This document shows positions 1-63,343 of a stretch of DNA of 63,343 bases, piece by piece. The notes under the pieces were generated by a model that saw only the letters and a list, made by a program, of their open reading frames with translations, made no database searches and had not been told where the DNA came from. The translations under genes were made by a program, and so were the position numbers. Positions within the stretch are counted from its first letter, which is position 1. Every line of letters begins with the position of its first letter. This DNA is from Patescibacteria group bacterium (GTDB taxonomy: Bacteria > Patescibacteriota > Patescibacteriia > Patescibacteriales > WJLG01), in the NCBI GenBank assembly GCA_028716485.1, contig JAQUPS010000007.1:1-63343 (forward strand), in the 5' to 3' direction.

Positions 1-2240
1 AAATCCAACTCGCTAACCGTCAAATCGCTGGTCTGATTAGCCTTCATATTGAAGTTAATCGCCTGGATGTCGGAAGTGCCGACAACCGAGCTTAACGCGG
101 TCGAAATCGGGTTGATCGAGAAGGTTACCAGCGGCTTTTGCACCGTAACAGCATTGAAAGATATGGAAGCCGGAGTGACATCAGTAATCGCGGTGTTGTT
201 CTGATCATGAACGATCAGATCGCCATCCGCAATGCTGAACTGATAGCTCGAAGAAGTGGCGGTTGATTTGACATCGGCCACCAGATTGAAGGTGTAAGTC
301 TGGCCGGTAACCAAGGTCTTGCCGACATTGCTGGTCGCGCCGTAAACCTCCGTAAGACTGGTGCCCGAAGACGGAGCGGCAAGGTCAAATCCCTGACCGG
401 TGGATACTTCAACTAACTTGACGTTCTCAATATAGTTGAAAGCGCCCGCGACTGCGTTATCGCCGGTGCTGGTAATGGTAACTTTCAAGGTGTCGAAAGA
501 AGCGGTAGCGCTGCTATTCGAAGTGATCTTGAGAGTGCCGAAAACCACGCCGAGCTGATTCGCTCTCACCTTATCGTTCGGAGCTTCCTGTTTAGCCAAA
601 GCGATCGTGCCGGCCTTGATCTTAAAGCCGGTGACGCTGGCGGAATAGGTCAGCTGAATGAAGGTGGCGCCGGCAATCTTGGCCGCTTGGCCATAGACGC
701 TGCCGATGGCGGCGATATCGGAAGTGCTGTCCACGGAAACGACAACCGTGTCGTTAGCGCGTCCATCAATGATATCAGCATGCACTTCGAATCTGACGGT
801 CTGATTCTTTTTGATCAGAATCGGAGAAGCCAGATTGAAAGTGGCATAACCATTGGATTTACCGGTAAAGCCCAAGGAGCTGGCAACTTTCACGCCATTT
901 TGATAGAGCGAAACGTTCGCAAAATCGCCATTGACGGAAGTACCATCCGATCTTTGGACAGTAACGGAATTCAAAGTGATATCTTCGACGTTGTCATTGG
1001 TAAATTTGAATTTACCGATGATCGCGTTGACATCGCCCAAATTAACATCCGACGGATTGCCGTCCACCGCCAAGGTCAATTGACCGACAGTAACAGCAAC
1101 GCCGCTCATGGTGTTGCCGGATAACGGGAATGAGCCGGAAACAGTAGCGCCGGAAGCGCCGATATCAGAAGCCTTTGCCACGCTCAAATTGTGCTGATTG
1201 GCATCGGTTAAGATAGCTTTCGCGGTGATCGCGATAGTCTGGCCGGCCGGAATAGACAACGGAGTGGCTAAGTTGAAGATCGCCTGGCGATTGGAATCGA
1301 CCGCGCTCTTAACATTGCCGATTCTGGTGCCGTTCGCGAAAAGAACAACGTTCGTTATCGCGGAAACAGCGCCTAAACCATCGGCGGTCAAAATAATGGA
1401 ATTAACAGTGGCCGCGCCATCATTGGAAGCGGTCAAGTTAAACTTCAACATCGGAACCGAAGCATTTTCAGCCACGGAAGCCGCTGCCGGAGTATCGGAA
1501 GCCAAAGCCGCGGAAATACCGCTGCCGCCGGCAACCGGACCCGGAATCACACCACTCTGGGACACAGTATCCAAACCGCTCTCCATGCCATTGATTGTCG
1601 CGCCGGTAGAAGGCATGACATAGGTAGAAGGGACGGTTTCCACGTAGGCAAAGTTGTAGTTATTGGCATCAAAAGCCGCCTGTGAGGCGAATTTTCTCGC
1701 CGTGCCGTCGGCAGCAAAAAGCATGACGTCCGGAGAACCGGAAGTCTTGATCAGCTGGCCGGCCGGATATTGGCCCAAGGCCAACGGAGTGCCAACCGTA
1801 TAGTTCACGAAGAACGAATCAGGCACATCGATAACCTTCTTCGCCCAAGCCGCGCCCCAAAGACTGATGGCGTTAGCTTCGCTAACGATCGATCTTAAAA
1901 CGCCGTTCGGTTCAACCGCGTAAACGGTATTGATGCTCGGAGATTTGATTAATTTAGTACCTGCTCTGACAACGACGTTCGCGGCCAAAGGATAACCTTC
2001 CATTTCGGAAGCAGGAATGGTTATCACGCCGGAGAAGTCCTTGTACCAGGAAAAATAAGTCGCTTCGTTCGGGAAAACATATCTCTTACCATTAGCGCCG
2101 AGGTAATAAACAGAAGAAAGACCGCTGATCTTAATCAAATCGCCGGCTGACGCCGCAGCTTTCGCTTGCGGAGCAACCACGATCGACATCGACAAAACAG
2201 TCATCATCATGACGCTACCGATAAAAATTCTTTTTAACAT
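1..2240 (-). CDS. Large secreted surface/cell-envelope protein, N-terminal ~746 codons (3' end lies beyond the left edge)
   Basis: The minus-strand frame is open from ATG at 2238-2240 to position 1. It is missing from the ORF track because no stop lies in the window. My translation starts MLKRIFIGSVMMMTVLSMSIVVAPQAKAAAS (signal peptide), followed by T/S/V/A/G/N-rich beta-type sequence. Plus-strand ORFs 687-1124 and 1198-1623 are shadows of it. Confidence 0.75.
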   Translation of the reverse strand, partial: MLKRIFIGSVMMMTVLSMSIVVAPQAKAAASAGDLIKISGLSSVYYLGANGKRYVFPNEATYFSWYKDFSGVITIPASEMEGYPLAANVVVRAGTKLIKSPSINTVYAVEPNGVLRSIVSEANAISLWGAAWAKKVIDVPDSFFVNYTVGTPLALGQYPAGQLIKTSGSPDVMLFAADGTARKFASQAAFDANNYNFAYVETVPSTYVMPSTGATINGMESGLDTVSQSGVIPGPVAGGSGISAALASDTPAAASVAENASVPMLKFNLTASNDGAATVNSIILTADGLGAVSAITNVVLFANGTRIGNVKSAVDSNRQAIFNLATPLSIPAGQTIAITAKAILTDANQHNLSVAKASDIGASGATVSGSFPLSGNTMSGVAVTVGQLTLAVDGNPSDVNLGDVNAIIGKFKFTNDNVEDITLNSVTVQRSDGTSVNGDFANVSLYQNGVKVASSLGFTGKSNGYATFNLASPILIKKNQTVRFEVHADIIDGRANDTVVVSVDSTSDIAAIGSVYGQAAKIAGATFIQLTYSASVTGFKIKAGTIALAKQEAPNDKVRANQLGVVFGTLKITSNSSATASFDTLKVTITSTGDNAVAGAFNYIENVKLVEVSTGQGFDLAAPSSGTSLTEVYGATSNVGKTLVTGQTYTFNLVADVKSTATSSSYQFSIADGDLIVHDQNNTAITDVTPASISFNAVTVQKPLVTFSINPISTALSSVVGTSDIQAINFNMKANQTSDLTVSELD

Positions 2241-2690
2241 ACTCATAATAAGTAGTTTCGGAAGCCCTATCTGAATGTCCGAACGCTTAACGCGCGCGAA
2301 CAATTTAAATAAAGCGGAATTGCTTATGAAAATTTCAGGGATTTAGTGCCTGGGCAAATCAATTGGAATCCCATACCCTACCCGATCAAAAGACAAACTA
2401 TTTGCCTCTTAAGCTTCTTCTAGACTAGAAGCCGTGCTGAGCAGAGTAAAATTTAGCTGATTTACTCTGGCTCTTCAGTCCATTACTTTTTTCAAAAGCA
2501 AAATTAATTTTTTTGTTAAAAGGAATTCATCTTATCAAATGTTTAGACCAGTCGTCGGAACGCGATATTCTGCGTTCTAATTTCTGCACAAGATAAGCTT
2601 CGACCTTTAAAGAACTCCATAGCCCGTTTTTAATCGGACCCGTTAAGCCCGAATTGGCTTCGGATTTAACGGCTCCGGCTAAATTTAAAT

Positions 2691-2816
2691 TAGAAATCCT
2701 GAATCCTAAACTCGAAACAAATCCAAATGTTCAAAATTAGAAATTCAAAACGTTTTGAATTTCGTGCTTCGAATTTCGAATTTGTTTAGGATTTAGAGTT
2801 TCGGGTTTCGGATTTC
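2691..2816. repeat. Heptamer-arm hairpin (GAAATCC/CGAAATT type)
   Basis: The perfect palindrome ATTCAAAACGTTTTGAAT (2743-2760) is flanked by imperfectly complementary tandem units. The right arm encodes the methyltransferase C-terminus. Confidence 0.6.
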
Positions 2817-3599
2817 AAACATCTTTTTCATCCCTGGAATTTTCGTTATTAAAGAATAAATATTATCAATCAATCTTACCGCTGGATTACTCCGCATCCT
2901 GTCTAATGCTGCTGGATTTACGGACACGACGCTTTCCCTGAATAAATCGGCCAAGGGTAAATTATTATTGCCGCAAACAGCGATAAAATATAATGGTTTG
3001 GCGGATGCTCCGCCGGCTGGCGGAGAAAAAAGTATATTGCCGGTATTACCGGCTTTAATCAAGCTGGCAAGGCCGTTTATTTGTTCCAGAATAAAAATAT
3101 TTTTAAAATATTTTTTCAATACTGCTTCGAATTCGCCGCGAGTGAACTCGCGCAAGTGATAAGGATTCTTTTGGCCGAATACTTCGCGATTGGGTGTGGA
3201 AACCAAAAAAAATCCTTGCGCATTTAAAACCCGGGCGATTTCCGCCAGATACTTTTCCGCGTTATTTAAATGTTCGATGGTTTCGAAAGAAACAACCAGA
3301 TCAAACGATTTATCCGCTTCGGCGATATTTTCGGCATCCCCTGCTTTAAATTCCAGATTAGCGGCGTGGTAATCTTGCTTAGCCATCGCCACGGCCTCCG
3401 GACTTTTATCAACCGCCGTAACTTTTGCCGCTCCCGCTTCGGCTAATATTTTTGATCCATAGCCGGAACCGCAAGCAATATCCAAAATCTTTTTTCCTGC
3501 CGCCGCCTGCGCTGCCAATCGATAACGAACCAGATGCTCGTCGTAAATTATATTCGCCTTGTTCTCTTTATTTAAAACTAATCTTTCGTCAAAAGGCAT
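2793..3599 (-). CDS. Class I SAM-dependent methyltransferase
   Basis: 268 aa with SAM motif I ILDIACGSGYGS and LVVSFETIEH. The last codons (EIRNPKL) are encoded by a repeat arm. Confidence 0.85.
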   Translation of the reverse strand: MPFDERLVLNKENKANIIYDEHLVRYRLAAQAAAGKKILDIACGSGYGSKILAEAGAAKVTAVDKSPEAVAMAKQDYHAANLEFKAGDAENIAEADKSFDLVVSFETIEHLNNAEKYLAEIARVLNAQGFFLVSTPNREVFGQKNPYHLREFTRGEFEAVLKKYFKNIFILEQINGLASLIKAGNTGNILFSPPAGGASAKPLYFIAVCGNNNLPLADLFRESVVSVNPAALDRMRSNPAVRLIDNIYSLITKIPGMKKMFEIRNPKL

Positions 3600-3610
3600 A
3601 AATCATATAT

Positions 3611-3664
3611 CAGGTAACATGTAGCATGTCCATGAAAAACCTGTTACTTGTTACTTGATACCTG
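3611..3664. repeat. Heptamer-arm hairpin (GTAACAT/CAGGTAAC family)
   Basis: Arms are caggtaacatgtagcatgt and ctgttacttgttacttgatacctg. It fills the spacer 3600-3671. Confidence 0.65.
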
Positions 3665-3671
3665 CCGCATG

Positions 3672-4700
3672 TTATTTTCCGCTCGAACTGCCGACAGTTC
3701 CCGCCGCGCCGCTGCCAGCCGTGGAAGTTCCGGACTCGCTGGCGCCCTTAACCGATCCGGAATCGATATTAGCAATAATTTTTCCCACCTGATCCAGCAT
3801 ATCCTTGGCTCCGGAAAAATCTTTAATATCAAAAGATTGAGTCGCCTTATCCAAAGTGGTATTGATATTTTCGCTCGCGCTAACCGTGGAAGAAGCCACG
3901 TGAGCCACCGCTGAACCGGGGCCGCTGCTGGAGGAAAGACTTTGCGGCGCGCCTAAAGCGGAAGTGGCTCTGCCAATGCCGACATTATCTTTCGAACCGG
4001 TGTTGGGATCATAAAATTGCAATCCTTTACTGTCTTTGCCTGATTCGACGCCGTAGACTTTGCCGCTGGCGTCTTTTTGGATATCGCCGATACCGACCTT
4101 GGCATTATCATCGCCGGCCGCCAGATTGCTGCTGGTGTTATTAACCGCCGATCCGGACGAGTTAAGAGCTAAATTTTCTTGCCGCATTTGATTGATTTCC
4201 GAATATCTTTCTTTTACCGTATTTATTTCCTGCTTGAAATTTTGCGCCAGCTGTTCCGCCTTCTTCTGATTTCCCGCAACATTGAAATTCGGGTCGGATA
4301 ATACCTCGGTTATTTCCATCGCGTGGATGCTGGCCAGCTTCATATCCAATTTCGCTTTATCCTCCTGATTGAAAGTCATCGCCAGCTGAATTTTTTCTTT
4401 CCAAACTTTGGCGATATACAAAGTGTCGCCTGGCTTGGAATTCTTAGCCGCCAGCGCGCCGAAGCTGCCGCCGGTCAAGATGATCATCAGGCAGATAACG
4501 GCCCAGGCAGTAGAGGGCAAAAAGGAAAAAAAGTTTTTAAAATCACAGGCCATCGCTTCGAACAGGCTGACTTTGACTTCTTGACCCACGGAATTGGAAA
4601 TTTGCGCCAACAAAAGATCCCGGGTTTCCTGTTTCCAGGAAGACTCGGGTTTAACATCTTTCAAAATATTCAGCTTAGCGATCAAATCTTTATCATTCAT
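3672..4700 (-). CDS. Single-pass membrane protein, putative anti-sigma factor (DUF5667-like)
   Basis: Lies directly downstream of the ECF sigma gene. It has an N-terminal cytoplasmic segment, one TM helix (AWAVICLMIILTGGSFGALAA) and a coiled, S/G-rich exterior. ATG at 4698-4700 (MNDKDLIAKL) is preferred; a GTG at 4733 is the alternative start. Confidence 0.6.
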   Translation of the reverse strand: MNDKDLIAKLNILKDVKPESSWKQETRDLLLAQISNSVGQEVKVSLFEAMACDFKNFFSFLPSTAWAVICLMIILTGGSFGALAAKNSKPGDTLYIAKVWKEKIQLAMTFNQEDKAKLDMKLASIHAMEITEVLSDPNFNVAGNQKKAEQLAQNFKQEINTVKERYSEINQMRQENLALNSSGSAVNNTSSNLAAGDDNAKVGIGDIQKDASGKVYGVESGKDSKGLQFYDPNTGSKDNVGIGRATSALGAPQSLSSSSGPGSAVAHVASSTVSASENINTTLDKATQSFDIKDFSGAKDMLDQVGKIIANIDSGSVKGASESGTSTAGSGAAGTVGSSSGK

Positions 4701-4809
4701 ATGGTTTATTCCGATAAACTCTTGGACTGTCACGATGCCGCTAAATGATGGTTCCTCTACACTATAATATACGTAAAAGAAAGCAAAACGTTACAGTTGA
4801 CAAAACCTC

Positions 4810-5376
4810 CTATTTCTTATCCGCCAATAAATCTTTCAGAGCTTGCAGGGCGCGAAAAGTCTGCACGCGAACCGTTCCGGCCGTTTTACCGGTCGCTTCC
4901 GCTATTTCCGCGAAAGATAATTCGTCCACAAAGCGCATGATAATCATGTCCCGATATTCATCTTTAAGCTTTTCCAGGCCGGCCCTGACCAAATCCATGT
5001 CAGACAAAATCTCCGCCTGCTGTTCCGGATTTTGCTTTTCATCGGTTAAAGTTTCCAGCAAGCCGTTCTCGGCATTATCCAATCTGGTCTCAATTTCGCG
5101 CAATTGCCGATAATGGTCAATAACCAGATGCTTGGCGGTTTTGTAAATAAAGGCCCGTAAAGACTGGCTTTCATCAAGCCCCTGGCTCTGCGCGTAGTTC
5201 CAAACCTTCAAGAAGACCGCCGAGGTCAGATCCTTGGCTTCTTCCGCGTTGCCAACCTTGAAAAAGGCAAAACGATAAATCTCGTCCGCGTATAGATCAT
5301 AAGCGGCGATAAAAGCGTTTTTATCTTTTTTCTTAACCCGAAAAAGCAATTTTTTGTCTTGCCGGTTTTTATTCAT
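4810..5376 (-). CDS. RNA polymerase sigma-70 family ECF sigma factor
   Basis: 188 aa. Region 2 is IYRFAFFKVGNAEEAKDLTSAVFLKVW. The region 4 HTH is LSFAEIAEATGKTAGTVRVQTFRALQALK. Confidence 0.9.
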   Translation of the reverse strand: MNKNRQDKKLLFRVKKKDKNAFIAAYDLYADEIYRFAFFKVGNAEEAKDLTSAVFLKVWNYAQSQGLDESQSLRAFIYKTAKHLVIDHYRQLREIETRLDNAENGLLETLTDEKQNPEQQAEILSDMDLVRAGLEKLKDEYRDMIIMRFVDELSFAEIAEATGKTAGTVRVQTFRALQALKDLLADKK

Positions 5377-5662
5377 TCGATAAATCAGTTAAACAAAAAA
5401 TCAAGTGCTTACCGCACCATTATTTATTTAAGAGTATAACACAGAAAACCGCTATAAATCAATATGATGCCCGAAATCAAAAAAATATAAACAAATAATC
5501 CGGCCCGCGGGAAAGCAATATTTTGCGTTCCCGGGATTTGAACGGATAAATAATCCGTTCCTACGGGATAGAGCAAAAAGATAACAGCTTGCCCCGCATA
5601 GCTTTAGCGAAGCGGGGCAATATCTTGCGTTGAAACTTCAGGGGTGCGGTAAAGAAAAATAT

Positions 5663-5821
5663 GGGACTGTCGCCGAATGCTCTTTCTGGCAGAATTTTCA
5701 TAATTTTGAGGAAATTTATTTCAAAATTTTTCAGGTAATACGGTTGTATCAGCTGAAAAATTTTCAAATAAATTTACCAAAATTTGAGAATTATGACGAA
5801 AACGGCATTCGGCGACAGTCC
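5663..5821. repeat. 159-bp long palindrome, MITE-like
   Basis: GGGACTGTCGCCGAATGC (5663-5680) is the exact reverse complement of 5804-5821. The AT-rich interior arms are also largely complementary. Confidence 0.7.
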
Positions 5822-5860
5822 CTAACCATCAAAGACTTGGCGCGCCAGGCAAACAAATGC

Positions 5861-5889
5861 TTGAATTTTTTCAACAGTAGGTATATAAT
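5861..5889 (+). promoter_or_regulatory. Sigma-70-like promoter TTGAAT-17-TATAAT
   Basis: TTGAAT at 5861-5866, 17-nt spacer, TATAAT at 5884-5889. It points at the HTH gene starting at 6169. Confidence 0.6.
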
Positions 5890-5906
5890 TCATCTCACCA
5901 AACAAC

Positions 5907-5932
5907 TTTAGTACATTATATCGTGGACAATA
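5907..5932. promoter_or_regulatory. Operator-like site 1 (degenerate palindrome)
   Basis: tttagtacat-tatatc-gtggacaata matches site 3 at 21 of 26 positions. It lies just downstream of the -10 box. Confidence 0.45.
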
Positions 5933-6000
5933 GAATGCAAAAATTGATAAATCTAAATAAACATGTTTAAATATGCCAATAAAACATCAAAATATTTACT

Positions 6001-6025
6001 TTTAGTCCAATCTATTGTGGACTTA
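6001..6025. promoter_or_regulatory. Operator-like site 2
   Basis: AGTCCA (6004-6009), 8-nt spacer, TGGACT (6018-6023). Confidence 0.45.
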
Positions 6026-6063
6026 TCTTGTATTTTTATTATATACAAGCTAATTTAATATAC

Positions 6064-6089
6064 TTTAGTCCACAATATCGTGGACTAAA
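6064..6089. promoter_or_regulatory. Operator-like site 3 (perfect palindrome)
   Basis: TTTAGTCCAC-aatatc-GTGGACTAAA, perfect 10-bp arms, about 80 nt upstream of ATG 6169. Confidence 0.55.
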
Positions 6090-6168
6090 GTCAACCATTT
6101 TAATATTTTTTGAACGCAAAACGTTACGTTCCTACCATTTATATCTCCTGACTTCTTCTTTAATCTTT

Positions 6169-6672
6169 ATGTCTGATTTTTATCAAATACTTAAACGCGA
6201 GATTGAGCCGAATAATAGTGCTAAAACTGCATCGGCGAGGCATAATAAACGTTTTAGTGTTGAAAAACAGCCTGTGGACAACTTAATATTAGAAGGGGAT
6301 TTGCCTTCCGGAGAAAATATCAAATCAATGCCCAGGGTGATAAAAAAAAGACTGGCCAATTCAAAAAAAGGAGGTAAATCGACCGCCAGAAACATTCACC
6401 GAAAAAAAACAAAAGATGATTCGGATTTTTTATCCCTTGAACCGGCCAATCCGATCTGGCTGACCATGGCGGAAACCGCCAAGCTGGGCGGCGTGCAAAA
6501 ACGCACCATCAAACGGGCGCTAAGATCGGGATTCCTTAAATACCGTATCATCGAGAGCCGTTATCAGGTTGATCTGCGCTCAGCGCTCTTGTTCCTTTTT
6601 TCCCGGAAAAAACTCTGGAACAAGCTGAACGAATCCGGCATCGGACAATATGTGGGAAAATGGAAAAATTAA
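6169..6672 (+). CDS. DNA-binding protein with C-terminal excisionase/MerR-like HTH
   Basis: ATG at 6169 (MSDFYQILKRE) is preferred over the track start at 6028, which runs through AT-rich operator DNA. The C-terminal segment WLTMAETAKLGGVQKRTIKRALRSGFLKYRI resembles HTH_17/Xis-type domains. One of only two plus-strand CDS called; the other is the low-confidence small ORF at 7767-7898. Confidence 0.6.
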   Translation: MSDFYQILKREIEPNNSAKTASARHNKRFSVEKQPVDNLILEGDLPSGENIKSMPRVIKKRLANSKKGGKSTARNIHRKKTKDDSDFLSLEPANPIWLTMAETAKLGGVQKRTIKRALRSGFLKYRIIESRYQVDLRSALLFLFSRKKLWNKLNESGIGQYVGKWKN

Positions 6673-6930
6673 TCGGAGATTTTAAATTGGAAATTAGAAA
6701 TTTGGATTATTTATTACTGCGAAATTTTTATTATCAAGCGAAGCGAGCGATGATAAATACCTCGTCCGCTTATAGGCGAGGACGCCTTTTGGAAAAAAGG
6801 GTGCGGGGCTCTGCCCTGAGATTGATACCATTTATTGCGCGACAAAACGGCCATACCGATTAAATTTAATATTTAGGGGGTGTGATTTGCTTACACCTAA
6901 TCTCAAATCTCTAATTTACAATCTCAATCA

Positions 6931-6967
6931 AAAAAAATACCCCGCTTTATGGCGGGATATTTTTTTC
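6931..6967. terminator. Bidirectional intrinsic terminator between the HTH gene and hup
   Basis: CCCGC (6941-6945), loop tttatg, GCGGG (6952-6956), with an A-run before and a T-run after. Confidence 0.65.
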
Positions 6968-6984
6968 TAAAACTATATTCTTAA

Positions 6985-7266
6985 CTAGAGAACCGCTTCT
7001 TTGGCGGCCTTGGAAAGGCGGAACTTAACCACAGTCTTGGCCGGGATCTTGATTGATTCGCCGGTCGCCGGATTGCGGCCCATGCGCTCCTTGCGATTAA
7101 CCTTTACCATTTTTCCGAAGCCCGGAACAACGAATTCGCCGTTGCTCTTTACTTCTTTGTAAGCCATTTCGACGACTGCATCCATCAAGGCTACAACTTC
7201 GCTCTTCTTCATGCCGGTTTTTTCGGCTAAACCAGCCATGATCTGCGCTTTGGTCATTTTCGCCAT
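6985..7266 (-). CDS. hup: HU family DNA-binding protein
   Basis: 93 aa with FVVPGFGKMVKVNRKERMGRNPATGESIKIPAKTVVKF, the typical HU/IHF arm. Confidence 0.95.
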   Translation of the reverse strand: MAKMTKAQIMAGLAEKTGMKKSEVVALMDAVVEMAYKEVKSNGEFVVPGFGKMVKVNRKERMGRNPATGESIKIPAKTVVKFRLSKAAKEAVL

Positions 7267-7630
7267 AGTAGTTGATCATATTTGCCGGATTGCCCTTAAT
7301 TTCCGGTAAATGTGATTTATTTAAATTAATTAGAGATAATTCCCTGATCCGGCAAATAATTGCTATTTTTTCCATTCGAATACTTGGGATTCCGTCCGAT
7401 ATTCGGCTGAAAAAATTATTAGCGGATTATCCGCCTGTTTAAAAATCAAAGAATTATTAAAACTATAAAAGGGCTTACTTATTAGCATTATACACCTGTT
7501 ATTAAATTAACACAATAAAATCAAGGGTAATATCGTTTTTTCGCAAATTTAATAGCAATTCTGCGAATTCTGATTATTGATTAATTATTGCTGATATTAA
7601 ATAAAAAATAATAATATTTTAAATCCGCTA

Positions 7631-7659
7631 TTGACATTAATTGAAATAAATGGTAAAAT
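7631..7659 (+). promoter_or_regulatory. Sigma-70-like promoter TTGACA-17-TAAAAT with TG extension
   Basis: TTGACA at 7631-7636, 17-nt spacer ending in TGG, TAAAAT at 7654-7659. Confidence 0.6.
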
Positions 7660-7766
7660 TTATTTTCATGATTTTTAATATATTAATCAGAGCTATCCGT
7701 TTTCCACAGCTTAACAATTTGATAAATAATTTTTTGCTCTTTTTCCACTTAACAGAAAGGGTTTCT

Positions 7767-7898
7767 ATGAGCAGACGAGCTGTTGCCGCAGTTTCCGCTA
7801 TTATTATTACCGGAATATTTTTCATTCCGCGCGTCAAAAAATTTTTCCTGGAACGGCAAGCAGTCAAAATGAACAATATCCGGCGTTGTTACCAATAG
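7767..7898 (+). CDS. Possible 43-aa single-TM small protein
   Basis: ATG at 7767 gives MSRRAVAAVSAIIITGIFFIPRVKKFFLERQAVKMNNIRRCYQ. It sits between a near-consensus promoter (7631-7659) and a hairpin plus T-run (7919-7952). It could instead be a non-coding transcript. Confidence 0.3.
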   Translation: MSRRAVAAVSAIIITGIFFIPRVKKFFLERQAVKMNNIRRCYQ

Positions 7899-7918
7899 TA
7901 GCGACTGCTACAACCCTT

Positions 7919-7952
7919 ATCCCCGCTTCAAAAATGGAGCGGGATTTTTATT
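7919..7952 (+). terminator. Intrinsic terminator of the small plus-strand unit
   Basis: The hairpin atccccgct...agcgggat is followed by ttttta. Confidence 0.55.
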
Positions 7953-7981
7953 GCCAAAAAAGATCCGAATTCTTCCCGGAC

Positions 7982-8014
7982 AAAAAAATCCCGACTTAAC
8001 GTCGGGATTATTTT
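7982..8014. terminator. Bidirectional terminator downstream of tRNA-Tyr
   Basis: ATCCCGAC (7988-7995), loop ttaac, GTCGGGAT (8001-8008), flanked by an A7 run and TATTTT. Confidence 0.65.
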
Positions 8015-8070
8015 CCCGCCTTCGCGGAAATGGTGGGTTTCACCCACCGAAGTCCGCTTCGGCGGACGAA

Positions 8071-8155
8071 GGTGGGCCGGGAAGGATTCGAACCTTCGTA
8101 GCCGTGAGGCACATGATTTACAGTCATGGGCATTTGACCGCTCTGCCACCGACCC
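8071..8155 (-). tRNA. tRNA-Tyr (anticodon GTA), class II with long variable arm
   Basis: The reverse complement reads GGGTCGGTGGCAGAGCGGTCAAATGCCCATGACTGTAAATCATGTGCCTCACGGCTACGAAGGTTCGAATCCTTCCCGGCCCACC. The acceptor pairs GGGTCGG/CCGGCCC, the anticodon loop is CTGTAAA and the T arm is GAAGG-TTCGAAT-CCTTC. CCA is not fully encoded. Confidence 0.9.
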
Positions 8156-8162
8156 AAATTTC

Positions 8163-8780
8163 TTAACAATTTTTATCTATAAATTCATCTATCCAATTTT
8201 TAATTGTCAACAACAGCTTTTTATCATTATATCTTATATGGATCAAGCCGTTTTTCATTTTTTCACTTTTTTCCGGATTAAAATCTTTTCTAATATAAGG
8301 CTTGTAAAAATATTTCTGCGGAATCCCCGTCGATTTCGACCAAAAATTTTTTAACTCGACTGCATTCTGATTGGCATAACAATAAAGATAGACTCTTAAT
8401 CTATTTTCGTCAATACCGCAAATATTTCTTAAAAATTTTATGAAAACAGCAATCATATCCTTATTGCTATTGGTAAAATCGACTATCTTTTCGCCTTCCC
8501 ATTTTGATCCCTCGCCCCAATAAAGCATTACGCCGGCTGTTTTCAACTCTTTTTCGTTAGCATTCAAGTTATTTTTTATTTTAAAAGAAGGCCTTTTTTT
8601 GACAAATTCAACCTTATTGCGCTCCGTGTAATCTCTTCTGGGAATTTTATATTTTCTCAAAAAATAATAAACAGCGTCCGAGGAAACATTTAACTTTTCA
8701 GCGATCTCTCTGGCGCTCAAATTATCGGAAAGATAAAAATTCTTAACAAGACTTAATTTGTCGTTAGTAATTTTTGCCAT
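8163..8780 (-). CDS. HTH plus degenerate LAGLIDADG-like (homing-endonuclease-like) protein
   Basis: The N-terminal HTH is LSAREIAEKLNVSSDAVYYFLRKYKI, followed by GVMLYWGEGSK, which resembles a LAGLIDADG-type G-x-acidic-G motif. AT-rich gene whose stop lies 8 nt from tRNA-Tyr. ATG at 8780 is preferred; a GTG at 8810 is the alternative. Confidence 0.45.
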   Translation of the reverse strand: MAKITNDKLSLVKNFYLSDNLSAREIAEKLNVSSDAVYYFLRKYKIPRRDYTERNKVEFVKKRPSFKIKNNLNANEKELKTAGVMLYWGEGSKWEGEKIVDFTNSNKDMIAVFIKFLRNICGIDENRLRVYLYCYANQNAVELKNFWSKSTGIPQKYFYKPYIRKDFNPEKSEKMKNGLIHIRYNDKKLLLTIKNWIDEFIDKNC

Positions 8781-8902
8781 ATTCGTATTATACCAAAATG
8801 AAATAGGCACTGCAAGCTATTTAATATTTAAACAGACACCGATTAATATTTTCAATATAATCAATTTATCACGAGAAAAAACAAAAAGCAAGCTGATTTT
8901 TT

Positions 8903-8935
8903 ATTTAAAAAAGCCGCGAATTTATTCTTCGCGGC
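8903..8935 (-). terminator. Terminator after the ROK kinase gene
   Basis: GCCGCGAA (8913-8920) pairs with TTCGCGGC (8928-8935). A T-run follows on the minus strand. Confidence 0.7.
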
Positions 8936-8950
8936 CTTATCTTTACCGAA

Positions 8951-9934
8951 CTAATTAATGTTTGTCAGGCAATTTTTTTCTAAAGCATTGCGAGCCGCTC
9001 CCAAGCAGCCGGCTTCTGCTGGAAATTTTCCAGCAACAATTTCGAAGCCTTTCAATAGGCATGGCCGTGAAGTTCCGAGTTTCTGATTAATTTCCTCCCT
9101 GATAAACGGCAGGAAAAAATCTCCATCCCGAGAAATCTGTCCGCCGATGACGAATACCTCCGGATTCCACTGGGTCAATATTTGCGCTATCCCTCGCGCC
9201 AGATAATGGCAGGTTTCTTTTACTACCTTCAGACAAAGGCTATCGCCTTGTTTAGCGCGGGAAAAAATATCAAATATTTTTCCTTTGCCGTTTTTAGGAA
9301 AATATTGGGTTTCTATTTTCGCTTCTCGATACAAGAAATCCCAATAATTAAGAAAAGCTTCGGTTCCGGCGTATGCTTCAAGGCATCCTTTTTGGCCGCA
9401 ACGGCATTGCAAACCGCCATTCTCTACGCAAATATGGCCGAGTTCGCCTGCCGAATTATTATAACCAAGATAAGGCTTGCCGTCGATTACTACCCCTCCG
9501 CCTACGCCAGTCCCCAGGCCCAAGAAACAGACAAATCGCGAACCGCGCCCGGCGCCATAGATAGCCTCACCCAAGGCGGCTGCCTTGGCGTCATTCATAT
9601 TCAGAACGGGCAAACGCATTATTTTTGCAATGTTTTGCGCTAACGGGTAATTGATTAATCCCGGAATATTTGGCGAATTTTCCTTGACTATTCCGGTTTT
9701 AGGATCAACTACGCCGGGAGTACATAAACCGACGCCAATAAGCTCGCAATTCTCTGGCTTTTTTCGAACCAATTGCGTCGCTAATTGCAAAATTTTCTCC
9801 TCCACCGCCGCAATTCCTTTTGTTACATCGCTTTTCAGCTCATCCCTGCCAATAATTTGGCCATTGGCCGACACCAGCAATCCTTTGATATTTGTGCCGC
9901 CCAAATCAATGCCCAAAACAACCTTTTTCTCCAT
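8951..9934 (-). CDS. ROK family sugar kinase (glucokinase-like)
   Basis: Motifs GIDLGGTNIK, GLGTGVGGG and the zinc motif HICVENGGLQCRCGQKGCLEAY. ATG at 9932-9934 is preceded by AGGAGGA; the track start at 9949 is a TTG. Confidence 0.85.
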   Translation of the reverse strand: MEKKVVLGIDLGGTNIKGLLVSANGQIIGRDELKSDVTKGIAAVEEKILQLATQLVRKKPENCELIGVGLCTPGVVDPKTGIVKENSPNIPGLINYPLAQNIAKIMRLPVLNMNDAKAAALGEAIYGAGRGSRFVCFLGLGTGVGGGVVIDGKPYLGYNNSAGELGHICVENGGLQCRCGQKGCLEAYAGTEAFLNYWDFLYREAKIETQYFPKNGKGKIFDIFSRAKQGDSLCLKVVKETCHYLARGIAQILTQWNPEVFVIGGQISRDGDFFLPFIREEINQKLGTSRPCLLKGFEIVAGKFPAEAGCLGAARNALEKNCLTNIN

Positions 9935-10073
9935 AAATCCTCCTATCAAGTGTATAATTATTTCCTTTATAAAAAGAACTGGAAAAATAACTATAAGCTA
10001 AAAAATCTGAAAAGTCAACAAAAAACCGCCTTGCGGCAGATTTTTTTCGGCATTAATAATCGAAAATCGTTTG

Positions 10074-10146
<73 letters not shown>

Positions 10147-10170
10147 GTTTTAAATTTTCAAATTATAATA

Positions 10171-10192
10171 TTAAAAGCCGCCAAAGAGCGGC
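10171..10192 (-). terminator. Weak terminator after the TPR gene
   Basis: GCCGC (10177-10181), loop caaaga, GCGGC (10188-10192), followed by TTTTAA on the minus strand. Confidence 0.4.
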
Positions 10193-10216
10193 AAAATTTA
10201 TTCAATTAATATTATT

Positions 10217-11008
10217 TTATTCTAATTCGTTTATTTGCTCTCTGAATTCCGCCAATTTGCCGTTTTCCGGATTAACCGCGGCCAACTTTTCCCAGGCATC
10301 TTGAGCGGCGGTTTTGTCTTTATTTATTATACTTATTTCCAGGAGAGAGTCAAGATAGCGCGGATTATTAGGCTCAAGCTGGTAGGCCATCTTTATAGTA
10401 TTCAACGAATTTTCCGCCTCGCCGGTGTCGCGGTAAATAGCCGCCAAATCATAATAAATTTCCGCCTGCTTGTCAGTCTCCTTATCGCCCAAAAGCTTCA
10501 AGACGTGGGCAAAAGCCTGTTTCCCCTCTTCATATTTTTTATTGGCGGCATAAAGGCTCCCCAAAACGATAAACGCTTCCGAATTCCGCGGCTCCAGCTC
10601 GATTATTTTTATCAAATTAGCCTCTTTAGCTTCAAAATTTTCCCGGTCGTCCAAGGCTGAATTCTTAGCAAGCAGGCCATTAATCATCACTTCCTTGTCT
10701 TCAGGGGGCAAAGCGGCCGGGTGAGCGCTGTAATTTTTTTTGGCTTCCTGCAATTTTGCCTGGATTAATCCGAAAAGAGCGCCGATCTTTCCGCCGATGA
10801 ACCCGAAAAATTTTCCCAGCCTGGCTTTCCCCTTGGCCATGCTTTTCTGCAGGCGGCCGGTAATGATCTGCTCTTTGAAGCGCGCTTCTTTCTCGGCCGG
10901 CATATTTTCCACATCCAAATTGGCCAAAGCCGGAAATTTCCGCGCGACAATAACGATGATAATAAACAGGCTGACACAAATCAAAATTAGCGGGATAATG
11001 TTATACAT
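10217..11008 (-). CDS. Membrane-anchored tetratricopeptide (TPR) repeat protein
   Basis: N-terminal TM helix IIPLILICVSLFIIIVIVA, with C-terminal TPR-like repeats (AFIVLGSLYAANKKYEEGKQAF, IYYDLAAIYRDTGEAENS). Confidence 0.8.
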   Translation of the reverse strand: MYNIIPLILICVSLFIIIVIVARKFPALANLDVENMPAEKEARFKEQIITGRLQKSMAKGKARLGKFFGFIGGKIGALFGLIQAKLQEAKKNYSAHPAALPPEDKEVMINGLLAKNSALDDRENFEAKEANLIKIIELEPRNSEAFIVLGSLYAANKKYEEGKQAFAHVLKLLGDKETDKQAEIYYDLAAIYRDTGEAENSLNTIKMAYQLEPNNPRYLDSLLEISIINKDKTAAQDAWEKLAAVNPENGKLAEFREQINELE

Positions 11009-11009
11009 T

Positions 11010-11090
11010 TTAGGGCTTAGGGCTTAGGGCTTAGGGCTTAGGCGGTCGGAATAAAAAAATCCTTTTGCCTTGCGCCTAACGCCCAGAGCC
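11010..11090. repeat. Heptamer-arm hairpin (TTAGGGC x4)
   Basis: TTAGGGC tandem x4 (11010-11037) plus ttaggcg, partly complementary to cgcctaacgccc (11072-11083). Confidence 0.7.
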
Positions 11091-11092
11091 TG

Positions 11093-11884
11093 CTATATTC
11101 CTTTGCAAATCTTATAAAACTCCTCGGCGTCCAAACTCGCGCCGCCGACCAAAAACCCATCCATATTTTCCAAATTGCTGAACGATTTGACATTCTTACC
11201 CGTAACGCTGCCGCCGTAAATGATCTGAAAGCTCTTTTCCACCGCCTGCATCCCGAACATATCATCTAAGGCCAATCTGATGATCTTGTGGGCATAGGTG
11301 GCCTCGGACGGCTCGATGGCCGTTCCCGAACCGATCGCCCAGACCGGCTCGTAAGCCACGATGATCCGCTGACTTTCGGAGATATCAATCCCGCCCAAAG
11401 CCTGCTGCAGCTGATTCAGTAAAACAAAATCGCGGCGGTCAGTTTTACGGTCTTCATTCTCTTCGCCGATGCAAACCACTGGCACCAAGCCTTCGGCATT
11501 CAGCACTTCGCGAACTTTCTGATGGATCATCGAATAATTTTCCAAAAGGTATTTTCTCCGTTCCGAATGGCCGATGATCACGTATCGGCAGCCGGCTTCA
11601 ATCAGCATTTGCGGAGAAACTTCGCCGGTATAAGAACCGCGGTCTTCCCAGAAAACATTTTGCGCGCCTAATTTCAAATTGCTTTTTTTAACTATTTTAT
11701 CCACCTCGGTCAAGGCTACCAGGGTTGGACAAATAGCCACAACCTTGCCGTCCTCGTTAAAATCCCGAAATTTTTCCACCATTTCCTTGGCCAAGGCCGC
11801 GCTTTCCGCCAAACCTTTTTTCATCTTCCAATTGCCGATAATCACTTTGCCGGCCTTTGCCGCTCCTTTAGCTTGTTTAGACAT
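11093..11884 (-). CDS. tpiA: Triosephosphate isomerase
   Basis: Motifs IIGNWKM, IIGHSERR, AYEPVWAIGSG and IIYGGSV. Confidence 0.95.
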   Translation of the reverse strand: MSKQAKGAAKAGKVIIGNWKMKKGLAESAALAKEMVEKFRDFNEDGKVVAICPTLVALTEVDKIVKKSNLKLGAQNVFWEDRGSYTGEVSPQMLIEAGCRYVIIGHSERRKYLLENYSMIHQKVREVLNAEGLVPVVCIGEENEDRKTDRRDFVLLNQLQQALGGIDISESQRIIVAYEPVWAIGSGTAIEPSEATYAHKIIRLALDDMFGMQAVEKSFQIIYGGSVTGKNVKSFSNLENMDGFLVGGASLDAEEFYKICKGI

Positions 11885-11892
11885 AGATAAAT

Positions 11893-11956
11893 GAAATTAG
11901 AAATTAAAAATTAGAAATTGTTCAAAACAAATTTCCAATTTCCAATTTCAAATTTC
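11893..11956. repeat. Heptamer-arm hairpin (GAAATTA family)
   Basis: gaaattagaaattaaaaattagaaatt faces aaatttccaatttccaatttcaaatttc. Confidence 0.7.
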
Positions 11957-12010
11957 TGCTTCTTAAATAATTATATTACAATACGGCGTTTACGTCTATC
12001 ATTGCGCGGG

Positions 12011-13006
12011 CTATCGCCACTCATAATCGTCGTATGCCCACTTCACCAGTTTTTTAGTTTCCGCGAACCGGTCATTATCGGAATTCGTACCCATCACCGC
12101 GGAAATTATTTTGTGGCCGGCTTGATCGATAAATTCCCCGACAAAACAATAGCCGGCTTCGTCGGTGTGGCCGGTTTTGCCCCCGATGATATTTATGCCA
12201 TCCACGGGAAAAACCGAAAGCAAAGCGTCGGTTGACAGAACTTTGACATCCCGCCCGCCCGCCGTGGAAAAATCATACTCCTGTTCGATGGTCGCGTCGC
12301 GGATTTTTTCCTTGGCCAGACATTTTTTAGCCAAGACCAGCACTTCTTGAGCAGTGGAAACATTGCCGTTGCTCAAACCGGAAACATCCTCAAATTTAGT
12401 ATCTTTTAAACCGAAATCCTTGGCTTGCTGGTTCATTTTAGCGACAAATCCCGGCTCGCTTAATCCAATCGAGCCAGCTAATGCCACCGCCGCCGTATTA
12501 TCCGAACCGACTAAGGTTAGGTAAAAAAGATCTTTAATCTTAACCCGATCGCCCGGATAAATATAGCTTTTGCCGCCGACGCGCACATCTTCTTTTTTCA
12601 GTTCATAAATTTTTTCCAGATCCGGATTGGAGTTCAAAAAAATCAGGACAGTCATCAATTTGGTAATGCTGGCGATCGGCCGGACTTCATTTGATTTATC
12701 ATTCCACAAAACCGTACCAGTATCTCGGTCAATCACGATACTGGAAGAAGCGGCGATCGCCAAAGAAAAATTATTGCCAGGATTTTTGGCAACGACTGTT
12801 TTATTTTCATTAGGGGGAAGATTATTTTCCGGATAAAAATAATCATGAGTCTGCTCGGGCAGGCCGTATGCCCGTTCCATCGCGCCCAAAATAACACCGT
12901 CGCGAAGAGAATTCGACGCGGCGGCAGGCTGGCTAGCGGGGAAGGGCGTAAAAATATTGGCCAGCAAGGAAGTGATGATAAAACCGATAGCGGCGGGCAA
13001 AGTCAT
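12011..13006 (-). CDS. Serine-type D-alanyl-D-alanine carboxypeptidase (PBP5-like)
   Basis: SxxK is SITKLMT, SxN is GSDNTA and KTG is GKTGHT. There is an N-terminal signal/anchor. Confidence 0.85.
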   Translation of the reverse strand: MTLPAAIGFIITSLLANIFTPFPASQPAAASNSLRDGVILGAMERAYGLPEQTHDYFYPENNLPPNENKTVVAKNPGNNFSLAIAASSSIVIDRDTGTVLWNDKSNEVRPIASITKLMTVLIFLNSNPDLEKIYELKKEDVRVGGKSYIYPGDRVKIKDLFYLTLVGSDNTAAVALAGSIGLSEPGFVAKMNQQAKDFGLKDTKFEDVSGLSNGNVSTAQEVLVLAKKCLAKEKIRDATIEQEYDFSTAGGRDVKVLSTDALLSVFPVDGINIIGGKTGHTDEAGYCFVGEFIDQAGHKIISAVMGTNSDNDRFAETKKLVKWAYDDYEWR

Positions 13007-13015
13007 AATAAATGG

Positions 13016-13426
13016 CTATTTGTTAACGGCGTGTTTAATGGTTTCTTTCTCCCAAAGCCTATTTTGGTAATAATTTTCAATATATTTAAAATCTTGATCA
13101 TGACGGCGCCAGTAGGTACGGCGTTTAAAATATATCGAGCCGCCGTTGGCCAGAAAAAAATTAGCCAGATCATCGTCGCTCGGCTCCGGCATGGGCATGG
13201 GACCAAACTTTTTGGCAAAAGCCGCGGCATAGGCGTCTCTGGTTTCTTCGCTCAAGATCAATTTCCGCTGTTCAGCCATGAAGCCGGCTAAATCCAAATC
13301 CCTTTCTTCTGGCGCAGCTGTCCGCCAATCAGCCCATTCCGATTCGTCCCCTCCCCAAATTTCTTCCGCGTTAATAATCGCTTCATTATCGGAAACGGCG
13401 ATTTCGGGTTGATGTTCTAAAGGCAT
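13016..13426 (-). CDS. Hypothetical protein
   Basis: 136-aa ORF tightly packed between scpB and the carboxypeptidase gene (10-nt and 9-nt spacers). No motif recognised. Confidence 0.6.
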   Translation of the reverse strand: MPLEHQPEIAVSDNEAIINAEEIWGGDESEWADWRTAAPEERDLDLAGFMAEQRKLILSEETRDAYAAAFAKKFGPMPMPEPSDDDLANFFLANGGSIYFKRRTYWRRHDQDFKYIENYYQNRLWEKETIKHAVNK

Positions 13427-13436
13427 AAATTTTCCA

Positions 13437-14057
13437 TTAATTATTTATTGTCTCTGCCTCACCGGAAGAATCACTCGGCAAATCCGGCGATAACTGATTA
13501 TTGTTCAATTTTTCTGCCAGCGGATTATCTTCCAGAATTCTGTCAATCGTATCATCTTTGCTTAATTTGTCATAGTCGGGCAATTCCTTCACTTCATTTA
13601 AGCCTAAAAAGCGTAAAAAATCAAAGGTGACGGTATAATAACTTTCATCTTTCTTCTTGTCTTCCTTGGCATCAATCAGGCCGCGTATCAATAAATTACG
13701 TAATATTAGCGAACAATTAATACCCCTAATGCGATCCAAATCGGTTTTGGAAACCGGCCCGCGATAAGCGATAATGGTCAAGGTTTCCAAAGACGGCCTG
13801 GTTAATTCGCCGGTCGTTTCGTCTTTGACAAATTCCCGGATCAGCGCCGCATTGTCCGGCGCAGTCGCCATCTGATAGCTGCTGCCATTTTTGATTATCC
13901 GCGCGCCGCCGTTTTTTTCCTGATAATTTTTAATCAGCTCATCGCCGGCTTCTTCAACTTTCTTAACTTCTTCTTTGGCCAGTTCAGCAAGCTCGCGAGC
14001 CGACATCGGCCGGCCGGAAATAAATAATAGCGATTCGATTTTTGATGATAAAGACAT
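13437..14057 (-). CDS. scpB: Segregation and condensation protein B
   Basis: Contains IESLLFISGRPMSARELA and AYRGPVSKTDLDRIRGINCSLILRNLLIRGLI. Lies downstream of scpA. Confidence 0.9.
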   Translation of the reverse strand: MSLSSKIESLLFISGRPMSARELAELAKEEVKKVEEAGDELIKNYQEKNGGARIIKNGSSYQMATAPDNAALIREFVKDETTGELTRPSLETLTIIAYRGPVSKTDLDRIRGINCSLILRNLLIRGLIDAKEDKKKDESYYTVTFDFLRFLGLNEVKELPDYDKLSKDDTIDRILEDNPLAEKLNNNQLSPDLPSDSSGEAETINN

Positions 14058-14058
14058 A

Positions 14059-14134
14059 AAAATTGAAATTAGAGATTAGAAATTAGGAATTTAAAAAATA
14101 TTCAAATATCTAATTTCAAATTTCCAATTTCAAT
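14059..14134. repeat. Heptamer-arm hairpin (GAAATTA family)
   Basis: aaattgaaattagagattagaaattaggaattt faces aaatatctaatttcaaatttccaatttcaat. It overlaps the scpA stop. Confidence 0.7.
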
Positions 14135-14843
14135 CGCATTTTCGACTGATAAATATTTCCGCAAACAATTCTCCCTGCTCGACAGAAATTGTTTTCTGCT
14201 TCATTAATTCCAGAACAGCCAAGAAACTGACGATTACCTCGGTTTTCGACTCGGCTTTGGCCAAGAAATCCCGGAAACTCAAATTTATTTTAGCTAAAAG
14301 CGCGTCGCGGATTCCCTGGATTTTTTCCTCGATATTGACTTTATGCTTGATGGTTTCTTCTTCCAGTTTGACAATCTTGCTCCTTACCAGGAATTCCCTG
14401 AAAACCGCGGCCAGTTCATTTTTATCCAATTTCTTGGGCGGAGCAAAAAATTTCTCTTCCGCGCCGATCATTTTCCATAATTTCCGCTCAAGGGGGGCGA
14501 ACATAAATCGTTTTTCCTTCAAGATCGCTTCCAGCTTTTTCATCGCCTCCAAAAACTCGCGATACATCCTTAATTGCCGTTCCAAATCGTCTTCGCCGAT
14601 GTCTTCTTCCGGAAAAAGATACGGCAAAAGCGCCTTGGATTTCAAATAAAGCAGCTTAGCGGCCACCACCAAAAAATCCGCCATGGCTTCCGGTTCGATA
14701 TCGGCCGTCTGCCTGATGAATTCGACGTATTGATCGGCGATCTTGGCCAGAGAAATCTCGGCAATATCCATCTTTTCCGCCTCGATAATTTTCAGCAGCA
14801 AAGAAAGCGGCCCTTCAAATTTTTCCAACTTAACATTCAGCAT
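14130..14843 (-). CDS. scpA: Segregation and condensation protein A
   Basis: Contains FEGPLSLLLKIIEAEKMDIAEISLAKIADQY. ATG at 14841-14843 (MLNVKLEKFEGPL) is preferred over the track start at 14906. Confidence 0.9.
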   Translation of the reverse strand: MLNVKLEKFEGPLSLLLKIIEAEKMDIAEISLAKIADQYVEFIRQTADIEPEAMADFLVVAAKLLYLKSKALLPYLFPEEDIGEDDLERQLRMYREFLEAMKKLEAILKEKRFMFAPLERKLWKMIGAEEKFFAPPKKLDKNELAAVFREFLVRSKIVKLEEETIKHKVNIEEKIQGIRDALLAKINLSFRDFLAKAESKTEVIVSFLAVLELMKQKTISVEQGELFAEIFISRKCD

Positions 14844-14914
14844 AATGATAAAATGATATTTATATTTTATCAGAAAAAATGCATATCTGAAAGGCCATTT
14901 ATCCACATAAAATT

Positions 14915-14953
14915 AACGAAAATCCGCTTCAACCCATACGAGCTGAAGCGGAT
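14915..14953 (-). terminator. Terminator after the ybaK-like gene
   Basis: ATCCGCTTCA (14922-14931) pairs with TGAAGCGGAT (14944-14953). TTTTCGTT follows on the minus strand. Confidence 0.6.
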
Positions 14954-14973
14954 CCTCCTTGAAACTGCCTATA

Positions 14974-15699
14974 TTATCTCTTCTTTTTCTTCGAGCCCTT
15001 CTTTTTGCTCTTCTTGGCAGCCTTCTTTTTTCTCTTGGCCATGGTTTTATTCGCGCTTTTTTTCATCTTAATTGGTGAAGGTGGGCGCGATTTAATTAAT
15101 TTCACTTTTTTATTTATGCCAAAATTGGCTAAAACGGCGTTTTCCAGCCGCAAAAAGTCTTTGACCCGCATTTCCACTGAATGATTGAAGCTGCCTGACG
15201 GAAAAACAGCCTTAGCCAGCGCGGACAGCCTTTTTTCCGCGATTACCGGTAAATTATGGAAACTGCCGAAAGCTGACATCCCCCCTTCGCGCAGTTTGAG
15301 CAATTCTTTCATCACCTTTTCCGAAGGAATTTGCACGATCCTGACTTTATGTCCTGCCGCTTTCTCGATTGCCTGCTGGATTTTCTTAAAATCCATATTC
15401 TGATTGGCCGGGAGACAAACGATGTAATAATAATTATCCGCCTTGATCAAAAGCGTCTTGACTATCTCGTCCATTTTTCTTTTCAAAGTGTTGGCGGCAT
15501 CGATAGCGGTATAAACTGTTTTGTGCTCTAAAATTTTCGGCGAGATCCCTTTCGCTTCCAAATAATTTATCAGCGCGGCGGGGAATTTTTTTCTTTTATC
15601 CGCCGGCTTGTCCTCCATAGCTTTAGCGACGGGGGAAGTTTTGGCGAAGGCGGACTCGTCGGCCGCTTTTTCCGCAGAAGATAATTTTTTCTTACTCAT
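14974..15699 (-). CDS. YbaK/EbsC-type aminoacyl-tRNA deacylase domain protein with Lys-rich tails
   Basis: The core TLLIKADNYYYIVCLPANQNMDFKKI ... GGMSAFGSF ... SGSFNHSVEM resembles the YbaK fold. The C-terminus is KRKKKAAKKSKKKGSKKKKR. Confidence 0.7.
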   Translation of the reverse strand: MSKKKLSSAEKAADESAFAKTSPVAKAMEDKPADKRKKFPAALINYLEAKGISPKILEHKTVYTAIDAANTLKRKMDEIVKTLLIKADNYYYIVCLPANQNMDFKKIQQAIEKAAGHKVRIVQIPSEKVMKELLKLREGGMSAFGSFHNLPVIAEKRLSALAKAVFPSGSFNHSVEMRVKDFLRLENAVLANFGINKKVKLIKSRPPSPIKMKKSANKTMAKRKKKAAKKSKKKGSKKKKR

Positions 15700-15840
15700 A
15701 TATTTATTATAGCACCTTTCATTTTTCTTGGGAAGGAATTTTTCTTAAAATCAACTTGGGGGCTATCTTTTTTAAGTATAGCACGGAAAAAAAATTTATC
15801 CAAGGATTTTTAACAATTTGGAAATTAGTAAAATATTTTT

Positions 15841-15879
15841 AAAAAAAATTCCCCGTATTTTTTACGAGGAATTTTTTAT
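15841..15879. terminator. Bidirectional terminator after the membrane-protein gene
   Basis: The hairpin aattccccgta ttttt tacgaggaatt is flanked by A8 and T6 runs. Confidence 0.6.
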
Positions 15880-15918
15880 TCCAAAACAAATATCCTGATT
15901 ATCTGATTCGCTGATTAA

Positions 15919-16854
15919 CTAATTAGTTTTTGCCGGCGGGTACACCTGATTCTTTAAGCATTGATATCCGACATTATGAGCCATATTATTTACTACCGGA
16001 CCTGACGGATAAACGCCCTGGGGATTATTAGCCGTGCCAATGTTGGAAGTCCTAAAATTAGCGCAAATTTCATAGGTTGTCGTGCCGGTGATCTGATAAG
16101 CAAATGGCTGGCCGCTTTGCTGATCTTTGAGATTGTCAGAGGTTAAATAAGGGCAATCAGCCGTCATGACGGTGAAATTGGCAGGAAGCTTATTGGTTTC
16201 ACGATAATATTGGTCAACGCAGGAATTAATCGAGTAAAAATTATTGATTATCTGATCGTCCAGCCGGCGGTCGCGCGCCAAAATCGGCGATTCAACCGTG
16301 AAAAACGAGGCGATAAAAACAATAACGACCATGGACAAGGAAACGATAAAAAATATTTTTAAAACTTTGTCTTTGACGTTTTCCACCGCTGGCCGGCGAA
16401 TGTCGTAAAAATAGAAACCGAAGACCGCGGCGGCGATCGCCAGCACAGTTATCGTCTTTAAGATGAATTTGACGGAAACTTCGCCGTTCAAAAAGCTGTT
16501 GACGAAATAAATCAGCCAGCCGAAAAAAATCAAAAACGAAACAAACAGAATCAAATAAGTAAGCCAGCGGCGGATGCCGGAATCTTTTTTCAATTCTCCG
16601 CTGAACAAGCTTTTTTGCAGCAGATAGCTGACGCCGAAAAATATCGGAATGGAAACCAGCAGGGCGGAAATCGCGAATTTATTTTCCATATACGGAGCGA
16701 CCACGTCGGGAATGTACTTGTTGATAATCTGGAATATGACATTGCCGAAGGAAACCGTCATAAACCCCAGCGAAACCAGATGCAAAAGGTACAAAAACAC
16801 GAACTTGGCCGCATTGCTTTTGACGGGCGCGGCAACCGCGTTGGTTTGTTCCAT
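15919..16854 (-). CDS. Multi-pass membrane protein (DUF5671-like) with C-terminal extracytoplasmic domain
   Basis: About 5 predicted TM helices (FVFLYLLHLVSLGFMTVSFG etc.). No catalytic motif recognised. Confidence 0.7.
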   Translation of the reverse strand: MEQTNAVAAPVKSNAAKFVFLYLLHLVSLGFMTVSFGNVIFQIINKYIPDVVAPYMENKFAISALLVSIPIFFGVSYLLQKSLFSGELKKDSGIRRWLTYLILFVSFLIFFGWLIYFVNSFLNGEVSVKFILKTITVLAIAAAVFGFYFYDIRRPAVENVKDKVLKIFFIVSLSMVVIVFIASFFTVESPILARDRRLDDQIINNFYSINSCVDQYYRETNKLPANFTVMTADCPYLTSDNLKDQQSGQPFAYQITGTTTYEICANFRTSNIGTANNPQGVYPSGPVVNNMAHNVGYQCLKNQVYPPAKTN

Positions 16855-16953
16855 AGAAATACAATTAAAAATTAAAAGTTAAAAATTGGTTTTGCGGCAG
16901 TCTCGCCTCGAGACCAAAATTATTCTAAATTCTATATTCCAAATTCCATTTTT

Positions 16954-18738
16954 CTACTTTTCGTCTATCTTGATATGAAGTTCTTTGAGCTGTTTGGGCG
17001 CAACTTCCGCGGGCGAGTCCATCATCACGTCGCGGCCGGCGCCGTCTTTGGGGAAGGCGTAAATGTCGCGGATTGAATCGCAATCCATAAAAATCATCAG
17101 TAGGCGGTCAAAACCGATGGCCGCTCCTCCGTGCGGCGGAGCGCCGAATTCAAAAGCTCTAAGCATGGCGCCGAATTTTTTATCAACCTCGTCGGCGGTA
17201 TAGCCGGCGACTTCAAAAGCCTTATACATTATTTTCGGATCATGGTTGCGGATGGCGCCGGATAAAATTTCAAAGCCGTTGCAGGCCAAATCATATTGAT
17301 TGGCTTTGATATTCAGGGGCTGTTCTTTTTCCAGAGCCTCGAGGCCGCCGGACGGCATAGAGAAAGGATTGTGTTCAAAATCGACTTTTCCCGGCTCGAT
17401 TTCCGACATCGAATACATCGGAAAGTCGATGATCCAGGCAAAGGATATTTTTTTCGGGTCTTTCAAGCCCAATAATTCACCGCATTTGGAACGCACCGCG
17501 CCCAACGCCGAGCAAACTGTCTTGAAATTATCCGCGCCGAAAAAAATTATATCGCCGGTTTTAGCGCCGACTTCGGCAATGATTTTGTTCATCAATTCAT
17601 CGCCCAAAAATTTATTGATCGGCGAAGCCGGTCCTTCGGGACGCATTTGGATATAGGCTAAACCTTTCGCGCCTTTTGTTCTGGCTAATTCGGTCAAATC
17701 ATCGATAATACTGCGGCTGAACTGATTACCGCCGTCGATCTTCAAAGCATGCACGACACCGCCGTCTTTAATGACGCTGGCAAAGACAGAAAAACCGCAA
17801 TCAGCCGGGATTAACCCGGTAATCGGCTTAATCGGCAGTTCAAAACGCAAGTCGGGCTTGTCCGAACCGTAGATCGCCAAAGCGTCTTTATAAGCAACCC
17901 GCGGGAAAGGCTTGGTGACAATTTTTTTATCAGTGAACTTTTCCGTCAACTCAATCATTAAAGGTTCAGTGACCGCCCAAACATCTTCCTGATTGACAAA
18001 ACTCATTTCAAAATCAATCTGATAAAAATCCCCCGGATGGCGATCGGCTCGCGGGTCTTCATCGCGGAAACAAGGCGCGACCTGGAAATAGCGGTCAACG
18101 CCGGCAACCATCAATAGTTGTTTGAATTGCTGCGGCGCTTGCGGCAGAGCGTAAAATTTCCCCGGATAAAGACGCGAAGGCACCAGATAATCGCGCGCGC
18201 CTTCAGGTGAGGAATTGGCCAAAATCGGAGTCTGGATATCGATAAAATTATGCTTATGAAAATACTCACGGATAGTGACAATGAACTCGTCGCGCTTTTT
18301 CATGATGTTCTGCAACTTTTCCCGGCGCAAATCCAGAAAACGATATTTCAAGCGCAGATTTTCATTTGCCTGGCTTTCTTTTTCTTCTTCAATCTCAAAC
18401 GGCAAGGATTTGCATTTATTCAAAATATTCAGAGACAAGACTTCCAATTCTATTTCGCCCGTGGCCAATTTGGGATTTACCATTTCGGCCGGCCTGCCCG
18501 CGACCTTGCCCTTAACATTAATCACCCATTCGCTTCTTAATTGGTCGGCTTCTTGCATCAATTCCGCGCTGGAGCCGTGATTAACATCGAACTTGATCTG
18601 CGTCACGCCATAACGGTCGCGCAAGTCGATAAAAATTACCCCGCCATGATCGCGGCGGCGATAAACCCAGCCGGAAAGTTCGATTGTACCTCCGATATTT
18701 TCTTTACGTAATTCTCCGCAAGTATGAGTTCTTAACAT
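16954..18738 (-). CDS. aspS: Aspartyl-tRNA synthetase
   Basis: MLRTHTCGELR start at 18738; the track start at 18756 is 6 codons longer. Class II motifs FRDEDPRADR and GGAAIGFDRL. Confidence 0.95.
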   Translation of the reverse strand: MLRTHTCGELRKENIGGTIELSGWVYRRRDHGGVIFIDLRDRYGVTQIKFDVNHGSSAELMQEADQLRSEWVINVKGKVAGRPAEMVNPKLATGEIELEVLSLNILNKCKSLPFEIEEEKESQANENLRLKYRFLDLRREKLQNIMKKRDEFIVTIREYFHKHNFIDIQTPILANSSPEGARDYLVPSRLYPGKFYALPQAPQQFKQLLMVAGVDRYFQVAPCFRDEDPRADRHPGDFYQIDFEMSFVNQEDVWAVTEPLMIELTEKFTDKKIVTKPFPRVAYKDALAIYGSDKPDLRFELPIKPITGLIPADCGFSVFASVIKDGGVVHALKIDGGNQFSRSIIDDLTELARTKGAKGLAYIQMRPEGPASPINKFLGDELMNKIIAEVGAKTGDIIFFGADNFKTVCSALGAVRSKCGELLGLKDPKKISFAWIIDFPMYSMSEIEPGKVDFEHNPFSMPSGGLEALEKEQPLNIKANQYDLACNGFEILSGAIRNHDPKIMYKAFEVAGYTADEVDKKFGAMLRAFEFGAPPHGGAAIGFDRLLMIFMDCDSIRDIYAFPKDGAGRDVMMDSPAEVAPKQLKELHIKIDEK

Positions 18739-18747
18739 GATATTTTC

Positions 18748-18826
18748 ATATAACAAATAACTCGTAACAAACTTTACGTGCTAACTGTTATGTGTTTTAT
18801 GTTATGTGTTACGTGCTTATCTTACC
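18748..18826. repeat. Heptamer-arm hairpin (ATAACA/GTAACA variant)
   Basis: ataacaaataactcgtaacaaac faces ctgttatgtgttttatgttatgtgttacg. Confidence 0.5.
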
Positions 18827-18882
18827 CGATTTTGCTGATTTTGGCAAGAAAAACCATTAAAAATAATCTTGAAAAAACTGGC

Positions 18883-19374
18883 TTACTTTCGCTTTAATTC
18901 TTCAAAATCAAGATGAGAAAAACCTATAATGGCAGCTAATTCTTTCTCGAAAGTACTGAAAAATTCGGGCAACATGGCCGCCGGATTATTTGATTCCAAA
19001 TTTTCCAGAAAAAATTTCAGCAGATTGAATATTTCGGCGCTACCGCCGATTTCGCTTTCGCGGGTCATTTTTTCCACTAAGGACAGGGCGAGGCCGGCAA
19101 GCTTTAATTTTTCCAGATCATTTTTTATTTCCGGGAAAAAATTTTCTCCGGCCGCCGTGCCGACATAATTTATATCCTTGCCAACGACGACCATCAGACG
19201 CGACAAAGTCAGGGATTCGATATGGCCGGACAATTTTGATTTTACTTTTTTCGCGCCACGCGCGATTAATTCCAGCTTGCCTTTATCTTCGCTATAACAA
19301 ACAATCCGGGAATCGTTTTCCCGGAAATCAAGGCGATTTAAAATTATGGCGCGAGTGTTGAAAGTGGATTCCAT
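18883..19374 (-). CDS. recO: DNA repair protein RecO, short form
   Basis: N-terminal OB-fold AIILNRLDFRENDSRIVCYSEDKGKLELIARGAKK. At 163 aa it lacks the usual C-terminal zinc-finger region. Confidence 0.7.
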   Translation of the reverse strand: MESTFNTRAIILNRLDFRENDSRIVCYSEDKGKLELIARGAKKVKSKLSGHIESLTLSRLMVVVGKDINYVGTAAGENFFPEIKNDLEKLKLAGLALSLVEKMTRESEIGGSAEIFNLLKFFLENLESNNPAAMLPEFFSTFEKELAAIIGFSHLDFEELKRK

Positions 19375-19444
19375 AAAATGCTAAATGCTAAATGATGAAT
19401 GCTAAATTTTTGTAACAATTTAGCATTTAGCATTTAGCATTTTA
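19375..19444. repeat. Heptamer-arm hairpin (GCTAAAT family)
   Basis: aaaatgctaaatgctaaatgatgaatgctaaat faces tttagcatttagcatttagcatttt. The right arm encodes the RuvX C-terminus. Confidence 0.8.
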
Positions 19445-19824
19445 TCTAGGTATTCTTGCAACAAGATCATCGCTGCCACTTCGTCGCGTGAGGCCTTCAA
19501 ATTCCCGCCCGGCAGGGCGTCCGCCGCTTTGCTGGAAAGACGCTCGTCGATAAAAATTATTTCCATATCCGGCAGGCGATTTTTCAGTTCTGCCGCGAAT
19601 TCCAAAAAATCTTTCGCTAAGCCTTCCTTGATACCGCGCATCTTTATCGGCTCTCCGATTACCAAAACATCGGCGTTTTCTTCCCGCGCCGTTTCCGCCA
19701 AATCGTGCGCGCCGCTTACCGTCTTGAACGGCGTGGCCAGCCTGGTTTCGCTGTCGCCCAGGCTCAAGCCGATGCGCTTGGAGCCCCAATCAACGCCGAG
19801 ATAAATTTTCAACTCTTTATCCAT
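19420..19824 (-). CDS. ruvX: Holliday junction resolvase-like protein RuvX/YqgF
   Basis: Contains YLGVDWGSKRIGLSLGD. ATG at 19824 is preferred over the TTG at 19836. The last codons (MLNAKC) are encoded by a GCTAAAT repeat arm. Confidence 0.88.
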   Translation of the reverse strand: MDKELKIYLGVDWGSKRIGLSLGDSETRLATPFKTVSGAHDLAETAREENADVLVIGEPIKMRGIKEGLAKDFLEFAAELKNRLPDMEIIFIDERLSSKAADALPGGNLKASRDEVAAMILLQEYLDKMLNAKC

Positions 19825-19827
19825 TTT

Positions 19828-19917
19828 AAATCTCAATTTTAAATTTTAAAATAAATTACAAATCAAAATTTTAAAATTGTGATTTTTGATCTATTTTGAA
19901 ATTGTGATTTTTGATTT
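19828..19917. repeat. AT-rich palindromic repeat, AAATCTCAA...AATTTTAAATTTTAAAATAA family, copy 1
   Basis: Shares aaatctcaa..ttttaaattttaaaataa with 46227-46331 and 55197-55297. Confidence 0.7.
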
Positions 19918-19922
19918 ATATT

Positions 19923-20750
19923 CTATTCGGTGATAATAATATTCCCCTTCTCCGTTATCGCCACCGTATGCTCGAAATGCGCCGAAAGCGAGCCGTCGGC
20001 GGTGATGATGGAAAATCCGTCCGAGCCGCTCTTGGTATCGCTTTTGCCGATATTCACCATCGGCTCGATCGCGATCACCATTCCCGGCTTTAAAACCGTG
20101 TCGCGGATGCCGTAAGAAACGAATTCGTAATTAAAAACTTCCGGGTCTTCATGAACCTGATGGCCGACGCCATGCCCGACCAGATCGCGAACCACGGAAA
20201 ATCCTTCCCGCTCGACGAAATTCTGCACCGCCATGCCCAGCTGATTTAATGTGCCATTCGGCTTGGCTTCTTTGATGGCGATATCCAGCGCTCTTCTGGT
20301 TACTGCTAAAAGTTTTTTGATTTTTTTATTGATCTTGCCGACCGGCATGGTAATCGCCATATCGGTATAAAATCCGCCCAAAACCGATTGCCGATTTCGC
20401 GCGCTGAATTTTCTGGCCTCTGTCTCGGAAACCGGATATTCCATGCCCAAATCCAGGCCGATTATATCGCCTTTTTTAAGGACGCGCCCGGGAACGGACA
20501 AGCCGTGAACGATTTCATTATTAATCGAAGCGCAAAGAGCGTTGGGAAAAAACCGGCCGTTTGCCACTTCATAATTCTTGAACGAGGGGCGGCCGCCAGC
20601 CTTGGCAATCAGCTGATTTGCCAAATTTTCCAGCATTGCCGTGCTCACGCCCGGTTTGACCTCGGCGGCAAGCTGCTTCAAAATCCGGGAAAGGATTTTC
20701 CCCCCGGCCCGAAGCGCGATAAGTTCTTCTCTATTATTAATAGTTATCAT
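19923..20750 (-). CDS. map: Methionine aminopeptidase type I
   Basis: Contains GDIIGLDLG, GHGVGHQVHEDP and FSIITADGSLSAHFEHTVAIT. Confidence 0.95.
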   Translation of the reverse strand: MITINNREELIALRAGGKILSRILKQLAAEVKPGVSTAMLENLANQLIAKAGGRPSFKNYEVANGRFFPNALCASINNEIVHGLSVPGRVLKKGDIIGLDLGMEYPVSETEARKFSARNRQSVLGGFYTDMAITMPVGKINKKIKKLLAVTRRALDIAIKEAKPNGTLNQLGMAVQNFVEREGFSVVRDLVGHGVGHQVHEDPEVFNYEFVSYGIRDTVLKPGMVIAIEPMVNIGKSDTKSGSDGFSIITADGSLSAHFEHTVAITEKGNIIITE

Positions 20751-20756
20751 TTATTC

Positions 20757-20862
20757 TCACGTAACATATATCACACAACAGGGAAGAATAATTGACTTGA
20801 CAAATATTTTTTTTCTTCTGACTTGTCAGAACCGGAAACGTCAGTTGTTATGTGTTATGTGA
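20757..20862. repeat. Inverted repeat (ACGTAACA variant) with 60-nt spacer
   Basis: tcacgtaacatatatcacacaacag faces cagttgttatgtgttatgtga. The right arm encodes the Adk C-terminus. The spacer holds the palindrome TCTGACTTGTCAGA. Confidence 0.55.
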
Positions 20863-21525
20863 TTTTATATCTTTCAAGATATCCTGTTGGACTTTGGCGA
20901 TACCCTGCTCGCCGTTAATCCGGAATAAAATATTTTGGGCGGAAAAATAATCAAGCAACGGATCGTTCTCGCGGTGAAAATTACGCAAGCGGCGATTGAC
21001 AGCCGAGGGTTCATCATCTTTGCGGCGCTCAATCTGGTGGCCGCAATTATCACAAATCCCTTTCTTTTTCGGCGGATTAATGTCCAAATGGTAGGTTCGG
21101 CCGCAAGCAATGCAAACCCGGCGCTTGCCCAAGCGTCTCCTGGCTTCGGCCGGACTGATGTAAATATAAAAAACTGAAACATTTTTTTCTGATTCGTGAA
21201 ATTCGCTCAAAATTTCTTCCAAATCGCGGGTTTGCTTATAGTGCCGCGGAAAACCGTCAAGGATGAAACCGTTTTTAGTGTCCGATTTTTTGAGCCGTTT
21301 TTCCATTATTTCCCTGACCATCTTGTCCGGCGCCAGAGTTCCGCGATCCATCCCTTTCCTGATCGCTTCGCCGATTTTAGTTTTATTCTTCATTTCCAGC
21401 CGCAACAGTTCGCCCGCAGAAATCGCCGGAATCTTCAAGCGTTCAGCCAGCATATCGGTCTGCGTCCCCTTGCCCGAGCCCGGTGGACCCATAAAGATTA
21501 TAACTTGCTTCTTGGTACTTTTCAT
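20848..21525 (-). CDS. adk: Adenylate kinase with zinc-lid
   Basis: P-loop is FMGPPGSGKGTQ. The lid is CIACGRTYH...CDNCG. ATG at 21523-21525 is preferred over the track start at 21609. Confidence 0.95.
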   Translation of the reverse strand: MKSTKKQVIIFMGPPGSGKGTQTDMLAERLKIPAISAGELLRLEMKNKTKIGEAIRKGMDRGTLAPDKMVREIMEKRLKKSDTKNGFILDGFPRHYKQTRDLEEILSEFHESEKNVSVFYIYISPAEARRRLGKRRVCIACGRTYHLDINPPKKKGICDNCGHQIERRKDDEPSAVNRRLRNFHRENDPLLDYFSAQNILFRINGEQGIAKVQQDILKDIKSHNT

Positions 21526-21588
21526 TTTTATTCCGACAAAATCGTCAAACAAAATTTTAAATAATTTTCGATTTGCGATTTTCGATTT

Positions 21589-21629
21589 ATGCCGACGCAA
21601 GGTCGGCATCCCGGCATTGCGTCGGGACG
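21589..21629. repeat. GC-rich twin-hairpin element, copy A
   Basis: ATGCCGAC-gcaag-GTCGGCAT followed by CCCGGC-attgc-GTCGGG. Same architecture as 46026-46065. Confidence 0.75.
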
Positions 21630-21640
21630 ATTATTAAATT

Positions 21641-22033
21641 TTATTTCCCAAAGCCCAGCGGTTTGGTCGGCGGTTTATCAGCCGGTTTGCCGGTCGCCGA
21701 CGCGTAATCGCTTTTTTGGGCAAAACCGGTTTTGGCCGAGCCATAGGCGCCCTTGGCAAAACCCAGCCTGCTTCTAACTTTTCCCACCGCGGCTCGGCCC
21801 ACTTCGCCTTCAGTAGATCCTCCCACCAGGGAAACGCGGGAACGGCTTTCGACTTCGCCGCCGGCAAAAGACGAGCGGGATGTTTTATAACCGGTCGAAC
21901 CCTGCTCCCCGGAACGGCGGGAAAGAAAAATATTCACCTTTTTTTTCTGCTCGGCCATTTTTTCCGCCTCGGCTTTTTCACTGTAAGTCAAAAGTTTTTC
22001 GTCTTTATTTATTTTTTTTGCTTGTCCAAACAT
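21641..22033 (-). CDS. Hypothetical basic low-complexity protein
   Basis: 130 aa, K/S/G/A-rich, no motif recognised. The overlapping frame 21634-21867 is a weaker alternative. Confidence 0.5.
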   Translation of the reverse strand: MFGQAKKINKDEKLLTYSEKAEAEKMAEQKKKVNIFLSRRSGEQGSTGYKTSRSSFAGGEVESRSRVSLVGGSTEGEVGRAAVGKVRSRLGFAKGAYGSAKTGFAQKSDYASATGKPADKPPTKPLGFGK

Positions 22034-22036
22034 AGG

Positions 22037-22330
22037 CTATCGGCTTAAACGCTCTAAAATATTCATGACTAATTCCATATCCCAATGCGTCAGGCTCTTA
22101 TCCGCCGCCCTGATCTTTTCCCAAATATGGAATCTATTCCCGCGGTCTAACCCGCCTCTTTTAATAATCTCCTCATAAGGGTCAATGGCATCGACAATCA
22201 AGTCAATGTCATTTCTGATATTCTTATACTCGTTTTTCAGCGTGATATCGTTTAATTTTCGCCTAAAGCCAACGTGCGGGTCATTAAGCATAAACTCCGG
22301 TCCCGGACCGGGCAATAGGGCAATGTCCAT
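22037..22330 (-). CDS. Hypothetical protein
   Basis: ATG at 22328-22330 (MDIALLPGPGPEF). Its stop lies 3 nt from the next ORF's start. No motif recognised. Confidence 0.55.
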   Translation of the reverse strand: MDIALLPGPGPEFMLNDPHVGFRRKLNDITLKNEYKNIRNDIDLIVDAIDPYEEIIKRGGLDRGNRFHIWEKIRAADKSLTHWDMELVMNILERLSR

Positions 22331-22337
22331 AGAAAAT

Positions 22338-22467
22338 AAATTATAAATTATAAATAATATTGGCAAAAAATGTCTTAACCAAATTAATTATTTTTACATA
22401 GGAATTATACTATAAATTCGCCAATAATAAAAGCCCTCAAAGGAGCTTTATTTATAATTTATAATTT
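22338..22467. repeat. Perfect 20-bp inverted repeat of AAATTAT heptamers, 90-nt spacer
   Basis: aaattataaattataaataa (22338-22357) is the exact reverse complement of 22448-22467. Confidence 0.8.
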
Positions 22468-22485
22468 GTAATTTATAATTGATTT

Positions 22486-23745
22486 TTACATCCCCTCGTA
22501 TTCGCGCATCGTCAGCTGGGCTTCGATTTGCTTGACCATATCAATAACCACCGCCACGACGATCAAGATGCTGGTGCCGCCGATGGCCAGCGAGCCGATT
22601 TGCGTGAAAGATTTGATAATGAGCGGCAAAACGGCGATCAACCCTAAAAACAAGGCGCCGACGAAAATTATCTTATAGGTCGTGTTAGCCAAGTATTCCT
22701 GCGTCTGAATGCCGGGGCGGATGCCGGGGATGAAAGCTCCCTGCTTCTGCAAATTTTCGGCGATTTGATCCGGATGGAAAATAACTTCAGTATAAAAATA
22801 GGTGAAAGCGAAAACCAAAACAAAATACATTATCCCGTAGATCAATTGATTGCTCCAAGCATGCATAATCCAGACGGCCGCATTGGCGATCCATTCGGTC
22901 TTCGCGTGCTGGAAAAACTGGGCGATCATTTCCGGAAAAAGAATCACGGAAATGGCGAAGATGATGGGAATGACGCCGCCCATATTGACGCGGAGAGGCA
23001 AATGAGTGGTTGTGCCGCCGAAAGTGCGGTTGCCGCGGATCTGCCGGGCATGCTGAACCGGAATATTCCTCTGGCCTTCATTGATAATGACAATGCCGAT
23101 AACGGTAACCACTGCCACGACCACAAAAGCCATAATGGTAAAAAGCTTAGAAGGGTCATAAACGCTGAAAGTCTGCAAAATATCCTGCGGCAAACGAGCC
23201 ACGATTCCGGCAAAGATTATCATGGAAACGCCGTTGCCGATTTTCTTTTCACTGATTAATTCGCCCAACCACATCAGAAATACCGTACCAGCCGTGGTGG
23301 TAATCATAATTGAAACAACGTCAAACGGCGTAATTTGGCTCAAATAGCTTCTCAACAGAGCGATCATGCCATAAGACTGGAGCATGGCCAGCGGCACGGT
23401 GAGCCAGCGCGTCCACATCGTCACTTTCTGCCGGCCGACCTCGTCTTTCTGCATTTGTTCCAAGGACGGAACGATCATCGCCAAAAGCTGGAAAATAATC
23501 GAGGAAGTAATATAAGGACCGACACCCATCAGCACCAGAGAAAAATTGCGCATCCCGCCGCCCGAGAACAAATTCAGCAGCCCCAGGGCCTGATTAGAGG
23601 CAAAAAGATTTTGCAAAGCCGCGATATTTACGCCGGGAACCGGAATGTGCGCGATAAGACGGTAAACCAAAAGCAACGCTAAAACAAAAAGAATATTATT
23701 CCGAAGGTCCCTCGCTTTCCAAATTTTTTCAATTTTGTCCCACAT
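22486..23745 (-). CDS. secY: Preprotein translocase subunit SecY
   Basis: 419 aa with 10 TM segments. Contains GMRNFSLVLMGVGPYITSSII and GGTSILIVVAVVIDMVKQIE. Confidence 0.97.
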   Translation of the reverse strand: MWDKIEKIWKARDLRNNILFVLALLLVYRLIAHIPVPGVNIAALQNLFASNQALGLLNLFSGGGMRNFSLVLMGVGPYITSSIIFQLLAMIVPSLEQMQKDEVGRQKVTMWTRWLTVPLAMLQSYGMIALLRSYLSQITPFDVVSIMITTTAGTVFLMWLGELISEKKIGNGVSMIIFAGIVARLPQDILQTFSVYDPSKLFTIMAFVVVAVVTVIGIVIINEGQRNIPVQHARQIRGNRTFGGTTTHLPLRVNMGGVIPIIFAISVILFPEMIAQFFQHAKTEWIANAAVWIMHAWSNQLIYGIMYFVLVFAFTYFYTEVIFHPDQIAENLQKQGAFIPGIRPGIQTQEYLANTTYKIIFVGALFLGLIAVLPLIIKSFTQIGSLAIGGTSILIVVAVVIDMVKQIEAQLTMREYEGM

Positions 23746-23747
23746 AG

Positions 23748-23790
23748 TTTCGTATTTCGTATTTCGTATTTCGTATTTCGTATTCCTTCG
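23748..23790. repeat. TCGTATT tandem heptamer x5
   Basis: tttcgtatttcgtatttcgtatttcgtatttcgtattcc, between rplO and secY. Confidence 0.85.
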
Positions 23791-23833
23791 AAATGCTAAA
23801 TATAAAATGCGAACAACACTCCCGTATTCGAAA

Positions 23834-24250
23834 TTATTTCTTTAACTGGCCGGCAATCGTCTGATTAAATTTTATTTTTTTGTCAAACTTAACTTTAACT
23901 TCCAGTTTTTCCTTGCCTAAAATCTTAACCGGTTTTTGGGCATTCTTGATCAGACATTTGGCAAACAAAGTGACGGCGGAAACTATTTCGCCGTCTTTGA
24001 AATTCTTATTGATAGCGGAAACTTTAACCACCTGATTTTTCGGCGCCAGAGAACGGAAACCGCCGATTTTCGGGGTCTGCAAAATGTGCGGGCGCATACC
24101 CAGTCTTTTCAAGCCGGTAACGCCGGAGCGGGCATTTTGACCCTTCTGACCCTTGCAGCTATAAGTACCGTGGCCGGAAGAATTGCCTCTGCCCACGCGC
24201 TTGGTTTTTTTCTGCCCTCGTTTAGCTTGAATATTGTTGAGAGATAACAT
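23834..24250 (-). CDS. rplO: 50S ribosomal protein L15
   Basis: Contains GRGNSSGHGTYSCKGQKGQNARSG. Position is between rpsE and secY. Confidence 0.95.
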   Translation of the reverse strand: MLSLNNIQAKRGQKKTKRVGRGNSSGHGTYSCKGQKGQNARSGVTGLKRLGMRPHILQTPKIGGFRSLAPKNQVVKVSAINKNFKDGEIVSAVTLFAKCLIKNAQKPVKILGKEKLEVKVKFDKKIKFNQTIAGQLKK

Positions 24251-24260
24251 ATTTTATCAG

Positions 24261-24351
24261 CGGAGCATGAGAACATAAGAGCAGGTTGCGATTTTTTATG
24301 CTTTCACGTTTCAATGCTCTATGCTCTTATGCTTTAATGCTCTTGTGCTCT
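24261..24351. repeat. Hairpin (GAGCAT/GAACAT family)
   Basis: cggagcatgagaacataagagcagg faces caatgctctatgctcttatgctttaatgctc. It fills the slot where rpmD would be and encodes the S5 C-terminus. Confidence 0.7.
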
Positions 24352-24992
24352 ATTTTATTTTCAATTCTTTTTAAACTCTTCAGGGCTTCAATCGTACAGG
24401 CCGCGTTGCTCAATTTGCTCTTGGAGCCCAGGATCTTCGAAGTGATATTTTTGACGCCGGCCAATTCCAAAATAACTCTGACCACGCCGCCGGCGATAAC
24501 GCCCTTGCCTTTCGCGGCCGGCTTGAAAAGAATCTTGGCCGCGCAATATTTATTATAAACCTGGTGAGGAATGGTATCATTGACTAACGGCACGTCGATA
24601 ATTTCTTTTCTGGCCTGATTGACCGCTTTCTTGACGGCAGCGGTTACGTCCGCCCCCTTGCCCACGCCGGTGCCGATCTTGCCTTTATGATCGCCGATAG
24701 CGACGCAAACGCGGAAACGCATTCTCTTGCCGCCGGCCATAACGCGGGTAACGCGGGCGATGTCCAAAATTCTTTCGTCGAATTCATCTCTTTTTTCCAG
24801 CTTCAAGCCGCCTTTCTTAAAACCGAAAGATCTTCTGGCGCCCTTGCCTTTTTCAACCGCAATTCCCTTGCCAGCCGGACCTTTGGTCTCTTCTGGCGCA
24901 GCCGGACCGACGATTTCTTCGATTGCTTCCGGAACCACAACTTCCGCGACTTCGGCAACTTCTTCAATTTTTTTGTCTTTCTCTTCTATCAT
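24327..24992 (-). CDS. rpsE: 30S ribosomal protein S5 with N-terminal extension
   Basis: The core is RVTRVMAGGKRMRFRVCVAIGDHKGKIGTGVGKG. About 65 aa of E/K/A/P-rich N-terminal extension precede it. The last codons are encoded by a repeat arm. Confidence 0.95.
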   Translation of the reverse strand: MIEEKDKKIEEVAEVAEVVVPEAIEEIVGPAAPEETKGPAGKGIAVEKGKGARRSFGFKKGGLKLEKRDEFDERILDIARVTRVMAGGKRMRFRVCVAIGDHKGKIGTGVGKGADVTAAVKKAVNQARKEIIDVPLVNDTIPHQVYNKYCAAKILFKPAAKGKGVIAGGVVRVILELAGVKNITSKILGSKSKLSNAACTIEALKSLKRIENKIEHKSIKA

Positions 24993-25019
24993 AAAATTAT
25001 GTTATCCTAATTTTTGTAG

Positions 25020-25382
25020 TTAGAATTTCAAGCCGCCGGCTCTGGCTCCTTCAGCCGCCGCCTTAATCCGGCCATGAAACTTGTAAAAGCTCTTATCGAA
25101 AACGGCCTGGCTGATTTTCTTGGCAATGGCTTTTTCAGCCAAAAGCTTTCCTAATTCCGCCGCCAGCTCAGTCTTATTTAATTTCTTAGTCTTGACTTCC
25201 TTGGCCACGGCGCTGACTAAAGTCTTGCCGGCCTCATCGTTGATCAGCTGCAAAGACATGCCGCGATTAGAACGAAAAACCGAAAAACGCGGACACTGAG
25301 CCGTGCCTTTTATTTTGGCGCGGATTCTCGCGTGCCGTCTGATTCTTTTAACTTGTCTAACGATTTGTTTGTCCATATTCAT
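25020..25382 (-). CDS. rplR: 50S ribosomal protein L18
   Basis: Contains RHARIRAKIKGTAQCPRFSVFRSNRGMSLQLIND. Confidence 0.95.
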   Translation of the reverse strand: MNMDKQIVRQVKRIRRHARIRAKIKGTAQCPRFSVFRSNRGMSLQLINDEAGKTLVSAVAKEVKTKKLNKTELAAELGKLLAEKAIAKKISQAVFDKSFYKFHGRIKAAAEGARAGGLKF

Positions 25383-25386
25383 GAAT

Positions 25387-25470
25387 CATGTATCAAGTAA
25401 CATGTAACATTCTGTTCTTCACAAATTTTTTCCTAGAAAATGTTACTTGCTACCTGTTACTTGCTACCTG
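25387..25470. repeat. Heptamer-arm hairpin (GTAACAT family)
   Basis: catgtatcaagtaacatgtaacat faces atgttacttgctacctgttacttgctacctg. Confidence 0.7.
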
Positions 25471-25474
25471 TTTA

Positions 25475-26020
25475 TTATTCGCTTTTAACTGCCGCCTTGC
25501 CTTCCTTTCTCCTGATCACTTCGTCGACATATTTGATTCCCTTGCCTTTATACGGCTCGGGCTTTTTGATATTTCTGATTTGATTGGCGATTTCGCCCAG
25601 TAATTCTTTGTCCGCGCCGCTCACCGTAATGACGTTTTCTTCAACTTTTCCGTCGATGCCAGCCGGTAATTCAAAAACGACCGGATGGGAAAAACCAACA
25701 TTGAAAGTCAATTTTTTGCCCGCGCCCGCGACTTTGAAACCAACACCGTTGATTTCCAATTTTTTCTGAAAGCCATCCTTAACGCCGATGATCATATTTC
25801 TGATTAAATTCCAATACAAGCCCCAAAGAGCGTTTTCTCTCTTATTCTTAGGATTAATGATGCTGACGAATAATTCGCCAACGCCCGCTTTAACGGCAAT
25901 CTGGGGAAGAATTTTTCTTTTCAATTCCCCTTTCGGACCTTTCACGGTCACCAAATCTCCTTCAATTTTCACTTGAACGTCAGCCGGTATTTTAATTGGC
26001 AGTTTTCCTAAACGAGACAT
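25475..26020 (-). CDS. rplF: 50S ribosomal protein L6
   Basis: Starts MSRLGKLPIKIPADVQVKIEGDLVTVKGPKGEL. Confidence 0.96.
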   Translation of the reverse strand: MSRLGKLPIKIPADVQVKIEGDLVTVKGPKGELKRKILPQIAVKAGVGELFVSIINPKNKRENALWGLYWNLIRNMIIGVKDGFQKKLEINGVGFKVAGAGKKLTFNVGFSHPVVFELPAGIDGKVEENVITVSGADKELLGEIANQIRNIKKPEPYKGKGIKYVDEVIRRKEGKAAVKSE

Positions 26021-26022
26021 AG

Positions 26023-26115
26023 AATTCGTATTTCGTATTTCGTATTTCGTATTTCGGAACCCCTATATTTTTTAAAAATATACGAGATACAAAATACGAA
26101 ATACCAAATACGAAT
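26023..26115. repeat. Heptamer-arm hairpin (TCGTATT family), ~33-bp stem
   Basis: The left arm 26023-26056 pairs with the right arm 26081-26115 at about 30 of 33 positions. It fills the rpsH-rplF spacer. Confidence 0.85.
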
Positions 26116-26117
26116 TA

Positions 26118-26534
26118 TTAATATACTTCGCAGACCACTTCTCCGCCGGTTTTTTTCTTTCTGGCCTCCTTGCCGGTCATTAATCCTTGCGAAGTGGAAA
26201 TGATCGCCGTACCTAAACCATTCAAAACCGTGGTTATCTTATCCTTGCTGACATAAACTCGCAAGCCGGGTTTGCTGACTCTTTGGATGGAACTGATCGC
26301 CGGGCGGCCGCTTTTCTTGTATTTCAAGACTATCTTCAATTCCTTGAAAGCCGCGTTTACTTTGCCCTTGGCGGTTTCCGCTCCCAGAATTTCGAATTTT
26401 TGAATCCAATTTTCGCGCGCCAAAATCTCAGCGATGGCAATTTTCATCTTGCTCGCCGGCATTGTCAGCTCGCCGATTCCCGCGGCGGCCGCGTTTCTGA
26501 TTCTTGTTAGCATATCTCCTATTGGATCTGTCAT
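26118..26534 (-). CDS. rpsH: 30S ribosomal protein S8
   Basis: Contains MTDPIGDMLTRIRNA and the C-terminal GGEVVCEVY. Confidence 0.96.
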   Translation of the reverse strand: MTDPIGDMLTRIRNAAAAGIGELTMPASKMKIAIAEILARENWIQKFEILGAETAKGKVNAAFKELKIVLKYKKSGRPAISSIQRVSKPGLRVYVSKDKITTVLNGLGTAIISTSQGLMTGKEARKKKTGGEVVCEVY

Positions 26535-26542
26535 ACTATTTT

Positions 26543-26620
26543 AATGCTAAATTATGAATGCTAAATGCTAAATTATCAATTACTTTCAATTTAGCATTCA
26601 TCATTTAGCATTTAGCATTT
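26543..26620. repeat. Heptamer-arm hairpin (GCTAAAT family)
   Basis: aatgctaaattatgaatgctaaatgctaaatt faces tttagcattcatcatttagcatttagcattt. Confidence 0.8.
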
Positions 26621-26681
26621 AACTTTTATTTACCAAAATTATCTCAACAATTTTACGTTTATATAAATTACTTCGATTATC

Positions 26682-26867
26682 TTACCATGACGCTCTCTTA
26701 ATTCCGGGCAATTCGCCTTTTTCAGCCAGCTCGCGAAAACAAATACGGCACAAATCGAAATCCCGCATATAGCCGTGATTACGGCCGCAGCGCCAGCAAC
26801 GTCTGATCTTCCGGGTGGAAAATTTGGGTTTTCTTTTCGCTTTTACTATTAATGCTGTTCTCGCCAT
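26682..26867 (-). CDS. rpsZ: 30S ribosomal protein S14 type Z (zinc-binding)
   Basis: 61 aa with [23 protein letters not shown]. Confidence 0.95.
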
Positions 26868-26896
26868 AGTATTTTAATGATAAGTGATAATTGATT

Positions 26897-27442
26897 TTAT
26901 TCTTGCCGCAACGGAAATTTTAATAATCTAAACAATTCTAATCCTTCCTGCGCGTTTTTCGCGGTGGTCGCGATGCATATTTCCAAACCATGCAATTTTT
27001 CCAAATCTCTGACTTCAATTTCGGCAAAAGGCATAATATCCTTGAAGCCGATGGTCAAACAGCCGGTGCGATCGATGGATTTCGGATTGACGCCGCGGAA
27101 ATCGCGGACGCGCGGCAAATAAACATTGATCAATCTTTCCACAAAATCCCACATTCTTTGGCCGCGTAAAGTAACCGAAGCGCCAATGATCATTCCTTCC
27201 TTGATCTTAAAAGCGGAAACAGCCTTTTTGGCTTTGTTCAGCATTGGTTTCTGGCCGGCGATAATCGTCAAATTTTCTTCGATAAACTTAATCAATTCTT
27301 TGTCTTTGGTATTTCTGCCAAAACCGACGTTAAGCACGACCTTCGCCAAGCGCGGCGCGGCCAAGTTATTCTTGATGTCCAGCCTTTTCTTTAATTCAGG
27401 CAGGATTTCTTTTTTATAGTATTCTTTTAATCTCATAATCAT
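26897..27442 (-). CDS. rplE: 50S ribosomal protein L5
   Basis: Contains LKEYYKKEILPELKKRL and GMIIGASVTLRGQRMWDFVERL. An ATG at 27436 is an equally possible start. Confidence 0.95.
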   Translation of the reverse strand: MIMRLKEYYKKEILPELKKRLDIKNNLAAPRLAKVVLNVGFGRNTKDKELIKFIEENLTIIAGQKPMLNKAKKAVSAFKIKEGMIIGASVTLRGQRMWDFVERLINVYLPRVRDFRGVNPKSIDRTGCLTIGFKDIMPFAEIEVRDLEKLHGLEICIATTAKNAQEGLELFRLLKFPLRQE

Positions 27443-27445
27443 TAA

Positions 27446-27502
27446 TTTTAATCCCCTCTCGGGAGGGGTGCCGCGATTGAAATGAGCGGCAGGGTGGGTT
27501 TT
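27446..27502. repeat. 57-nt GC-rich structured repeat, copy 1
   Basis: ttttaatcccctctcgggaggggtgccgcgattgaaatgagcggcagggtgggtttt. It differs from copy 2 at 3 positions. Confidence 0.85.
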
Positions 27503-27525
27503 CGGTAATCAATAGAAGGCAAACT

Positions 27526-27861
27526 CTACTCAATAGCCTTTCCGCATTTTTTGCAAATTCTCACTTTCTTCTTGATTTTCTTGCCTTCACCGATGGTTTC
27601 TTCGGTGAACTGATAACCGACTCTGGTAACCTTGCCGCAATTCGGACAAAGTAAAGCCAAATTAGTGATCGAAAGCGGAGCGGGGAATTCAATTCTCTGG
27701 CCTTTTTCTCCCTGTTTTCTCGGGCGCAAATGCTTAATTAAAAGATTCAAGCCCTCAATACTGGCCTTATTATCGGCAGCAAAAATCTGCAGGACCTTTC
27801 CCTCTTTGCCGCTGTCTTTACCGGCCATTATTCTCACTTTGTCGTTTTTCTTTATCTTCAT
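27526..27861 (-). CDS. rplX: 50S ribosomal protein L24 with CxxC...CxxC zinc-ribbon-like C-terminal half
   Basis: The KOW motif is KIKKNDKVRIMAGKDSGKEGKVL. CPNCGK and CKKCGK lie in the C-terminal part. Confidence 0.93.
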   Translation of the reverse strand: MKIKKNDKVRIMAGKDSGKEGKVLQIFAADNKASIEGLNLLIKHLRPRKQGEKGQRIEFPAPLSITNLALLCPNCGKVTRVGYQFTEETIGEGKKIKKKVRICKKCGKAIE

Positions 27862-27885
27862 ATATAAATGATTCTTTAATGTCTT

Positions 27886-28257
27886 TTATAAGACTTCCGG
27901 CGCCAGCGAGGCGATTTTTACAAAGCCCTTTTTTCTGACTTCTCTGGCAATCGGACCGAAGATTCTGGTGCCTTTCGGCTCGCCCTTGTCCGCATCAACG
28001 ATAACGCAAGCATTCTCGTCAAACCGAAGGCAAGTGCCGTCTTTGCGCTTTATTTCTTTTTTAGTTCTGACAACAACCGCCTTGACGACGTCGCTTTTTT
28101 TAACCGGCGCGTGCGGAATCGCTTCCTTGACCGCGCAAGTTATAATATCGCCGACGTGAGCGTATCGCTTTCCGTAAGTTCCGTTAACTCGAATACACTC
28201 GGCCTCTTTGGCGCCGGTATTATCAGCTACTTTTAATCTTGTTCCAACTTGTATCAT
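27886..28257 (-). CDS. rplN: 50S ribosomal protein L14
   Basis: Starts [18 protein letters not shown]. Confidence 0.97.
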
Positions 28258-28297
28258 ATTCGTATTTCGTATTTGGTATTTCGTATTTCGTATACGG
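28258..28297. repeat. TCGTATT tandem heptamer x5
   Basis: attcgtatttcgtatttggtatttcgtatttcgtatacgg, between rpsQ and rplN. Confidence 0.85.
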
Positions 28298-28325
28298 AAT
28301 ATTTTACGAACTTCCTGATTTTTTA

Positions 28326-28586
28326 TTATTTATTATTTACCAATACTCTCCATTTCTTATCTTTGCTCAGCGGGCGGCACTCAACGAATTCAACCTTATC
28401 GCCTTCTTTATATTTATTATTTTCATCATGAACTTTATATTTTTTGGCAATCTTGTATCTTTTCTTGTATTTCGGGTCGCGCTTAACCGTTTCCACCCGG
28501 ACGACGATAGTCTTGTCCATCTTGTCGCTGGTGACGACGCCGGAAAATTTTCTTCTGATTATTTCTTTATCTTGGTTCATATTCAT
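28326..28586 (-). CDS. rpsQ: 30S ribosomal protein S17
   Basis: Contains [42 protein letters not shown]. Confidence 0.95.
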
Positions 28587-28589
28587 TTA

Positions 28590-28646
28590 TTTTAATCCCC
28601 TTTTGGGAGGGGTGCCGCGATTGAAATGAGCGGCGGGGTGGGTTTT
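28590..28646. repeat. 57-nt GC-rich structured repeat, copy 2
   Basis: ttttaatccccttttgggaggggtgccgcgattgaaatgagcggcggggtgggtttt. Confidence 0.85.
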
Positions 28647-28833
28647 ATTTCTTGTTCAAATTAAGCAAAGTCAAAACATTGGCGATAACGGTTCTGATCG
28701 TTCTGATCTCCCTGATATTTTTCAATTGCTTATTGGCATCCTTAAAACGAGCCAATCTTAATTTTTCCCGATATTCGGATAAGATCGCCTGCAATTCCTT
28801 TTCAGTTTTCTTTTGTAATTCTTTAAATTCCAT
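28645..28833 (-). CDS. rpmC: 50S ribosomal protein L29
   Basis: Contains MEFKELQKKTEKELQAILSEYREKLRLARF. An ATG at 28848 is the alternative start, inside a repeat arm. Confidence 0.9.
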   Translation of the reverse strand: MEFKELQKKTEKELQAILSEYREKLRLARFKDANKQLKNIREIRTIRTVIANVLTLLNLNKK

Positions 28834-28848
28834 ATATTCATGAAACAT

Positions 28849-28939
28849 GTATCAAGTATCATATAACATCTCTTTCTCACCGGCTTATTTCCATTGAAAT
28901 GCTACCTGTTACTTGTTACCTGCTATCTGTTTTACTCGT
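28849..28939. repeat. Heptamer-arm hairpin (GTAACAT family)
   Basis: catgaaacatgtatcaagtatcatataacat faces atgctacctgttacttgttacctgctatctg. It overlaps the rplP stop. Confidence 0.65.
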
Positions 28940-29342
28940 TCGCCTTGACAAATCTCGATGTCACCGGCAATTTGTCACCGGCGAATTTCATCCCTTCTTT
29001 GGCTTCCGCTTCAGTAACGCCCTCGATTTCGAACATCACCATGCCAGGCTTGACATTGCAGACATAATGGTCGACCGAACCTTTGCCTTTACCCATCGGC
29101 AGTTCGCCGCCTTTAGCCGTAACCGGTTTAGCCGGGAAGATGCGGCAAAAAATTCTGCCGCCTTTCTTGATATATCTGGTCAAAACGCGTCTCGCTGCTT
29201 CAATTTGTCTCGCCGTCACCCAGCAATTTTCCAAAGATTTAAGACCGTAACTGCCAAAACTAACCCTCAGGCCGCTGGTGGCCTTGCCGCCTCTTTTTCC
29301 CTTATGGGACTTGCGATATTTAGTTTTTCTGGGCATCAACAT
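28932..29342 (-). CDS. rplP: 50S ribosomal protein L16
   Basis: MLMPRKTKYRKSHKGKRGG start at 29342; the track start at 29369 is longer. Confidence 0.95.
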   Translation of the reverse strand: MLMPRKTKYRKSHKGKRGGKATSGLRVSFGSYGLKSLENCWVTARQIEAARRVLTRYIKKGGRIFCRIFPAKPVTAKGGELPMGKGKGSVDHYVCNVKPGMVMFEIEGVTEAEAKEGMKFAGDKLPVTSRFVKANE

Positions 29343-29358
29343 AGATTGGTATTTGGTA

Positions 29359-29420
29359 TCAGGTAACAAGTAGCATGTAGCATAATTTTTAAAAAATATT
29401 ACCTGCTACTTGTTACCTGA
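29359..29420. repeat. Hairpin with perfect 17-bp stem (CAGGTAAC family)
   Basis: TCAGGTAACAAGTAGCA (29359-29375) is the exact reverse complement of 29404-29420. Confidence 0.9.
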
Positions 29421-29430
29421 ATCGCTGTTT

Positions 29431-30126
29431 TTATTTTCTTCTCCCCAATATTTCTCCTTTGCCGTCTTTATTGTTAATATCTTTTTCGAAAACTTCGCCT
29501 TTATAGATCCAGACTTTGACGCCGATGGTTCCATAGCTGGTTTTGGCCACGCCGCGGGAATAATCAATATCAGCTCTTAAAGTCTGCAAGGGGATTTTTC
29601 CGGAAACCAATTTTTCTTCACGGGCGATTTCCGCGCCGTTCAATCTTCCGGACACTACGACCTTGACTCCCAATCCGCCGGCTTTTTCCACGCGGGAAAC
29701 GGCCTGTTTCATCGTCCGCTTGAAAGGCATTCTTTTTTCAATATCGGCGATTATCGATTGCAGCACGATTTGCGAGCTAAGATTCGGGCGATCGCATTCT
29801 TTGATGTTGATATTGATTTCTTTCATCCGGAAATTCTTCAAAAATTTGGTATGGATTTTTTTCTTCAATTCTTCAATCCCGTTGCCGCCGCGGCCGATGA
29901 TAATACCGGGTTTGGAGGCGGTGATATCAAAAGATATTTTTTTAATGCCTCTTTCAATCTTGACATTGTCAACGCCGGCCTCTTTCAGATCCTGCATCAA
30001 AAATCTTCTGGTCAGCACATCCTGTTTGGTATTTTTGATATAATCATTACCGGTAGCAAACCAAAGGGACGGCCAAGTCCGGTTGATTCCCATTCTGAAT
30101 ATTTTTGGATTTACTTTTTTTCCCAT
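29431..30126 (-). CDS. rpsC: 30S ribosomal protein S3
   Basis: Contains MGKKVNPKIFRMGI and the KH motif GIIIGRGGNGIEELKK. Confidence 0.97.
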   Translation of the reverse strand: MGKKVNPKIFRMGINRTWPSLWFATGNDYIKNTKQDVLTRRFLMQDLKEAGVDNVKIERGIKKISFDITASKPGIIIGRGGNGIEELKKKIHTKFLKNFRMKEININIKECDRPNLSSQIVLQSIIADIEKRMPFKRTMKQAVSRVEKAGGLGVKVVVSGRLNGAEIAREEKLVSGKIPLQTLRADIDYSRGVAKTSYGTIGVKVWIYKGEVFEKDINNKDGKGEILGRRK

Positions 30127-30131
30127 ATATT

Positions 30132-30324
30132 TTTCGTATTTGGTATTTCGTATCTCGTATTTCGTATATTCTTACGAAATTTAAACTAACAAGTAAATTA
30201 TTAATTATTATTTTTATATCAATTTCAGAAATCTTTTTGTTATTTTATCTTCGGCGTCTTTTTTTGATATTCTTCTCTCTTAACCCGATATACGAAATAC
30301 GATATACCAAATACGAGATACGAA
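30132..30324. repeat. TCGTATT-family inverted arms separated by 117 nt
   Basis: The left arm is 30132-30168 and the right arm 30286-30324 (cgatatacgaaatacgatataccaaatacgagatacgaa). It fills the rplV-rpsC spacer. Confidence 0.8.
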
Positions 30325-30867
30325 TTATCCGTTGCCGCTTTTTCTCTGGAACATTTTATTGACAAATCCTTTCTTGCCCGCGCCTTCCTTGCCCGCCGTA
30401 GCTTTAGCGGAGGCGGGTTTTTCCGCCTTCCCCTTAACATTAGATTTGGCGGCCTTCTCCCCTTCTTTAACCATTTCTTCCAGGGAAATCGGAGCCTCGA
30501 CTTCTTTCTTCTTCGCTGCCGTGATGCCGGAAGCTTTAAGTTCGCCCAAAGTAATATTGATATGGCTCAATCTTTTCCGGATCGGAGTGGCGCTACCGTG
30601 AGCCTTCGGAGTCCAGCGCTTCAGCATTCCGCCTTCGTCAATCCTGATTTCTTTCACCATTAAATTATGTTCATCCAATTCAAAATCATTTTTCGCCGAG
30701 GCAATGGCCGACTTGAGCAATTTGGCGATCGGTTCAACCGCTTTTTTGTTGGCAAATCTCAATTGGTTCAAAGCGACATCAACTTGCGCGCCACGGATAA
30801 GATTGGCCACCAAACGCAGTTTTTTCGAAGACATCCGGATAAATTTTAGTTTGACTTTTATTTCCAT
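30325..30867 (-). CDS. rplV: 50S ribosomal protein L22 with ~70-aa K/A/G-rich C-terminal extension
   Basis: Contains IRMSSKKLRLVANLIRG and RWTPKAHGSATPIRKRLSHINITL. ATG at 30865-30867. Confidence 0.93.
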   Translation of the reverse strand: MEIKVKLKFIRMSSKKLRLVANLIRGAQVDVALNQLRFANKKAVEPIAKLLKSAIASAKNDFELDEHNLMVKEIRIDEGGMLKRWTPKAHGSATPIRKRLSHINITLGELKASGITAAKKKEVEAPISLEEMVKEGEKAAKSNVKGKAEKPASAKATAGKEGAGKKGFVNKMFQRKSGNG

Positions 30868-30885
30868 ATTATCATCATGAAAGCA

Positions 30886-30975
30886 TTGAAACATGGGAAC
30901 ATGAGAACAAGACGTGGAACGTTTTTCCGCAACCTGTTCCTATGCTCTTATGTTTTTATGCTCTCATGTTTCTAT
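30886..30975. repeat. Hairpin (GAGCAT/GAACAT family)
   Basis: catgaaagcattgaaacatgggaacatgagaacaag faces ctgttcctatgctcttatgtttttatgctctcatgtttc. Confidence 0.7.
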
Positions 30976-31322
30976 TTTTTCTTAGCCTCGGGAGCTTTGG
31001 CTGCCGGAGCCGCCGCCGGAGCCGGTTTTCCCGCTTCCGCCGCTTCCATTTCTTCGGCCTTCGCCATCTTGCCGCCGTGAGCGATAAATTTCTTGGTTAA
31101 AGAAAATTCTCCCAAACGATGGCCGACCATATTTTCCACTATATAAACCGGAATATGCTGTTTGCCGTTATGCACGCCAATCGTAAACCCGACCATTTCC
31201 GGAGTAATAGTGCAAGCTCGATCCCAAACCTTAATGACGGTTTTGTCTCCGGGCTTGAGATTTTTGAGCTTCTTGATGATTCTGGGATTTACGTATGGGC
31301 CTTTTTTTAAACTTCTGGACAT
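30972..31322 (-). CDS. rpsS: 30S ribosomal protein S19 with Ala/Pro/Lys C-terminal tail
   Basis: Contains [11 protein letters not shown] and [13 protein letters not shown]. The tail is [22 protein letters not shown]. Confidence 0.96.
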
Positions 31323-31326
31323 AAAA

Positions 31327-31422
31327 TTTTCGTATTTCGTATCTCGTATTTCGTATTTCGGACATGATATCTCATTCTAAAAAATATACGAGATACCAAA
31401 TACGAAATACGAAATACGAATT
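31327..31422. repeat. Heptamer-arm hairpin (TCGTATT family), >30-bp stem
   Basis: ttttcgtatttcgtatctcgtatttcgtatttcgg faces tatacgagataccaaatacgaaatacgaaatacgaatt. It fills the rplB-rpsS spacer. Confidence 0.85.
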
Positions 31423-32265
31423 TTATTTTTCAATTCTCTTCTTTCTCCGATGGACAATCAAACTGCTGGAATACTTTTTCTTCCTGGTAGGCACTCCGAG
31501 CGCCGGCTTGCCCCAAGGAGTTTTCGGATGCTTCAAACCGATCGGCTGTTTGCCTTCGCCGCCGCCGTGCGGATGGTCGTTAGGATTCATCGCCGTGCCG
31601 CGGACGGTCGGGCGGATGCCCAATCTTCTTTGGCGTCCGGCAGCGCCGATGATGATATTCATATGATCAGGATTGCTGACTTGGCCGATGGTGCAAAGAC
31701 ATTCTTTGTTTACTAAACGGATTTCCGAGGATGGCATTCTTAATTGGGCGAAATCTCCTTCCACGCCCATCACCGAGACGGAATTTCCGGCGCCGCGGGC
31801 GATTTTTCCGCCCTGGCCGGGAACCATTTCCACATTGGAAACCGCCATACCCGCCGGAATGAATTTGAGCGGCAGCGCGTTGCCGATTTTTATCTCGATC
31901 TCTTTCCGGGAACTTAAAATTTTATCGCCGACTTTCAAACCGACCGGAGCGATGATATATCTTTTCTCGCCATCAGCATAAAAAAGTAAAGCGATTCTCG
32001 CGCCGCGGCCCGGGTCATATTCGATCGCCGCCACTGCCGCCGGCACGTCATATTTATTCCGTAAAAAATCAACGATTCTAATCGCTCTTTTCACGCCGCC
32101 GCCTTTATGCCGAGTAGTAATTTTCCCCTGAAAATTGCGGCCGCCGGTGGATTTTTTCGGCAACAACAAACTCTTCACCTTGGCTTTGCCGGTGATATCG
32201 GCGAAATCGTCAAAAGCGAATTCTCTTCTCGCCGCCGTATTCGGTTTTACTTTAATAATGCCCAT
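31423..32265 (-). CDS. rplB: 50S ribosomal protein L2
   Basis: Contains GRNFQGKITTRHKGGG and RGTAMNPNDHPHGGGEGK. Confidence 0.98.
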   Translation of the reverse strand: MGIIKVKPNTAARREFAFDDFADITGKAKVKSLLLPKKSTGGRNFQGKITTRHKGGGVKRAIRIVDFLRNKYDVPAAVAAIEYDPGRGARIALLFYADGEKRYIIAPVGLKVGDKILSSRKEIEIKIGNALPLKFIPAGMAVSNVEMVPGQGGKIARGAGNSVSVMGVEGDFAQLRMPSSEIRLVNKECLCTIGQVSNPDHMNIIIGAAGRQRRLGIRPTVRGTAMNPNDHPHGGGEGKQPIGLKHPKTPWGKPALGVPTRKKKYSSSLIVHRRKKRIEK

Positions 32266-32266
32266 G

Positions 32267-32305
32267 TTTTTCGTATTTAGTATTTCGTATCTCGTATTTC
32301 GTATA
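32267..32305. repeat. TCGTATT tandem heptamer x5 (single arm)
   Basis: ttttcgtatttagtatttcgtatctcgtatttcgtata, between rplW and rplB. Confidence 0.8.
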
Positions 32306-32365
32306 TTTTAAAATCAACCTTTTCTCAAAAAATATATAATTTTTAATTCTTAATTTTTAATTGAT

Positions 32366-32890
32366 CTATATTCCCTCGTAAATCTGAATCGTGCTTCCGG
32401 CCGGCAGAGTGACGATCGCTTTTTTCCAGTTCTTTCTCCGGCCTTCGGTTCTTCCCCGGCGAACGACTTTGCCGGCTAATTTGATCATATTCACTTTAGT
32501 CGGCTTAACTCCGTAAACGCTTTCGATCGCCTTAGCGACTTCGATTTTATTAGTATCATAACCGACTTCGAACAGATATTTATTTTCCGCCCCCAAATGA
32601 CTCCCCTTTTCCGTAACCAACGGACGGATTAAGACTCGATAGGCGTTGGAAACGGCCGCTTCTTTTTTAACTTCCGACTTATCCTCCATAGTCCCGCTTG
32701 GTGGGACGAAGGAGGGTTTTTCTTCTCCCTTGGCAACCGGCGCGGCCGCGACTTTTTCTTTGCCCGCGCCGTAAAGATCTTTCATGCTTTTTTTCGCTTC
32801 CGGCTTGGCTTTCTTGCCAGCGCCAACAACAGCCGATTTTTTATCGTCCTTCTTTTTTTCTTCGGTTTTATATTTTCCAAATAAAGACAT
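32366..32890 (-). CDS. rplW: 50S ribosomal protein L23 with ~75-aa Lys-rich N-terminal extension
   Basis: The C-terminal core is LIRPLVTEKGSHLGAENKYLFEV ... KVNMIKLAGKVVRRG. Confidence 0.9.
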   Translation of the reverse strand: MSLFGKYKTEEKKKDDKKSAVVGAGKKAKPEAKKSMKDLYGAGKEKVAAAPVAKGEEKPSFVPPSGTMEDKSEVKKEAAVSNAYRVLIRPLVTEKGSHLGAENKYLFEVGYDTNKIEVAKAIESVYGVKPTKVNMIKLAGKVVRRGRTEGRRKNWKKAIVTLPAGSTIQIYEGI

Positions 32891-32891
32891 A

Positions 32892-33587
32892 TTATTTCTT
32901 ATAAACTGCTTCTAATTTATCAATCGCCTTGTCGGTGAAAATAATATTCCTGGAACCCAGCAAATCGACGATATTGATATTATCCAAATTGATAATTTTT
33001 ACTCCGGCTAAATTTCTTCCCGAATTGGTAACTTTCTCGTCTTTAGCATCGTTAATAAAAAGAATGCTTCTCTTAGTCGTTCTTTTTTTTATGTTCTTAA
33101 CTTTTCCCTTGTCCACCGTAGCTCCGCCCTGCGGAGCGAAGGCGGGTTCCAAATTATTCAAAATTTCGTTCATTACTTTTGTCTTGTAAGCATCCAGAGC
33201 CGGTTTTTCCATAATCGCCAAACCGTTATTGGCAATCTTGTCGGACAAAACCATAAACATCGCCAGGCGCTTGGCCTTCTTGTTGATTTTCTTGGAAAAA
33301 TTGCGATCGGAATTCGGACCAAAAATGATACCGCCGCCGCGCCAAAGCGGAGAGCGGGATGAACCGGCCCTGGCTCGGCCAGTGCCTTTTTGGCGCCACG
33401 GCTTTTTGCCGCCGCCGCGGACTTCGCTGCGGATCTTGGTGTGCGCTAAAACCGGGCGTTCATTGGCCATCTGAGCGACTACCGCTTCATTGACCAATAC
33501 CATATTCACTTTAACGCCAAAGATAGCTTCCGAGACTTCTTTCTGTCCCTTAGCTTCTCCTTTTTGGTTGTAGATATTTAATTTCAT
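32892..33587 (-). CDS. rplD: 50S ribosomal protein L4
   Basis: Contains RGGGKKPWRQKGTGRARAGSSRSPLWRGGG. Confidence 0.97.
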   Translation of the reverse strand: MKLNIYNQKGEAKGQKEVSEAIFGVKVNMVLVNEAVVAQMANERPVLAHTKIRSEVRGGGKKPWRQKGTGRARAGSSRSPLWRGGGIIFGPNSDRNFSKKINKKAKRLAMFMVLSDKIANNGLAIMEKPALDAYKTKVMNEILNNLEPAFAPQGGATVDKGKVKNIKKRTTKRSILFINDAKDEKVTNSGRNLAGVKIINLDNINIVDLLGSRNIIFTDKAIDKLEAVYKK

Positions 33588-33608
33588 TTGATTTTCAAAA
33601 CTAATTAT

Positions 33609-34316
33609 TTACTCGGCAGCCGATTCGGTTTTGATTTCAGCGGTTTCTACCGCGGCCGTTGCCGGTTTGACAGCTTTTAAATCGCCCTTAGCGGCAATCA
33701 GAACCAAACCATTTCTCGCGCCGGCGATTCCGCCCTTGATAAATAAAATATTATTTTTTTCATCAATCTCGATGATTTCCAAATTTTTGGTGGTGACGGT
33801 TTCGCCGCCCATGCGTCCCGGCTTGCGCGTTCCTTTAAAAACGTGGCCAGCGCCGGTCGCGCCGGTGGAGCCGGGCATTCTTAATTGATCTTTGTTACCG
33901 TGGGATTTCCTTCCGCCTTGAAAACCGTGTCTTTTGACAACGCCTTGAAAACCGCGTCCTTTGGAAACTCCGGTCGCGGCAACTTCTTCGCCGACCGCGA
34001 AAGCGCTGACATCTATTTTATCGCCGATTTCCAAAGCTGTCTTATTATCCGCGCCAACGACGAATTCGCGCAAAAACTGAAAATTATCTTGAACTCCTTT
34101 GGCTTTAACCTGTTTCAAATGGCCGAGCTGGGGTTTCTTGGTATTCTTTTCCTTTTTGCTGCCGAAACCAAGCTGAACGGCTTCATAACCGTCATTGGCT
34201 TTATTTTTGATTTGAGTAACAAAACAAGGTCCGGCCTGAACTTTAGTAACGGGCATGACATTTTCTCCTTGCCAAATCTGGGTCATCTCGATTTTTTTAC
34301 CTATAAGAAATTTCAT
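33609..34316 (-). CDS. rplC: 50S ribosomal protein L3
   Basis: Contains GKKIEMTQIW and GVSKGRGFQGVVKRHGFQGG. Confidence 0.97.
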   Translation of the reverse strand: MKFLIGKKIEMTQIWQGENVMPVTKVQAGPCFVTQIKNKANDGYEAVQLGFGSKKEKNTKKPQLGHLKQVKAKGVQDNFQFLREFVVGADNKTALEIGDKIDVSAFAVGEEVAATGVSKGRGFQGVVKRHGFQGGRKSHGNKDQLRMPGSTGATGAGHVFKGTRKPGRMGGETVTTKNLEIIEIDEKNNILFIKGGIAGARNGLVLIAAKGDLKAVKPATAAVETAEIKTESAAE

Positions 34317-34410
34317 AATTCAATTATCTAAATTGCTCGATATTCTTTGTTTTAAAAACAAAAATTGACCTTTCAACAAATGGTCAATTTCACAAAAAAT
34401 GACTAAGATA

Positions 34411-34439
34411 ATGATAACTTATTATCAAAAAATAGTCAA
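34411..34439 (-). promoter_or_regulatory. Candidate internal promoter TTGACT-17-TATCAT between rpsJ and rplC
   Basis: On the minus strand, TTGACT is at 34434-34439 and TATCAT at 34411-34416. Confidence 0.35.
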
Positions 34440-34575
34440 TATTCAATTTTGTGCTAATGTTTGTTGAATTTTTCCTTTCTTTTTGTTCTTCGCCAATTTT
34501 CTAAACACTTTCCGCGAGAGGAGTTGTTTAAATAATTACCAAGAACTTAATTCAAATGTTCTGCTCATGATCAGC

Positions 34576-34938
34576 TTACACCATTTTTATTTCCACATCC
34601 ACGCCAGCGGGAAGATTCAGATTGGTCAAATCCTCGACGGTTTTGGCCGTCGGTTCGACAATATCGATTAATCTCTTGTGCACTCTCATTTCATACTGGT
34701 CTCTAGCGTCTTTATTCACGAAAGTCGAGCGATTGACGGTATATTTGATTTTCTCGGTCGGCAAAGGAATAGGTCCGAAAATCTTAGCGTTGCTTTTTTC
34801 CACGGTATCAATGATAGTCTTGGTGGACTTGTCGATTATTTTGTGATCGAACGCCTTGATCTTGATGCGGATTTTCTGCTTGACTTCCTGTTCCGCTTCC
34901 ACGGCTTTCTTCACTTTTTTTTCTTTAGTTTCTGACAT
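34576..34938 (-). CDS. rpsJ: 30S ribosomal protein S10
   Basis: Contains [24 protein letters not shown] and [14 protein letters not shown] at 34936-34938. Confidence 0.95.
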
Positions 34939-34941
34939 TTT

Positions 34942-35014
34942 AGCATGAGAGCATGGAAACATGAGAGCATGGAAACATATTCAATGTTCCAATGCTCCTC
35001 TGCTCAACTGCTCC
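34942..35014. repeat. Hairpin (CATGAGAG/CATGGAAA 8-mer units)
   Basis: agcatgagagcatggaaacatgagagcatggaaacat faces aatgttccaatgctcctctgctcaactgctcc. Confidence 0.7.
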
Positions 35015-35078
35015 GCTTAGTAATATAAACGAACTTTACTTCCCCCTCAATAATTTATCGAGGGGGATAAAAATTCAC

Positions 35079-36266
35079 TTACTTAATGATTTTGGAGACG
35101 TTGCCCGCGCCCACGGTTTTGCCGCCTTCACGGATGGCGAATTTAGATTTTTCTTCCAAAGCCACCGGAGAAATCAGCTTAATTTTCAAGCTGGCGGTAT
35201 CGCCCGGCATAATCATTTCCGTTCCGGCAGCCAATTCGACTTCGCCGGTCACGTCCGTGGTTCTGATGTAAAATTGCGGTTTATAGCCCTTGAAGAAAGG
35301 CTTGTGGCGTCCGCCTTCTTCCTTGGTCAAGACATAGATTTCGGCTTCAAATTCAGTGTGCGGAGTGATCGAACCCGGCTTGGCCAAAACCATGCCGCGC
35401 TCAACCTCTTCTTTCTTGGTGCCGCGCAAAAGAATGCCGGCATTATCTCCGGCCCGGCCTTCGTCCAACGACTTGTTGAACATTTCGATGCCAGTAACCA
35501 CCGTCTTCTGAGTTTCGCCCAAACCGACGATTTCCACGTCCTCATTGATATGAATCACGCCTCGCTCGATTCTGCCGGTCACGACCGTGCCGCGGCCTTC
35601 AATCGAAAAAATGTCTTCAATCGGCATCAGGAACGGCTTGTCCACGTCTCTTTTCGGTTCCGGAATATAAGTATCCAGTGTCTTTATCAATTCCATTACT
35701 TTGTCTCCCCATTCGCCGGTCGGATTTTCCAAAGCTTTCAAAGCCGAACCGCGGATGATCGGAGTGGTGTCGCCCGGGAATTCATATTGTTTCAAGAGAT
35801 CGCGGACTTCTTCCTCGACCAAATCGATCAATTCTTTGTCTTCCACCATGTCGCACTTGTTCAAGAAAACGACAATGTAAGGAACGCCGACCTGGCGGGC
35901 CAAAAGGATATGCTCTCTGGTTTGCGGCATCGGACCATCGGTCGCGGCCACCACCAAAATCGCGCCATCCATCTGAGCGGCGCCGGTGATCATGTTCTTC
36001 ACATAATCGGCGTGGCCGGGACAATCGACGTGCGCGTAGTGCCTCACTTCTGATTCATACTCGACGTGAGCCGTGTTAATGGTGATACCGCGGGCTTTTT
36101 CTTCCGGAGCCGAGTCGATCTGATCGACGGTTTTATGCGAAGTGGTAAAACCCTTCGCCGTCAAGACCGCGAGGATCGCCGCGGTTAAAGTTGTCTTGCC
36201 GTGGTCGACGTGGCCGATAGTGCCGACGTTGACATGCGGCTTTTTGCGTTCAAATTTTTCCGCCAT
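35079..36266 (-). CDS. tuf: Elongation factor Tu
   Basis: Contains [21 protein letters not shown] and NKCD. Confidence 0.99.
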
Positions 36267-36375
36267 GTTTTTGATTACACGACCCTTGAAAAGCTTATTG
36301 CCTCCAAGGTTTTCCCCGTTAAGGGACCAGCCGTTGTGGTTATAAATTTATTAATTATTATTTTAAACTTCTTGT

Positions 36376-37047
36376 TTAGAATCTAACATCTGCCGCGGAT
36401 TTTTTTACTTCTTCCGGAATTTCCCAATGCTTGCGATTTTTCAATTCATCCTTAATGCTGGTGAAGCCAGTTTCTTCGTGAGCGACTTCGGATTTATCCG
36501 GCTTGCCCTCCGCAGCTTCAGCGAAGGAGGGTTCATGATAATAGTAGACGTTTTGATCTTCATCGGCTTTCGGTTCAACTGGCGCAACGGCGGCTGGCTC
36601 GTCTATCATCTCATCATCTTCTTCGTCAGGAATTATATTTCCTTCCGCCTTCGCTAAAGCTTCGGCGGACACGTCCGCGTCAAAATGCGGCGGGACAAAA
36701 TTAGGAAAAATTCCATCTTCATCCGCCGAAGCTTCGTCAAGCGAAGCAAAGGCAGAATCTTCTTCATCATCATCAAAATCATCATCCGACTCCGCCATTT
36801 CTTCAAAAAATTTCTTCTCCGAATTGGCGTCTTTCCAAGAAACAATGTCGTGATTTATCTTATCAAGCAACTCCTCTTCTGTCAAGTTTTTAATGCCATT
36901 TCTACCCTTATTTTGGCCGTTTAACAGCTTTTCATAATCATCAAGATTCATCACCACCGAACTGCGGTCGTTCAATTCATCAATGACTATTATCTTATCA
37001 CCGGTCATTTTGGCTATATCGATTGCACGTTCTAATTGGCTTCTCAT
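36376..37047 (-). CDS. Hypothetical highly acidic protein
   Basis: 223 aa with a short structured N-terminus (IIVIDELNDRSSVVMNLDDYEKLL) followed by long D/E-rich low-complexity sequence. Lies between fusA and tuf. Confidence 0.65.
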   Translation of the reverse strand: MRSQLERAIDIAKMTGDKIIVIDELNDRSSVVMNLDDYEKLLNGQNKGRNGIKNLTEEELLDKINHDIVSWKDANSEKKFFEEMAESDDDFDDDEEDSAFASLDEASADEDGIFPNFVPPHFDADVSAEALAKAEGNIIPDEEDDEMIDEPAAVAPVEPKADEDQNVYYYHEPSFAEAAEGKPDKSEVAHEETGFTSIKDELKNRKHWEIPEEVKKSAADVRF

Positions 37048-37120
37048 ACTTATTCGTTAATTTTATGCTTAATGTTGTATGATTATTTTAAACTAAAAAA
37101 TAATTTGCGTCAACGCACGA

Positions 37121-37203
37121 CAATTGCTACATTGCTAAATTATTACATTGTCAAAATTTTTCTTCGTTGCGTAACAATGTAGCAATGAAACAATGTGACA
37201 ATT
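37121..37203. repeat. Heptamer-arm hairpin (CATTGCT family)
   Basis: caattgctacattgctaaattattacattgtca faces gtaacaatgtagcaatgaaacaatgtgacaatt. Confidence 0.75.
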
Positions 37204-37209
37204 TACAAA

Positions 37210-39297
37210 CTATTTGCTCGTCCCGCTCTTCCCTTCCTTAATCTTTTCCAAAACATTGCGCGGGACTTCTTTATATTCGAAGAATTCCATGGTGGAGGTG
37301 GCGCGGCCCTGGGACATCGAGCGCAATTCCGTGACATAGCCGAACATTTCCGCCAGCGGAACTTTAGCATCGATCACCTTGGCATTGCCGCGTTGGGTCA
37401 TCTCATCAATCTGGCCGCGGCGGGAATTCAAATCGCCCACCACATTGCCCATATATTCTTCCGGAGTGACAACTTCGACTTTCATAATCGGCTCAAGCAA
37501 AACCGGATCAGCCTTGCGGCTGGCCTCGCGGAAACCCATAATCGCCGCCATCTTAAAGGCGATTTCCGAAGAGTCGACTTCGTGATAACTGCCGTCGGTA
37601 ACCGCTACTTTGAAATCCACCATCGGATAACCGGCCACGATGCCCTGGTTCAAAGCTTCTTTGACGCCCTTTTCGATCGCCGGAATATATTCGCGCGGAA
37701 TCGATCCGCCTTTGGTTTCGTTCAAGAATTCAAAACCCTTGCCGGTTTCATTCGGTTCCATACGCAGATAGCAATGGCCGTATTGGCCGCGGCCGCCGGA
37801 CTGTTTAATGTATTTTCCTTCAGCTTCCGCTTCTTTGCGGATAGTTTCACGGTAAGAAACCTGTGGCTTGCCGACATTGGCTTCTACGCCGAATTCTCTT
37901 CGCATGCGGTCGACGATAATATCCAAATGCAATTCGCCCATGCCGGAAATCAAAGTCTGGTTGGTTTCTTCGTCGGTCTCGACGCGGAAAGTCGGATCTT
38001 CTTCGGCCAATTTCTGCAAAGCCACGCCCATCTTTTCCTGGTCGACTTTGGTTTTCGGCTCGACGGCAATCTTGATAACCGGTTCGGGGAAGATGATGCT
38101 TTCCAAAAGCACCGGGCGGCGTTCGTCGCAAAGCGTGTTGCCGGTGGTCGTCGCTTTCAAGCCGACCACGGCGGCAATATCGCCGGCGCAGACATCCTTC
38201 GCTTCTTCACGATGATTGGCGTGCATGCGGACGATGCGGCCGATGCGCTCTTTATTTCCAGTGTTAGCATTCAAAACATAAGTGCCGGCTTCCAAAATTC
38301 CCGAATAAACGCGGACAAAACAAAGCTTGCCGACAAAAGGATCGGTCGCAATCTTAAAAGCCAAGCCGACGAACGGTTCGTTGTCAGAAGGTTTAACAGC
38401 AATTTTTTTCTCCAAATCATTAACATCAGTCGCTTCGATTTCTTTCACGTCCAGAGGCGAAGGCAGATAAGCCACCACCGCGTCCAAAGCCAGCTGCACG
38501 CCGATATTCTGCAAGGCTGTGCCGCAAAAAACCGGATAAAGCTGGTTGGCGACTACGCCTTTGCGGATGGCGATTTTCAATTCTTCATTGGTGATCGCCT
38601 CGCCGCCCAGATATTTTTCCATCGTCTTTTCATCGCACTCTACTGCTTTCTCGATCAATTCGGCGCGATATTTTTCCGCCTTGTCTTTCAAGTCAGCCGG
38701 AATTTCCATTTCCACTATTTTCTCGCCAAAATTTCCTTCGAATTTATAGGCTTTCATCGCGATCAAATCAACCACGCCGGAGAAAGTTTCTTCAGCGCCG
38801 ATCGGCAATTGCGCCGCGACCGCTTTGGAATTCAACCGTTTTTGAATCGATCCCAAACTCATATAGAAATCCGCGCCCATCTTATCCATCTTGTTCACGA
38901 AACACAAACGAGGCACGACGTATTTGTCGGCCTGGCGCCAAACGGTTTCTGATTGCGGTTCCACGCCCTGCGAGCCGTCGAACACGGCGATGGCGCCGTC
39001 CAAAACGCGGAGCGAGCGCTCCACTTCGACGGTAAAATCCACGTGCCCGGGAGTATCGATCAAATTTATTTTATGGTCTTTCCAAAAACAAGTCGTGGCC
39101 GCGGAAGTGATGGTGATGCCTCGCTCTTTTTCCTGCTCCATCCAGTCCATTTCCGCCGCGCCCTCGTGCACTTCGCCGATCTTATGTTTCTTACCGGTAT
39201 AAAAAAGCACGCGCTCGGAAAAAGTTGTTTTTCCAGCGTCGATGTGAGCCATTATACCGATATTTCTTACTTTATCCAATGAATAATCTCTGGGCAT
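37210..39297 (-). CDS. fusA: Elongation factor G
   Basis: Contains [17 protein letters not shown] and NKMD; 695 aa. Confidence 0.99.
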
Positions 39298-39300
39298 ATT

Positions 39301-39415
39301 TGAAAAATTTTATAATTTTTAAATTTTTAAAGAATTTTTAATGTCTAATTTTTAAAAATTTAAAAATTGGGATTTCTTTAAAAATTATAAAATTAAAAAT
39401 TTAAAAATTCTATTC
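39301..39415. repeat. ~110-bp AT-rich palindromic repeat (TTTTTAAATTTTTAAA...AAAAATTGGG...CTTTAAAAATTATAAAATT family), copy 1
   Basis: Shares long blocks with 41664-41772 and 55866-56000. Confidence 0.75.
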
Positions 39416-39420
39416 TTGAT

Positions 39421-39446
39421 AAAATAAAATATCCCCTGCTGGGATA
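39421..39446 (-). terminator. Terminator-like hairpin between rpsG and fusA
   Basis: TATCCC (39430-39435), loop ctgct, GGGATA (39441-39446), followed by TTTTATTTT on the minus strand. Confidence 0.5.
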
Positions 39447-39455
39447 CTTTAAAAA

Positions 39456-39923
39456 TTAGCGCGCGAAATGCGCAAAAGCTTTGTTGGCTTCCGCCATGCG
39501 ATGGACGTCTTCGCGCTTTTTGACGGCCGCGCCCAAACCTTGAGCCGCGTCCAGAATTTCGGCGGCTAATTTTTCGCCCATACCATGAGCTTTGCGGGCA
39601 TCGGCCGCGGCGATCATCCAGCGGCAGCCCAAGATAAAGCGGCGATTGCCGCGAACCTGGGACGGAACCTGGAAGTTGGCGCCGCCGACCCGTTTGCTGC
39701 GGGTTTCCAAAAGCGGAGCGACTTTTTTCATCGCTTTATTGAAAACATGGCGCGGGTCCTGCTTGGTTTCTTTTTTGATTATCTCAAAAGCGCCATAAAC
39801 AATGTTCTGGGCGATGCTTTTTTTGCCGTCTTTCATGATATAGCAGATCAATTTGGCGATGTTGGGATCATTATATTTGGTGTCGCCGTCTTTTTTTCTT
39901 TTGGGAGCCTGTTTTCCTCTCAT
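39456..39923 (-). CDS. rpsG: 30S ribosomal protein S7
   Basis: Contains GKKSIAQNIVYGAF and RVGGANFQVP. Confidence 0.97.
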   Translation of the reverse strand: MRGKQAPKRKKDGDTKYNDPNIAKLICYIMKDGKKSIAQNIVYGAFEIIKKETKQDPRHVFNKAMKKVAPLLETRSKRVGGANFQVPSQVRGNRRFILGCRWMIAAADARKAHGMGEKLAAEILDAAQGLGAAVKKREDVHRMAEANKAFAHFAR

Positions 39924-40008
39924 ATGTAGTATGCAGTATGTAGTATGCAGTATGGCGGTATGTGGTTATGCTTTTTGCATGCCCCATACTACATACTACT
40001 TACTACAT
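39924..40008. repeat. Heptamer-arm hairpin (GTAGTAT/GCAGTAT)
   Basis: atgtagtatgcagtatgtagtatgcagtatgg faces ccccatactacatactacttactacat. Confidence 0.75.
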
Positions 40009-40041
40009 CGTTGAATTTTTATTGAAAAATTATCTTAAAAA

Positions 40042-40461
40042 TTAACTTTTCGGTCTCTTTGCTCCATATCTCGACCGCGATTGTCTTCTATTCTCAACGC
40101 CCTGCGCATCGTACATGCCGCGGATGATCTTGTAGCGCAAACCCGGCAAATCCTTGGTACGGCCGCCTTTGATCAAAACGATCGAGTGTTCCTGTAAATT
40201 ATGGCCGATTCCCGGAATATAAGCGGTAACTTCCATGCCATTCGACAAGCGGACGCGGGCAATCTTGCGCAACGCCGAGTTCGGTTTCTTTGGAGTGGTG
40301 GTGGTAACCTTAACGCACACTCCTTGTTTAAAAGGCGCGCCATGAGCGGAAACAGTCTTCTTGCGGTGCAAAGTATCGTTGGATAAATGCAAAGCGATCG
40401 ACTTCATCTTCTTTCTTTTGCTGTGTCTCCCCTTGCGGACTAATTGATTGATAGTTGGCAT
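40042..40461 (-). CDS. rpsL: 30S ribosomal protein S12
   Basis: Contains [23 protein letters not shown] and [20 protein letters not shown]. Confidence 0.98.
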
Positions 40462-40470
40462 ACTTTATTT

Positions 40471-40563
40471 GAATGATAGATGATAAATGATTAATGATGA
40501 GTTAAATTTATGACAAACTGTTAAAACAGCTAATTTATCATTTATCATCAATCATTTATCATT
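40471..40563. repeat. Heptamer-arm hairpin (GATGATA/AATGATT)
   Basis: gaatgatagatgataaatgattaatgatgag faces ctaatttatcatttatcatcaatcatttatcatt, in the rpsL leader. Confidence 0.75.
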
Positions 40564-40613
40564 TTTTTGCGGTATTAAAACAATCCCGACTGATCGGGAT
40601 ATTGGCAATATAT

Positions 40614-40642
40614 AATTTATCAAATACGCGGAAATAAGTCAA
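40614..40642 (-). promoter_or_regulatory. Candidate str-operon promoter TTGACT-17-TAAATT
   Basis: On the minus strand, TTGACT is at 40637-40642 and TAAATT at 40614-40619. It lies downstream of the terminator at 40711-40748 and upstream of rpsL. Confidence 0.5.
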
Positions 40643-40710
40643 GACAAAGAACATAAAAACATAGAGCATAGAACATGGAGCAATTTTTTTGCCATTTTTA
40701 TTGCTAACTA

Positions 40711-40748
40711 TAAATAAAAAGTCGCCAGAATAATTTCGACTGGCGACT
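40711..40748 (-). terminator. Terminator after the Zn-ribbon ORF
   Basis: AGTCGCCAG (40720-40728) pairs with CTGGCGACT (40740-40748). TTTTTATTT follows on the minus strand. Confidence 0.7.
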
Positions 40749-40764
40749 TGGTAAAAATCAGAGA

Positions 40765-41034
40765 TTATGGCGTTTTGACGGCATTTTTCTCGGCAAGGAG
40801 TTTATCCTGTTGCTGCGTGCGAACCTGGGTTAGTGAAAATTTTTCCGGATCATGGAATTTTATCGAACATCTATCGCATTGATAGCCGAAAATCAATTCC
40901 CATTCGTCTCCCGATAGAATATCTAATTTTTCCAGCTCCCCCGCAATCAGCCCGTCAAGCTCCCTGGTTATCGAGCTATAAGATGAATGGCCGCAAAACC
41001 GACAGCAAAAATCTTTCTTTACCGGCTTACTCAT
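40765..41034 (-). CDS. Hypothetical zinc-ribbon protein
   Basis: 89 aa with CCRFCGH ... CDRCSIKF. Followed by a strong terminator hairpin. Confidence 0.6.
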   Translation of the reverse strand: MSKPVKKDFCCRFCGHSSYSSITRELDGLIAGELEKLDILSGDEWELIFGYQCDRCSIKFHDPEKFSLTQVRTQQQDKLLAEKNAVKTP

Positions 41035-41066
41035 TTTTTCCTCCCGGTTGAATGAATGTGTAAAAG

Positions 41067-41663
41067 CTATCCGACAATTAATTTATACAAAAATTGTTCA
41101 GCGATCAGGATGACGGGGAAGGCGATCAGCACAAAAAGCAAAGCGATTATAGTTCCCATTGTTTCGGTGCGCAGATAAAATTCCTGAATCGGACGGGGCA
41201 GGAAGGGAAAAATAACCCGCGAACCGTCCAGCTGCGGGATGGGCAGAATATTGAAAATAAATAAAATCAGATTGATTTCGACGATAACACTCAAAAGCTG
41301 AATTAACAAACCATTGCTGATCGGCACGAAGCGGACGAAGAGGCCAAAAAAAATCGCCAGCGCCAGATTGGAGAGCGGACCGGCCAGCGCGACTTTGACC
41401 ATGTCATATTTCGGATGGCGGAGATAATTAGGATTAATCGGCACCGGTTTGGCGTAGCCGAAAATAAAACCGGTGGTGAAATACAAAACCACCGGTAAAA
41501 CCACCGAGCCCCACAAATCCAAATGCGCCAGCGGATTCAAAGTGAGCCGGCCGGCATTCTTAGCCGTCGGATCGCCCAATTCATTGGCCATCCAGCCGTG
41601 CATATACTCGTGGACGATGGCCGAAAAAATCAGGACGACAATTATAAAGATTGGCAAGATCAT
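41067..41663 (-). CDS. Site-2 protease family (M50) zinc metalloprotease, small form
   Basis: Contains HEYMHGWMA (HExxH); multi-pass membrane protein. Confidence 0.85.
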   Translation of the reverse strand: MILPIFIIVVLIFSAIVHEYMHGWMANELGDPTAKNAGRLTLNPLAHLDLWGSVVLPVVLYFTTGFIFGYAKPVPINPNYLRHPKYDMVKVALAGPLSNLALAIFFGLFVRFVPISNGLLIQLLSVIVEINLILFIFNILPIPQLDGSRVIFPFLPRPIQEFYLRTETMGTIIALLFVLIAFPVILIAEQFLYKLIVG

Positions 41664-41772
41664 AAATTTTTAATTTTGTAATTTTTAAATTTTTAAATAA
41701 ATCCTAATTTTTAATTTTTAAAAATTGGGTATTAAAAATTCTTTAAAAATTATAAAATTTAAAAATTCTATT
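41664..41772. repeat. ~110-bp AT-rich palindromic repeat, copy 2
   Basis: A 34-nt block aaatttttaattttgtaatttttaaatttttaaa is identical to 55867-55900. Confidence 0.8.
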
Positions 41773-41962
41773 TTCTCTTAGCCGAAGCCTTGGCCGGCTT
41801 TTTGGAAGTCTTTAAGCAGCGGGCGCAAAGTTTCACTTTTTTGCCGCCGATAGTCGCCGCTTGCAGATTCATGTATTGTCTTTTAAGAGTTTGACGGTTG
41901 GAATGGGAACGCTTCGCTCCGCGAGTCGGACCCTGGCCGCAAATATCACAGCGTTTGGACAT
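41768..41962 (-). CDS. rpmB: 50S ribosomal protein L28 (Cys4 form)
   Basis: Contains MSKRCDICGQGPTRGAKRSHSNRQTLKR and LCARC. ATG at 41960-41962. The track start at 42001 runs into a repeat arm. Confidence 0.9.
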   Translation of the reverse strand: MSKRCDICGQGPTRGAKRSHSNRQTLKRQYMNLQAATIGGKKVKLCARCLKTSKKPAKASAKRK

Positions 41963-41970
41963 AAATATTT

Positions 41971-42067
41971 CATGTAACATGTAGCAAATAACATGTAACA
42001 TTTTAAATTAATTTATTATACTTTATTGCATGTTACATGATACCTGTTACATGCTTCATACTACCTG
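41971..42067. repeat. Heptamer-arm hairpin (GTAACAT family)
   Basis: catgtaacatgtagcaaataacatgtaacat faces gcatgttacatgatacctgttacatgcttcatactacctg. Confidence 0.75.
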
Positions 42068-42069
42068 AA

Positions 42070-45000
42070 TTAGTATTTCGCTCTCTTCTTTCTTCCTTTA
42101 TAGCCTGTGCCGGCGGGAATGAGACAGCCGATGATGACGTTTTCTTTCAAACCTTCCAGATAATCGATCTTGCCGGACAAGGCGGCGTCAATAAGCACGC
42201 GGGCGGTTTCCTGAAAGGAAGCGGAAGACAAGAAACTTTCGGTCGTCAGCGAAGCTTTGGTGATGCCGGAAAGCAGGCGCTCGGCCTTGATCGACTTGCG
42301 CACATCCTCATCCAAGCGGGCAATCACGCTTTCTTCGACCACTTCGCCGGGCAATAAATCGGATTTGCCGGCCTCGGTGATCAAGAAGCGGGAGAACATC
42401 TGGTGGGCGATTATTTCCACGTGCTTGTCGTTCAACGGCTGGCCTTGCGAAGAATAGACATACTGAATTTCCTTGATGATATATTTCTGCACAGCCAAGC
42501 GTCCTTGCAAGCGGAAAAGCTGATCCAAATCAAGCGAGCCGTCGGTCAATTGCTGGCCGCGCTTAACTTCGTCGCCGTCTTTTATCAGCAAAGTCGTGCC
42601 TTTGGGAATGATCATTTCTTCGACTTTTTCGGTTTCTCTCACCACTTTGATATGTTTGGGGGTAATTATCACTTTGCCCGATTCGCGGGCAGTGATAGTT
42701 TTTTTGCCAAGGCTGTAAAGCGGGTCGCCGGCTTTCACTTCGTCCCCTTCTTTCACTAAAATTTTCATCGCGTCTTTTTCTTCCGCGCCTTCGTCGTTGG
42801 CGGCGGCCAAACGGTATTTTTCTGTAACGTCGCCTTTATAATAAATCTTCAAAATCTTGACGCGGGCGTTGGAGACCAGCATTTCTTTGCCGTTTTCATC
42901 CTTGATTGTTTTCTGTTCAGCTTCGATCTTCACTTTGCCGTCGACGTCGGAAATGATGGCTTTCTTTTTCGGAGTGCGGTTCTCGAAAATTTCTTCGACT
43001 CTCGGCAAGCCTTGGGTGATATCGCTGCCGCCGGCCACGCCTCCGGTATGGAAGGTTCTCATGGTAAGCTGAGTGCCCGGTTCGCCGATGCTTTGCGCGG
43101 CGATAACGCCGACCGGCACGCCGACTTCCACGGTCTTGTTTCTCGCCAAATCGAAACCATAGCAATGCGCGCAGATTCCTCTGGGCAAACGGCAGGACAA
43201 AACAGTGCGGATGCAGGCTTCCTCGATTTCCTTGTCTTTGATTTCTTCAATAATATCTTCAGTTAGCAGTTCGCCTTTTTTCAAAATTACTTTGCCGTTC
43301 TTGTCTTTCAAATCTTTGGCCAGATAACGGCCGCCGATTCTCTTGATTAATGACTCGCCCATTTCCTCGCTTTCTTTTTTGGTAATGACAATGCCTTCGG
43401 CATCGCCGCAATCTTCTTCGGAAACGATGACATCCTGCGCCACATCGACCAGACGGCGGGTCAGATAACCGGCGTTGGCGGTGCGCAAAGCGGTATCGGA
43501 CAAACCTTTGCGGACGCCGTGCGTGGAGATGAAATATTCCAAAACATCAAAACCTTTTTTGAAATTTCCTTTGACCGGCAATTCGATAATTCCGCCGGAA
43601 GGCGAAGTTACCAGGCCTTTCATGCCGAGAATCTGCGTCAGCTGGGCCCAGGAACCGCGGGCGCCGGAATCGATCATCGAGTAAACCGAGCTGGACGGCG
43701 GCAATTGTTTTTTGCAGACATCCATAATATCTTCTTTCACATCGCTCCAAAGTTCGATGGTCTTGCTGGAACGTTCCGAATCGGTGAGCAAGCCTTCTTC
43801 GTATTGCGATTTAATCTCGTCGACTTTGATATCCGCGCCGGCGATCAATTTATCCACATCGGCAAAATGCGGCAAGTCGCCCATACCGAAAGACAAGCCG
43901 GATTTGGTGATTAATTCAAAGGCGCGGTTCTTCAAATTGTCGACGAACTTCACGGTTTCTTCTTCGCCGTAATAGCGCAAGCAATCCTTGACGACTTGTT
44001 TCAAATCGCCTTTCTTGATGACCTTGTTCATGAAGCGCAATTTTTCCGGCAGAACTTCGTTGAAAAGAATGCGACCGACAGTCGTGATAAGCATCTCGCC
44101 GTTTATTTTCACTTTGATAAAATCCTGCAATTTGATCTGGCCGTATTCGTTGGCGGTCTTGGCTTCATTTTCGTTGTAAAAATAAAGCAATTTTTTGCCG
44201 GCCTGATCTTCCAGCTTTTCCGCGGTGTTCGTAATATAATAAGCGCCCCAGACAATATCCTGATTAGGCGTGACGATCGGATCGCCGGTCGCCGGCTTGA
44301 GTAAATTATGCGAAGCCAGCATCAAATCACGGGCTTCAGCTTTGGCTTCTTCGGTCAACGGCACGTGGACGGCCATCTGGTCGCCATCGAAATCGGCGTT
44401 AAAAGCGGTACAAACCAAAGGATGGATTTGAATAGCTTTACCTTCAATTAATATTGGCTTAAAAGCCTGGATGCCGAGGCGATGCAAAGTCGGAGCGCGG
44501 TTCAAAAGCACGTAAGATTTCTTGACGATGTCTTCCAAAATATCCCAGACTTCATCCGGGCCGGCGTCGATATGTCTTGAAGCGGATCTGACATTGTGCA
44601 CAATTTCGCGTTCGATTAATTTAGAAATAATAAAAGGTTTGAATAATTCCAAAGCCATGCGCTTGGGCAAGCCGCACTGATCCAGATTTAATTTCGGATT
44701 GACGACGATAACCGAGCGGCCGGAATAATCCGTACGCTTGCCGAGCAAATTCTGGCGGAAGCGGCCCTGCTTGCCTTTCAAAGAATCGGCCAAAGATTTC
44801 AGCTGGCGTTTCTGGCCGGTGGAAGCGATGGTGGTCTTGGAAGCTCTCGCAGAATTATCAATTAAAGCATCGACGGCTTCCTGCAACATTCTTTTTTCAT
44901 TGCGGCAGATGACTTCCGGCGCGGCCAGTTCGATCAATTGCTTCAAGCGGTTATTGCGGTTGATGACGCGGCGGTATAAATCATTCAAATCCGAAGTGGC

Positions 45001-46002
45001 AAAGCGTCCGCCTTCCAGCGATACCATCGGGCGCAGATCCGGCGGAATAACCGGCACGATCGAAAGCACCATCCATTCCGGGCGGATGTCATTGGCTCTT
45101 AAGCTCTTCAAAAGTTTCAAACGCTTGATGATTTTTTCCTGTTTGGAATCAACGGCGTCGCCGAATTCTTTTTCCAATTTATCAATCGTCTTGCTCAAAT
45201 CGATTTTTTCCAAAATTTTGACGATGGCTTCGGCGCCGATGCCGGCTTCAAAAATATGGCCGTATTTCAAAGATAATCTCTGGTAAATATCTTCGGAAAC
45301 TACAAGCATTGGCTTCAAATCTTTCAGTTCGCGCTGGGATTCGGAAAAATATTTATTCAAATTATCTATTTTTTCATCGCGGACTTTGGCGAGCGCGTCG
45401 GTTTCCTTGCTCAAAGACAATTCCGCGGCGGCGGCCGAATCGCCTTCGTTCATCATTTTGCCTTTCTTGTTGCGGATTTCTTTCACCTGATTATTATATT
45501 CATCGACGATGGATTTTTTCTTTTCCTTGAATTCGCCTTTAATCTGTTCCAGTGTCGCATTCTTCAAATCCATATTTACATCAGTAATGATGAAGCTGGC
45601 AAAATAAACCACTTTTTCCAAAGACTGCATTGATAAATTCAAGAGCAAGCCGATTTTGGAAGCAATGCCGCGCAAAAACCAGATATGAGTGCAAGGAGTT
45701 TCCAGCTTAATATGACCGAAACGTTCTCGGCGCACAATGGAGCGCGTCACTTCCACGCCGCATTTGTCGCAGACGATTCCCTTGTAGCGGATTTTTTTGT
45801 ATTTGCCGCAATAGCATTCCCAGTCTCTCGATGGACCGAAAATGCGCTCGCAGAACAAGCCGTCTTTTTCAGCTTTTTGCGTACGGTAATTAATGGTTTC
45901 CGGACGAGTCACTTCGCCGTGCGACCACGCCAGCATCTCCGCAGGCGACGCCAATTTCAATTTAATGGCATCGAAATCGGAAGTTTTAATCGGATTTAAC
46001 AT
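42070..46002 (-). CDS. rpoC: DNA-directed RNA polymerase subunit beta'
   Basis: 1310 aa with the zinc motif [23 protein letters not shown] and the catalytic [12 protein letters not shown]. Confidence 0.99.
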
Positions 46003-46025
46003 ATTTTAAAAATTAATTATGAATT

Positions 46026-46065
46026 ATGCCGACGTGAAGTCGGCATCCCGAGCTTGCCTCGGGAT
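46026..46065. repeat. GC-rich twin-hairpin element, copy B
   Basis: ATGCCGAC-gtgaa-GTCGGCAT followed by CCCGAG-cttgc-CTCGGG, 24 nt upstream of the rpoC ATG. Confidence 0.8.
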
Positions 46066-46110
46066 AAATTATTTATTATAAATTTATTTTGGGAGATACC
46101 GAAGAAAAAT

Positions 46111-46148
46111 CATTGCTACATTGTTTCATTGCTAAATTGTTATATTGC
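46111..46148. repeat. CATTGCT-family single arm
   Basis: cattgctacattgtttcattgctaaattgttatattgc, related to 37121-37203. Confidence 0.65.
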
Positions 46149-46152
46149 TTTT

Positions 46153-46192
46153 TTGTCATCCTGAGCGCCGCGCGAGGGATCTATTTTGCAGG
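46153..46192. repeat. GTCATCCYGAGCG...GAGGGATCTATTT element, copy 1
   Basis: ttgtcatcctgagcgccgcgcgagggatctattttgcagg, followed by the palindrome GAAATCCGGATTTC. Confidence 0.75.
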
Positions 46193-46226
46193 AAATCCGG
46201 ATTTCTTCGTCAAAAATTTATTGCCT

Positions 46227-46331
46227 GAAATCTCAAATCTAAATTTTAAATTTTAAAATAAATTTCAAATCAAAAATTTAAATTTAAGATTTTTGATTTA
46301 TTTTAAAATTGAGTTTTGAGATTTTAAAATT
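46227..46331. repeat. AT-rich palindromic repeat, AAATCTCAAAT family, copy 2 (~105-bp imperfect palindrome)
   Basis: The left half gaaatctcaaatctaaattttaaattttaaaataaatttcaaatcaaaaat is largely complementary to the right half, which ends at gagttttgagatttt. Confidence 0.75.
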
Positions 46332-46334
46332 AGC

Positions 46335-49300
46335 TTATTCCTCTTTCTTCTCTCCTTTTTCCGTCCCCGTCTCTTTCCCCCATCCCGGCTTGTCGCCTGC
46401 TTCTATCCGGCGGTCGGCGCGGGAGCGGCGGACATCGTCGCGGTCGCGAGGAGTTTCCGGACCAGTGCCTTCGTCGCGCTTTTCGCCCAGGAGCTGGACA
46501 TCGAGGCATAAGCCTTTCAATTCGCGGACCAAGACATTGAATGATTCCGGCACGTTGACTTTATTTATCTTCTCGCCCTTGATGATCGATTCATAAGCGG
46601 CGGAACGGCCGGGGACATCATCGGATTTGATCGTCAGAATTTCCTGCAAAGTGTGCGCCGCGCCATAACCTTCTAAAGCCCAGACTTCCATTTCGCCGAA
46701 ACGCTGGCCGCCGAATTGCGCCTTGCCGCCCAACGGTTGCTGGGTAATCAAAGAATACGGGCCGATAGAGCGCTGGTGCATCTTATCTTCCACCATATGA
46801 TTCAATTTCAGAATATATTTCATGCCAACCACGACTTTGTTTTCGAATTTGCGGCCGGTCTTACCGTCATAAAGAGTGATCTTGCCGTCAATCGGCAACC
46901 CCGCTTTGGCCAATTCTTCCCTAATTTTTTCTTCACCAATTCCGTTCAAAGCCGGAGTCGCGACTTTGTAGCCCAATTTTTTGGCGGCAAAACCCAAGTG
47001 AACTTCCAATGTCTGACCCAGGTTCATACGGGAAATAATTCCCAATGGAGATAAGATAACATCAATCGGCGTGCCGTCTTCCATATACGGCATATCTTCG
47101 GCGGCGACCACGCGGGAAATAACGCCCTTGTTGCCGTAGCGGCCGGCCATCTTGTCGCCCACCTGGATTTTTCTTAAATTCGCGACAGAAACTTGGATGG
47201 ATTGGATGACGCCCGCGGCTAATTTATCGCCGGCTTCGCGGGAAAAATATTTGATATCGACTACTTTACCGTGTTCGCCGTGTTCCAAATACAAGGAAGA
47301 ATCGCGCACGTCTTTGGCTTTTTCGCCGAAAATGACTCGGAGCAATTTTTCTTCGGCCGACAATTCGGTTTCGCCCTTGGGAGTAATCTTTCCGCACAAA
47401 ATATCGCCGGAAGAAACTTCGGCGCCGATACGGATCACGCCGGTCTCGTCCAGATTTTTCAATTTCTCTTCCGAAATATTCGGAATATCATTGGTGATCA
47501 ATTCCGGACCAAGCTTGGTGTCGCGGACATCAACAGTATAGTTCTCTATATATATGGAAGTGAAAACGTCATCGCGGACCATCCGTTCGTTGACGATGAT
47601 GGCATCTTCATAATTGAATCCTTCCCAAACCATAAACGCGACCAGAACATTTTTGCCCAAAGCCAGTTCACCTTTGTCGATGACCGGACCGTCGGTGATC
47701 ACCTGATTTTTCTTGACGTGATCGCCCAGATTGACAATCGGACGCTGATTAATGCAGGTGGAAGCGTTAGAGCGCAAAAATTTGGTCAATTCATAAATTT
47801 TATCTTCGCCTTTCTTGTTACGGACAATTATTTTCGACGCGTCAACCGAAGTAACTTCGCCGTCTTCCAGAGCGATGATCGCGTGGCCGGAATCGCGGGC
47901 GGCGCGTTCTTCCGCGCCAGTGCCGACGATCGGCGATTCGGCCGTCATCAACGGTACGGCCTGGCGCTGCATGTTCGTACCCATCAAGGCGCGCTGGCCG
48001 TCGTTATGTTCCATAAACGGAATTAACGATGTGGCGATGGAAATTATCTGGTTGGCGGCGACGCCAAACAGATCGACTTTTTCTACGCCGGCAGTGGTCG
48101 GTTCGCCGTATTTCCTGACTTCGCAGGTGGCAACCATAAAATTTCCTTCGTCATCAATCGGGGTAGTAGCGGCAGTGGAAATGAATTTTTCTTCTTCGAA
48201 AGCGTCCAGATAAACAATCTCATCGGTAACTTGCGGCTTCACCGGAATCAAAACTTTGGCATTGACTTTTTCCTTGATATTCTTGGCGTCTTCGTGAGTG
48301 ATTTTTTCTCCGGCCTTAACGATAACCTTGCCTTTCTTATTGGCCGGCACATCAGACATCAGGATATGCTTTTTGCCGAGCGCCAATTCTGCGTCTTTGA
48401 TTTCAAAAATATCTTCGCGGGAAATTTTTCCGGCTAATTCCTTATCCGAAGTTTCCAAATCGTGCAGAACTTTGCGATACGGCGCTTCCAAAAATCCGTA
48501 AGAATTCAAACGAGCGTAGCTCGCAAGATGGCCGACCAAACCGATGTTCGGGCCTTCTGGTGTGGCAATCGGGCAGATGCGGCCGTAGTGAGTGGTGTGC
48601 ACGTCGCGGACATCAAAGCCGGCGCGTTCGCGGGTCAAGCCGCCCGGACCCATCGCGGACAACCTTCTTTTATGTTCAAGCTCAGCCAGCGGATTGGTCT
48701 GATCCATAAATTGCGACAACTGCGAAGACATAAAAAATTCTTTGACAACCGAAATGACCGGACGGGCATTGATCAGCTTGTTCGGGGTTAAAGTATGGAT
48801 ATCGGCGGTGGACATCCTGTCCTTGACGATACGTTCCATTCTGGCCAAACCGACGCGGAAACGGTTTTGGATGAGTTCGCCAATGGCGCGGACGCGGCGA
48901 TTTGATAAATGATCAATATCGTCTTCCGGTTCCTGGGTCAGATTCAACCGGATGACTTCGCGGATGATATTTACCAGATCTTCGCGGCGCAAAACGCGGG
49001 TCTCCTTGTTGACCGGCAAGCCTTCGCCGAACCGGCGGTTTAATTTATAGCGTCCGACGCGGCCGAAATCATAGCGGTCAAAGCGGAAAAACATCGAATA
49101 AATCAAAGACTTGGCGTTTTCCGGATTGGCCAGATCGCCCGGGCGGATTTTTTTGTAGACTTCTTCCAAGCCTTCTTCTTCGTTGTGCGCGGCATCTTTG
49201 GCAATCGTCGCGTCCAAATGGGTTTGTTCGTCTTCGCCCTTAGGAATGATATCGATATCTTTGAATAAATCTTTTAACGCTTCATCGGTCGCGATGCCAA

Positions 49301-49904
49301 AAGCGCGGAGCAAAGAAGTGAAAGCGATCTTTCTTTTGCGGTCGATGCGGATCCAGATGACTTTGTTAACATCGGTTTCGATTTCCAACCAGGCGCCGCG
49401 ATTCGGGATGATTTTCGCGCCGTAATATTTTTTGCCTTTGATAAATTCCGCGGAAAAAATAACGCCCGCCGAACGGATTAATTGCGAAACGACGACTCTT
49501 TCAATGCCGTTTACGATAAAAGTTCCATTTTGAGTCATCAACGGAAAATCGCCGAGGAAAACTTCCTGCGAAGTTTCTTCTTTGGTTCGCTTGTTAAGCA
49601 AGCGGGTTTTGACGCGCAAGGGAGCTTCGTAAGTGATATTTTTGGCGCGCGAAACCTTTTCATCGAATTTCGGCTCATCCAGATAATATTCTTCGAAATA
49701 GAGTTCCAAATCGCGGCCGATGAAATCGGTAATCGGCGAGATCTCATCAAAAAGTTCGGCCAAACCTTCTTTGGCAAACCATTTATAAGAGTCCTTTTGC
49801 ATCTCGATCAAGTCCGGCATTTCCAGCACTTCGCGGCCGTGAGTGAACAAACGGCGGCCGGTACCGGTTACAACAAAATCCTTCGGAGCGTTTTTGGTAG
49901 ACAT
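46335..49904 (-). CDS. rpoB: DNA-directed RNA polymerase subunit beta with charged C-terminal tail
   Basis: 1189 aa containing GRYGNKGVISR and LGGKAQFGGQRFGEMEVWALEGYGAA. About 50 aa of R/D/E/K/G-rich C-terminal tail. Confidence 0.99.
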   Translation of the reverse strand: MSTKNAPKDFVVTGTGRRLFTHGREVLEMPDLIEMQKDSYKWFAKEGLAELFDEISPITDFIGRDLELYFEEYYLDEPKFDEKVSRAKNITYEAPLRVKTRLLNKRTKEETSQEVFLGDFPLMTQNGTFIVNGIERVVVSQLIRSAGVIFSAEFIKGKKYYGAKIIPNRGAWLEIETDVNKVIWIRIDRKRKIAFTSLLRAFGIATDEALKDLFKDIDIIPKGEDEQTHLDATIAKDAAHNEEEGLEEVYKKIRPGDLANPENAKSLIYSMFFRFDRYDFGRVGRYKLNRRFGEGLPVNKETRVLRREDLVNIIREVIRLNLTQEPEDDIDHLSNRRVRAIGELIQNRFRVGLARMERIVKDRMSTADIHTLTPNKLINARPVISVVKEFFMSSQLSQFMDQTNPLAELEHKRRLSAMGPGGLTRERAGFDVRDVHTTHYGRICPIATPEGPNIGLVGHLASYARLNSYGFLEAPYRKVLHDLETSDKELAGKISREDIFEIKDAELALGKKHILMSDVPANKKGKVIVKAGEKITHEDAKNIKEKVNAKVLIPVKPQVTDEIVYLDAFEEEKFISTAATTPIDDEGNFMVATCEVRKYGEPTTAGVEKVDLFGVAANQIISIATSLIPFMEHNDGQRALMGTNMQRQAVPLMTAESPIVGTGAEERAARDSGHAIIALEDGEVTSVDASKIIVRNKKGEDKIYELTKFLRSNASTCINQRPIVNLGDHVKKNQVITDGPVIDKGELALGKNVLVAFMVWEGFNYEDAIIVNERMVRDDVFTSIYIENYTVDVRDTKLGPELITNDIPNISEEKLKNLDETGVIRIGAEVSSGDILCGKITPKGETELSAEEKLLRVIFGEKAKDVRDSSLYLEHGEHGKVVDIKYFSREAGDKLAAGVIQSIQVSVANLRKIQVGDKMAGRYGNKGVISRVVAAEDMPYMEDGTPIDVILSPLGIISRMNLGQTLEVHLGFAAKKLGYKVATPALNGIGEEKIREELAKAGLPIDGKITLYDGKTGRKFENKVVVGMKYILKLNHMVEDKMHQRSIGPYSLITQQPLGGKAQFGGQRFGEMEVWALEGYGAAHTLQEILTIKSDDVPGRSAAYESIIKGEKINKVNVPESFNVLVRELKGLCLDVQLLGEKRDEGTGPETPRDRDDVRRSRADRRIEAGDKPGWGKETGTEKGEKKEE

Positions 49905-50181
49905 AAATATAATTAAATAATTTTAAATTATGAAAAAAATTAATAATTGCTTGGCTGATCCAAAAATTCTGGCAAAAAAACACTCGGCGCAAAAAACCGA
50001 TAAACGACAAAAAATCCCAATCCCATTTCCGTAGGTTGAGTTTTTGAACTTTCTTAAATTATTTTTTTAAAATAAATCACCTTTGAAGACGTTCCGCGCT
50101 GGCAAAAGCGCAAGAAGTGCTTTTAAAGTGAATAAAAATGGACGCAAGGTCCAAGAGAAGAATCTGAACTTATGTGCCTAA

Positions 50182-50210
50182 ATGTTAGCAAGTAATTATC
50201 CCCCTGTCAA
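50182..50210 (-). promoter_or_regulatory. Candidate rpoB promoter TTGACA-17-TAACAT
   Basis: On the minus strand, TTGACA is at 50205-50210 and TAACAT at 50182-50187. This implies a leader of about 270 nt. Confidence 0.4.
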
Positions 50211-50363
50211 GAAGTTATGATGAGTAATAATGGCTATCTGTCAAATTTATTTAATATTAGAAGAAAAATGGCATTATTAGCTTGCAATGCGTTAAGATTT
50301 TATCACTTGACAACAAGTTATCCACAGAAAGCACGTAACACATATCACGTAACATCATACACT

Positions 50364-50553
50364 TTGTCATCCCGAGCGCCTCGCGAGGGATCTATTTGGT
50401 TCCGCCGTCAGTCTCGCGAAGCGGACTGCGGTGAAATCAAAACGCAGCAGTCCCCTGACGGTAGACTGCTGCGGAACTAAAAAATTCGGTTATACAAAAT
50501 TTTAATTCCTGCAAAATAGATCCCTCTCCGCCAGGGGCGGATCGGGATGACAA
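50364..50553. repeat. Composite MITE-like unit bounded by inverted GTCATCCCGA...GGGATCTATTT copies
   Basis: 50364-50399 and the reverse complement of 50508-50553 share TTGTCATCCCGA and GAGGGATCTATTT ends. The interior holds the hairpin GCAGCAGTC/GACTGCTGC. The unit sits between ACGTAACA-type arms at 50332-50362 and 50566-50590. Confidence 0.65.
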
Positions 50554-50569
50554 AAAAGATAAAATGCCG

Positions 50570-52000
50570 TTACGTGTTACATGTTACGAGATTTTTTATT
50601 TCTTCTCTGGCGACTTCTCGGTCATCCCAAGGAATTTTTTCGCCATTGGCCATCATCATCAATTGCTCGCTCCCCTTGCCGCTGATTAAAACCAAATCCC
50701 CTTCTTCAGCGATGGAAATCGCTTTGCGGATTGCTTCGCGGCGGTCGGGAATTTTAAATAAATCAAAATTTACTTTTTTACCGGCAGTTTCCGCGCCAGC
50801 GCCAATTTGTTCGATAATCAAAATCGGATCATCATCATAGGGATCTTCATTAGTGATAATCACGATATCGGCGCGTTTGCCAGCCAGCAAACCGAGTTTT
50901 GGCCGCCTCGCCACATCGCGACCGCCGCCGGCAGAACCCAGGACGTTGATGATGCGGTTATGCGGAAATTTTTCAATCGTATCATAAAGCTTGCCGAGCG
51001 AATTGGGTTCAAAAGCATAATCAACGATAACCGTGAATGGCTGGCCTTTATCGATTTTTTCCATCCGGCCGGCAATGCCTTTGACGCTGTTCAGCCCGGC
51101 AATGATTTTTTCAATATTTTTTTCAGCTAAGCGCGCCACGCAAGCGGCGGCCATGGCGTTGGCGGCATTAAATTCACCCAATAAAGATAATTGGATTTTT
51201 TTGCCAAACGCCTGGAAAGAAACGCCTTGTTCTTCGGTTTTGATTTCACTGTATTTTTCAATCTGCAAATTTTCCGGTAAGTTTTCTGCAAGTAAATCGA
51301 TTTTATCTCTGGTCGTGAAGCCGATTTTTTCTTCCGCCCAAAAAGATAAAAAGTAAGCGGCATTTTCGTCATCAATGTTGGCGATGATCGTTTTCTTGAT
51401 GCGATTCAGGTCAAGTTTTTTCAAACCGCTCTTGGATCTGCATACCTTAAATTTGTCGTCCACATATTGAAGGCTGCAGTTTTTCAAATGCTCGAATAAT
51501 TTTCCTTTAGCTTTTTTATAATTTTCAAATCCGCCGTGCGATTCGATATGTTCGGGAAAAAGTCCGGTAAAAATCAGCCAATCGTAATTGATAAATTTGT
51601 GTCGGAATTGGCGGATGCCTTCGGAAGTCGTTTCGACAATCGCGATCTGACAGCCGTTCTTCGCCATTTTCGCCAGCAAGCCTTGCAGAAAAAATCTTCC
51701 TACCATCGTCATTCTTTTATCATTCAACCATTCTTTTTCGCCATCATTAAAAATCGCGGTGGAAGTAAGGCCGACTTTAAACCCGCACTCTTTCAATGTC
51801 CGCAACAATAAATACGAAGTTGTCGTTTTACCAATGGTGCCAGTCACGCCTATAACAATCATTTTCTCGGCCGGAAAACTGTAATATAAAGCCGCCGACC
51901 AGGATAATAAATAATGGTAAGCGGGCACCGCGGCCTTGAATAATTTTTTGGGGATTAATTTTTTGAGGAAAGAAAATAATTTATCCATATATTCATACAA
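50570..52000 (-). CDS. murE: Mur ligase family protein, likely UDP-MurNAc-tripeptide synthetase (MurE-like)
   Basis: P-loop is VIGVTGTIGKTTTS, with central and C-terminal Mur ligase motifs (DYAFEPNS, GKGSEQ). Which amino acid it adds cannot be told from the sequence. Confidence 0.8.
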   Translation of the reverse strand: MYEYMDKLFSFLKKLIPKKLFKAAVPAYHYLLSWSAALYYSFPAEKMIVIGVTGTIGKTTTSYLLLRTLKECGFKVGLTSTAIFNDGEKEWLNDKRMTMVGRFFLQGLLAKMAKNGCQIAIVETTSEGIRQFRHKFINYDWLIFTGLFPEHIESHGGFENYKKAKGKLFEHLKNCSLQYVDDKFKVCRSKSGLKKLDLNRIKKTIIANIDDENAAYFLSFWAEEKIGFTTRDKIDLLAENLPENLQIEKYSEIKTEEQGVSFQAFGKKIQLSLLGEFNAANAMAAACVARLAEKNIEKIIAGLNSVKGIAGRMEKIDKGQPFTVIVDYAFEPNSLGKLYDTIEKFPHNRIINVLGSAGGGRDVARRPKLGLLAGKRADIVIITNEDPYDDDPILIIEQIGAGAETAGKKVNFDLFKIPDRREAIRKAISIAEEGDLVLISGKGSEQLMMMANGEKIPWDDREVAREEIKNLVTCNT

Positions 52001-52023
52001 TAACAGAAAAAAAGCGCTTAGGC

Positions 52024-52057
52024 AAAAAAATTCCTCCGCTGTTGATTGCGGAGGAAT
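52024..52057 (-). terminator. Terminator after the 86-aa ORF
   Basis: ATTCCTCCGC (52030-52039) pairs with GCGGAGGAAT (52048-52057). A T7 run follows on the minus strand. Confidence 0.75.
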
Positions 52058-52067
52058 TGCGCTCTGT

Positions 52068-52328
52068 TTAAGAAAAATTTCGGACGACGAATTTCTCGAT
52101 AACCTTGATTATTTCCAGATCTTCTTTGGAAACGTCACAGAACGGGCACTTAACGATTATTTTCACCATTTCTTCCGCTTCAGCTTCGGCCGCGCCTCCC
52201 TTAAGAATATTCCTTACACATTTCCCAACCTCCAATGTGGCCGCCGCACGAAGAGATTCTTCTTCAATCCTGGAAATTGCGCTTATGAATAAAACAACTT
52301 CCGCTTTATCAATCGACTTTCTCCGCAT
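52068..52328 (-). CDS. Hypothetical protein
   Basis: 86-aa ORF followed by a strong terminator hairpin. No motif recognised. Confidence 0.5.
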   Translation of the reverse strand: MRRKSIDKAEVVLFISAISRIEEESLRAAATLEVGKCVRNILKGGAAEAEAEEMVKIIVKCPFCDVSKEDLEIIKVIEKFVVRNFS

Positions 52329-52404
52329 CCGATACTCCTTTGATTAATCGTTTAAAGTACACTAACCGTATTATAGCGCAATATAGCACGTCATCATATA
52401 TTTG

Positions 52405-52614
52405 TCAATCTTTCCAGGCAACCTTTCCGCGCCTTTTAATGAAATTTTCAATCGAACGATCGTAGCTTTTTTCTTCCGCAGTCGTAAAATAACAAGCCGG
52501 CAATTCCTGATTCTGGCGATGATAAGCGACACATTCACAGCAACGCCCTTTGCGCTCGCAGCTTTCGTAAGTGCAAGGGCAATCTTCTAAATTCTTTTTT
52601 ATCCGGCATTCCAT
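52405..52614 (-). CDS. Small cysteine-rich protein (DUF6485-like)
   Basis: 69 aa with [21 protein letters not shown] ... PACYF, recognised from memory as a DUF6485-type pattern. Confidence 0.55.
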
Positions 52615-52659
52615 ATATACAATTACAAATTACGAATTAAAAATTACAAATGATTAAAT

Positions 52660-53700
52660 TTAAAATTTTGCCAATCTTCTTGCGGTTCGCAAAATTCGAT
52701 AGATGCCATAATTGATTCTATTATAAACTACGTCGAAAGTTCCGGGATAATTTATTTCTTGGCCGCCGAAGCCGCGCTTAAAACGGGTCACGCCCGGCCA
52801 TTTTTTCTCATCGATGCCGAAAAAATCATAAAATTTATAGCCGCCGGCTTTGGCGCGCCTGATCAATTCCCATTGCAATAAATATGGCGCCATCACTTCG
52901 CGATTTTCGTCAGAGGAAGCGCCAAAAAGATAAGTGGCGGTATCGCCAAAAAAAGCGAAAATGCCTGCGCAAAGAATCTTATCTTCATATTTATCTCCGC
53001 TTTCGCCAAGGCTATGGCGGACGAAGGCAAAAAATAATTTAAAATTTTCCGGCGCGGTTTGCAGAAGTTTTTCATAATAATCTTTATCGTGCGAAGTGAA
53101 CCCGTCGCGGCCGGAAGTTTTCTTCATTAAATTCCAAAATTCTTCAAAACTATTTCCCGGAGCTTCTGATATTTTCACTCCTTTCTTTTCCGCCAAGCGG
53201 ATATTATATCTCGTTTTCTGATGCATCGCCGATAACAATTCTTCCTCGCTTTTAGACAAATCAAGAACGATTGTTTTTGAAGGTTGAATATCAAGGGATT
53301 TTCGTATTTCGTATTTCGTATTTCGTATTTCGATTTGTTTCGGCTCGAACCGCAGAAAAATTGCATCCTCCTTATCTGCAATCTTTTTTATTTCATCAAG
53401 AAAAAATTGAAGATTGAAAATTGAAGATTGAAAATTTATTATCGGTCCTCTCGGGCAATAAAAATAATTTATTCCGCCTACGCCAAGGCTTCGGCGGACG
53501 CGATCCCCCGGCAGGGATTTTTTCACCAACGTGGCGGCGGCGATAAGTTCGCCGTTTTCTTCCACGCCTATCCTTATTACTTTGCCCTCGACTTTTTCCT
53601 GGAATTCTCCCCATTCCCACGATTGCAAAAATTCGGCGTGCTCTTGCGCGCTGACAAAATCGTTTAATTTATTCTTATTTTTTATTTCAATTAATTGCAT
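52660..53700 (-). CDS. FemAB-family peptidoglycan interpeptide-bridge aminoacyltransferase (FemX/MurM-like)
   Basis: Contains FLQSWEWGEFQ, YCPRGP and LLQWELIRRAKAGGYKFYDFFGI. Holds in-frame repeat-derived segments (see findings). Confidence 0.85.
   Translation of the reverse strand: MQLIEIKNKNKLNDFVSAQEHAEFLQSWEWGEFQEKVEGKVIRIGVEENGELIAAATLVKKSLPGDRVRRSLGVGGINYFYCPRGPIINFQSSIFNLQFFLDEIKKIADKEDAIFLRFEPKQIEIRNTKYEIRKSLDIQPSKTIVLDLSKSEEELLSAMHQKTRYNIRLAEKKGVKISEAPGNSFEEFWNLMKKTSGRDGFTSHDKDYYEKLLQTAPENFKLFFAFVRHSLGESGDKYEDKILCAGIFAFFGDTATYLFGASSDENREVMAPYLLQWELIRRAKAGGYKFYDFFGIDEKKWPGVTRFKRGFGGQEINYPGTFDVVYNRINYGIYRILRTARRLAKF
52996..53021. repeat. 26-nt mini-palindrome inside the femX-like CDS, copy 1
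   Basis: TCCGCT-ttcgccaaggctat-GGCGGA encodes RHSLGESG in frame. Confidence 0.7.
53299..53336. repeat. TCGTATT heptamer x4 inside the femX-like CDS
   Basis: ttttcgtatttcgtatttcgtatttcgtatttcgattt encodes [13 protein letters not shown] in frame. Confidence 0.85.
53407..53434. repeat. 14-mer tandem (TTGAAGATTGAAAA x2) inside the femX-like CDS
   Basis: Encodes NFQSSIFNLQF in frame. Confidence 0.75.
53473..53498. repeat. 26-nt mini-palindrome inside the femX-like CDS, copy 2
   Basis: TCCGCC-tacgccaaggcttc-GGCGGA encodes RRSLGVGG in frame. Confidence 0.7.
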
Positions 53701-53705
53701 TTAGC

Positions 53706-54278
53706 TTATTTTATATTTTTCAATGCCTCTCTGATTCGCTTGCCGCTATCGGTGATGGATTTATCGACTTTGGACAAGGCTTCGCGGGCTTGCTGAATAG
53801 AATAACCGAGAGAAACCAAAGCGTCGATTTCGTCGCCGCGCAAACCAACGGAAGAAATCGCGCCAGCGGCCGGCGCGAGCGCGCCGACCTTATCGCGCAA
53901 ATCAAGAATCACCCGTTCGGCTGTTTTTTTGCCCACGCCGGAAACTTTGGTCAGCAAATTCGTATCGCCTTCGGCAATGGCATTTTTAATTTCTTCCACG
54001 CCGGCGATCGCCATAATTCCCAAACCGGATTTCGGGCCGATGCCGGAAACCGACAATAGCATTTCGAACATCGCCAATTTTTCATAAGTGGTGAAACCGT
54101 ACAAATCCAGCGCGTCTTCCCTGATATATTGATGAGTGAATAATTCCAGCTCATCGCCGTTCTTGGCTTCGGCCGCCAGACTTTCATTGACGAAAATCTT
54201 ATAACCGATGTCGTGCGCGGCCAAGATAATAAAATTATTTCCCTTCTTGATAATTTTACCTTTTAAAAAAGATATCAT
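53706..54278 (-). CDS. ruvA: Holliday junction DNA helicase RuvA
   Basis: Contains MISFLKGKI and two HhH motifs (LLSVSGIGPKSGLGI, LTKVSGVGKKTAERV). Confidence 0.95.
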   Translation of the reverse strand: MISFLKGKIIKKGNNFIILAAHDIGYKIFVNESLAAEAKNGDELELFTHQYIREDALDLYGFTTYEKLAMFEMLLSVSGIGPKSGLGIMAIAGVEEIKNAIAEGDTNLLTKVSGVGKKTAERVILDLRDKVGALAPAAGAISSVGLRGDEIDALVSLGYSIQQAREALSKVDKSITDSGKRIREALKNIK

Positions 54279-54281
54279 ATT

Positions 54282-55193
54282 TTATATTTTTAATCCGCGC
54301 AAAGCGGCAATGCGATCTTCAACAGGGGGATGAGTCATAAATAATTTTGCCATAAAGCCAACCTTGCCATCGGCGCCTTTGAGGGGCGAGATGATATAAA
54401 GGTGGGCGGTGGCGCGATTAGCAACTTCCAATTTTGCCGGATCGGCGGAAATTTTTTCCAAGGCGCTGACCAGGCCTTCGGGGTAGCGGGTCAGCAAAGC
54501 GCCGTCGGCGTCGGCCTTGAATTCGCGCTTGCGGGAAATCGCCAATTGCATCAGTGTGGCAAAAATCGGCGCTAAAATCGCCAAAACTATGGCGATAACG
54601 AGCATTATCAATTGCAATTGTCCGCCCTCGCTGTCGTTGCTGCGGCGGCGGCGTCCGCCGAAAAAAGACCAGCGCATATACCAGTCGGCCAGCAAAACCA
54701 CGACGCCGACCAAAACCGTCACGACAGTAGAAAGCAGAATATCGCGATTACCGATGTGCGAAAGCTCATGCGCGATCACGCCTTCCAATTCTGATTTTTC
54801 CAATTTGGCCAACAAGCCGCTGGTAACGGCGACAACCGCGTGCTGGGCATCGCGGCCTGTGGCAAAAGCGTTCGGGGCGCTATCTTCTATAATATATAGG
54901 CGCGGCACGGGCAAGCCGGCGGTGATGCAGAGATTTTCCACGATATGATAAAGTTCGCGCGCGCTTTCATGATCAACCTCATGGGCGTTGGACATCGCTA
55001 AAACAATCTTATCGCTCCACCAATAACTGACGAAACTGGAAATAATGCTAAAACCGACGGCGATATACAAAATCTCCGGCGCGTTCATCGCCTGGGAAAA
55101 AACCCAGCCGATGCCGATGACCGCGGCAAAAAATATGGTCATCAACAGCCAAGTTTTGCGCGCATTGGAATCAGAGTCGGTATATAAAGTCAT
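54282..55193 (-). CDS. htpX: Zinc metalloprotease HtpX (M48)
   Basis: Contains HELSHIGNRD plus TM helices. Confidence 0.93.
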   Translation of the reverse strand: MTLYTDSDSNARKTWLLMTIFFAAVIGIGWVFSQAMNAPEILYIAVGFSIISSFVSYWWSDKIVLAMSNAHEVDHESARELYHIVENLCITAGLPVPRLYIIEDSAPNAFATGRDAQHAVVAVTSGLLAKLEKSELEGVIAHELSHIGNRDILLSTVVTVLVGVVVLLADWYMRWSFFGGRRRRSNDSEGGQLQLIMLVIAIVLAILAPIFATLMQLAISRKREFKADADGALLTRYPEGLVSALEKISADPAKLEVANRATAHLYIISPLKGADGKVGFMAKLFMTHPPVEDRIAALRGLKI

Positions 55194-55196
55194 AAC

Positions 55197-55297
55197 AAAA
55201 ATCTCAAATCACAATTTTAAATTTTAAAATAAGTCAAAAATCTTAATATTTAAATTTTTATTTTTAAATTTATTTTAAAATTTTGATTTTGGATTTT
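55197..55297. repeat. AT-rich palindromic repeat, AAATCTCAAAT family, copy 3
   Basis: aaaaatctcaaatcacaattttaaattttaaaataagtcaaaaatc..., between lemA and htpX. Confidence 0.75.
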
Positions 55298-55856
55298 AAA
55301 ATTTAACCTGCACCGGCGCTTTCTCGTCTTCGGCGATTTGGAAGAATTCATAAGCCTTGAATTTAAGCAGGCCGTTAATGACATTGGTCGGAAAAACTTG
55401 CAGCGAGGTGTTGAAGTCGCGGACATTGCCGTTGTAGAAACGGCGAGAAGCCATAATCTTGTCTTCAGTGTCGGTAAGCTCGCGCTGTAATTCCAAAAAG
55501 TTTTGGTTGGCTTTCAAATCCGGATAAGCTTCAGCCAGAGCAAAGACCGATTTCAAGGCGCCACTTAGCATATTTTCCGCTTCGCCTTTGGCGCCGGACG
55601 CTCCATCAGTGACACTCATCGCGCGATTGCGGGCATTGATGACGTTTTCCAAAGTTGTTTTTTCGTGCACGGCATAACCTTTAACCGTTTCCACTAAATT
55701 CGGGATGAGGTCATAGCGGCGCTTTAATTGGACATTGATGTCGCTCCAAGCTTCATCGGTGCGATTTTTGCCGCGGATCAAGCCGTTGTACATGGCGATT
55801 ATCCAGAGCGCCAAAAGAACGATGACGATGAGGATAATCCAAAGTGTCGCGTTCAT
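55296..55856 (-). CDS. lemA: LemA family protein
   Basis: N-terminal TM helix and DEAWSDINVQLKRRYDLIPNLVETVKGY. Confidence 0.9.
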   Translation of the reverse strand: MNATLWIILIVIVLLALWIIAMYNGLIRGKNRTDEAWSDINVQLKRRYDLIPNLVETVKGYAVHEKTTLENVINARNRAMSVTDGASGAKGEAENMLSGALKSVFALAEAYPDLKANQNFLELQRELTDTEDKIMASRRFYNGNVRDFNTSLQVFPTNVINGLLKFKAYEFFQIAEDEKAPVQVKF

Positions 55857-55865
55857 AGATTTGTT

Positions 55866-56000
55866 GAAATTTTTAATTTTGTAATTTTTAAATTTTTAAA
55901 AAAATTTTAATGAATAATTTTTAAACCGATAAACTGCTGATTTAAAAATTAAAAATTATGATTTCTTTAAAAATTATGAAATTAAAAATTAAAAAATTAT
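55866..56000. repeat. ~110-bp AT-rich palindromic repeat, copy 3
   Basis: Its left block is identical to copy 2. Its right block atgatttctttaaaaattatgaaattaaaaatt matches copy 1. Confidence 0.8.
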
Positions 56001-56010
56001 TTATTATGTT

Positions 56011-56124
56011 TTAATTATTTTTGTCCTCTTTATCTTTTTTTGAATCCTCAATCACTCCGGCAACTATCGCGCCGACGACCAGCAAAATAAAAACAATAAT
56101 GCCAATTCCCAACATACTTTTCAT
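56011..56124 (-). CDS. Possible 37-aa single-TM small protein, start overlapping the ileS stop (ATGA)
   Basis: My translation is MKSMLGIGIIVFILLVVGAIVAGVIEDSKKDKEDKNN. Its ATG at 56122-56124 overlaps the ileS TGA at 56121-56123. It is below the ORF-track size cutoff. Confidence 0.4.
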   Translation of the reverse strand: MKSMLGIGIIVFILLVVGAIVAGVIEDSKKDKEDKNN

Positions 56125-59100
56125 ATTTTTTTAATTTTTATAATCAATTTCTCTCCGTTGGCTTCAACCGCTTTGCCGCCATCGGTGGCGCCGATGATTA
56201 TTTTGTCGGCCAAAACATCTTTTTTCAAATCGGCTTCAAAAGTTTTGACGGCATTTTTTACTGCTTCGCTTTCAGTGGCAATCGTTAGAATAATTTTATC
56301 ATTGATAGTTAAATCGGCGTTCTTGCGTTCGGCATTAATGAATCTAACCAGCTCACGCTTCAAACCCTCGGCGATCAATTCCGGCGTCATCGTTATATCC
56401 AATTCTACGGAGATTTCTCCCCCCCCTTCTTCGGTGATTATCTCTTTGACGTTCAGCTCATCTTTGAGCAAATCAAAATAAATAATTTTTAATTTTGCAT
56501 TTTTAATTTTTAATTGAGCGAGAGGCTGGCGGACTTTTATCTCCGCTTCGTCGCGCTTGGCCAAGCCCATCTCCACGACTTTGCGCGCCAAAGCCATCTC
56601 CTCAATAATTTCTTTTTGCTCGTCATCCTTTTCATAATTAACCCATTCTTCTAGATGCACCGAGGCTTCGGGATTAGCAAAATTATTGCCGGTGACTTTT
56701 TGCCATAATTGTTCGGCGATGAACGGCGTGAACGGCGCCATAACCTTGGCCAAATCGGTCAGAACCAAACGAGTAGTCGCCAGCGCGGATTTTTTGTCTT
56801 CGCCTTCATCTTTAAATCTATCTCTGCTCCTCCTTAAATACCAAGTGGAAAAATCATCGATGAACTGGGCAATCGGACGCGTCGCGCGCGGCAGATCGTA
56901 TTTTTTCATCCCCTCGCTCACTTCAGAAACTAACTGATTTAAGCGGGCAATAATCCATTTATCCAAAATATTCTTCGGTTCATAATCTGCCTGGAAACCC
57001 ACCCCGTCTCGCGAGGCGCGAGCCACCCCTCCCGCGGAGGGGAATTCGTACATCTCGTAGAATTTATAAACATTCCAGAGAATCATATTCACTTTGCGCA
57101 GGCAATCGGCCACGGCTTTTTCGGAAAAATTCAGATTTTCCGCGGTCATCACCGGCGAAGTCAAAAGATAATAGCGCAAAGCGTCGGCGCCGTATTTTTC
57201 CAAAATGATTTCCGGATCAGGATAATTTTTCAGCCGCTTGGACATTTTCTTGCCGTCTTCGGCTAAAACTATTCCATTGACGATGACATTTTTGTAGGCA
57301 AAATTATTGCGGATGCCGGCGGCCAAGGCGTGCAAATAATAAAACCAGGTGCGAGTTTGGTCAATGCCTTCGGCGATGAATTCAGCCGGAAAATTATGTT
57401 CGAATCTTTCCTTATTCTCGAACGGATAATGCATCTGCGCGTACGGCATCGAACCGGATTCGAACCAGCAATCCAAAACATCGCTCACTCGTTTCATTTC
57501 GCCGGGACAGACATCGCATTGCAAAGCGATATTATCGACAGAATCTTTATGCAAATCGATTTCTTTCTTGGTGGAATTATTGACATAGACGATCTTGAAC
57601 TCGCCTTTATGAGTATGGTTCGGCCCATAAAGCGACAGACCGGCTTCATGTTTGGTCCTGCCTCTCAATATGCTGATCAGGTCATCAATAGGATCGGAAT
57701 GCGAAACGATTATAATAGTTTTGCCGCTATTTTTTTCCAAAGTTCCGAGCAGCCATTGATACATCCGCTCGCCGACTTCGGTTTGGGTTTCGCCTGTTCC
57801 GCCGACGCGGATATCCATCATCTCTTCAGGCGCGGCAGCCAGATATTTTTGGCGCGATTCATCATGCTTAGCCAGCTCGTCGCGATTTTTATCATTCCAA
57901 TCTCCCAGCGCGATCTCTCTTAATTCATCAGCTGCAGCGAATTCCAGCCCCAAAATCTTGCCGATTATTTCTGCGCTTTCCCTGGTGCGCAAAACCGGCG
58001 AGGCATAAAAAACGATCTTATCTTTTTGTTCATCGGCAAGTTCACTTTTCAATTTTTCCGCGGTGGCGGTTATCTGCGCCCGTCCTTTTTCGGTTAAATT
58101 ATATTTATCCTGGCCGGAATAAATTATGTTGGCCGCGTTGCTTTCCGCTTCGCCGTGGCGGACTAAAATCAATTTGGTCAGCTGGCCGTTGGCATGGCGA
58201 TAAAATTCTTCCAGCGACCCGATGACTTTTTTGGCGCCGCAGGGGCATTGCCAGATCGGGATGCAGGAAGCCCAGAAACGCTGGCGGGAAATCGACCAGT
58301 CGCGCGCGCCTTCCAGCCATTTGCCGAAACGGCCGGCCTTGATATGCTCCGGCGACCAGTTGATCGCCTCGGCCAATTCCAGCATCCGCGGTTTTATTTT
58401 GGCGATTTTGACGAACCAAGAAGAAGTGGCGTAATTGATGAGCGGCGTGTCGCAGCGCCAGCAGAACGGATAGCTATGCTCGTATTTTTCCTTGGCGAAT
58501 AATAAATCTTTACCGGCCAGATATTTGATGATGGCGACGTCGGTTGATTGCACATCTTCGATCGGCTTCACGTGCAGGCCGGTGAACTCGCCCATTTCCT
58601 TTTTGAAAGTTCCGTCCATGCCGACGTGCTGGACAAAGGGCAAATTATAATCGCGGCCAAGATTCATATCAGCTTCGCCGAAAGCCGGCGCGATATGCAC
58701 GATGCCGGTGCCGTCCTCGGTAGTCACGAATTCGCCATGATAAATCTTCCAGCCATTTTCGCGGTTAGCCAATGTTTCATCCTTCGCATAAAAATCAAAC
58801 AGCGGCTTATATTTTTTGCCGATCAACTCTGCCCCCTTAAATTCTCTAATTATTTCAAATTCCTTATCTCTTAAAACGTCATTAATTCTTTCTTTCGCCA
58901 AAATAATTCTTAATTCTTCATTCCCTGCCTTGCCGGCAGGCAGGTTAATTCTTAATTCGCAATAGTCAATCTCTTTCCCGACCGCCAGCGCGACATTTCC
59001 CGGCAAAGTCCATGGCGTGGTCGTCCAAGCTAAAACATAAACACCGGGCTCGTCGACGAGTTCAAATTTTACGGTCACCGACAAATCTTTAACATCGCGA

Positions 59101-59702
59101 TAGCCTTCCGCCACTTCCGATTGCGACAAAGTCGTTTCACAGCGCGGACAAATATACATAGAGCGGTAATCCTGATAGATCAGATCGTTATCCCAAAGCT
59201 GTTTGAACGCCCACCAAACCGATTCCATATAAGACAAGTCCATAGTGCGATAAGGATTTTCCATATCCGCCCAGCGGCCCAGCCGGCGGATCGTTTTTTT
59301 CCATTCCTCGGTGAATTCAGCCGCCCGTTCGCGGCAAAGCGCGTTGAATTTAGCTACGCCGATTTTTTCCTCGATTTCTTTTTTGCTTTTGGTGCCCAAT
59401 TCTTTCTCGACGATATTCTCGATCGGCAAGCCGTGGCAATCCCAGCCCCAGCGGCGCGGAATCTGGTAGCCGTTCATCGTCCAAAAACGCGGCACCGCGT
59501 CTTTCATCAAGCTGGCGACCAGATGGCCGTAATGCGGCGTGCCGGTAGCGAACGGCGGACCATCGTAAAAAACATACTCGCCGCGCGGAGCTTCTTTGGC
59601 AATGGATTTTTCGAAAATCTTATTCTTTTCCCAAAACGCCAAAACTTCCTCCTCCATCCCGACAAAGATATTTTTCTTCTCCTGATTATTTTTTTGAACC
59701 AT
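56121..59702 (-). CDS. ileS: Isoleucyl-tRNA synthetase with an inserted histidine-phosphatase domain
   Basis: 1193 aa. HIGH is PHYGH (aa 56-60) and KMSKS is KMSKR (aa 819-823). Also WSISRQRFW and DCWFESGSMPYAQ. Aa ~510-712 carry the RHG histidine-phosphatase motifs. Confidence 0.95.
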   Translation of the reverse strand: MVQKNNQEKKNIFVGMEEEVLAFWEKNKIFEKSIAKEAPRGEYVFYDGPPFATGTPHYGHLVASLMKDAVPRFWTMNGYQIPRRWGWDCHGLPIENIVEKELGTKSKKEIEEKIGVAKFNALCRERAAEFTEEWKKTIRRLGRWADMENPYRTMDLSYMESVWWAFKQLWDNDLIYQDYRSMYICPRCETTLSQSEVAEGYRDVKDLSVTVKFELVDEPGVYVLAWTTTPWTLPGNVALAVGKEIDYCELRINLPAGKAGNEELRIILAKERINDVLRDKEFEIIREFKGAELIGKKYKPLFDFYAKDETLANRENGWKIYHGEFVTTEDGTGIVHIAPAFGEADMNLGRDYNLPFVQHVGMDGTFKKEMGEFTGLHVKPIEDVQSTDVAIIKYLAGKDLLFAKEKYEHSYPFCWRCDTPLINYATSSWFVKIAKIKPRMLELAEAINWSPEHIKAGRFGKWLEGARDWSISRQRFWASCIPIWQCPCGAKKVIGSLEEFYRHANGQLTKLILVRHGEAESNAANIIYSGQDKYNLTEKGRAQITATAEKLKSELADEQKDKIVFYASPVLRTRESAEIIGKILGLEFAAADELREIALGDWNDKNRDELAKHDESRQKYLAAAPEEMMDIRVGGTGETQTEVGERMYQWLLGTLEKNSGKTIIIVSHSDPIDDLISILRGRTKHEAGLSLYGPNHTHKGEFKIVYVNNSTKKEIDLHKDSVDNIALQCDVCPGEMKRVSDVLDCWFESGSMPYAQMHYPFENKERFEHNFPAEFIAEGIDQTRTWFYYLHALAAGIRNNFAYKNVIVNGIVLAEDGKKMSKRLKNYPDPEIILEKYGADALRYYLLTSPVMTAENLNFSEKAVADCLRKVNMILWNVYKFYEMYEFPSAGGVARASRDGVGFQADYEPKNILDKWIIARLNQLVSEVSEGMKKYDLPRATRPIAQFIDDFSTWYLRRSRDRFKDEGEDKKSALATTRLVLTDLAKVMAPFTPFIAEQLWQKVTGNNFANPEASVHLEEWVNYEKDDEQKEIIEEMALARKVVEMGLAKRDEAEIKVRQPLAQLKIKNAKLKIIYFDLLKDELNVKEIITEEGGGEISVELDITMTPELIAEGLKRELVRFINAERKNADLTINDKIILTIATESEAVKNAVKTFEADLKKDVLADKIIIGATDGGKAVEANGEKLIIKIKKI
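56995..57046. repeat. Relative of the 57-nt element inside the ileS CDS (opposite orientation)
   Basis: aaacccacccc-gtCTCGCGaggCGCGAGc-cacccctcccgcggaggggaatt shares both ends with the reverse complement of 27446-27502 but has a different central hairpin. It encodes EFPSAGGVARASRDGVGFQ. Confidence 0.65.
58905..58958. repeat. GC hairpin flanked by a 12-bp direct repeat inside the ileS CDS
   Basis: AATTCTTAATTC (58905-58916) recurs at 58947-58958 around CCTGCC-ttgcc-GGCAGG. It encodes ELRI-NLPAGKAGNE-ELRI. Confidence 0.75.
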
Positions 59703-59745
59703 AGTTATTCATCATTCATGATTTTTTATTCAAATTTACACTATA

Positions 59746-59774
59746 ATATTACCTTTTTTCAGTCTGTTTGTCAA
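59746..59774 (-). promoter_or_regulatory. Candidate ileS promoter TTGACA-17-TAATAT
   Basis: On the minus strand, TTGACA is at 59769-59774 and TAATAT at 59746-59751, just downstream of the terminator at 59811-59843. Confidence 0.6.
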
Positions 59775-59810
59775 AACAAAAAACAACCGTTGCTGGATAG
59801 TATTTTTATC

Positions 59811-59843
59811 AAAAAAATAGGCGCAAATTTTATAATTTGCGCC
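59811..59843 (-). terminator. Terminator after the secreted-protein cassette
   Basis: GGCGCAAATT (59820-59829) pairs with AATTTGCGCC (59834-59843). A T7 run follows on the minus strand. Confidence 0.75.
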
Positions 59844-59875
59844 CAATACTTTATACCGTTTATATTTTAAACGGG

Positions 59876-60379
59876 TTAACGTGTATAATAATGCACAATA
59901 AGAGATGCATAGGGACAGTAGGTGTAATAATGTTTCATTAGGCCATAATTACCCCACTTTGAAACAACATAGCTATTATAGTCCATTATACCGGAGTGAT
60001 CTCCGTTTGTATAAGAAATCTTATAGCCATAAAGCGGAAAATACCCGTCATGATAACTGCCATCAAGCCAATAGGCATCATCGCCAGGATGGTTCATCCA
60101 TCTGTCGTTGCTTATGGACTGATAATACCATGCGTATGAATGGCAGTTATATTTCCGCGTGGGGTTTCTCAATATTACCGCGTTAGGATAATTCTGCTGG
60201 GTCCAAGCTATCGCAGCGTTAATTTGCGCGACTGTAAGCTCGTACGTCTGCGTCGTGGTACTTACCACCGAGCCGTTGGGAGTTGTTACCGTGGAAGGAT
60301 AATCCGCTGATACCGCGCCATTTAAACTAAAAACGGCGGCCAACACAAGAAATGCCTTAAACACAATTTTCGTCTTCAC
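59876..60379 (-). CDS. Secreted Tyr/Trp-rich protein, possible papain-fold (NlpC/CHAP-like) Cys/His hydrolase
   Basis: GTG start with GAAGGGG 8 nt upstream. The signal peptide is MKTKIVFKAFLVLAAVFSLNGAVSA. YNCHSYAW ... GDHSGI is a Cys-then-His spacing pattern. The fold assignment is a guess. Confidence 0.6.
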   Translation of the reverse strand: MKTKIVFKAFLVLAAVFSLNGAVSADYPSTVTTPNGSVVSTTTQTYELTVAQINAAIAWTQQNYPNAVILRNPTRKYNCHSYAWYYQSISNDRWMNHPGDDAYWLDGSYHDGYFPLYGYKISYTNGDHSGIMDYNSYVVSKWGNYGLMKHYYTYCPYASLIVHYYTR

Positions 60380-60393
60380 TTATTACCCCTTCT

Positions 60394-61152
60394 CTATTTG
60401 GATATGAAATTTTCAGACTGAACGATGATTTGATCCGCATTGTTGGATAAATCAGCTTCATTGTCACCGACAATTACTTGTTTTCCGTTGATTTGCAAAC
60501 CGACACCCCTTCTTTCCAGCACCCTCTTCATGATCAAAATTGTCGGCTCTGAATCAAGAAAATTATAAATGTCTGGGCGATTCTGTTTGAGACGAAGATT
60601 ACTTAAACATTCTTTAACCAATATTTTCTCTTCGTCTTCGGACATACTTGCCCGAACACTGCTTTGAGCCAACAGCATCTCAATAAATGCTTGCTCAAAA
60701 TAATGAGTAGAGCTGGCCTTTTTGGAATCAATATCGTTTATATCCTGTGCTATTTCCTTATTGACCAAACGATACTGCGCCAAAAGTTCAATTCCAGCAT
60801 CTTCCCGTTTTAAAAGTTCTTGTAAACCATCAAAGCCAGAAATTACGGCTTCCAGGCCTTTTTGCCTGTCATCATACACCATCATGTCGCCATACATAGG
60901 ATAATTTAAGCAAGTTTCAACTAAAGCCCTTGTAGACATATTTTTAAGGACATCGGCTGGAATTTGTGTTGCCGCGAGCATTTCATCGTGGCCGACGAAT
61001 TTTTTCCACGCATCCGTGCCCGGTTTTATTGGAAAATCATAAGCGCGATCATTGGCGAACTTTACATTTCTCTCGCCACCAATAGCCATACTGACAAAAA
61101 CCAATACAAGAACGGCAACAAAAAATAGACTTAGAAGTTTTAGCTTTCTCAT
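60394..61152 (-). CDS. Secreted or membrane-anchored hypothetical protein
   Basis: 252 aa with N-terminal MRKLKLLSLFFVAVLVLVFVSMAIG. No motif recognised. Sits 14 nt upstream of the next ORF. Confidence 0.65.
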   Translation of the reverse strand: MRKLKLLSLFFVAVLVLVFVSMAIGGERNVKFANDRAYDFPIKPGTDAWKKFVGHDEMLAATQIPADVLKNMSTRALVETCLNYPMYGDMMVYDDRQKGLEAVISGFDGLQELLKREDAGIELLAQYRLVNKEIAQDINDIDSKKASSTHYFEQAFIEMLLAQSSVRASMSEDEEKILVKECLSNLRLKQNRPDIYNFLDSEPTILIMKRVLERRGVGLQINGKQVIVGDNEADLSNNADQIIVQSENFISK

Positions 61153-61326
61153 ATTAACCTTTCTTAATTTTTACCCAATTAACGGGTAAAGTTAAAGACA
61201 TTTTTACACACCTTTTGTCTGCGATTATTATATCACTTTTTTCAAAGAACAAACGTTTAAAAAACATTAACTCGAATTCATTTTCCCTCCTTAATTAAAT
61301 CATGTTGTTAATTGGTAATGTTAAAA

Positions 61327-61356
61327 ATTATAGCAAAAAAAAATAATCCTTGTCAA
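61327..61356 (-). promoter_or_regulatory. Consensus promoter TTGACA-18-TATAAT for the secreted-protein cassette
   Basis: On the minus strand, TTGACA is at 61351-61356 and TATAAT at 61327-61332. A second extended -10 (TGATATAAT) lies at 61227-61235. Confidence 0.6.
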
Positions 61357-61379
61357 ATTAATTATTTTGTATTTTTGTA

Positions 61380-63335
61380 TTATTTTACCAAATTTAAATT
61401 AGTGCTCGTGGCGGTGGGATTTTTTTGCCGAGTAAAATAATATTGCAAAATATCATAGGCAACATTCAGAGAAATCTGGCTTCCCTCTTTGCCCTCCTCA
61501 ACCAAAACCGTCACCACGATTTCCGGTTTTTTATAGGGCGCGAAGCAAGTGAACCAGGCGTGCGGAGTTTCACCCGCCGCGCCCCATTGCGCCGTGCCGG
61601 TCTTGGCCGCCGCTTCCACGGGCAAGCTCTGCAATTTTGCCGCGCTGCCTGCCGTCACCGCCTGCCGCATCCCCTGACGCACCACTTCAATATTATAGCT
61701 ATCCACCATATTTTGCCGGATGATTTTCGGCTGAACCGGTGTGATGGTTTGATCATTATTAGTCAGAACTGCTTTGACCACCTGCGGCTGATAAAGCGTG
61801 CCGTGATTGGCAAAGACCGCCGTCCAATTGGCGTCTTGCAAGGGCGTTACCAATAAATCACCCTGCCCGATGGCCAAATGATAAGTATCGCCGATATACC
61901 ATTTTTCGCCGCGCACCTGTTCTTTCCAGGCTTTGCTCGGCACGAACCCCGGCGATTCATTGGGCAAATCGATTCCGGTTTCCATTCCCAAACCGAAAAG
62001 CAGCAGATATTTGGCAAGGCGGTCCACGCCCAAGCCGGCAAAATTTTCATAGCCGCCGCCGATCATGTAGAAAAAAGTATTGACCGACCAGGCCAGGGCT
62101 TTGCGCACGTCGGTAATCCCGTGTCCGCCAGCCAACCAATCGGGGAAAAACCATTGATTAACTTTCAGCCCGCCGGTGGAATTTACCGTGGTATGTTCGG
62201 AAATGATTTTTTCCTGCAGGGCGGCCGCGGCCACGACCATCTTTACCGTCGAACCGGACGGATATTCGCCGGAAATCGAACGGTCAAAAAGCGGATTGTC
62301 CGGAGCATTGGCAAGCTGGCTATATTCATCAGCTGTGATGCCGCGGGCGAAAACCGTATTGTCATAAGAAGGCAAGCTGATTAGCGTCAAAATTTCTCCG
62401 TTGTTCGGGTCCATTATCACCACTGCCGCTTTGCCGCCGATCTTGGATTCTTTCAAACGCCGCTGCAAAATCTCCTCGGCTTTTTTCTGCAAATCATAAT
62501 CAATGCTCAATTCCAAATCGCCGCCATTGACCGCCGGCTGTTCGCTGATAACTTTTTTTTCATTGCCCATGGCATCGACTTCGATTTTCGATACGCCGCT
62601 TTTACCTTTCAGCGCGCTTTCCCAGGAATTCTCCACCCCGGCCTTGCCGATATAATCGATCGGCGAATAATCCGGGCCGTATCTTTCCAAATCGCTGCCG
62701 CTTACCTTGCCGGTATAGCCTAAAACGTGAGAAAGCGACAAAACTCCGTCAGTGAGATATTCCCGGCGGTCTTTGGCGGACAGAATAACGCCGGGCATAT
62801 TTTCGGCCGACAGATAAAAAAGCATGGCCTTGTCATAATCAAGATTGTCGATAACAAAGATCGGCTGGGCGTAATTCGAAGAACCGGGAGCAAGTTTGGC
62901 GAGCTGATCACGCAAACCGTTGAGCAAAGTTTCCTTTTGCGCCGCGTCAGCGGGAAAAATAAGCGCGCCGGCCTTTTCCAAAATTTCATTTCTCTTTTCC
63001 GGATCAGCCGGCAATTCGGCCGGCAGAAGATATAAAATAAAATTGGCGGCATTGCGCACCAGCGGCCGGCCGGTCCGGTCGTAAATTATTCCCCGCTTGG
63101 CTTCGACGCGCTGCGTTCTGACGCTATTGCCTTCCGAGAGCGAAGAATAATAATCACCCCTGATGATTTGCAGCCAGGCAACGCGGCCGAGAAGCAAGCC
63201 GCCGAAAACGACGACAAAAATAATAAAATATTTAAGCCGGGAAAATTCAAAAGTCCGGCCGACCACCTCGCCGATTTTTCCGCTCGGAATAAATGAGCTC
63301 TCGATCCATTCGCGGAAATGAGAATATTTTTCCAA
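61380..63335 (-). CDS. mrdA: Penicillin-binding protein 2 (peptidoglycan D,D-transpeptidase)
   Basis: SxxK is SGSTVKM, SxN is WSVNT and KTG is KTGTAQ, with an N-terminal TM helix. The first in-window start is a TTG at 63335, and the true start could lie beyond the right edge. Confidence 0.9.
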   Translation of the reverse strand: MEKYSHFREWIESSFIPSGKIGEVVGRTFEFSRLKYFIIFVVVFGGLLLGRVAWLQIIRGDYYSSLSEGNSVRTQRVEAKRGIIYDRTGRPLVRNAANFILYLLPAELPADPEKRNEILEKAGALIFPADAAQKETLLNGLRDQLAKLAPGSSNYAQPIFVIDNLDYDKAMLFYLSAENMPGVILSAKDRREYLTDGVLSLSHVLGYTGKVSGSDLERYGPDYSPIDYIGKAGVENSWESALKGKSGVSKIEVDAMGNEKKVISEQPAVNGGDLELSIDYDLQKKAEEILQRRLKESKIGGKAAVVIMDPNNGEILTLISLPSYDNTVFARGITADEYSQLANAPDNPLFDRSISGEYPSGSTVKMVVAAAALQEKIISEHTTVNSTGGLKVNQWFFPDWLAGGHGITDVRKALAWSVNTFFYMIGGGYENFAGLGVDRLAKYLLLFGLGMETGIDLPNESPGFVPSKAWKEQVRGEKWYIGDTYHLAIGQGDLLVTPLQDANWTAVFANHGTLYQPQVVKAVLTNNDQTITPVQPKIIRQNMVDSYNIEVVRQGMRQAVTAGSAAKLQSLPVEAAAKTGTAQWGAAGETPHAWFTCFAPYKKPEIVVTVLVEEGKEGSQISLNVAYDILQYYFTRQKNPTATSTNLNLVK

Positions 63336-63343
63336 TTTGCCAT

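Follow-up and report, generated by a model that had tools for sequence, protein, structure and literature searches.

Dense heptamer-repeat hairpins in the gene spacers of a patescibacterium and their probable turnover at the DNA level

The window analyzed here, a stretch of 63,343 nt, comes from a tiny-genome Patescibacteria/Falkowbacteria-like bacterium and carries nearly all of its genes in long co-directional runs with a monotonic GC skew. Many of its gene boundaries harbor repeat arrays of about 4-5 units, which occur alone or as inverted pairs, each pair making an imperfect palindrome of 60-200 nt (Table 1). More than 10 different units share a period of 7 or 8 and this copy number, and TRF reports dozens of such boundary arrays with periods 7 and 8. 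Using TRF and the sequence itself, we recovered the named repeat units where an earlier note on this DNA had placed them, except that the GAAATTA assigned to 2691 is in fact a different unit, the period-7 arms being made of AAATCCG/AAACYC. The description of the unit as mostly 7 nt holds for many families, but the GAGCAT and CATTGCT families have a period of 8.

Table 1. Repeat elements of the window, with folding energies (dG) and z-scores against shuffled sequence.
Positions	Strand	Element	Gene context	Folding
2687-2815	-	Hairpin, 41-nt period-7 arms (AAATCCG/AAACYC)	methyltransferase gene	z -6.2
3604-3664	-	GTAACA-family hairpin, weak	DUF5667 gene/methyltransferase gene	z -2.1; 8/200 shuffles as stable
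11010-11090	-	TTAGGGC array, 4.7 perfect copies, imperfect partner arm	upstream of TPR gene	z -3.0
11892-11950	-	GAAATTA hairpin	abuts tpiA start	z -6.5
14062-14134	-	GAAATTA-like hairpin	fills scpA>scpB spacer	z -4.1
19373-19445	-	GCTAAAT hairpin	RuvX gene/recO-like gene	z -7.6
22336-22469	-	AAATTAT arms (21/22 paired), 90-nt loop	after secY	z -3.7
23748-23784	-	One-sided (AAATACG)5 array, sense strand	directly upstream of secY	
24263-24342	-	GAGCAT period-8 hairpin	5' arm in rpsE 3' end	z -3.5
25387-25472	-	GTAACA/CAGGTAR-family hairpin	rplF>rplR spacer	z -4.7
26023-26116	-	TCGTATT/AATACGA hairpin	fills rpsH>rplF spacer	dG -41.9, z -10.2
26543-26619	-	GCTAAAT-family hairpin	rpsN>rpsH spacer, adjoins rpsH start	z -5.2
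28259-28293	-	One-sided (AAATACG)n array	directly upstream of rplN	
28849-28931	-	GTAACA-family hairpin	rplP>rpmC spacer	z -4.0
29359-29420	-	GTAACA-family hairpin, 17 consecutive pairs	rpsC>rplP spacer	z -7.8
30133-30324	-	TCGTATT-family hairpin, 118-nt loop	rplV>rpsC spacer	z -6.5
30879-30981	-	GAGCAT/GAACAT period-8 hairpin	rpsS>rplV spacer	dG -43.1, z -7.9
31329-31420	-	TCGTATT-family hairpin	rplB>rpsS spacer	z -7.5
32269-32304	-	One-sided (AAATACG)n array	directly upstream of rplB	z +0.4
34942-35014	-	CATGAGAG period-8 hairpin	directly upstream of rpsJ	z -4.6
37122-37203	-	CATTGCTA period-8 hairpin	just after fusA	z -2.1
39306-39402	-	AT-rich palindrome, separate family	rpsG>fusA spacer	
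39924-40008	-	GTAGTAT hairpin	abuts rpsG start	z -7.1
40472-40563	-	GATGATA/GATAAAT hairpin	10 nt upstream of rpsL	z -5.7
41972-42059	-	GTAACAT-family hairpin	rpoC>rpmB spacer	z -4.9
46110-46149	-	One-sided CATTGCTA period-8 array	rpoB>rpoC spacer	z +1.95
50330-50590	-	CGTAACA heptamer arms around nested larger GC-rich palindromes	murE-like gene	dG -126.5, z -9.8
53300-53436	-	Two in-frame heptamer arrays	within femAB	

The pairing described earlier was reproduced closely, with 34 nt at 91% for 26023-26056/26083-26116, an unbroken run in the rpsC>rplP hairpin, and near-complete pairing for 22336-22357/22448-22469. The rpsH>rplF hairpin has a 26-nt loop, begins 1 nt past the stop and ends 2 nt before the start. 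Gene ends encoded by an arm were likewise found as described: the 5' arm at 19373 supplies the RuvX C-terminus and stop, its 3' arm abutting the recO-like start, and the 5' arm at 2687 encodes the methyltransferase C-terminus, with related copies in the relative L001 at rpsS>rplV and rpsE>rplO. The 5' arm at 50330 overlaps the murE-like 3' end. Other palindromes are nested within hairpin loops, and the loop of the element after secY, which is conserved in L001, holds terminator-like and promoter-like sequences. Four sites previously taken for hairpins (23748, 28258, 32267 and 46111) are one-sided arrays that lack a partner arm (z -1.8 to +1.95), and those at 18748 (z -1.4), 3611 and 37121 (both z -2.1) can be listed as hairpins, but weak ones. 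The array upstream of secY has an ortholog in L001, and both arms of the CATTGCTA family, one-sided at rpoB>rpoC in the window, are present in L149, where they enclose a gene along with other palindromic elements. The femAB arrays consist of (AAATACG)n at 53300-53336, translated as 10 residues, and (CAATYTT)n at 53403-53436. The AT-rich palindrome has more copies at 41664-41767 and 55868-55998, and a relative of it occupies the same rpsG>fusA spacer in L003.

The dense heptamer-repeat hairpins in these spacers are real and far above chance. Long inverted repeats number 20 in the 9.6 kb of intergenic DNA, which also has 13 period-7 arrays under a strict definition (three or more copies and no more than 1 mismatch per 14), whereas 100 dinucleotide shuffles of the intergenic segments average 0.48 hairpins (maximum 3) and 0.04 strict arrays (maximum 1), an excess of ~40-fold and ~300-fold, respectively; the 51 kb of coding DNA yields 1 hairpin and 3 strict arrays. 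Strict arrays number 17 at period 7 and zero at periods 5, 6 and 8-11. The lag-7 match is 0.363 in intergenic versus 0.253 in coding DNA, with an intergenic value of 0.345 at lag 14 and a baseline of ~0.29. When stretches were folded against 200 shuffles each, 21 of 35 were more stable than every shuffle (z to -10), as were 17 of 20 folded spacers (z -3.0 to -10.2), and further strong folds span 2684-2820 (z -6.2), 30127-30324 (z -6.5), 50320-50600 (z -9.8) and 55862-56000 (z -8.2). The observation of the earlier note is confirmed. The repeat spacers are not an assembly artifact, because a public, separately assembled contig (L145) matches 2384 nt of the window, four of these spacers included, with 100% identity, and the architecture is also present in many independent MAGs.

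Among 19 periodic hairpins, 14 end no more than 12 nt before the next start and 12 begin within 12 nt after, or inside, the upstream stop, so that the claim that they fill spacers edge to edge applies to about half of them and not to the remainder. Arms overlap upstream 3' ends in 5 cases and downstream 5' ends never by more than 2 nt, the start codon staying outside the stem; where the spacer is longer than the hairpin, the hairpin abuts the start in 5 cases versus 3. The proposal that hairpins leave no room for a Shine-Dalgarno sequence does not single them out, since SD-like 4-mers are rare genome-wide (8 of 64 genes) and hairpin-free spacers go without one as well. The heptamer hairpins are not intrinsic terminators: a simple terminator scan flagged none of them, and their stems read as AT-rich without a T-run. 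Separate hairpins with a GC stem and T-run are seen in folds at 22430-22449 and 39425-39451 and, by reading of the folds, after tuf (where by eye the CATGAGAG hairpin lies downstream), upstream of rpsL and after 52068-52328. An Rfam search of the structures returned no family, only far-sub-threshold matches to generic miRNA-hairpin models.

The structures are indeed distinct from REP/BIME, CRISPR and ERIC elements, but they are not without a nameable class, as heptamer simple-sequence repeats have been described in Xanthomonas, cyanobacteria and Beggiatoa. Among the long simple-sequence repeats of bacteria, tandem heptamers are the commonest kind according to Mrazek 2007 (cited in PMC4679880). 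The nearest parallel is the GGGAATC array of Xanthomonas, mostly of four units and present 70-75 times per genome, in which convergent pairs are able to form stem-loops (PMC4692102). In Beggiatoaceae, heptamer arrays lie directly upstream of starts in RBS-poor spacers, ribosomal-protein operons included (PMC4679880). Compared with these, the repeats of the window are unusually dense and multi-family, and some are octamers.

Relatives at ~80% nucleotide identity in coding DNA (the closest found is ~83% identical) share the repeat architecture, but occupancy of orthologous spacers is patchy, and one spacer can hold different families. S10-spc spacers have median lengths of 92-108 nt in the window, L001 and L002 and are visibly far shorter, mostly <35 nt, in L003, L059, L006 and L007; in more distant relatives spacers measure 10-30 nt. 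At the rpsL 5' region, GATAAAT arms in the window correspond to TTAGTTAA arms in L149 between well-conserved flanks, a wholesale family swap, and femAB has two fixed array sites at which homologs from different lineages carry other units. The earlier statement that position is kept while the unit varies therefore stands for these sites, but positional conservation among close relatives is otherwise limited. Downstream of fusA, the window and the orthologous L001 hairpin differ by concerted CATTG>TATTG and CAATG>CAATA changes in both arms (one compensatory pair scored, others by eye). Families also recur across sites. By reading of the alignment, the array upstream of rplB and the 3' arm upstream of rpsC are near-identical (1 mismatch in ~42 nt); the loop-proximal motifs CTCGTATATTTTT and TCCGAAATACG and the GTAACA-family tail CTTGATACATGTTTCATGAAT recur, again by reading, at non-orthologous spacers in other genomes, and the degenerate 3'-arm tail at rplP>rpmC is common to L002 copies at other spacers. 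BLAST matches across positions support this recurrence.

We consider it somewhat more probable than its alternatives together (roughly 0.55) that these are lineage-specific, multi-family heptamer, sometimes octamer, simple-sequence repeats that turn over fast at the DNA level; they have the look of sequences generated in DNA, not of a conserved RNA device. Arrays would be homogenized by slippage of units, the two arms would stay complementary through templating or gene conversion from one to the other, and copying between loci would spread families and swap one for another at the same site. A sequence-independent architecture, with more than 10 units sharing one period and copy number, points to a generating mechanism and not to a binding site. 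Further support comes from the patchy occupancy, the dispersed family copies, the rpsL swap, the concerted changes after fusA, the femAB arrays, the nested palindromes, the published precedents and a G·U count (given below) that shows no RNA-strand signature. Weighing on the other side, no mobilizing enzyme turned up in the 30 non-ribosomal ORFs scanned and no target-site duplication was definable. No strain-level relatives were found, and the comparisons caught no individual event of insertion, excision or slippage. Counted against neutrality are the proximity of hairpins to starts and their start-abutting preference, the unrelated hairpins at the same rpsL 5' UTR site in two species, and the A-rich sense strand of unpaired arrays (56 cases versus 18, among loci that include duplicates of the same contigs).

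A less probable, though quite possible, reading is that the hairpins are selected intercistronic RNA devices in which structure matters and sequence does not. The stem would mask the next initiation region until its base is melted by a ribosome completing the gene before it, and by keeping stop and start together would impose coupled translation on an SD-less organism; or the stems could be RNase III-type processing or stability elements, comparable to the intergenic hairpins in the early mRNA of phage T7. The great stability of the stems (dG -24 to -50 kcal/mol, z to -10), their position between stop and start with the start codon left free, the rarity of SD sequences, the retention of a hairpin at rpsL despite the family change and the compensatory changes after fusA are all consistent with such a role. 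However, a sense-strand G·U excess, sought in ungapped arm alignments of 82 periodic hairpins at 22 loci, was not seen (113 G·U versus 141 A·C, p = 0.09, in the wrong direction), a result compatible with selection for structure re-created by DNA templating. Moreover, occupancy is patchy, related lineages manage with spacers of 1-30 nt, and the same units occur in one-sided and in-CDS arrays that form no hairpin. Finally, the rpsJ and rpsL hairpins lie, by reading of folds, in 5' UTRs behind terminator-like stems, so no upstream ribosome could open them.

Alternatively, but in our judgment improbably, a single-stranded A-rich array before a start might be a site for ribosomal protein S1, for a cold-shock protein or for some other regulator that binds RNA, by analogy with the TAACTGA repeats of Beggiatoaceae, proposed as a landing or binding site for such a regulator (PMC4679880); a complementary 5' arm, where present, would be an anti-sequence modulating access. 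In the window and close relatives, every one-sided AAATACG array is sense-oriented and 0-9 nt upstream of ATG; one-sided arrays fold no better than shuffles, or worse, and the uniform array length of 4-5 units and the A-rich bias would fit. Yet for upward of 10 unrelated units, binding would have to involve many specificities or else none, and the same arrays are also found within coding sequence as well as at the 3' ends of genes. The bias is weakened by the duplicated contigs, and with genes on one strand and monotonic GC skew the orientations of transcription and replication are inseparable.

Decidedly improbable, too, are classical miniature transposable elements of REPIN or MITE type, moved in trans by a transposase encoded elsewhere. 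The hairpins and one-sided arrays mirror the inverted doublets and decayed singlets of REPINs (PMC3116915), and dispersed families common to genomes at non-orthologous sites, nested insertions and the cassette swap at rpsL would also suit mobility. Nevertheless, the arms are direct tandem repeats whereas REP-type units are palindromes, neither a target-site duplication nor a terminal inverted repeat was definable, and the 30 non-ribosomal ORFs scanned in the window include no transposase, RAYT or mobilizing enzyme. There are many families with only 2-7 copies each in 63 kb, and in femAB many lineages keep in-frame arrays at the same fixed sites but with changed units, a pattern better explained by turnover in place than by repeated insertion. 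Chance low complexity, assembly artifact or ordinary terminators, for all that the spacers are AT-rich and 18748, 3611 and 37121 barely surpass their shuffles, are rejected as scarcely credible on the shuffle folds, the hairpin and array counts, the L145 identity and the terminator scan.

Under turnover at the DNA level, the favored reading, spacers would tolerate such inserts, as they probably carry little sequence information where translation starts without a Shine-Dalgarno sequence. A self-folding insert may hold the stop of one gene physically near the start of the next, and would invade only dispensable upstream 3' ends, leaving the start codon just outside the stem. Since nearly all genes are arranged in long co-directional runs, transcription probably places the elements within polycistronic mRNA, where they would fold as long stem-loops, and any putative role of the hairpin RNA, including effects of coupling, processing or stability on expression, would be secondary. 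Sequence comparison shows that these repeats arise, spread by copying from spacer to spacer and are replaced at the DNA level, all far more quickly than the genes on either side diverge.

The earlier note had claimed that intergenic spacers here are filled by hairpins whose arms are tandem repeats of about 7 nt, and our analysis bears out the core of that observation. Sequence inspection and TRF recover the claimed units in their places, and the TRF output contains dozens of arrays with period 7 or 8, nearly all located at gene boundaries. At lag 7, intergenic DNA matches itself at a frequency of 0.363 and coding DNA at 0.253, with further intergenic values of 0.345 at lag 14 and 0.314 at lag 21 over a baseline of ~0.29; coding DNA exhibits a period-3 signal only. 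The window contains 17 strict arrays of period 7, defined as at least 3 copies with at most 1 mismatch per 14, but has no such array of period 5, 6 or 8-11. Long inverted repeats number 20 in the 9.6 kb of intergenic segments and 1 in the 51 kb of coding sequence, and strict arrays number 13 and 3; in 100 dinucleotide-preserving shuffles of the intergenic DNA, inverted repeats average 0.48 (maximum 3) and strict arrays 0.04 (maximum 1). When folded in silico, 17 of 20 spacers are more stable than all 200 shuffled controls (z -3.0 to -10.2), with more strong cases elsewhere. Arms with a period of 7 or 8 nt occur in 19 of the 26 high-scoring inverted repeats of the window, where arrays of the same unit lie near each other on opposite strands as convergent pairs able to form a stem-loop, and 82 periodic hairpins were collected across 22 loci. 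Because a separately assembled contig (L145) is 100% identical across four hairpin spacers and many independent MAGs show the same architecture, an assembly artefact is excluded.

Several details of the original description nevertheless require adjustment. Most families have period 7, but the GAGCAT/GAACAT and CATTGCT families have period 8. Hairpins are not found at every site proposed, since four carry one-sided arrays that lack a partner arm and fold no better than shuffles, and pairing is weak at three others (z -1.4 to -2.1; see table). A more perfect periodicity of the 3′ arm than of the 5′ arm, which the hairpin at 26023 suggested to us, proved inconsistent across hairpins. Of the 19 periodic hairpins, 14 end no more than 12 nt before the next start and 12 begin no more than 12 nt after the upstream stop or inside the upstream gene end, and thus the phrase "edge to edge" is true of roughly half. 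In spacers that exceed their hairpin in length, it is mostly the start codon that the hairpin adjoins (5 versus 3). Arms overlap upstream-gene 3′ ends in 5 cases and reach at most 2 nt into the coding sequence that follows, and the start codon is left just outside the stem. The reported lack of Shine-Dalgarno (SD) sequences is real, although it is not specific to hairpins: an SD-like 4-mer precedes 8 of 64 genes, and hairpin-free spacers are also without one. T occupies position -1 at 44 of 63 start codons and the 10 nt upstream are A/T-rich, and translation initiation appears to be SD-independent. The 3′ arms of CATG-containing families also make in-frame ATGs ahead of the likely true starts of four genes, and naive ORF calls therefore gain 5-13 spurious N-terminal residues (MFHEY.., MFQCFHDDN...). 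Gene callers are misled both by these ATGs and by arms that alter gene 3′ ends.

The organisation had been said to match no repeat class that could be named, a view that we revise: the window repeats are heptamer simple-sequence repeats (SSRs), being head-to-tail 7-nt tandem copies above chance and over-represented in intergenic DNA. What is new is the number of AT-rich families, the pairing of about half of the arrays into hairpins, the saturation of spacers, the in-frame copies and the CPR host. According to Mrazek (2007), as cited in PMC4679880 and PMC4692102, heptamers are the commonest long SSR in bacteria, and polymerase slippage has been proposed for them. In Xanthomonas campestris and X. 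citri, GGGAATC arrays are mostly of four units, 89-93% intergenic and transcribed, and 70-75 cases per genome are convergent nearby pairs capable of forming stem-loops (Rehm et al. 2015, PMC4692102). The window arrays are likewise tandem heptamers, most often of about four units, strongly intergenic, mostly between co-directional genes and highly variable in length and sequence between close species, with transcription shown there and inferred here (PMC4692102). However, Xanthomonas uses one G-rich unit, discussed as a G-quadruplex former, in arrays nearer the upstream ORF (~28 nt; PMC4692102), whereas the window has more than 10 units, mostly AT-rich (TCGTATT, GCTAAAT, GAAATTA, GATGATA) and without G-quadruplex potential, in arrays that mostly adjoin the downstream start; on inspection of the units, only TTAGGGC has a G-run, of 3 nt. 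The preference for 4-5 units with such AT-rich sequences argues against the G-quadruplex rationale offered for the Xanthomonas preference. The window arrays also differ in saturating ribosomal-protein operons, in lying in frame within genes, and in belonging to a small-genome Patescibacterium.

TAACTGA heptamer direct repeats are found in marine Beggiatoaceae, some cyanobacteria and Bacteroidetes (MacGregor 2015, PMC4679880). In Beggiatoaceae, runs of 2-6 tandem copies precede start codons by a few nt. The spacers concerned are RBS-poor and include those of ribosomal-protein operons, copies occasionally lie in ORFs, and their orientation is biased relative to the gene (PMC4679880), all of which applies to the window. 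Unlike the window, with its many units and with an inverted partner for about half of its arrays, those genomes have a single unit that is nearly always direct (one indirect among 170) and hence no hairpin (PMC4679880). No TAACTGA array is present in the TRF output for the window.

The repetitive heptanucleotides of Calothrix carry the name STRR. Three are cited for Calothrix PCC 7601 in PMC4692102, and several different heptamers recur close to the start codons of Nostoc PCC 7120 (bioRxiv 10.1101/2022.06.06.494920). These cyanobacterial repeats resemble ours in forming several intergenic families per genome, often near start codons or promoters, but they are mainly direct, with few inverted pairs in Nostoc (PMC4692102), and the filling of intercistronic spacers is not among their described features. 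REPINs, which RAYTs mobilise, consist of two REPs in inverted orientation, and decaying singlets accompany them (Bertels and Rainey 2011, PMC3116915). The likeness extends to spaced, inverted, multicopy doublets that are extragenic and fold in ssDNA or mRNA, to several families per genome, to singlets that look like remnants and to higher-order and nested arrangements (PMC3116915). Each REP, however, is a RAYT-bound short palindrome (PMC3116915), whereas the window arms are direct tandem repeats of low-copy families, and a scan of the window's 30 non-ribosomal ORFs found neither a RAYT nor a transposase. The earlier rejection of REP and CRISPR classes is upheld: the arms are not themselves palindromes, and the repeats are contiguous units of 7-8 nt in inverted pairs at separate gene boundaries and not 25-40 nt repeats with unique spacers. 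Rickettsia palindromic elements (RPEs) are similarly small, intergenic as well as in frame in protein-coding genes, and add short peptide segments, but they measure 100-150 nt, have a defined consensus and are not tandem heptamers.

The host is a member of the Patescibacteria (CPR) of Falkowbacteria type, its RpsC being 90% identical to that of a Candidatus Falkowbacteria MAG (L001), with other Falkowbacteria and Patescibacteria as the following matches. GC content is ~44%, GC skew is negative throughout and nearly all genes lie on the minus strand, and sequences are given here in mRNA sense (minus strand); genes other than those of the str-S10-spc and rpoC/rpoB regions were named via Pfam. 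We mapped orthologous S10-spc spacers in 22 loci. The window, L001 and a further relative (L002) share ~78-80% DNA identity over aligned, mostly coding, stretches, and their spacers, with medians of 92-108 nt, are full of such hairpins. The occupied spacers vary among genomes. The rplE>rpsN spacer is 29 nt and hairpin-free in the window, but it holds a TCGTATC/AATACGA hairpin in L001 (108 nt) and a GTAACA-type hairpin in L002 (104 nt), and at rplB>rpsS the families are TCGTATT, GCGAAT and GTAGCA, respectively. These differences in occupancy and family at ~80% identity indicate that turnover of the elements, by gain, loss and replacement, greatly outpaces the divergence of the genes. Among more distant Falkowbacteria (L003, L059, L004, L006, L007), spacers are mostly 1-35 nt long, another Patescibacteria group (L078-L080) is again hairpin-rich, and no strict period-7 array was found in the Uhrbacteria or Omnitrophota loci examined. 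RpsC scans of genomes and metagenomes peak at 90% amino-acid identity, and exact-protein look-ups led back to this genome (L145, 100%) or to other species (L146-L149) with no more than 83% nt identity; with strain-level relatives not found, no single slippage or insertion event could be scored.

Both dispersed copying and independent slippage are visible in these comparisons. As read by eye from an alignment, the array that precedes rpsC nearly equals the one that precedes rplB, with 1 mismatch in ~42 nt and variant units in identical order. TCGTATT hairpins have the loop-proximal motifs CTCGTATATTTTT and TCCGAAATACG in common with an L001 copy at a non-orthologous spacer, and GTAACA-family copies in different spacers of the window and L002 have the degenerate tail CTTGATACATGTTTCATGAAT; both likenesses were seen by eye and are backed by cross-position BLAST matches. 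Upstream of rpsL, the window and the other-species locus L149 share, well conserved, a promoter-like region and a small CCCGAT..TCGGG hairpin (mean column identity of the alignment 83%), but between these flanks the window has GATAAAT/ATTTATC arms and L149 has TTAGTTAA/TTAACTAA arms, a cassette-like replacement. Downstream of fusA, the window and L001 carry the same period-8 family, with CATTG versus TATTG in all 5′-arm units and CAATG versus CAATA in the 3′-arm units. RNAalifold scores 1 compensatory pair in this alignment, with more apparent by eye, and the change is one of in-place concerted evolution. It is the one good orthologous pair; covariation analysis by family was dropped because families are small and the repeat register leaves alignments ambiguous. 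A MITE would have terminal inverted repeats flanked by a target-site duplication, and a related autonomous element; no such duplication could be defined by eye between occupied and short orthologous spacers, which are too diverged except at one site, and no transposase was seen in the scanned ORFs of the window.

Arrays also occur within genes. In femAB, two in-frame arrays lie at identical positions in homologues from many Patescibacteria, confirmed at the DNA level in the L001 genome, and are read as 7-residue-periodic peptides such as NYKLQITNYK and NEELRIKNEE. Their units differ among homologues, another case of in-place concerted evolution. A single unit gained or lost in either array would put femAB out of frame, as 7 is not divisible by 3, and the arrays could be contingency (phase-variable) sites. 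The two do not form one hairpin, as judged by eye from their weak mutual pairing. Separately, short GC-rich palindromes of the form TCCGCC..AGCCTTGGCG..GGCGGA are inserted in frame in femAB and in a 223-aa ORF, where they are read as RRSLGVGG and RHSLGESG. Such inserts are missing from most aligned femAB homologues, others of which have different inserts at several sites. They resemble the in-frame palindromic elements of Rickettsia.

Are the hairpins maintained as RNA structures? Selection on the sense RNA predicts more G·U than A·C pairs, since A·C is a wobble pair on the antisense strand only. Among the 82 periodic hairpins of 22 loci we counted 113 G·U and 141 A·C (p = 0.09), the wrong direction for RNA selection. 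Lacking a G·U excess, the complementarity of the arms seems to stem from recent duplication or templating at the DNA level, with unbiased decay since then. In Rfam, only two tRNAs of the window reach gathering score and no hairpin matches a curated covariance model; permissive matches are to eukaryotic miRNA-hairpin models only, at 24-37 bits against cut-offs of 62-195. Nor do the heptamer hairpins serve as intrinsic terminators: their stems are AT-rich and lack a T-run by eye, and none was flagged by a promoter/terminator scan, whose counts are close to those of shuffles (42 versus 32; 38 versus 29) and were used solely for such flagging. Separate hairpins with a GC stem and T-run were seen by folding and by eye at two sites listed in the table, as well as in the spacers that follow tuf and 52068-52328 and in the one upstream of rpsL.

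We favor, at a confidence of 0.55, the view that these are palindromic heptamer repeats that turn over rapidly at the DNA level and are transcribed passively, folding into stem-loops. A selected RNA role that depends on structure only, in coupling or processing, is less likely. It would explain why the start codon is kept just outside the stem, and the hairpin structure is compatible with RNase III-type intercistronic processing as in phage T7. Unpaired arrays are also A-rich in mRNA sense (56 versus 18, a count that includes some duplicated contigs), and the one-sided AAATACG arrays of the window and close relatives are structure-poor, folding no better than shuffles, have 4-5 units, are all sense-oriented and end, in alignment, 0-9 nt upstream of the ATG. 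Together with the stem-free start codons, these biases fit an unstructured A-rich initiation region that operates without SD, and they also fit coupling of downstream initiation to upstream translation by a stop-to-start stem. The G·U and A·C counts speak against an RNA role, and against the coupling model stand hairpins in 5′ UTRs (from folds, by eye) where no upstream ribosome could open the stem, and the sharing of one strand and replication skew by all genes here, which makes transcription and replication biases inseparable. More doubtful still is an extended version in which the hairpins act in SD-less gene expression through structure and independently of sequence, "a hairpin" being kept at each site through swapped, interchangeable heptamer-repeat cassettes. 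The stop-to-start stem would then hand the terminating ribosome to the next start or mark processing sites, and the rpsL-upstream family swap and fusA-downstream two-arm change would be two snapshots of some copying mechanism. A phage origin finds no evidence, as a search of viral contigs (IMG/VR) with (AAATACG)3 gave 4 one-sided arrays in unrelated contigs. These arrays, of (AAATACG)4-6, lie just before an ATG in two contigs, and two contigs are giant-virus MAGs; they are probably independent heptamer arrays.

Other dispersed elements accompany the heptamer repeats. CGTAACA arms enclose stacked larger GC-rich palindromes (-126 kcal/mol, z -9.8), and in L149 a whole gene and other elements lie between both arms of an ATTGTTA-family pair in the rpoB/rpoC interval. 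The loop of one heptamer hairpin contains a palindromic element of ~150 nt with ends GTCATCCYGA...TCRGGATGAC, of which L149 has full copies on either side of an extra gene (bactofilin/DUF8173) inserted between rpoB and rpoC. A GC-rich element of ~55 nt (CCCACCC..GCCGC-N11-GCGGC ACCCCTCCC-GAGA-GGGG) has a homologous copy within the L001 genome's femAB orthologue, where it is reverse-oriented, in frame and read by eye as EKSPLERGGCAAQTGCV. Several larger spacers hold very AT-rich palindromes of two families (AATTTTTAAATTTT.. and AAATCTCAAATC..), and that of rpsG>fusA has a same-spacer counterpart in L003 (74% RpsC identity), which makes the class older in position than the heptamer hairpins. Elsewhere, the ORF truncated by the window end has a strong codon-usage score and no Pfam match, and two stretches lack a convincing ORF, with only a tRNA-Tyr near them and nothing there that reaches an Rfam gathering score. 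The non-coding rpsJ>rplC spacer is 97-99% identical to L001 and to the locus L066, far above the 75-85% of neighbouring genes. It contains a promoter-like TTGACT-17-TATCAT followed by a GACC..GGTC hairpin with a T-run, has no match in Rfam, and could encode a tiny transcript or a leader/attenuator.

Coordinates of features in the window and in other contigs
Feature	Contig	Positions	Remarks
One-sided arrays	window	23748, 28258, 32267, 46111	
Weakly paired sites	window	18748, 3611, 37121	
ORF of 767 codons	window	3-2303 (minus)	52% GC versus ~44% elsewhere
Stretches without convincing ORF	window	5377-6984, 7267-8070	1.6 kb and 0.8 kb
Long inverted repeats in these stretches	window	5663-5706/5779-5822, 5981-6023/6067-6109	first pair 44 nt, 80%
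tRNA-Tyr	window	8071-8155	
str-S10-spc ribosomal-protein cluster	window	22.4-40.5 kb	
rpoC/rpoB	window	42-50 kb	follows the cluster
rpsJ>rplC spacer	window	34354-34479	
GC-stem hairpins with T-run	window	22430-22449, 39425-39451	
3′ arms with in-frame ATG	window	28834-28848, 30868-30894, 34939-34962, 41963-42001	before rpmC, rplV, rpsJ, rpmB
femAB arrays	window	53300-53436	
TCCGCC..GGCGGA palindromes	window	53476-53508, 52987-53025	femAB
TCCGCC..GGCGGA palindromes	window	36504-36671	223-aa ORF
CGTAACA arms with nested palindromes	window	50320-50600	
GTCATCCYGA element	window	50380-50560	
GTCATCCYGA element	window	~46150-46220	half-copy between rpoB and rpoC
GTCATCCYGA element	L149	2160-2320, 3580-3730	between rpoB and rpoC
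GC-rich element, ~55 nt	window	27443-27525, 28587-28644	just upstream of rplE and rpsQ
GC-rich element, ~55 nt	L071	7962-8023	94% identical
GC-rich element, ~55 nt	L150	~6520-6575	
Very AT-rich palindromes	window	19827-19918, 39306-39402, 41664-41767, 46228-46331, 55198-55297, 55868-55998	
AAATACG array	L151 (viral)	1035-1055	
AAATACG array	L152 (viral)	9071-9091	
AAATACG array	L153 (viral)	3819-3839	
AAATACG array	L154 (viral)	3138-3158	

Heptamer SSRs are widespread in bacteria yet still unexplained, and the lineage of the window is an extreme natural case. It combines many unit families, paired and unpaired forms, essential ribosomal-protein operons and in-frame gene copies, within a genome otherwise streamlined and poor in SD motifs. 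As concrete ways into the generation of such palindromes, it offers the exchange of one family for another between conserved flanks and the concerted change of both arms. Moreover, if the stems do affect coupling or processing, they would bear on the organisation of translation in Patescibacteria.

Follow-up and report, generated by a model that had tools for sequence, protein, structure and literature searches.

The window, by which we mean the whole 63,343-nucleotide stretch of Patescibacteria DNA analysed here, carries ileS at positions 56121..59702 on the reverse strand (the strand of all features below), and its 1193-aa product is a type-2 (eukaryote-like) isoleucyl-tRNA synthetase (IleRS) with a phosphatase domain nested within it. 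The open reading frame runs without stop or frameshift and scored 875.5 bits with the NCBIfam ileS model (TIGR00392), passing its curated equivalog cutoff of 621.4. Pfam searches of the 1193-aa product revealed tRNA-synt_1 in two stretches (E-value 1.2e-129), His_Phos_1, Anticodon_1 and DUF5915. DUF5915 is typical of the C terminus of type-2 IleRS, and its score here (PF19302; 67.9 bits versus a cutoff of 27) identifies the type-2 C-terminal domain and not IleRS1's zinc-binding domain. The closest PDB entries were the IleRS2 structures 8c8v and 8c8u, the former being the type-2 bacterial enzyme of Priestia megaterium (PMC10485003), with which the window protein is collinear outside the insert (728 bits), sharing the HUP core, the CP1 editing domain, the CP2 Cys knuckles, and the anticodon-binding and type-2 C-terminal domains. 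Mupirocin-resistance enzymes were also considered, and the window protein is not a member of either MupA or MupB (720.8 and 704.8 bits versus an exception-model cutoff of 1900).

The synthetase falls into two parts around the insert. The N-terminal part (aa 1-506; 58185..59702) matches residues 14-480 of 8c8v from query residue 17 onwards and takes in the first half of the catalytic HUP/Rossmann fold, CP1 together with its editing domain, and CP2 as far as its first Cys pair. Read from the sequence, it holds the HIGH motif as PHYGH (aa 56-60; nt 59523-59537), the CP1 editing motifs TTTPWT (aa 227; nt 59007-59024) and GTGIVH (aa 331, of the form GTG.VH; nt 58695-58712), the CP1 knuckles CPRC and FCWRC, and, just upstream of the insert, the first CP2 zinc-knuckle Cys pair QCPC (aa 485-488; 58239..58250). 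The C-terminal part (aa 714-1193 plus stop; 56121..57563) opens just downstream of the insert with the second CP2 pair, QCDVC (aa 728-732; 57507..57521), and continues with the rest of CP2, the second half of the catalytic fold, which includes [8 protein letters not shown], and the anticodon-binding and type-2 C-terminal domains, with the KMSKS motif as KMSKR at aa 819-823 (nt 57234-57248). The initial annotation had likewise read the HIGH and KMSKS signatures as kept. The neighbours of ileS are housekeeping genes (rpoB, rpoC, fusA, tuf, secY, aspS and ruvA), the gene is probably the sole IleRS gene of its genome, and the enzyme is by its sequence features a normal housekeeping type-2 IleRS that is predicted to aminoacylate tRNA-Ile.

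Between the two CP2 Cys pairs lies the histidine-phosphatase insert, linkers included (aa 507-713, 207 aa; nt 57564..58184), delimited by the gap in the PDB alignment and by hmmsearch, AlphaFold2 (AF2) and Foldseek. Because the alignment to 8c8v resumes at chain residue 485 (query 714-1095 to chain 485-854) after leaving it at 480, these approximately 207 residues stand in place of a loop of approximately four residues in the P. megaterium enzyme (about residues 480-485). The initial annotation had described a segment of about 205 aa, a length that agrees well, with bounds of 57567-58178 that are now shifted slightly outwards. It had also described the two knuckle segments as normally joined by only a few tens of residues; measured between the anchors W.ISRQR.W and DCWFESG, the spacing is 65-84 residues in insert-less relatives (most 68-72) and 275 residues in the window enzyme. 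The hmmsearch envelope of the insert covers aa 507-711, and within it Pfam His_Phos_1 (PF00300) matches aa 511-684 (57651..58172) with an E-value of 8.7e-32 and 110.8 bits against a cutoff of 21.7, rising to 114.9 bits when the excised insert is searched alone.

To place this domain among its relatives, we compared it with structures and with curated phosphatase families. Its AF2 model has pLDDT mostly above 90 over the domain, and the best Foldseek matches of that model were PhoE, CobC, PspA, Rv3214 and GpgP at a target TM of approximately 0.78 (PhoE 1h2e: E-value 2.7e-13, target TM 0.78). A profile of the insert searched against the PDB gave PspA (127 bits), PhoE (108), HFP (97) and CobC (93). 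From the model we are confident that the insert would adopt the PhoE/CobC/PspA-like alpha/beta fold of dPGM/PhoE type, and it would sit as a compact lobe of its own on the end of the CP2 zinc knuckle. With a pI of 5.6 and a net charge of -6 the domain is acidic, and its family has no consistent positive charge. Assignment to a named enzyme was tried against dPGM (NF038349, 92.8 versus a cutoff of 225), CobC (TIGR03162, 78.5 versus 162.9), PspA (NF045917, 65.8 versus 350), SixA (TIGR00249, 31.2 versus 74.5) and GpmB (NF002901, 61.2 versus 261), and the insert fell below the cutoff of every one of these curated equivalogs; its second-best NCBIfam match was NF005567 (81.8 bits, below the cutoff of 326). 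A word-index homolog search with the insert alone as query returned 13 weak generic matches and no more. An intein or other self-splicing element was rejected: the phosphatase fold covers the whole insert, there is no HINT fold, and the junctions (...ANGQLTK|LILVRHG and ...NNSTKK|EIDLHK) lack the residues of a splice junction (Cys/Ser at the N-terminal end; His-Asn and then Cys/Ser/Thr at the C-terminal end). Where 'PHN' occurs at the junctions of other lineages, the next residue is G, Q, E, R or K and never C, S or T.

As the sequence is of metagenome type, we also considered a misassembly joining ileS to a phosphatase gene, or two genes misread as one. Nothing was found in its favour. The frame is unbroken, each half of the IleRS is whole and aligns collinearly with solved structures, and the GC content of the insert (0.472) is that of its flanks (0.471). 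An independent NCBI assembly (P0001/L242) spans both junctions at 77% identity, with the flanks 92% and the insert 67% identical to ours, and the same junctions recur in dozens of further genomes. An artefact of this kind is thereby ruled out for practical purposes, and the earlier claim of a domain insertion in a continuous frame, as opposed to two genes, holds, as does every part of the earlier interpretation that could be tested.

Evaluating relatives gathered by similarity, so that the counts are not frequencies over all Patescibacteria, showed that the window case belongs to a trait that recurs in Patescibacteria, in which a histidine phosphatase is tied to the two editing class Ia synthetases. 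In this group, IleRS contain one or two embedded His_Phos_1 domains, at three different sites, and their anchor spacings fall into classes of approximately 70, 270 and 450 aa, which correspond to zero, one and two phosphatase domains. All insertion sites are surface loops, the third IleRS site lies before Anticodon_1 (P0057, P0060, P0141), and each of the three sites (A, B and C) borders the KMSKS region and the catalytic fold's second half. In every full-length IleRS examined the domain is internal and never N-terminal. Valyl-tRNA synthetases (ValRS) carry one to four embedded copies, one of them at a site homologous to an IleRS site; P0188, which passes the valS cutoffs, has two and P0134 has four, and genomes L162-L164 and L172 hold embedded copies too. 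Strong cluster representatives (E<=1e-30) numbered 1,081, and the best 150 of them comprised 99 IleRS, 4 ValRS and 47 free-standing proteins. GNAT and transposase-like insertions are likewise tolerated by this IleRS family, and one member (P0265) holds phosphatase and GNAT together. A candidate for another enzyme domain at site A (P0082, PF02581 plus IleRS) proved to be a chimeric gene call with no insert at that site. Within the sequence data used, the architecture was seen only in one large and little-understood bacterial radiation, the candidate phyla radiation (CPR).

The branch-1 motifs reported in the initial annotation (VRHGE, LRTRES, LREIALG and VSHSD) were all found, with the RHG triplet exactly at nt 58152-58160, and the window copy holds the full branch-1 catalytic set of R515, H516, N522, R572, E596 and H668. 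R515, the predicted phospho-accepting nucleophile H516 and G517 form the RHG motif (58152..58160) within VRHGE (aa 514-518), its R and H being present in 146/146 site-A copies. The second phosphate-binding Arg, R572 (57987..57989), sits in SPVLRTRES (LRTRES at aa 571-576) and is R in 148/148 site-A copies, as the second catalytic His, H668 (57699..57701; VSHSD, aa 666-670), is H in 148/148. The predicted general acid E596 (57915..57917), in LREIALGDW (LREIALG at aa 594-600), is E in 129/148 and D in 19/148. Site-A copies keep R, H, R and H. The catalytic set does not vary in two alignments of the domain (A1 and A2), and over 314 domain copies its residues are nearly invariant; a few copies elsewhere have lost one of them (A in place of E in P0007; likewise some ValRS copies). 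The insert is under purifying selection, with a dN/dS of 0.19 versus 0.048 for the flanks, and it evolves 4-5 times faster than those flanks. With its residue set complete, the phosphatase domain is predicted to be catalytically competent.

We further scanned species-representative genomes for free-standing homologs with a seven-sequence alignment of free-standing proteins, which revealed a second way in which this phosphatase accompanies IleRS. For 56 of the 62 free-standing homologs (Paceibacterota-type genomes), an insert-less ileS follows directly downstream in the same orientation, but argS is retained as a neighbour in only 38 of the same 62 genomes; the order in L066, for example, is argS, phosphatase, insert-less ileS, recO. 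From the phosphatase stop to the ileS start the median distance is 1 nt, with overlap in 26 of 55 pairs and a spacing of <=50 nt in 51 of 55. By nearest-neighbour similarity, free-standing and nested forms intermingle. The window has neither a free-standing phosphatase copy nor argS-ileS-recO synteny, and its domain is linked to ileS physically, by being nested within the gene. In a leave-out test with an HMM built solely from the 62 operon-linked free-standing proteins, the window domain scored 89 bits and that of P0001 scored 76, with intermediates at 151 (P0002) and 134 (P0003), the median being 262 for the subfamily and 63 for generic His_Phos_1 proteins (maximum 102). Because 89 bits falls in the generic range, calling the window copy ileS-linked is an argument by analogy and not by orthology. 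Conserved adjacency to ileS can moreover arise without a functional link, as the ribF-ileS adjacency of E. coli and related proteobacteria illustrates. Taken together, the nested domains and the upstream phosphatase genes of relatives suggest a partnership that has gone undescribed.

How the window acquired its copy can be approached through its closest relatives. The window enzyme and L008 have near-identical flanks, yet their inserts are only 27% identical and their C-terminal junctions differ, while L038, L039 and L049 are as close to the window enzyme as L008 is and have no insert at all. In a neighbour-joining tree of 932 core columns, the window enzyme and L008 fall among insert-less enzymes. 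This placement and the 27% insert identity speak against a single ancient insertion followed by vertical descent. The window copy is a divergent outlier, so distant from the others that it was most simply, and probably, captured independently in the same permissive loop.

We somewhat favour the reading in which ileS of the window encodes one bifunctional polypeptide, a housekeeping type-2 IleRS with a nested, competent branch-1 phosphatase, as part of a recurrent ileS/valS-linked trait. The phosphatase would hydrolyse a phosphomonoester via a predicted phospho-His516 intermediate and independently of the aminoacylation site, with R515, R572 and N522 binding the phosphate, H516 acting as nucleophile and E596 as acid. 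Its substrate is probably soluble and small, and not a tRNA held in the synthetic site, because most relatives make the phosphatase as a protein of its own, it varies in position and copy number, the characterised enzymes closest to it are small-molecule phosphatases and the window copy is acidic. Selection may favour obligatory 1:1 co-production or co-localisation with IleRS. Going further, and only tentatively, the phosphatase could, in the candidate phyla radiation, serve IleRS and ValRS as a dedicated, unrecognised accessory and so be a new module of the translation apparatus. It would then act on something produced or bound by the synthetase, or harmful to it, with a phosphorylated by-product or inhibitor, the phosphorylated synthetase itself or a damaged tRNA end among the candidates. 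Its repeated recruitment, whether as nested domains or as a gene in translational coupling, would reflect a need for the activity wherever IleRS and ValRS work.

Neutral hitch-hiking would account for much of the same pattern with a housekeeping phosphatase unrelated to aminoacylation, copies of whose gene were dropped by rearrangements from the neighbouring position into ileS loops and could not be cleanly deleted in small, drift-prone CPR populations; the catalytic residues would be kept because the nested copy had become the sole source of phosphatase in the cell. The use of surface loops only, the variable position and copy number, the GNAT and transposase-like insertions taken by the same IleRS family (P0265), the faster evolution of the insert and its kinship to general metabolic phosphatases all fit this explanation, as does the excess of IleRS over ValRS hosts (99 versus 4 among the best 150 of 1,081), which is expected if proximity to ileS drives the process. 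We nevertheless consider it unlikely, as 56 of 62 genomes keep the phosphatase-ileS pair, at a median spacing of 1 nt, compared with 38 that keep argS, domains of clearly different origin occupy the same loop (the window enzyme and L008), ValRS gained copies too, one at a homologous site, and read-through fusion from an upstream gene would yield an N-terminal domain where only internal ones are seen. A macromolecular substrate is more doubtful again. The histidine phosphatase superfamily includes the protein phosphatases SixA, PGAM5 and Sts-1, and the domain might remove an inhibitory phosphate from IleRS or ValRS, as an antidote to HipA-type kinases, or heal a tRNA 3'-phosphate before charging; holding the enzyme next to its substrate would account for its fusion to these two synthetases in particular, and sites A, B and C do flank the second catalytic half and the KMSKS region. 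A precedent exists on the kinase side, where phosphorylation by HipA and HipT inactivates GltX and TrpS, which are class I enzymes (PMC6581861, PMC8262856). Against such a role, the best structural and sequence matches act on small molecules and have a cap subdomain, unlike the open sites of SixA-like enzymes, the acidity of the window domain and the heterogeneous charge of its family are unfavourable for RNA binding, and up to four copies per protein in variable placement speak against a precise geometric role. We also know of no kinase partner or phosphosite for IleRS or ValRS. Least probable among the biological explanations, and very improbable, is a pseudo-enzyme serving as a structural spacer or ligand sensor: nothing specific favours it beyond the faster evolution of the insert relative to the core and the few copies elsewhere that lost a catalytic residue, and against it stand the invariant R, H, R and H, the E or D acid in all 148 site-A copies and the complete window copy.

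Comparison with known systems sets the bifunctional reading in context. The window domain shares its fold (TM approximately 0.78), its length of about 200 aa and its catalytic residues with the H. thermophilus phosphoserine phosphatase PspA/iPSP1 (4ij5), B. stearothermophilus PhoE (1h2e) and the alpha-ribazole phosphatase CobC (6nru, 6e4b), but these are free-standing and 20-27% identical to it, whereas the window domain is nested and below the equivalog cutoffs. The upstream phosphatase of Paceibacterota/Nealsonbacteria and related genomes (L066, 3444-4028; L158) has the same superfamily, catalytic residues and IleRS partner; it is, however, a separate polypeptide, and the window domain scores in the generic range and lacks that synteny. 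His_Phos_1 is also fused to a nucleic-acid enzyme in the Rv2228c-type RNase H/CobC-like acid phosphatase (NF005567), although by terminal fusion and to another partner, and the insert stays below the cutoff of that model. Second catalytic domains on synthetases have precedents from different domain families in NF040702 ('ileS_w_GNAT'), of which the window protein is not a member (311.5 bits versus a cutoff of 1999), and in M. tuberculosis LysX, a LysRS fused end-to-end to MprF whose second domain uses the aminoacyl-tRNA product, in contrast to the nesting seen here. In the searchable literature we found no description of a phosphatase-bearing aminoacyl-tRNA synthetase, the nearest being the HipA/GltX/TrpS analogy. 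The earlier statement that none had been described therefore stands for that literature; the architecture itself is not a one-off, being widespread in Patescibacteria sequence data, where it is annotated generically only, and occurring in ValRS too.

Aminoacyl-tRNA synthetases are among the most studied enzymes, and new biology has come repeatedly from the domains they have accreted (for editing, tRNA binding and signalling). The comparative pattern of a translationally coupled phosphatase-ileS pair, three IleRS sites and ValRS copies yields the testable hypothesis that a phosphomonoester is involved in IleRS/ValRS function in these bacteria. Beyond this, the trait is a lineage marker for Patescibacteria, and the CP2 loop is a natural, repeatedly used permissive insertion position in a class I synthetase that should be useful for protein engineering. 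One of the genomes with the split arrangement (L158) is a metagenome-assembled genome deposited as 'Candidatus Microsyncoccus archaeolyticus PMX.50', and, were a culture of it available, that organism would allow the split arrangement to be studied in living cells.

Profile and motif evidence showed the window's isoleucyl-tRNA synthetase (IleRS) to be one chain holding two apparently intact catalytic modules, the synthetase and a predicted phosphatase. Its gene, ileS (56121-59702, minus strand), is one unbroken ORF of 1193 aa, the product of which scored 875.5 bits against the curated ileS model TIGR00392 (cutoff 621.4) and matched the Pfam families tRNA-synt_1, in two separate stretches (E 1.2e-129), Anticodon_1 and DUF5915. 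Alignment with P. megaterium IleRS2 (8c8v), its nearest match among solved structures, paired residues 17-506 with chain residues 14-480 and 714-1095 with 485-854, such that a loop of ~4 residues corresponds to ~207 residues here. Because the paper on the IleRS2 structure (PMC10485003) assigns residues 40-168 and 513-632, in its own numbering, to the catalytic HUP core, the insertion point falls within CP2, after one of its Cys pairs (QCPC, aa 485-488) and before the other (QCDVC, aa 728-732), a position we call site A. Apart from the insert, the enzyme looks fully functional, retaining PHYGH and KMSKR, TTTPWT and GTGIVH for editing, and the two Cys pairs of CP1. Every motif quoted in the initial annotation lay where it had been placed, with RHG exactly at nt 58152-58160. 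With rpoB, rpoC, rpsG, fusA, tuf, secY, aspS, ruvA and cell-wall genes as neighbours, this ileS is the organism's ordinary chromosomal copy.

The insert (aa 507-713, nt 57564-58184, minus strand, boundaries as placed here) had initially been annotated as a complete histidine phosphatase domain, a call borne out by a His_Phos_1 match at aa 511-684 (Pfam, E 8.7e-32, 110.8 bits against a cutoff of 21.7); no second copy was found elsewhere within the 63,343-nt window. AlphaFold2 modelling of aa ~455-795 with 20 homologs likewise showed a separate, confidently folded predicted unit (pLDDT mostly >90 across the insert), set in a loop four residues long in insert-less enzymes. Foldseek matched the modelled insert to PhoE (1h2e, E 2.7e-13, target TM 0.78) as well as to CobC, PspA, Rv3214 and glucosyl-3-phosphoglycerate phosphatase, while a profile of the inserts ranked PspA, a metal-independent phosphoserine phosphatase, as the nearest solved relative (127 bits), ahead of PhoE (108), a riboflavin-pathway HFP (97) and CobC (93). 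These nearest relatives are compact small-molecule phosphatases, and the longer mutases are not among them. No curated equivalog model reached its cutoff against the insert, so the substrate is not readable from homology.

Evaluating how widely this arrangement occurs, we found with the junction-spanning segment about two dozen proteins combining PF00133 and PF00300 (32%-77% identity), with source names mostly 'Patescibacteria group' and with 'partial' labels reflecting short or frameshifted contigs (e.g., locus L001). Among species-representative genomes, the distance from W.ISR.R.W to DCWFESG was 65-84 aa (most 68-72) in IleRS without an insert, 259-282 aa in those with one phosphatase domain (275 aa in the window) and 446-464 aa in those with two, the last from Peregrinibacteria and Peribacteria, in which the second domain stands in place of the second Cys knuckle (site B). 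Site C, the third position, lies past KMSKS and directly ahead of the anticodon-binding domain (proteins P0057, P0060 and P0141). An exhaustive profile search over 1.84 billion cluster representatives returned 1,081 hits at E<=1e-30, the best 150 of which comprised 99 IleRS (12 two-copy), four ValRS with two to four copies each, and 47 free-standing proteins (30 single and 17 tandem, the latter with two His_Phos_1 in ~410-430 aa, e.g., P0158, P0202 and P0203). The ValRS P0188 exceeded both curated valS cutoffs (849 vs 704; 767 vs 612) and has one of its two phosphatase domains after DWCISRQIWWGH.IPVWY, homologous to the window's IleRS site; between the two domains lie ~280 aa (about 635-915) without annotation. 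ValRS-embedded copies were confirmed in four species-level assemblies (L162, L163, L164 and L172), three of the four labelled as CPR (candidate phyla radiation) lineages; these CPR-type ValRS (with proteins P0188, P0134, P0216 and P0279) bear one to four His_Phos_1 domains, and their MAG labels are Peribacteria, Komeilibacteria and two only 'bacterium'.

Two side observations concern other insertions. P0265, a 1066-aa IleRS from outside the window, holds three foreign domains in frame, namely an IS200/REP-type Y1 transposase-like domain inside the CP1/editing region (aa ~326-472), His_Phos_1 at site A (aa 680-854) and, following HFPFEN, a GNAT acetyltransferase domain (aa 935-1063), the last linking it to the NCBIfam model 'ileS_w_GNAT'; this suggests that loops of CPR IleRS are unusually tolerant of whole-domain insertion. 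In two Oscillospiraceae MAGs, L197 (4001-9899) and L216 (4001-9789), ValRS matches span ~5.8 kb vs the usual ~2.6 kb and lack a His_Phos domain; the match could be split, or the gene could contain an intein or a very large insertion.

Public annotation names the phosphatase-bearing proteins 'class I tRNA ligase family protein' or 'isoleucine--tRNA ligase', and a 2026 preprint surveying 96,219 IleRS sequences annotated canonical domains only, with the phosphatase unmentioned. Our literature search on IleRS or tRNA synthetases with histidine phosphatase, CPR aaRS insertions and GNAT-IleRS found no description of the nested architecture; IleRS and His_Phos_1 are each known, and it is their nested combination and genomic partnership that appear undescribed.

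That partnership was seen at an insert-less ileS locus, L066, where a 194-aa phosphatase homolog lies between argS and ileS. A genome scan based on aligned free-standing homologs revealed 80 loci, almost all of which carry the label of a Patescibacteria lineage or just 'bacterium', with the match inside IleRS itself at 17. Among 62 free-standing genes, 56 had ileS downstream on the same strand but only 38 had argS upstream, and spacing computed from estimated start codons gave a median of 1 nt from phosphatase stop to ileS start, with 26 of the 55 pairs overlapping and 51 of them <=50 nt apart. In roughly one case in six, a free form and a nested form were nearest to each other, so that switches between the two states have occurred several times. 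Their distribution is a Rosetta-stone pattern of gene pairs plus fusions.

Turning to the origin of the window's copy, 932 core IleRS columns grouped the enzyme with mostly insert-less ones (57-64% identity; labelled Falkowbacteria, Patescibacteria group and Moraniibacteriota) and with insert-bearing L008 (65%). The flanks of the window and L008 are near-identical and of a type that L038, L039 and L049 share without an insert, while the two inserts are only 27% identical and end differently (...NNSTKKEIDLHKD vs ...PIPHRNNYELDLHRPYID, respectively). The window's domain has <=38% identity to every other collected copy and scored 89 bits against an HMM of the operon-linked free-standing proteins alone, a score that generic His_Phos_1 proteins also reach (median 63, maximum 102) and far below the subfamily median of 262, with P0002 (151 bits) and P0003 (134 bits) as intermediates. 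The simplest reading of these comparisons is that the window's IleRS acquired its histidine phosphatase in a separate capture event at the shared CP2 loop, or else that the domain diverged very rapidly.

An artefactual origin of the nested domain is scarcely credible. Insert and flanks match in GC content (0.472 and 0.471, respectively), and P0001/L242, a 1283-nt contig of an independent NCBI assembly (GCA_035505575.1), crosses both junctions, matching the window at 92% identity over the flanks and 67% over the insert. This contig, the window's closest relative at 77% across the junction segment, was deposited as 'Candidatus Methylomirabilis sp.' and is probably mis-binned, since its IleRS is plainly Patescibacteria-type. 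Between the two, dN/dS was 0.19 in the insert and 0.048 in the flanks (dS near 1), such that the insert evolved at 4-5 times the rate of the synthetase core and is nonetheless under purifying selection within the window's own lineage.

We propose that the predicted phosphatase would hydrolyse a phosphomonoester through phospho-His516, with E596 as the acid. The window's catalytic set is entire (R515, H516, N522, R572, E596 and H668), and across 314 domain copies the nucleophile Arg-His pair, second Arg and second His are essentially invariant, with Glu or Asp as the acid residue; a non-catalytic role is very improbable. The substrate is probably a soluble small molecule, because the same kind of enzyme is a separate protein in most relatives, the domain varies in position and copy number, its nearest characterised relatives are small-molecule phosphatases and the window's copy is acidic (pI 5.6). 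Candidates are nucleotides, phospho-amino acids, phosphoglycerate-type metabolites and pyrophosphate-like compounds, and nesting would offer obligatory co-production or co-localisation with IleRS. A macromolecular substrate, either phospho-IleRS, by analogy with HipA/HipT phosphorylating GltX/TrpS (PMC6581861, PMC8262856), or a tRNA end undergoing healing, seems distinctly unlikely. Neutral hitch-hiking, in which a housekeeping phosphatase unrelated to aminoacylation was carried along, is a lesser but appreciable possibility; recurrence of one domain family at the CP2 loop from different sources argues for selection and against accident, in a sampling that is similarity-driven and gives no background rates.

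Immediately upstream of ileS lie two minus-strand ORFs without Pfam matches, 59876-60379 (167 aa) and 60394-61152 (252 aa), the first of which looks like it encodes a small secreted protein, given its hydrophobic N-terminal leader and Tyr/His/Trp/Asn-rich composition (...HYYTYCPYASLIVHYYTR). Genes for a Mur ligase (MurE-like), a FemAB-family transferase and a PBP2-type transpeptidase are also near ileS (50570-53700 and 61380-63335, minus strand). FemAB-family transferases build peptidoglycan cross-bridges from aminoacyl-tRNA, and the gene is notable for a reduced CPR genome. The minus strand holds nearly every convincing gene of the window (rpoBC, the ribosomal-protein/EF-G/EF-Tu/secY cluster, aspS, ileS and others), the plus-strand exceptions being a few unannotated ORFs (e.g., 6028-6672 and 28899-29366); together with mostly negative GC skew over 54000-62000, the profiled part, this bias fits a single long co-oriented replichore segment.

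What the first reader, a model, noticed from the sequence alone, without database searches (positions are those of the whole stretch)
56995..57046. Relative of the 57-nt element inserted in frame in ileS, with a swapped central hairpin
Plus strand 56995-57046 reads aaacccacccc...cacccctcccgcggaggggaatt. This matches both ends of the reverse complement of 27446-27502. The central GCCGC/GCGGC hairpin is replaced by CTCGCG-agg-CGCGAG. The segment lies in the ileS CDS and is read through as EFPSAGGVARASRDGVGFQ (aa 886-904), in the region between the KMSKS loop and the anticodon-binding domain. In-frame palindromic-element insertions are known from Rickettsia (RPEs). Seeing the same phenomenon here would be notable.
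Basis: partly seen in the sequence, partly recalled or inferred. Interest (0 to 1): 0.62.

Follow-up and report, generated by a model that had tools for sequence, protein, structure and literature searches.

The report
Triplex-type repeat inserted in-frame in ileS
A 51-base copy of a small GC-rich repeat found in many bacterial phyla sits in frame inside the essential isoleucyl-tRNA synthetase gene of a Patescibacteria (CPR) bacterium. It is read as a floppy 17-residue loop, and the repeat family looks like triple-helix-forming DNA that normally flanks a tiny nuclease gene.

Summary
Window 56995-57045 (minus strand) is a 51-nt repeat copy, 17 codons long and open in all six frames, inside ileS. 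The window holds two intergenic copies (27450-27501, 28594-28645).

A profile built only from non-CPR copies scores the ileS copy best (E=1.2e-8).

Close IleRS relatives carry the same family at the same loop in three reading frames, and at two further sites that are empty here. More distant relatives have a short AT-rich loop. AlphaFold places the insert in the only disordered internal loop, between the catalytic core and the anticodon-binding domain.

The family is very widespread (Verrucomicrobiota, Binatia, Cyanobacteria, Bacteroidota and others). Its anatomy is a pyrimidine arm, a purine arm, a turn or self-closing hairpin, and a G/T strand mirroring the purine arm. C-G*G and T-A*T co-vary. 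This matches class II intrastrand-triplex repeats (E. coli BoxC/TMECO type), but the sequence family was not found in the searchable literature.

Unexpectedly, these repeats form inverted ends around ~125-aa DUF559 (Vsr-like) nuclease genes: 53 of 80 loci chosen by protein alone have both ends. E. coli ycjD also abuts BoxC.

Verdict: a real, RPE-like in-frame passenger and a new variant of known kinds. Triplex folding and the mobilising enzyme are inferred.

The parts
56995..57045 (-). Whole in-frame repeat copy: 51 nt, 17 codons. The G-rich strand is the sense strand of ileS: ATT CCCCTCC GCG GGAGGGG TG GCTCGCGCCTCGCGAGAC GGGGTGG GTTT.
   Evidence: nhmmer with a profile from 229 non-CPR copies gives E=1.2e-8 and 30.6 bits, the best hit in the window. 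All six frames are free of stops, versus 3% of random 51-mers from the window. Coordinates were checked.
57036..57042 (-). Pyrimidine arm CCCCTCC (5' arm of hairpin 1).
   Evidence: Pairs with 57026-57032 in the DNA fold. CCCCTC was a fixed part of every collection search pattern, so its constancy across those hits is not independent evidence.
57033..57035 (-). Loop 1 (GCG).
57026..57032 (-). Purine arm GGAGGGG (3' arm of hairpin 1).
57006..57025 (-). Linker (loop 2): TG plus a self-closing hairpin, G CTCGCG CCT CGCGAG AC. This is the 'swapped' central hairpin.
   Evidence: 6-bp stem in the DNA fold. Across the family, linkers are either 2-4 nt or at least 10 nt. 81% of the long linkers close with 4 or more bp, versus 21% of shuffled linkers.
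56999..57005 (-). G/T strand GGGGTGG, the mirror image of the purine arm with T opposite A. It is the predicted reverse-Hoogsteen third strand, giving seven triads (six C-G*G and one T-A*T).
   Evidence: Mirror rule and co-variation across the family. Coordinates. Folding itself is inferred, not shown.
56991..57047 (-). Codons 886-904 of IleRS (EFPSAGGVARASRDGVGFQ), the peptide read from the element and its junctions.
   Evidence: pLDDT is below 50 for residues 889-905, the only such internal segment.
56121..59702 (-). ileS, a type-2 (eukaryote-like) IleRS of 1193 aa, the host gene of the insertion.
27450..27501 (+). Intergenic copy between rplX and rplE. The G-rich strand is on +, so the C-rich strand is in the operon mRNA. 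It ends 10 nt before the rplE ATG.
   Evidence: E=1e-7. The TGA in its hairpin-2 loop closes two of the three G-strand frames.
28594..28645 (+). Intergenic copy between rpmC and rpsQ, with the same hairpin 2 as the copy at 27450-27501.
   Evidence: E=9.6e-8. The scanner finds no element in locus L205 apart from the one aligned to the rplX-rplE site; the L205 sequence at the rpmC-rpsQ site itself was not retrieved.

Best explanation
Window 56995-57045 is a solitary copy of a dispersed, GC-rich DNA repeat that entered ileS and survives because three conditions hold. It is a multiple of three in length (51 nt). It contains no stop codon in any frame. It landed in a permissive, disordered loop between the catalytic core and the anticodon-binding domain. 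The ribosome reads it as 17 extra Gly/Ala/Arg-rich residues. I take these to be a passenger with no role in the enzyme.

On its G-rich strand the repeat has the architecture of a class II intrastrand purine-motif DNA triplex. A pyrimidine arm (CCCCTCC) pairs with a purine arm (GGAGGGG). A linker, which is either a 2-4-nt turn or a self-closing hairpin, turns the chain back. A G/T strand (GGGGTGG) can then lie antiparallel to the purine arm as G*G and T*A triads. This makes the 'swapped central hairpin' simply a different filling of loop 2.

The family's complete units appear to be segments of about 430-490 bp in which two such repeats, in inverted orientation, bracket a small DUF559 (Vsr-like PD-(D/E)xK) nuclease gene. 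Solitary copies such as the one in ileS would then be non-autonomous derivatives spread in trans, as REPs relate to RAYT genes.

Shown here: family membership, the insertion state, in-frame tolerance, the disordered-loop location, presence/absence differences among relatives, the mirror co-variation, and the DUF559 linkage.

Inferred: that the triplex actually folds, that the DUF559 nuclease is the mobilising enzyme, and that the peptide is functionless.
For: Membership and non-chance.

Insertion state:
- The loop is 25 aa here versus about 12-14 aa in most orthologues.
- The site is empty and AT-rich in L308.

The constraint is on DNA, not peptide:
- The same element sits at the same site in three frames in L199, L201, L202 and L203.
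- The same family is in frame at two other ileS sites, which are filled in L199, L201, L203, L204 or in L202, L204 and empty in the window. It is also in frame in a FemAB gene.
- P0019 and P0024 are 73% identical but carry different inserts at site 1. P0024 is only 58% identical to the window yet carries the window's variant, including the ARASRD hairpin.

Lineage restriction within CPR: 14 copies in 130 kb of close relatives versus 0 in 824 kb of other CPR ileS loci.

Tolerance: six open frames and 3n length. pLDDT is below 50 only at residues 889-905. The insert lies at a domain boundary.

Triplex anatomy:
- In loci newly found by a pattern that left both positions free, the base before GAGGGG and the base after GGGGTG are A/T in 37 of 37 cases and G/G in 45 of 46.
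- The pyrimidine arm follows (T or C), giving T-A*T 36, C-G*G 31 and T.G*G 13 of 83.
- L201 extends the rule by two more T-A*T triads.
- Linker lengths are bimodal and long linkers self-close.
- Class II triplex repeats are an established kind. CD and NMR proved folding for E. coli TMECO/BoxC (PMC4666352).

DUF559 linkage:
- 9 element-selected loci hold a DUF559 gene, in every measured case with an element within about 300 nt.
- In 80 loci chosen by protein homology alone, 63 have an element within 330 nt upstream, 65 at the 3' end and 53 have both. Control positions shifted by 1.8 kb score 3 and 5 of 132.
- Units of 428-490 bp with inverted ends occur, including in the Patescibacteria locus L344; the Paceibacterota locus L358 carries a longer, 605-bp arrangement with extra copies.
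- E. coli ycjD ends inside a TM-like hairpin, with a full BoxC about 170 nt downstream.
- The nearest solved relatives are an 'endonuclease-like protein' (3HRL) and a mobile-intron homing nuclease (3R3P).
Against: - No triplex folding was measured for this sequence. Loop 2 in the window copies is 20-23 nt, outside the 1-6 nt used to define such motifs in PMC4666352.
- The co-variation rests mainly on two widespread subfamilies, so there are few independent events.
- No DUF559 gene was found in the window or in 130 kb from close relatives. Its presence in this organism is unknown.
- No target-site duplication or exact empty/filled pair at high identity was found, so the insertion mechanism is undefined.
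- PMC4666352 found no mobility genes near E. coli TMECO and proposed instability rather than transposition.
- The same orientation at ileS site 1 in five lineages could also reflect one old insertion followed by turnover.
- A function for the peptide or for the mRNA structure is not excluded.
Confidence: 0.7

Rival explanations
1. The repeats have no dedicated enzyme. Non-B DNA (hairpin or triplex) stalls replication, and copies arise, are lost or overwrite each other by template switching, slippage or short-patch gene conversion. The DUF559 gene is a frequent neighbour, for example a hot spot or a hitch-hiker.
For: PMC4666352 links TMECO sites to local rearrangement and found no mobility genes. 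Hairpin 2 is swapped or extended within otherwise conserved arms: window versus L199, and P0019 versus P0024 at site 2. No target-site duplication was seen. No DUF559 gene was found in the window.
Against: Random hot-spot behaviour does not explain the fixed architecture. The repeats sit at both ends of a ~125-aa ORF, in inverted orientation, in 53 of 80 loci from several phyla, and are almost absent 1.8 kb away. The same ~40-nt sequence recurs across phyla.
Confidence: 0.2
2. It is an ordinary REP/REPIN or MITE moved by a conventional transposase (a Y1 HUH RAYT or IS200/IS605 type, or a DDE enzyme) encoded elsewhere in the genome.
For: The element is short, GC-rich and palindromic, and is multi-copy. 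Inverted pairs 10-30 nt apart occur in Binatia, as in REPINs.
Against: Clustering all ORFs in 118 element loci gave no recurrent transposase. Pfam on the two densest loci found none. There is no GTAG-type head, no inverted repeat between the element's own two ends, and no target-site duplication. REP sequences are species-specific, whereas this sequence is conserved across phyla.
Confidence: 0.07
3. The insert is kept for a function in gene expression or in the enzyme, for example an mRNA structure that paces translation between two domains, or a loop that contacts tRNA or a partner.
For: The site between the catalytic core and the anticodon-binding domain is occupied by some insert in many lineages. 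In coding regions of relatives, the G-rich strand is the sense strand in 11 of 15 cases.
Against: Three different reading frames give unrelated peptides at the same site. The site is empty in L308 and in most Patescibacteria. The loop is predicted to be disordered. The RNA fold of the sense strand is no better than shuffles, z = -0.22. Purine-motif triplexes are reported not to form in RNA (PMC4666352). Identical elements lie in intergenic DNA and in the opposite orientation.
Confidence: 0.06
4. The resemblance is chance GC-rich similarity or an assembly artefact.
For: The element is short, and assemblers break at it.
Against: E=1.2e-8 against an independent profile. 0.02 copies are expected in shuffles. 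Both junctions were recovered in separate runs. Related inserts occur in IleRS from other metagenomes.
Confidence: 0.01

Closest known systems
BoxC / PIT elements / TMECO: class II intrastrand-triplex repeats of E. coli and other bacteria (Holder et al. 2015, PMC4666352; Hoyne et al. 2000 as cited there)
   Same: The order of parts is the same: a 5' pyrimidine arm, a purine arm, then a 3' G-rich strand mirroring the purine arm, with C-G*G and T-A*T/A triads. Both are GC-rich, about 35-50 nt, multi-copy, highly conserved in sequence, and have no known function. Both lie next to a DUF559 gene (ycjD in E. coli).
   Different: The sequence differs: CCCCTCC/GGAGGGG/GGGGTGG versus CCCTCNCCC/GGGNGAGGG/GGGNGAGGG. 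The stem is 7 rather than 9 triads. Loop 2 often holds a whole hairpin. The host range spans many phyla. TMECO is always intergenic in E. coli, whereas here copies are read in frame inside essential genes. Folding is proven for TMECO and not tested here. The motif strings are absent from that paper and from its two held supplementary files.
Rickettsia palindromic elements (RPEs; Ogata et al. 2000, from my own knowledge; reviewed in PMC10969869)
   Same: A repeated palindromic element inserted in frame in unrelated housekeeping genes. It is translated and tolerated at sites compatible with the protein fold. Copies are also found in intergenic DNA.
   Different: RPEs are about 100-150 bp, restricted to Rickettsia, and encode a conserved peptide in one frame. 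This element is 28-60 bp, spans many phyla, is read in any frame, and has the mirror G/T strand. There is no sequence similarity.
REP/REPIN elements with their RAYT (Y1 HUH) genes
   Same: Short GC-rich hairpin repeats, often as inverted doublets. A small nuclease-type gene is bracketed by the repeats in inverted orientation, and many solitary copies lie elsewhere.
   Different: The bracketed gene is a DUF559 PD-(D/E)xK nuclease, not a Y1 transposase. There is no GTAG head. The repeat sequence is conserved across phyla rather than species-specific. Copies occur inside genes.
MITEs derived from insertion sequences
   Same: Small non-autonomous copies that resemble the ends of a longer coding unit, and that can create in-frame fusions.
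   Different: A solitary copy equals one end of the unit, not two ends joined. No target-site duplication was seen. The parent unit is only about 450 bp and encodes no known transposase family.

Membership tests
Class II intrastrand-triplex (PIT/BoxC/TMECO-type) repeats | A 5' pyrimidine arm followed by a complementary purine arm (hairpin) | tested here: met
   CCCCTCC/GGAGGGG form a 7-bp stem in the DNA fold.
Class II intrastrand-triplex (PIT/BoxC/TMECO-type) repeats | A 3' strand that mirrors the purine arm with G opposite G and T or A opposite A | tested here: met
   GGGGTGG versus GGAGGGG in all three window copies. Across the family, position-7 co-variation is A/T 37 of 37 and G/G 45 of 46.
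Class II intrastrand-triplex (PIT/BoxC/TMECO-type) repeats | Short loops (1-6 nt in the ITxF definition) | tested here: not met
   Loop 1 is 3-4 nt. Loop 2 is 20-23 nt in the window copies, although it closes on itself as a hairpin. Family members with a loop 2 of 2-4 nt exist.
Class II intrastrand-triplex (PIT/BoxC/TMECO-type) repeats | TMECO consensus CCCTCNCCC N3-6 GGGNGAGGG N3 GGGNGAGGG | tested here: not met
   The arm sequence and length differ. This is the same kind of element but not the same family.
Class II intrastrand-triplex (PIT/BoxC/TMECO-type) repeats | Triplex folding shown by CD/NMR or footprinting | not testable with these tools
   Only sequence co-variation is available.
Class II intrastrand-triplex (PIT/BoxC/TMECO-type) repeats | Multi-copy and intergenic | tested here: inconclusive
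   Multi-copy is met: 3 copies in the window, 14 in 130 kb of relatives, and a 10-fold depth rise. Intergenic is not met for the ileS copy. In non-CPR genomes, 32% of copies lie in long open frames versus 76% of random sites.
Rickettsia palindromic elements (RPE) | In-frame insertion in protein genes at tolerated sites | tested here: met
Rickettsia palindromic elements (RPE) | About 100-150 bp, a Rickettsia host, and membership of an RPE sequence family with a conserved peptide | tested here: not met
   The element is 51 nt, the host is Patescibacteria, and the peptides differ by frame.
REP/REPIN-RAYT | A Y1 (HUH) RAYT gene flanked by the repeats | tested here: not met
   No recurrent transposase was found near the elements. 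The flanked gene is DUF559.
REP/REPIN-RAYT | Inverted doublets of short GC-rich palindromes in extragenic DNA | tested here: inconclusive
   Doublets are seen in Binatia and other loci. The window copies are single, and one is intragenic.
MITE of an IS | Terminal inverted repeats at both ends of the small element, plus a target-site duplication | tested here: not met
   The two ends of a solitary copy are not inverted repeats of each other. No duplication is seen at filled sites.

The most novel reading that the evidence does not exclude
The GC-rich triplex-type repeats of bacteria, including E. coli BoxC/TMECO whose origin has been open since the 1990s, may be the inverted ends of a previously unrecognised class of very small units of about 450 bp. 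These units encode only a DUF559 (Vsr-like PD-(D/E)xK) nuclease. The nuclease would recognise the folded intrastrand triplex on single-stranded DNA and seed solitary repeat copies across the genome. In small-genome Patescibacteria, copies would even land in frame in essential genes such as ileS, making them a steady source of lineage-specific protein insertions.
Probability: 0.4. Interest if true: 0.9.

Novelty: new variant of a known kind. Interest (0 to 1): 0.72.

Why it matters
1. It shows that essential enzymes of reduced-genome CPR bacteria are repeatedly invaded, at several loops, by selfish repeats that are simply translated. This gives a concrete mechanism for the many odd lineage-specific insertions in CPR proteins. 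It is also a warning for annotation and assembly, because contigs break at these sites and peptides such as SPLERGG or PSAGGV are repeat read-through.

2. It extends intrastrand-triplex repeats from an enterobacterial and cyanobacterial curiosity to a family conserved across many phyla. The natural C-G*G to T-A*T co-variation is the kind of evidence usually sought for nucleic-acid structure in vivo.

3. The tight bracketing of DUF559 genes by these repeats, echoed at E. coli ycjD and BoxC, gives a testable candidate for the enzyme behind a repeat class whose origin and spread have been unexplained. It also suggests a first function for a widespread domain of unknown function.

Tried and rejected
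- Rfam: at gathering threshold on the window, and at E-value threshold on five element loci, no family matched.
- G-quadruplex reading: rejected, because the T-A*T subfamily (GAGAGGGG...GGGGTGTG) has only two G4 runs.
- Shine-Dalgarno sequestering by hairpin 1 in the ribosomal-protein operon: dropped, because neighbouring genes and relatives show no SD-like sequence at the same distance.
- RNA-level structure of the ileS copy: no better than shuffles.
- Search for other pyrimidine-arm hairpin families with mirror tails in the held loci: too few non-CCCCTC arms to test.
- ORF clustering for a linked transposase: nothing. A small recurrent ORF cluster turned out to be PIN-domain toxins, which are not specific to the element.
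- Exact search for the window's hairpin-2 variant: 0 hits in GTDB genomes and only two related ribosomal-protein operons in metagenomes.
- DNA for P0024 and P0019 could not be fetched because the sample file was too large.
- GC-island scan of the window: uninformative at 44.5% GC.
- Target-site duplications: none evident at any filled site.
- The first DUF559 alignment (A3) was too divergent for locus finding; a narrower one (A4) worked.
- Literature strings GGGGTGGGTT, GAGGGGTG and similar gave only unrelated papers. DUF559 papers do not mention repeats.
Full report
**Observation**

It lies in a 1193-aa IleRS encoded on the minus strand at 56121-59702. KMSK is at residue 819, and the peptide EFPSAGGVARASRDGVGFQ is residues 886-904.

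Read on the sense (minus) strand, the element is ATT CCCCTCC GCG GGAGGGG TG GCTCGCGCCTCGCGAGAC GGGGTGG GTTT. Two further copies lie in the ribosomal-protein operon with the G-rich strand on +. One is at 27450-27501, between rplX and rplE. The other is at 28594-28645, between rpmC and rpsQ. Both carry a different middle hairpin, CCGC-GATTGAAATGA-GCGG.

A relaxed pattern finds only these three copies, against 0.02 expected in shuffles. A profile HMM built from 229 copies in non-CPR genomes hits the ileS copy best (E=1.2e-8), then the other two (about 1e-7), and nothing else.

Contigs assembled independently from two landfill-metagenome runs reproduce both junctions without mismatch. They break inside the element, and depth rises about 10-fold there.

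**It is an insertion of DNA, not a conserved peptide**

The nearest IleRS homologues are from Patescibacteria and are at most 78% identical. The loop between FYEMY and NILDKWI is about 12-14 residues in most of them and 25 here.

DNA was recovered for seven relatives:
- L199, L201, L202 and L203 carry the same nucleotide element at the same site and in the same orientation. They use three different reading frames and have different or absent middle hairpins. The resulting peptides (PSVGGV..., PLLSKEGFGGG, SPLERGG...) are unrelated.
- L308 has an AT-rich loop with no element.
- L204 has a different insert.

P0019 and P0024 are 73% identical to each other but differ at this site. P0024 is only 58% identical to the window protein, yet has the window's variant, including the ARASRD hairpin.

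The same family is also in frame at two other ileS sites, both empty in the window:
- After HLEEWPNN, filled in L199, L201, L203 and L204.
- After RDRFK, filled in L202 and L204.

It is in frame in a FemAB gene as well, and in the opposite orientation in two long ORFs of L053.

Close relatives hold 14 copies in 130 kb. Another 824 kb of CPR ileS loci hold none. Ribosomal-protein operons about 78% identical to the window differ in where they carry the element: L205 carries one at the rplX-rplE site, and L206 carries one 5' of rpsC, where the window has none. These patterns indicate repeated gain, loss or replacement.

**Why ileS tolerates it**

The copy is 51 nt and open in all six frames. Only 3% of random 51-mers from the window are. 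The intergenic copies have TGA in two G-strand frames.

An AlphaFold model has mean pLDDT 86. Its only internal segment below 50 is residues 889-905, between helices 861-885 and 912-933. Pfam places the end of the synthetase core near residue 875 and the start of Anticodon_1 at 914. Solved type-2 IleRS align across this variable linker.

**What the element is**

Copies were found in Verrucomicrobiota, Kiritimatiellia, Binatia (9 copies in 8 kb of L116), Cyanobacteria, Bacteroidota, Ignavibacteria, Nitrospira, Acidobacteria and others. A freer pattern added isolates of Chryseobacterium, Flavobacterium and Mucilaginibacter, a metagenome-assembled Akkermansia genome, and Pelosinus, Planctomycetota, Cloacimonadota and Paceibacteria. 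Nineteen IMG/VR contigs also carry it. Rfam has nothing.

The consensus is (A)T CCCCTC(C/T) loop (G/A)GAGGGG TG [linker] GGGGTG(G/T)GTT.

The 3' strand is the mirror image of the purine arm, with T opposite A. The base just before GAGGGG and the base just after GGGGTG co-vary. In loci newly found by the freer pattern, they are A/T in 37 of 37 cases and G/G in 45 of 46. The pyrimidine arm follows, giving T-A*T 36, C-G*G 31 and T.G*G 13 of 83. L201 extends the rule with two more T-A*T triads.

The linker is either 2-4 nt or at least 10 nt. 81% of long linkers close on themselves with 4 or more bp, versus 21% of shuffled linkers.

These are the triads and strand order of a class II intrastrand purine-motif triplex. 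A G-quadruplex is unlikely, because the T-A*T subfamily has only two G4 runs.

This kind of repeat is known. E. coli BoxC/PIT/TMECO has the same layout, folds into a triplex by CD and NMR, is always intergenic there, and has no known mobility gene (PMC4666352). The sequence family found here does not appear in that paper, in its two held supplementary files, or in any paper reached by string search. Folding of this family is inferred.

That paper also states that purine-motif triplexes do not form in RNA. In agreement, the RNA fold of the ileS sense strand is unexceptional.

**A candidate partner**

No transposase recurs near the elements. A DUF559 gene in L238 was flanked by copies. tblastn then found DUF559 genes in 9 element-selected loci, in every measured case with an element within about 300 nt, and usually with the stop codon inside a copy.

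The reverse test used 80 loci selected only by DUF559 protein homology. Most are from Bacteroidota; Chlorobiota, Ignavibacteria, Cyanobacteria and two Patescibacteria are also represented. Results:
- 63 have an element within 330 nt upstream.
- 65 have one at the 3' end.
- 53 have both.
- Positions shifted by 1.8 kb score 3 and 5 of 132.

Orientations are inverted, with the G-rich strand on sense upstream and the C-rich strand on sense downstream.

Typical units are 428-490 bp: CCCCTCTTGAGAGGGG-TTA-GGGGTGTGT, a ~125-aa ORF, then the reverse complement.

In E. coli K-12, the DUF559 gene ycjD ends inside a TM-like hairpin. It is followed by a duplicated piece of its own 3' end and by a full BoxC about 170 nt downstream. 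The solved relatives are an 'endonuclease-like protein' (3HRL) and a mobile-intron homing nuclease (3R3P). Papers mentioning DUF559 do not report this link.

The parallel with REPs bracketing RAYT genes is close. That the nuclease mobilises the repeats is inference. No DUF559 gene lies in the window or in the 130 kb from close relatives.

**Verdict**

The segment is a relative of the intergenic element, inserted in frame, with loop 2 filled by a different hairpin. It behaves like a Rickettsia palindromic element without being one.

It is best filed as a new sequence family and new behaviour of the known class of intrastrand-triplex repeats. Open points are whether the triplex really folds, what the insertion mechanism is (no target duplication was seen), and whether this organism has the nuclease.

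Noticed in passing
window 57651-58172 (minus), IleRS aa 511-684: A complete histidine-phosphatase domain (Pfam His_Phos_1, E=9e-32, with the RHGE motif) is inserted inside the IleRS catalytic domain. It is shared by a clade of Patescibacteria IleRS (P0001-P0019 and others) and is confidently folded in the model.
   Followed up: partly
window 5601-5612, 15620-15649, 30401-30412, 36515-36526, 36649-36660: A second GC-rich hairpin repeat family (core ...AGCTTTAGCGAAGG...) is also read in frame. Examples are the C-terminal tail of L22 (KPASAKATAGKEG) and peptides SFAEAAEGKP and SAEALAKAEG in other ORFs. The same family gives SYAKASAPAKATADKP-type inserts in relatives' IleRS (L202, L204).
   Followed up: partly
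window 26024-26122, 28253-28305, 30133-30183, 31318-31431, and also 25375-25473, 28834-28932, 19377-19408, 26543-26588: Intergenic spacers of the ribosomal-protein operon hold tandem 7-mers (TTCGTAT, AATGCTA, GTTACCT and others) arranged as long inverted repeats. Relatives have different 7-mers at the same spacers (for example TAATTAGG in L205).
   Followed up: no
L309 (E. coli K-12 NC_000913.3 1351039-1351760): The DUF559 gene ycjD ends (…SPSP*) inside a BoxC-like hairpin. A duplicated fragment of its 3' end and a full TMECO/BoxC copy follow within about 170 nt.
   Followed up: partly
L310-L389, e.g. L344:2946-3415, L386:2907-3396, L374:2970-3397: Units of 428-490 bp consist of a ~125-aa DUF559 nuclease ORF bracketed by inverted copies of the triplex-type repeat. 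They occur in Bacteroidota, Chlorobiota, Ignavibacteria, Cyanobacteria and Patescibacteria; the Paceibacterota locus L358 (2934-3538) holds a longer, 605-bp arrangement with extra copies.
   Followed up: yes
L288-L306 (IMG/VR contigs): Nineteen viral contigs carry one to three copies of the repeat each, all of the C-G*G subfamily. No DUF559 gene was detected in the fetched stretches.
   Followed up: no
P0025 and P0024 (IleRS homologues): P0025 has an insert of about 70 aa at the same loop, with repeated GDCGG motifs. P0024's site-2 element has its loop 2 enlarged by ADVSAVALAKA, which looks like a nested insertion of the second repeat family.
   Followed up: no
window 56988-57035 in runs X1-X3: Logan contigs end inside the element, and word depth there is 10-30 times that of flanking ileS. 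Other contigs share the same hairpin-2 variant with unrelated flanks, so this variant has further copies in the community.
   Followed up: partly
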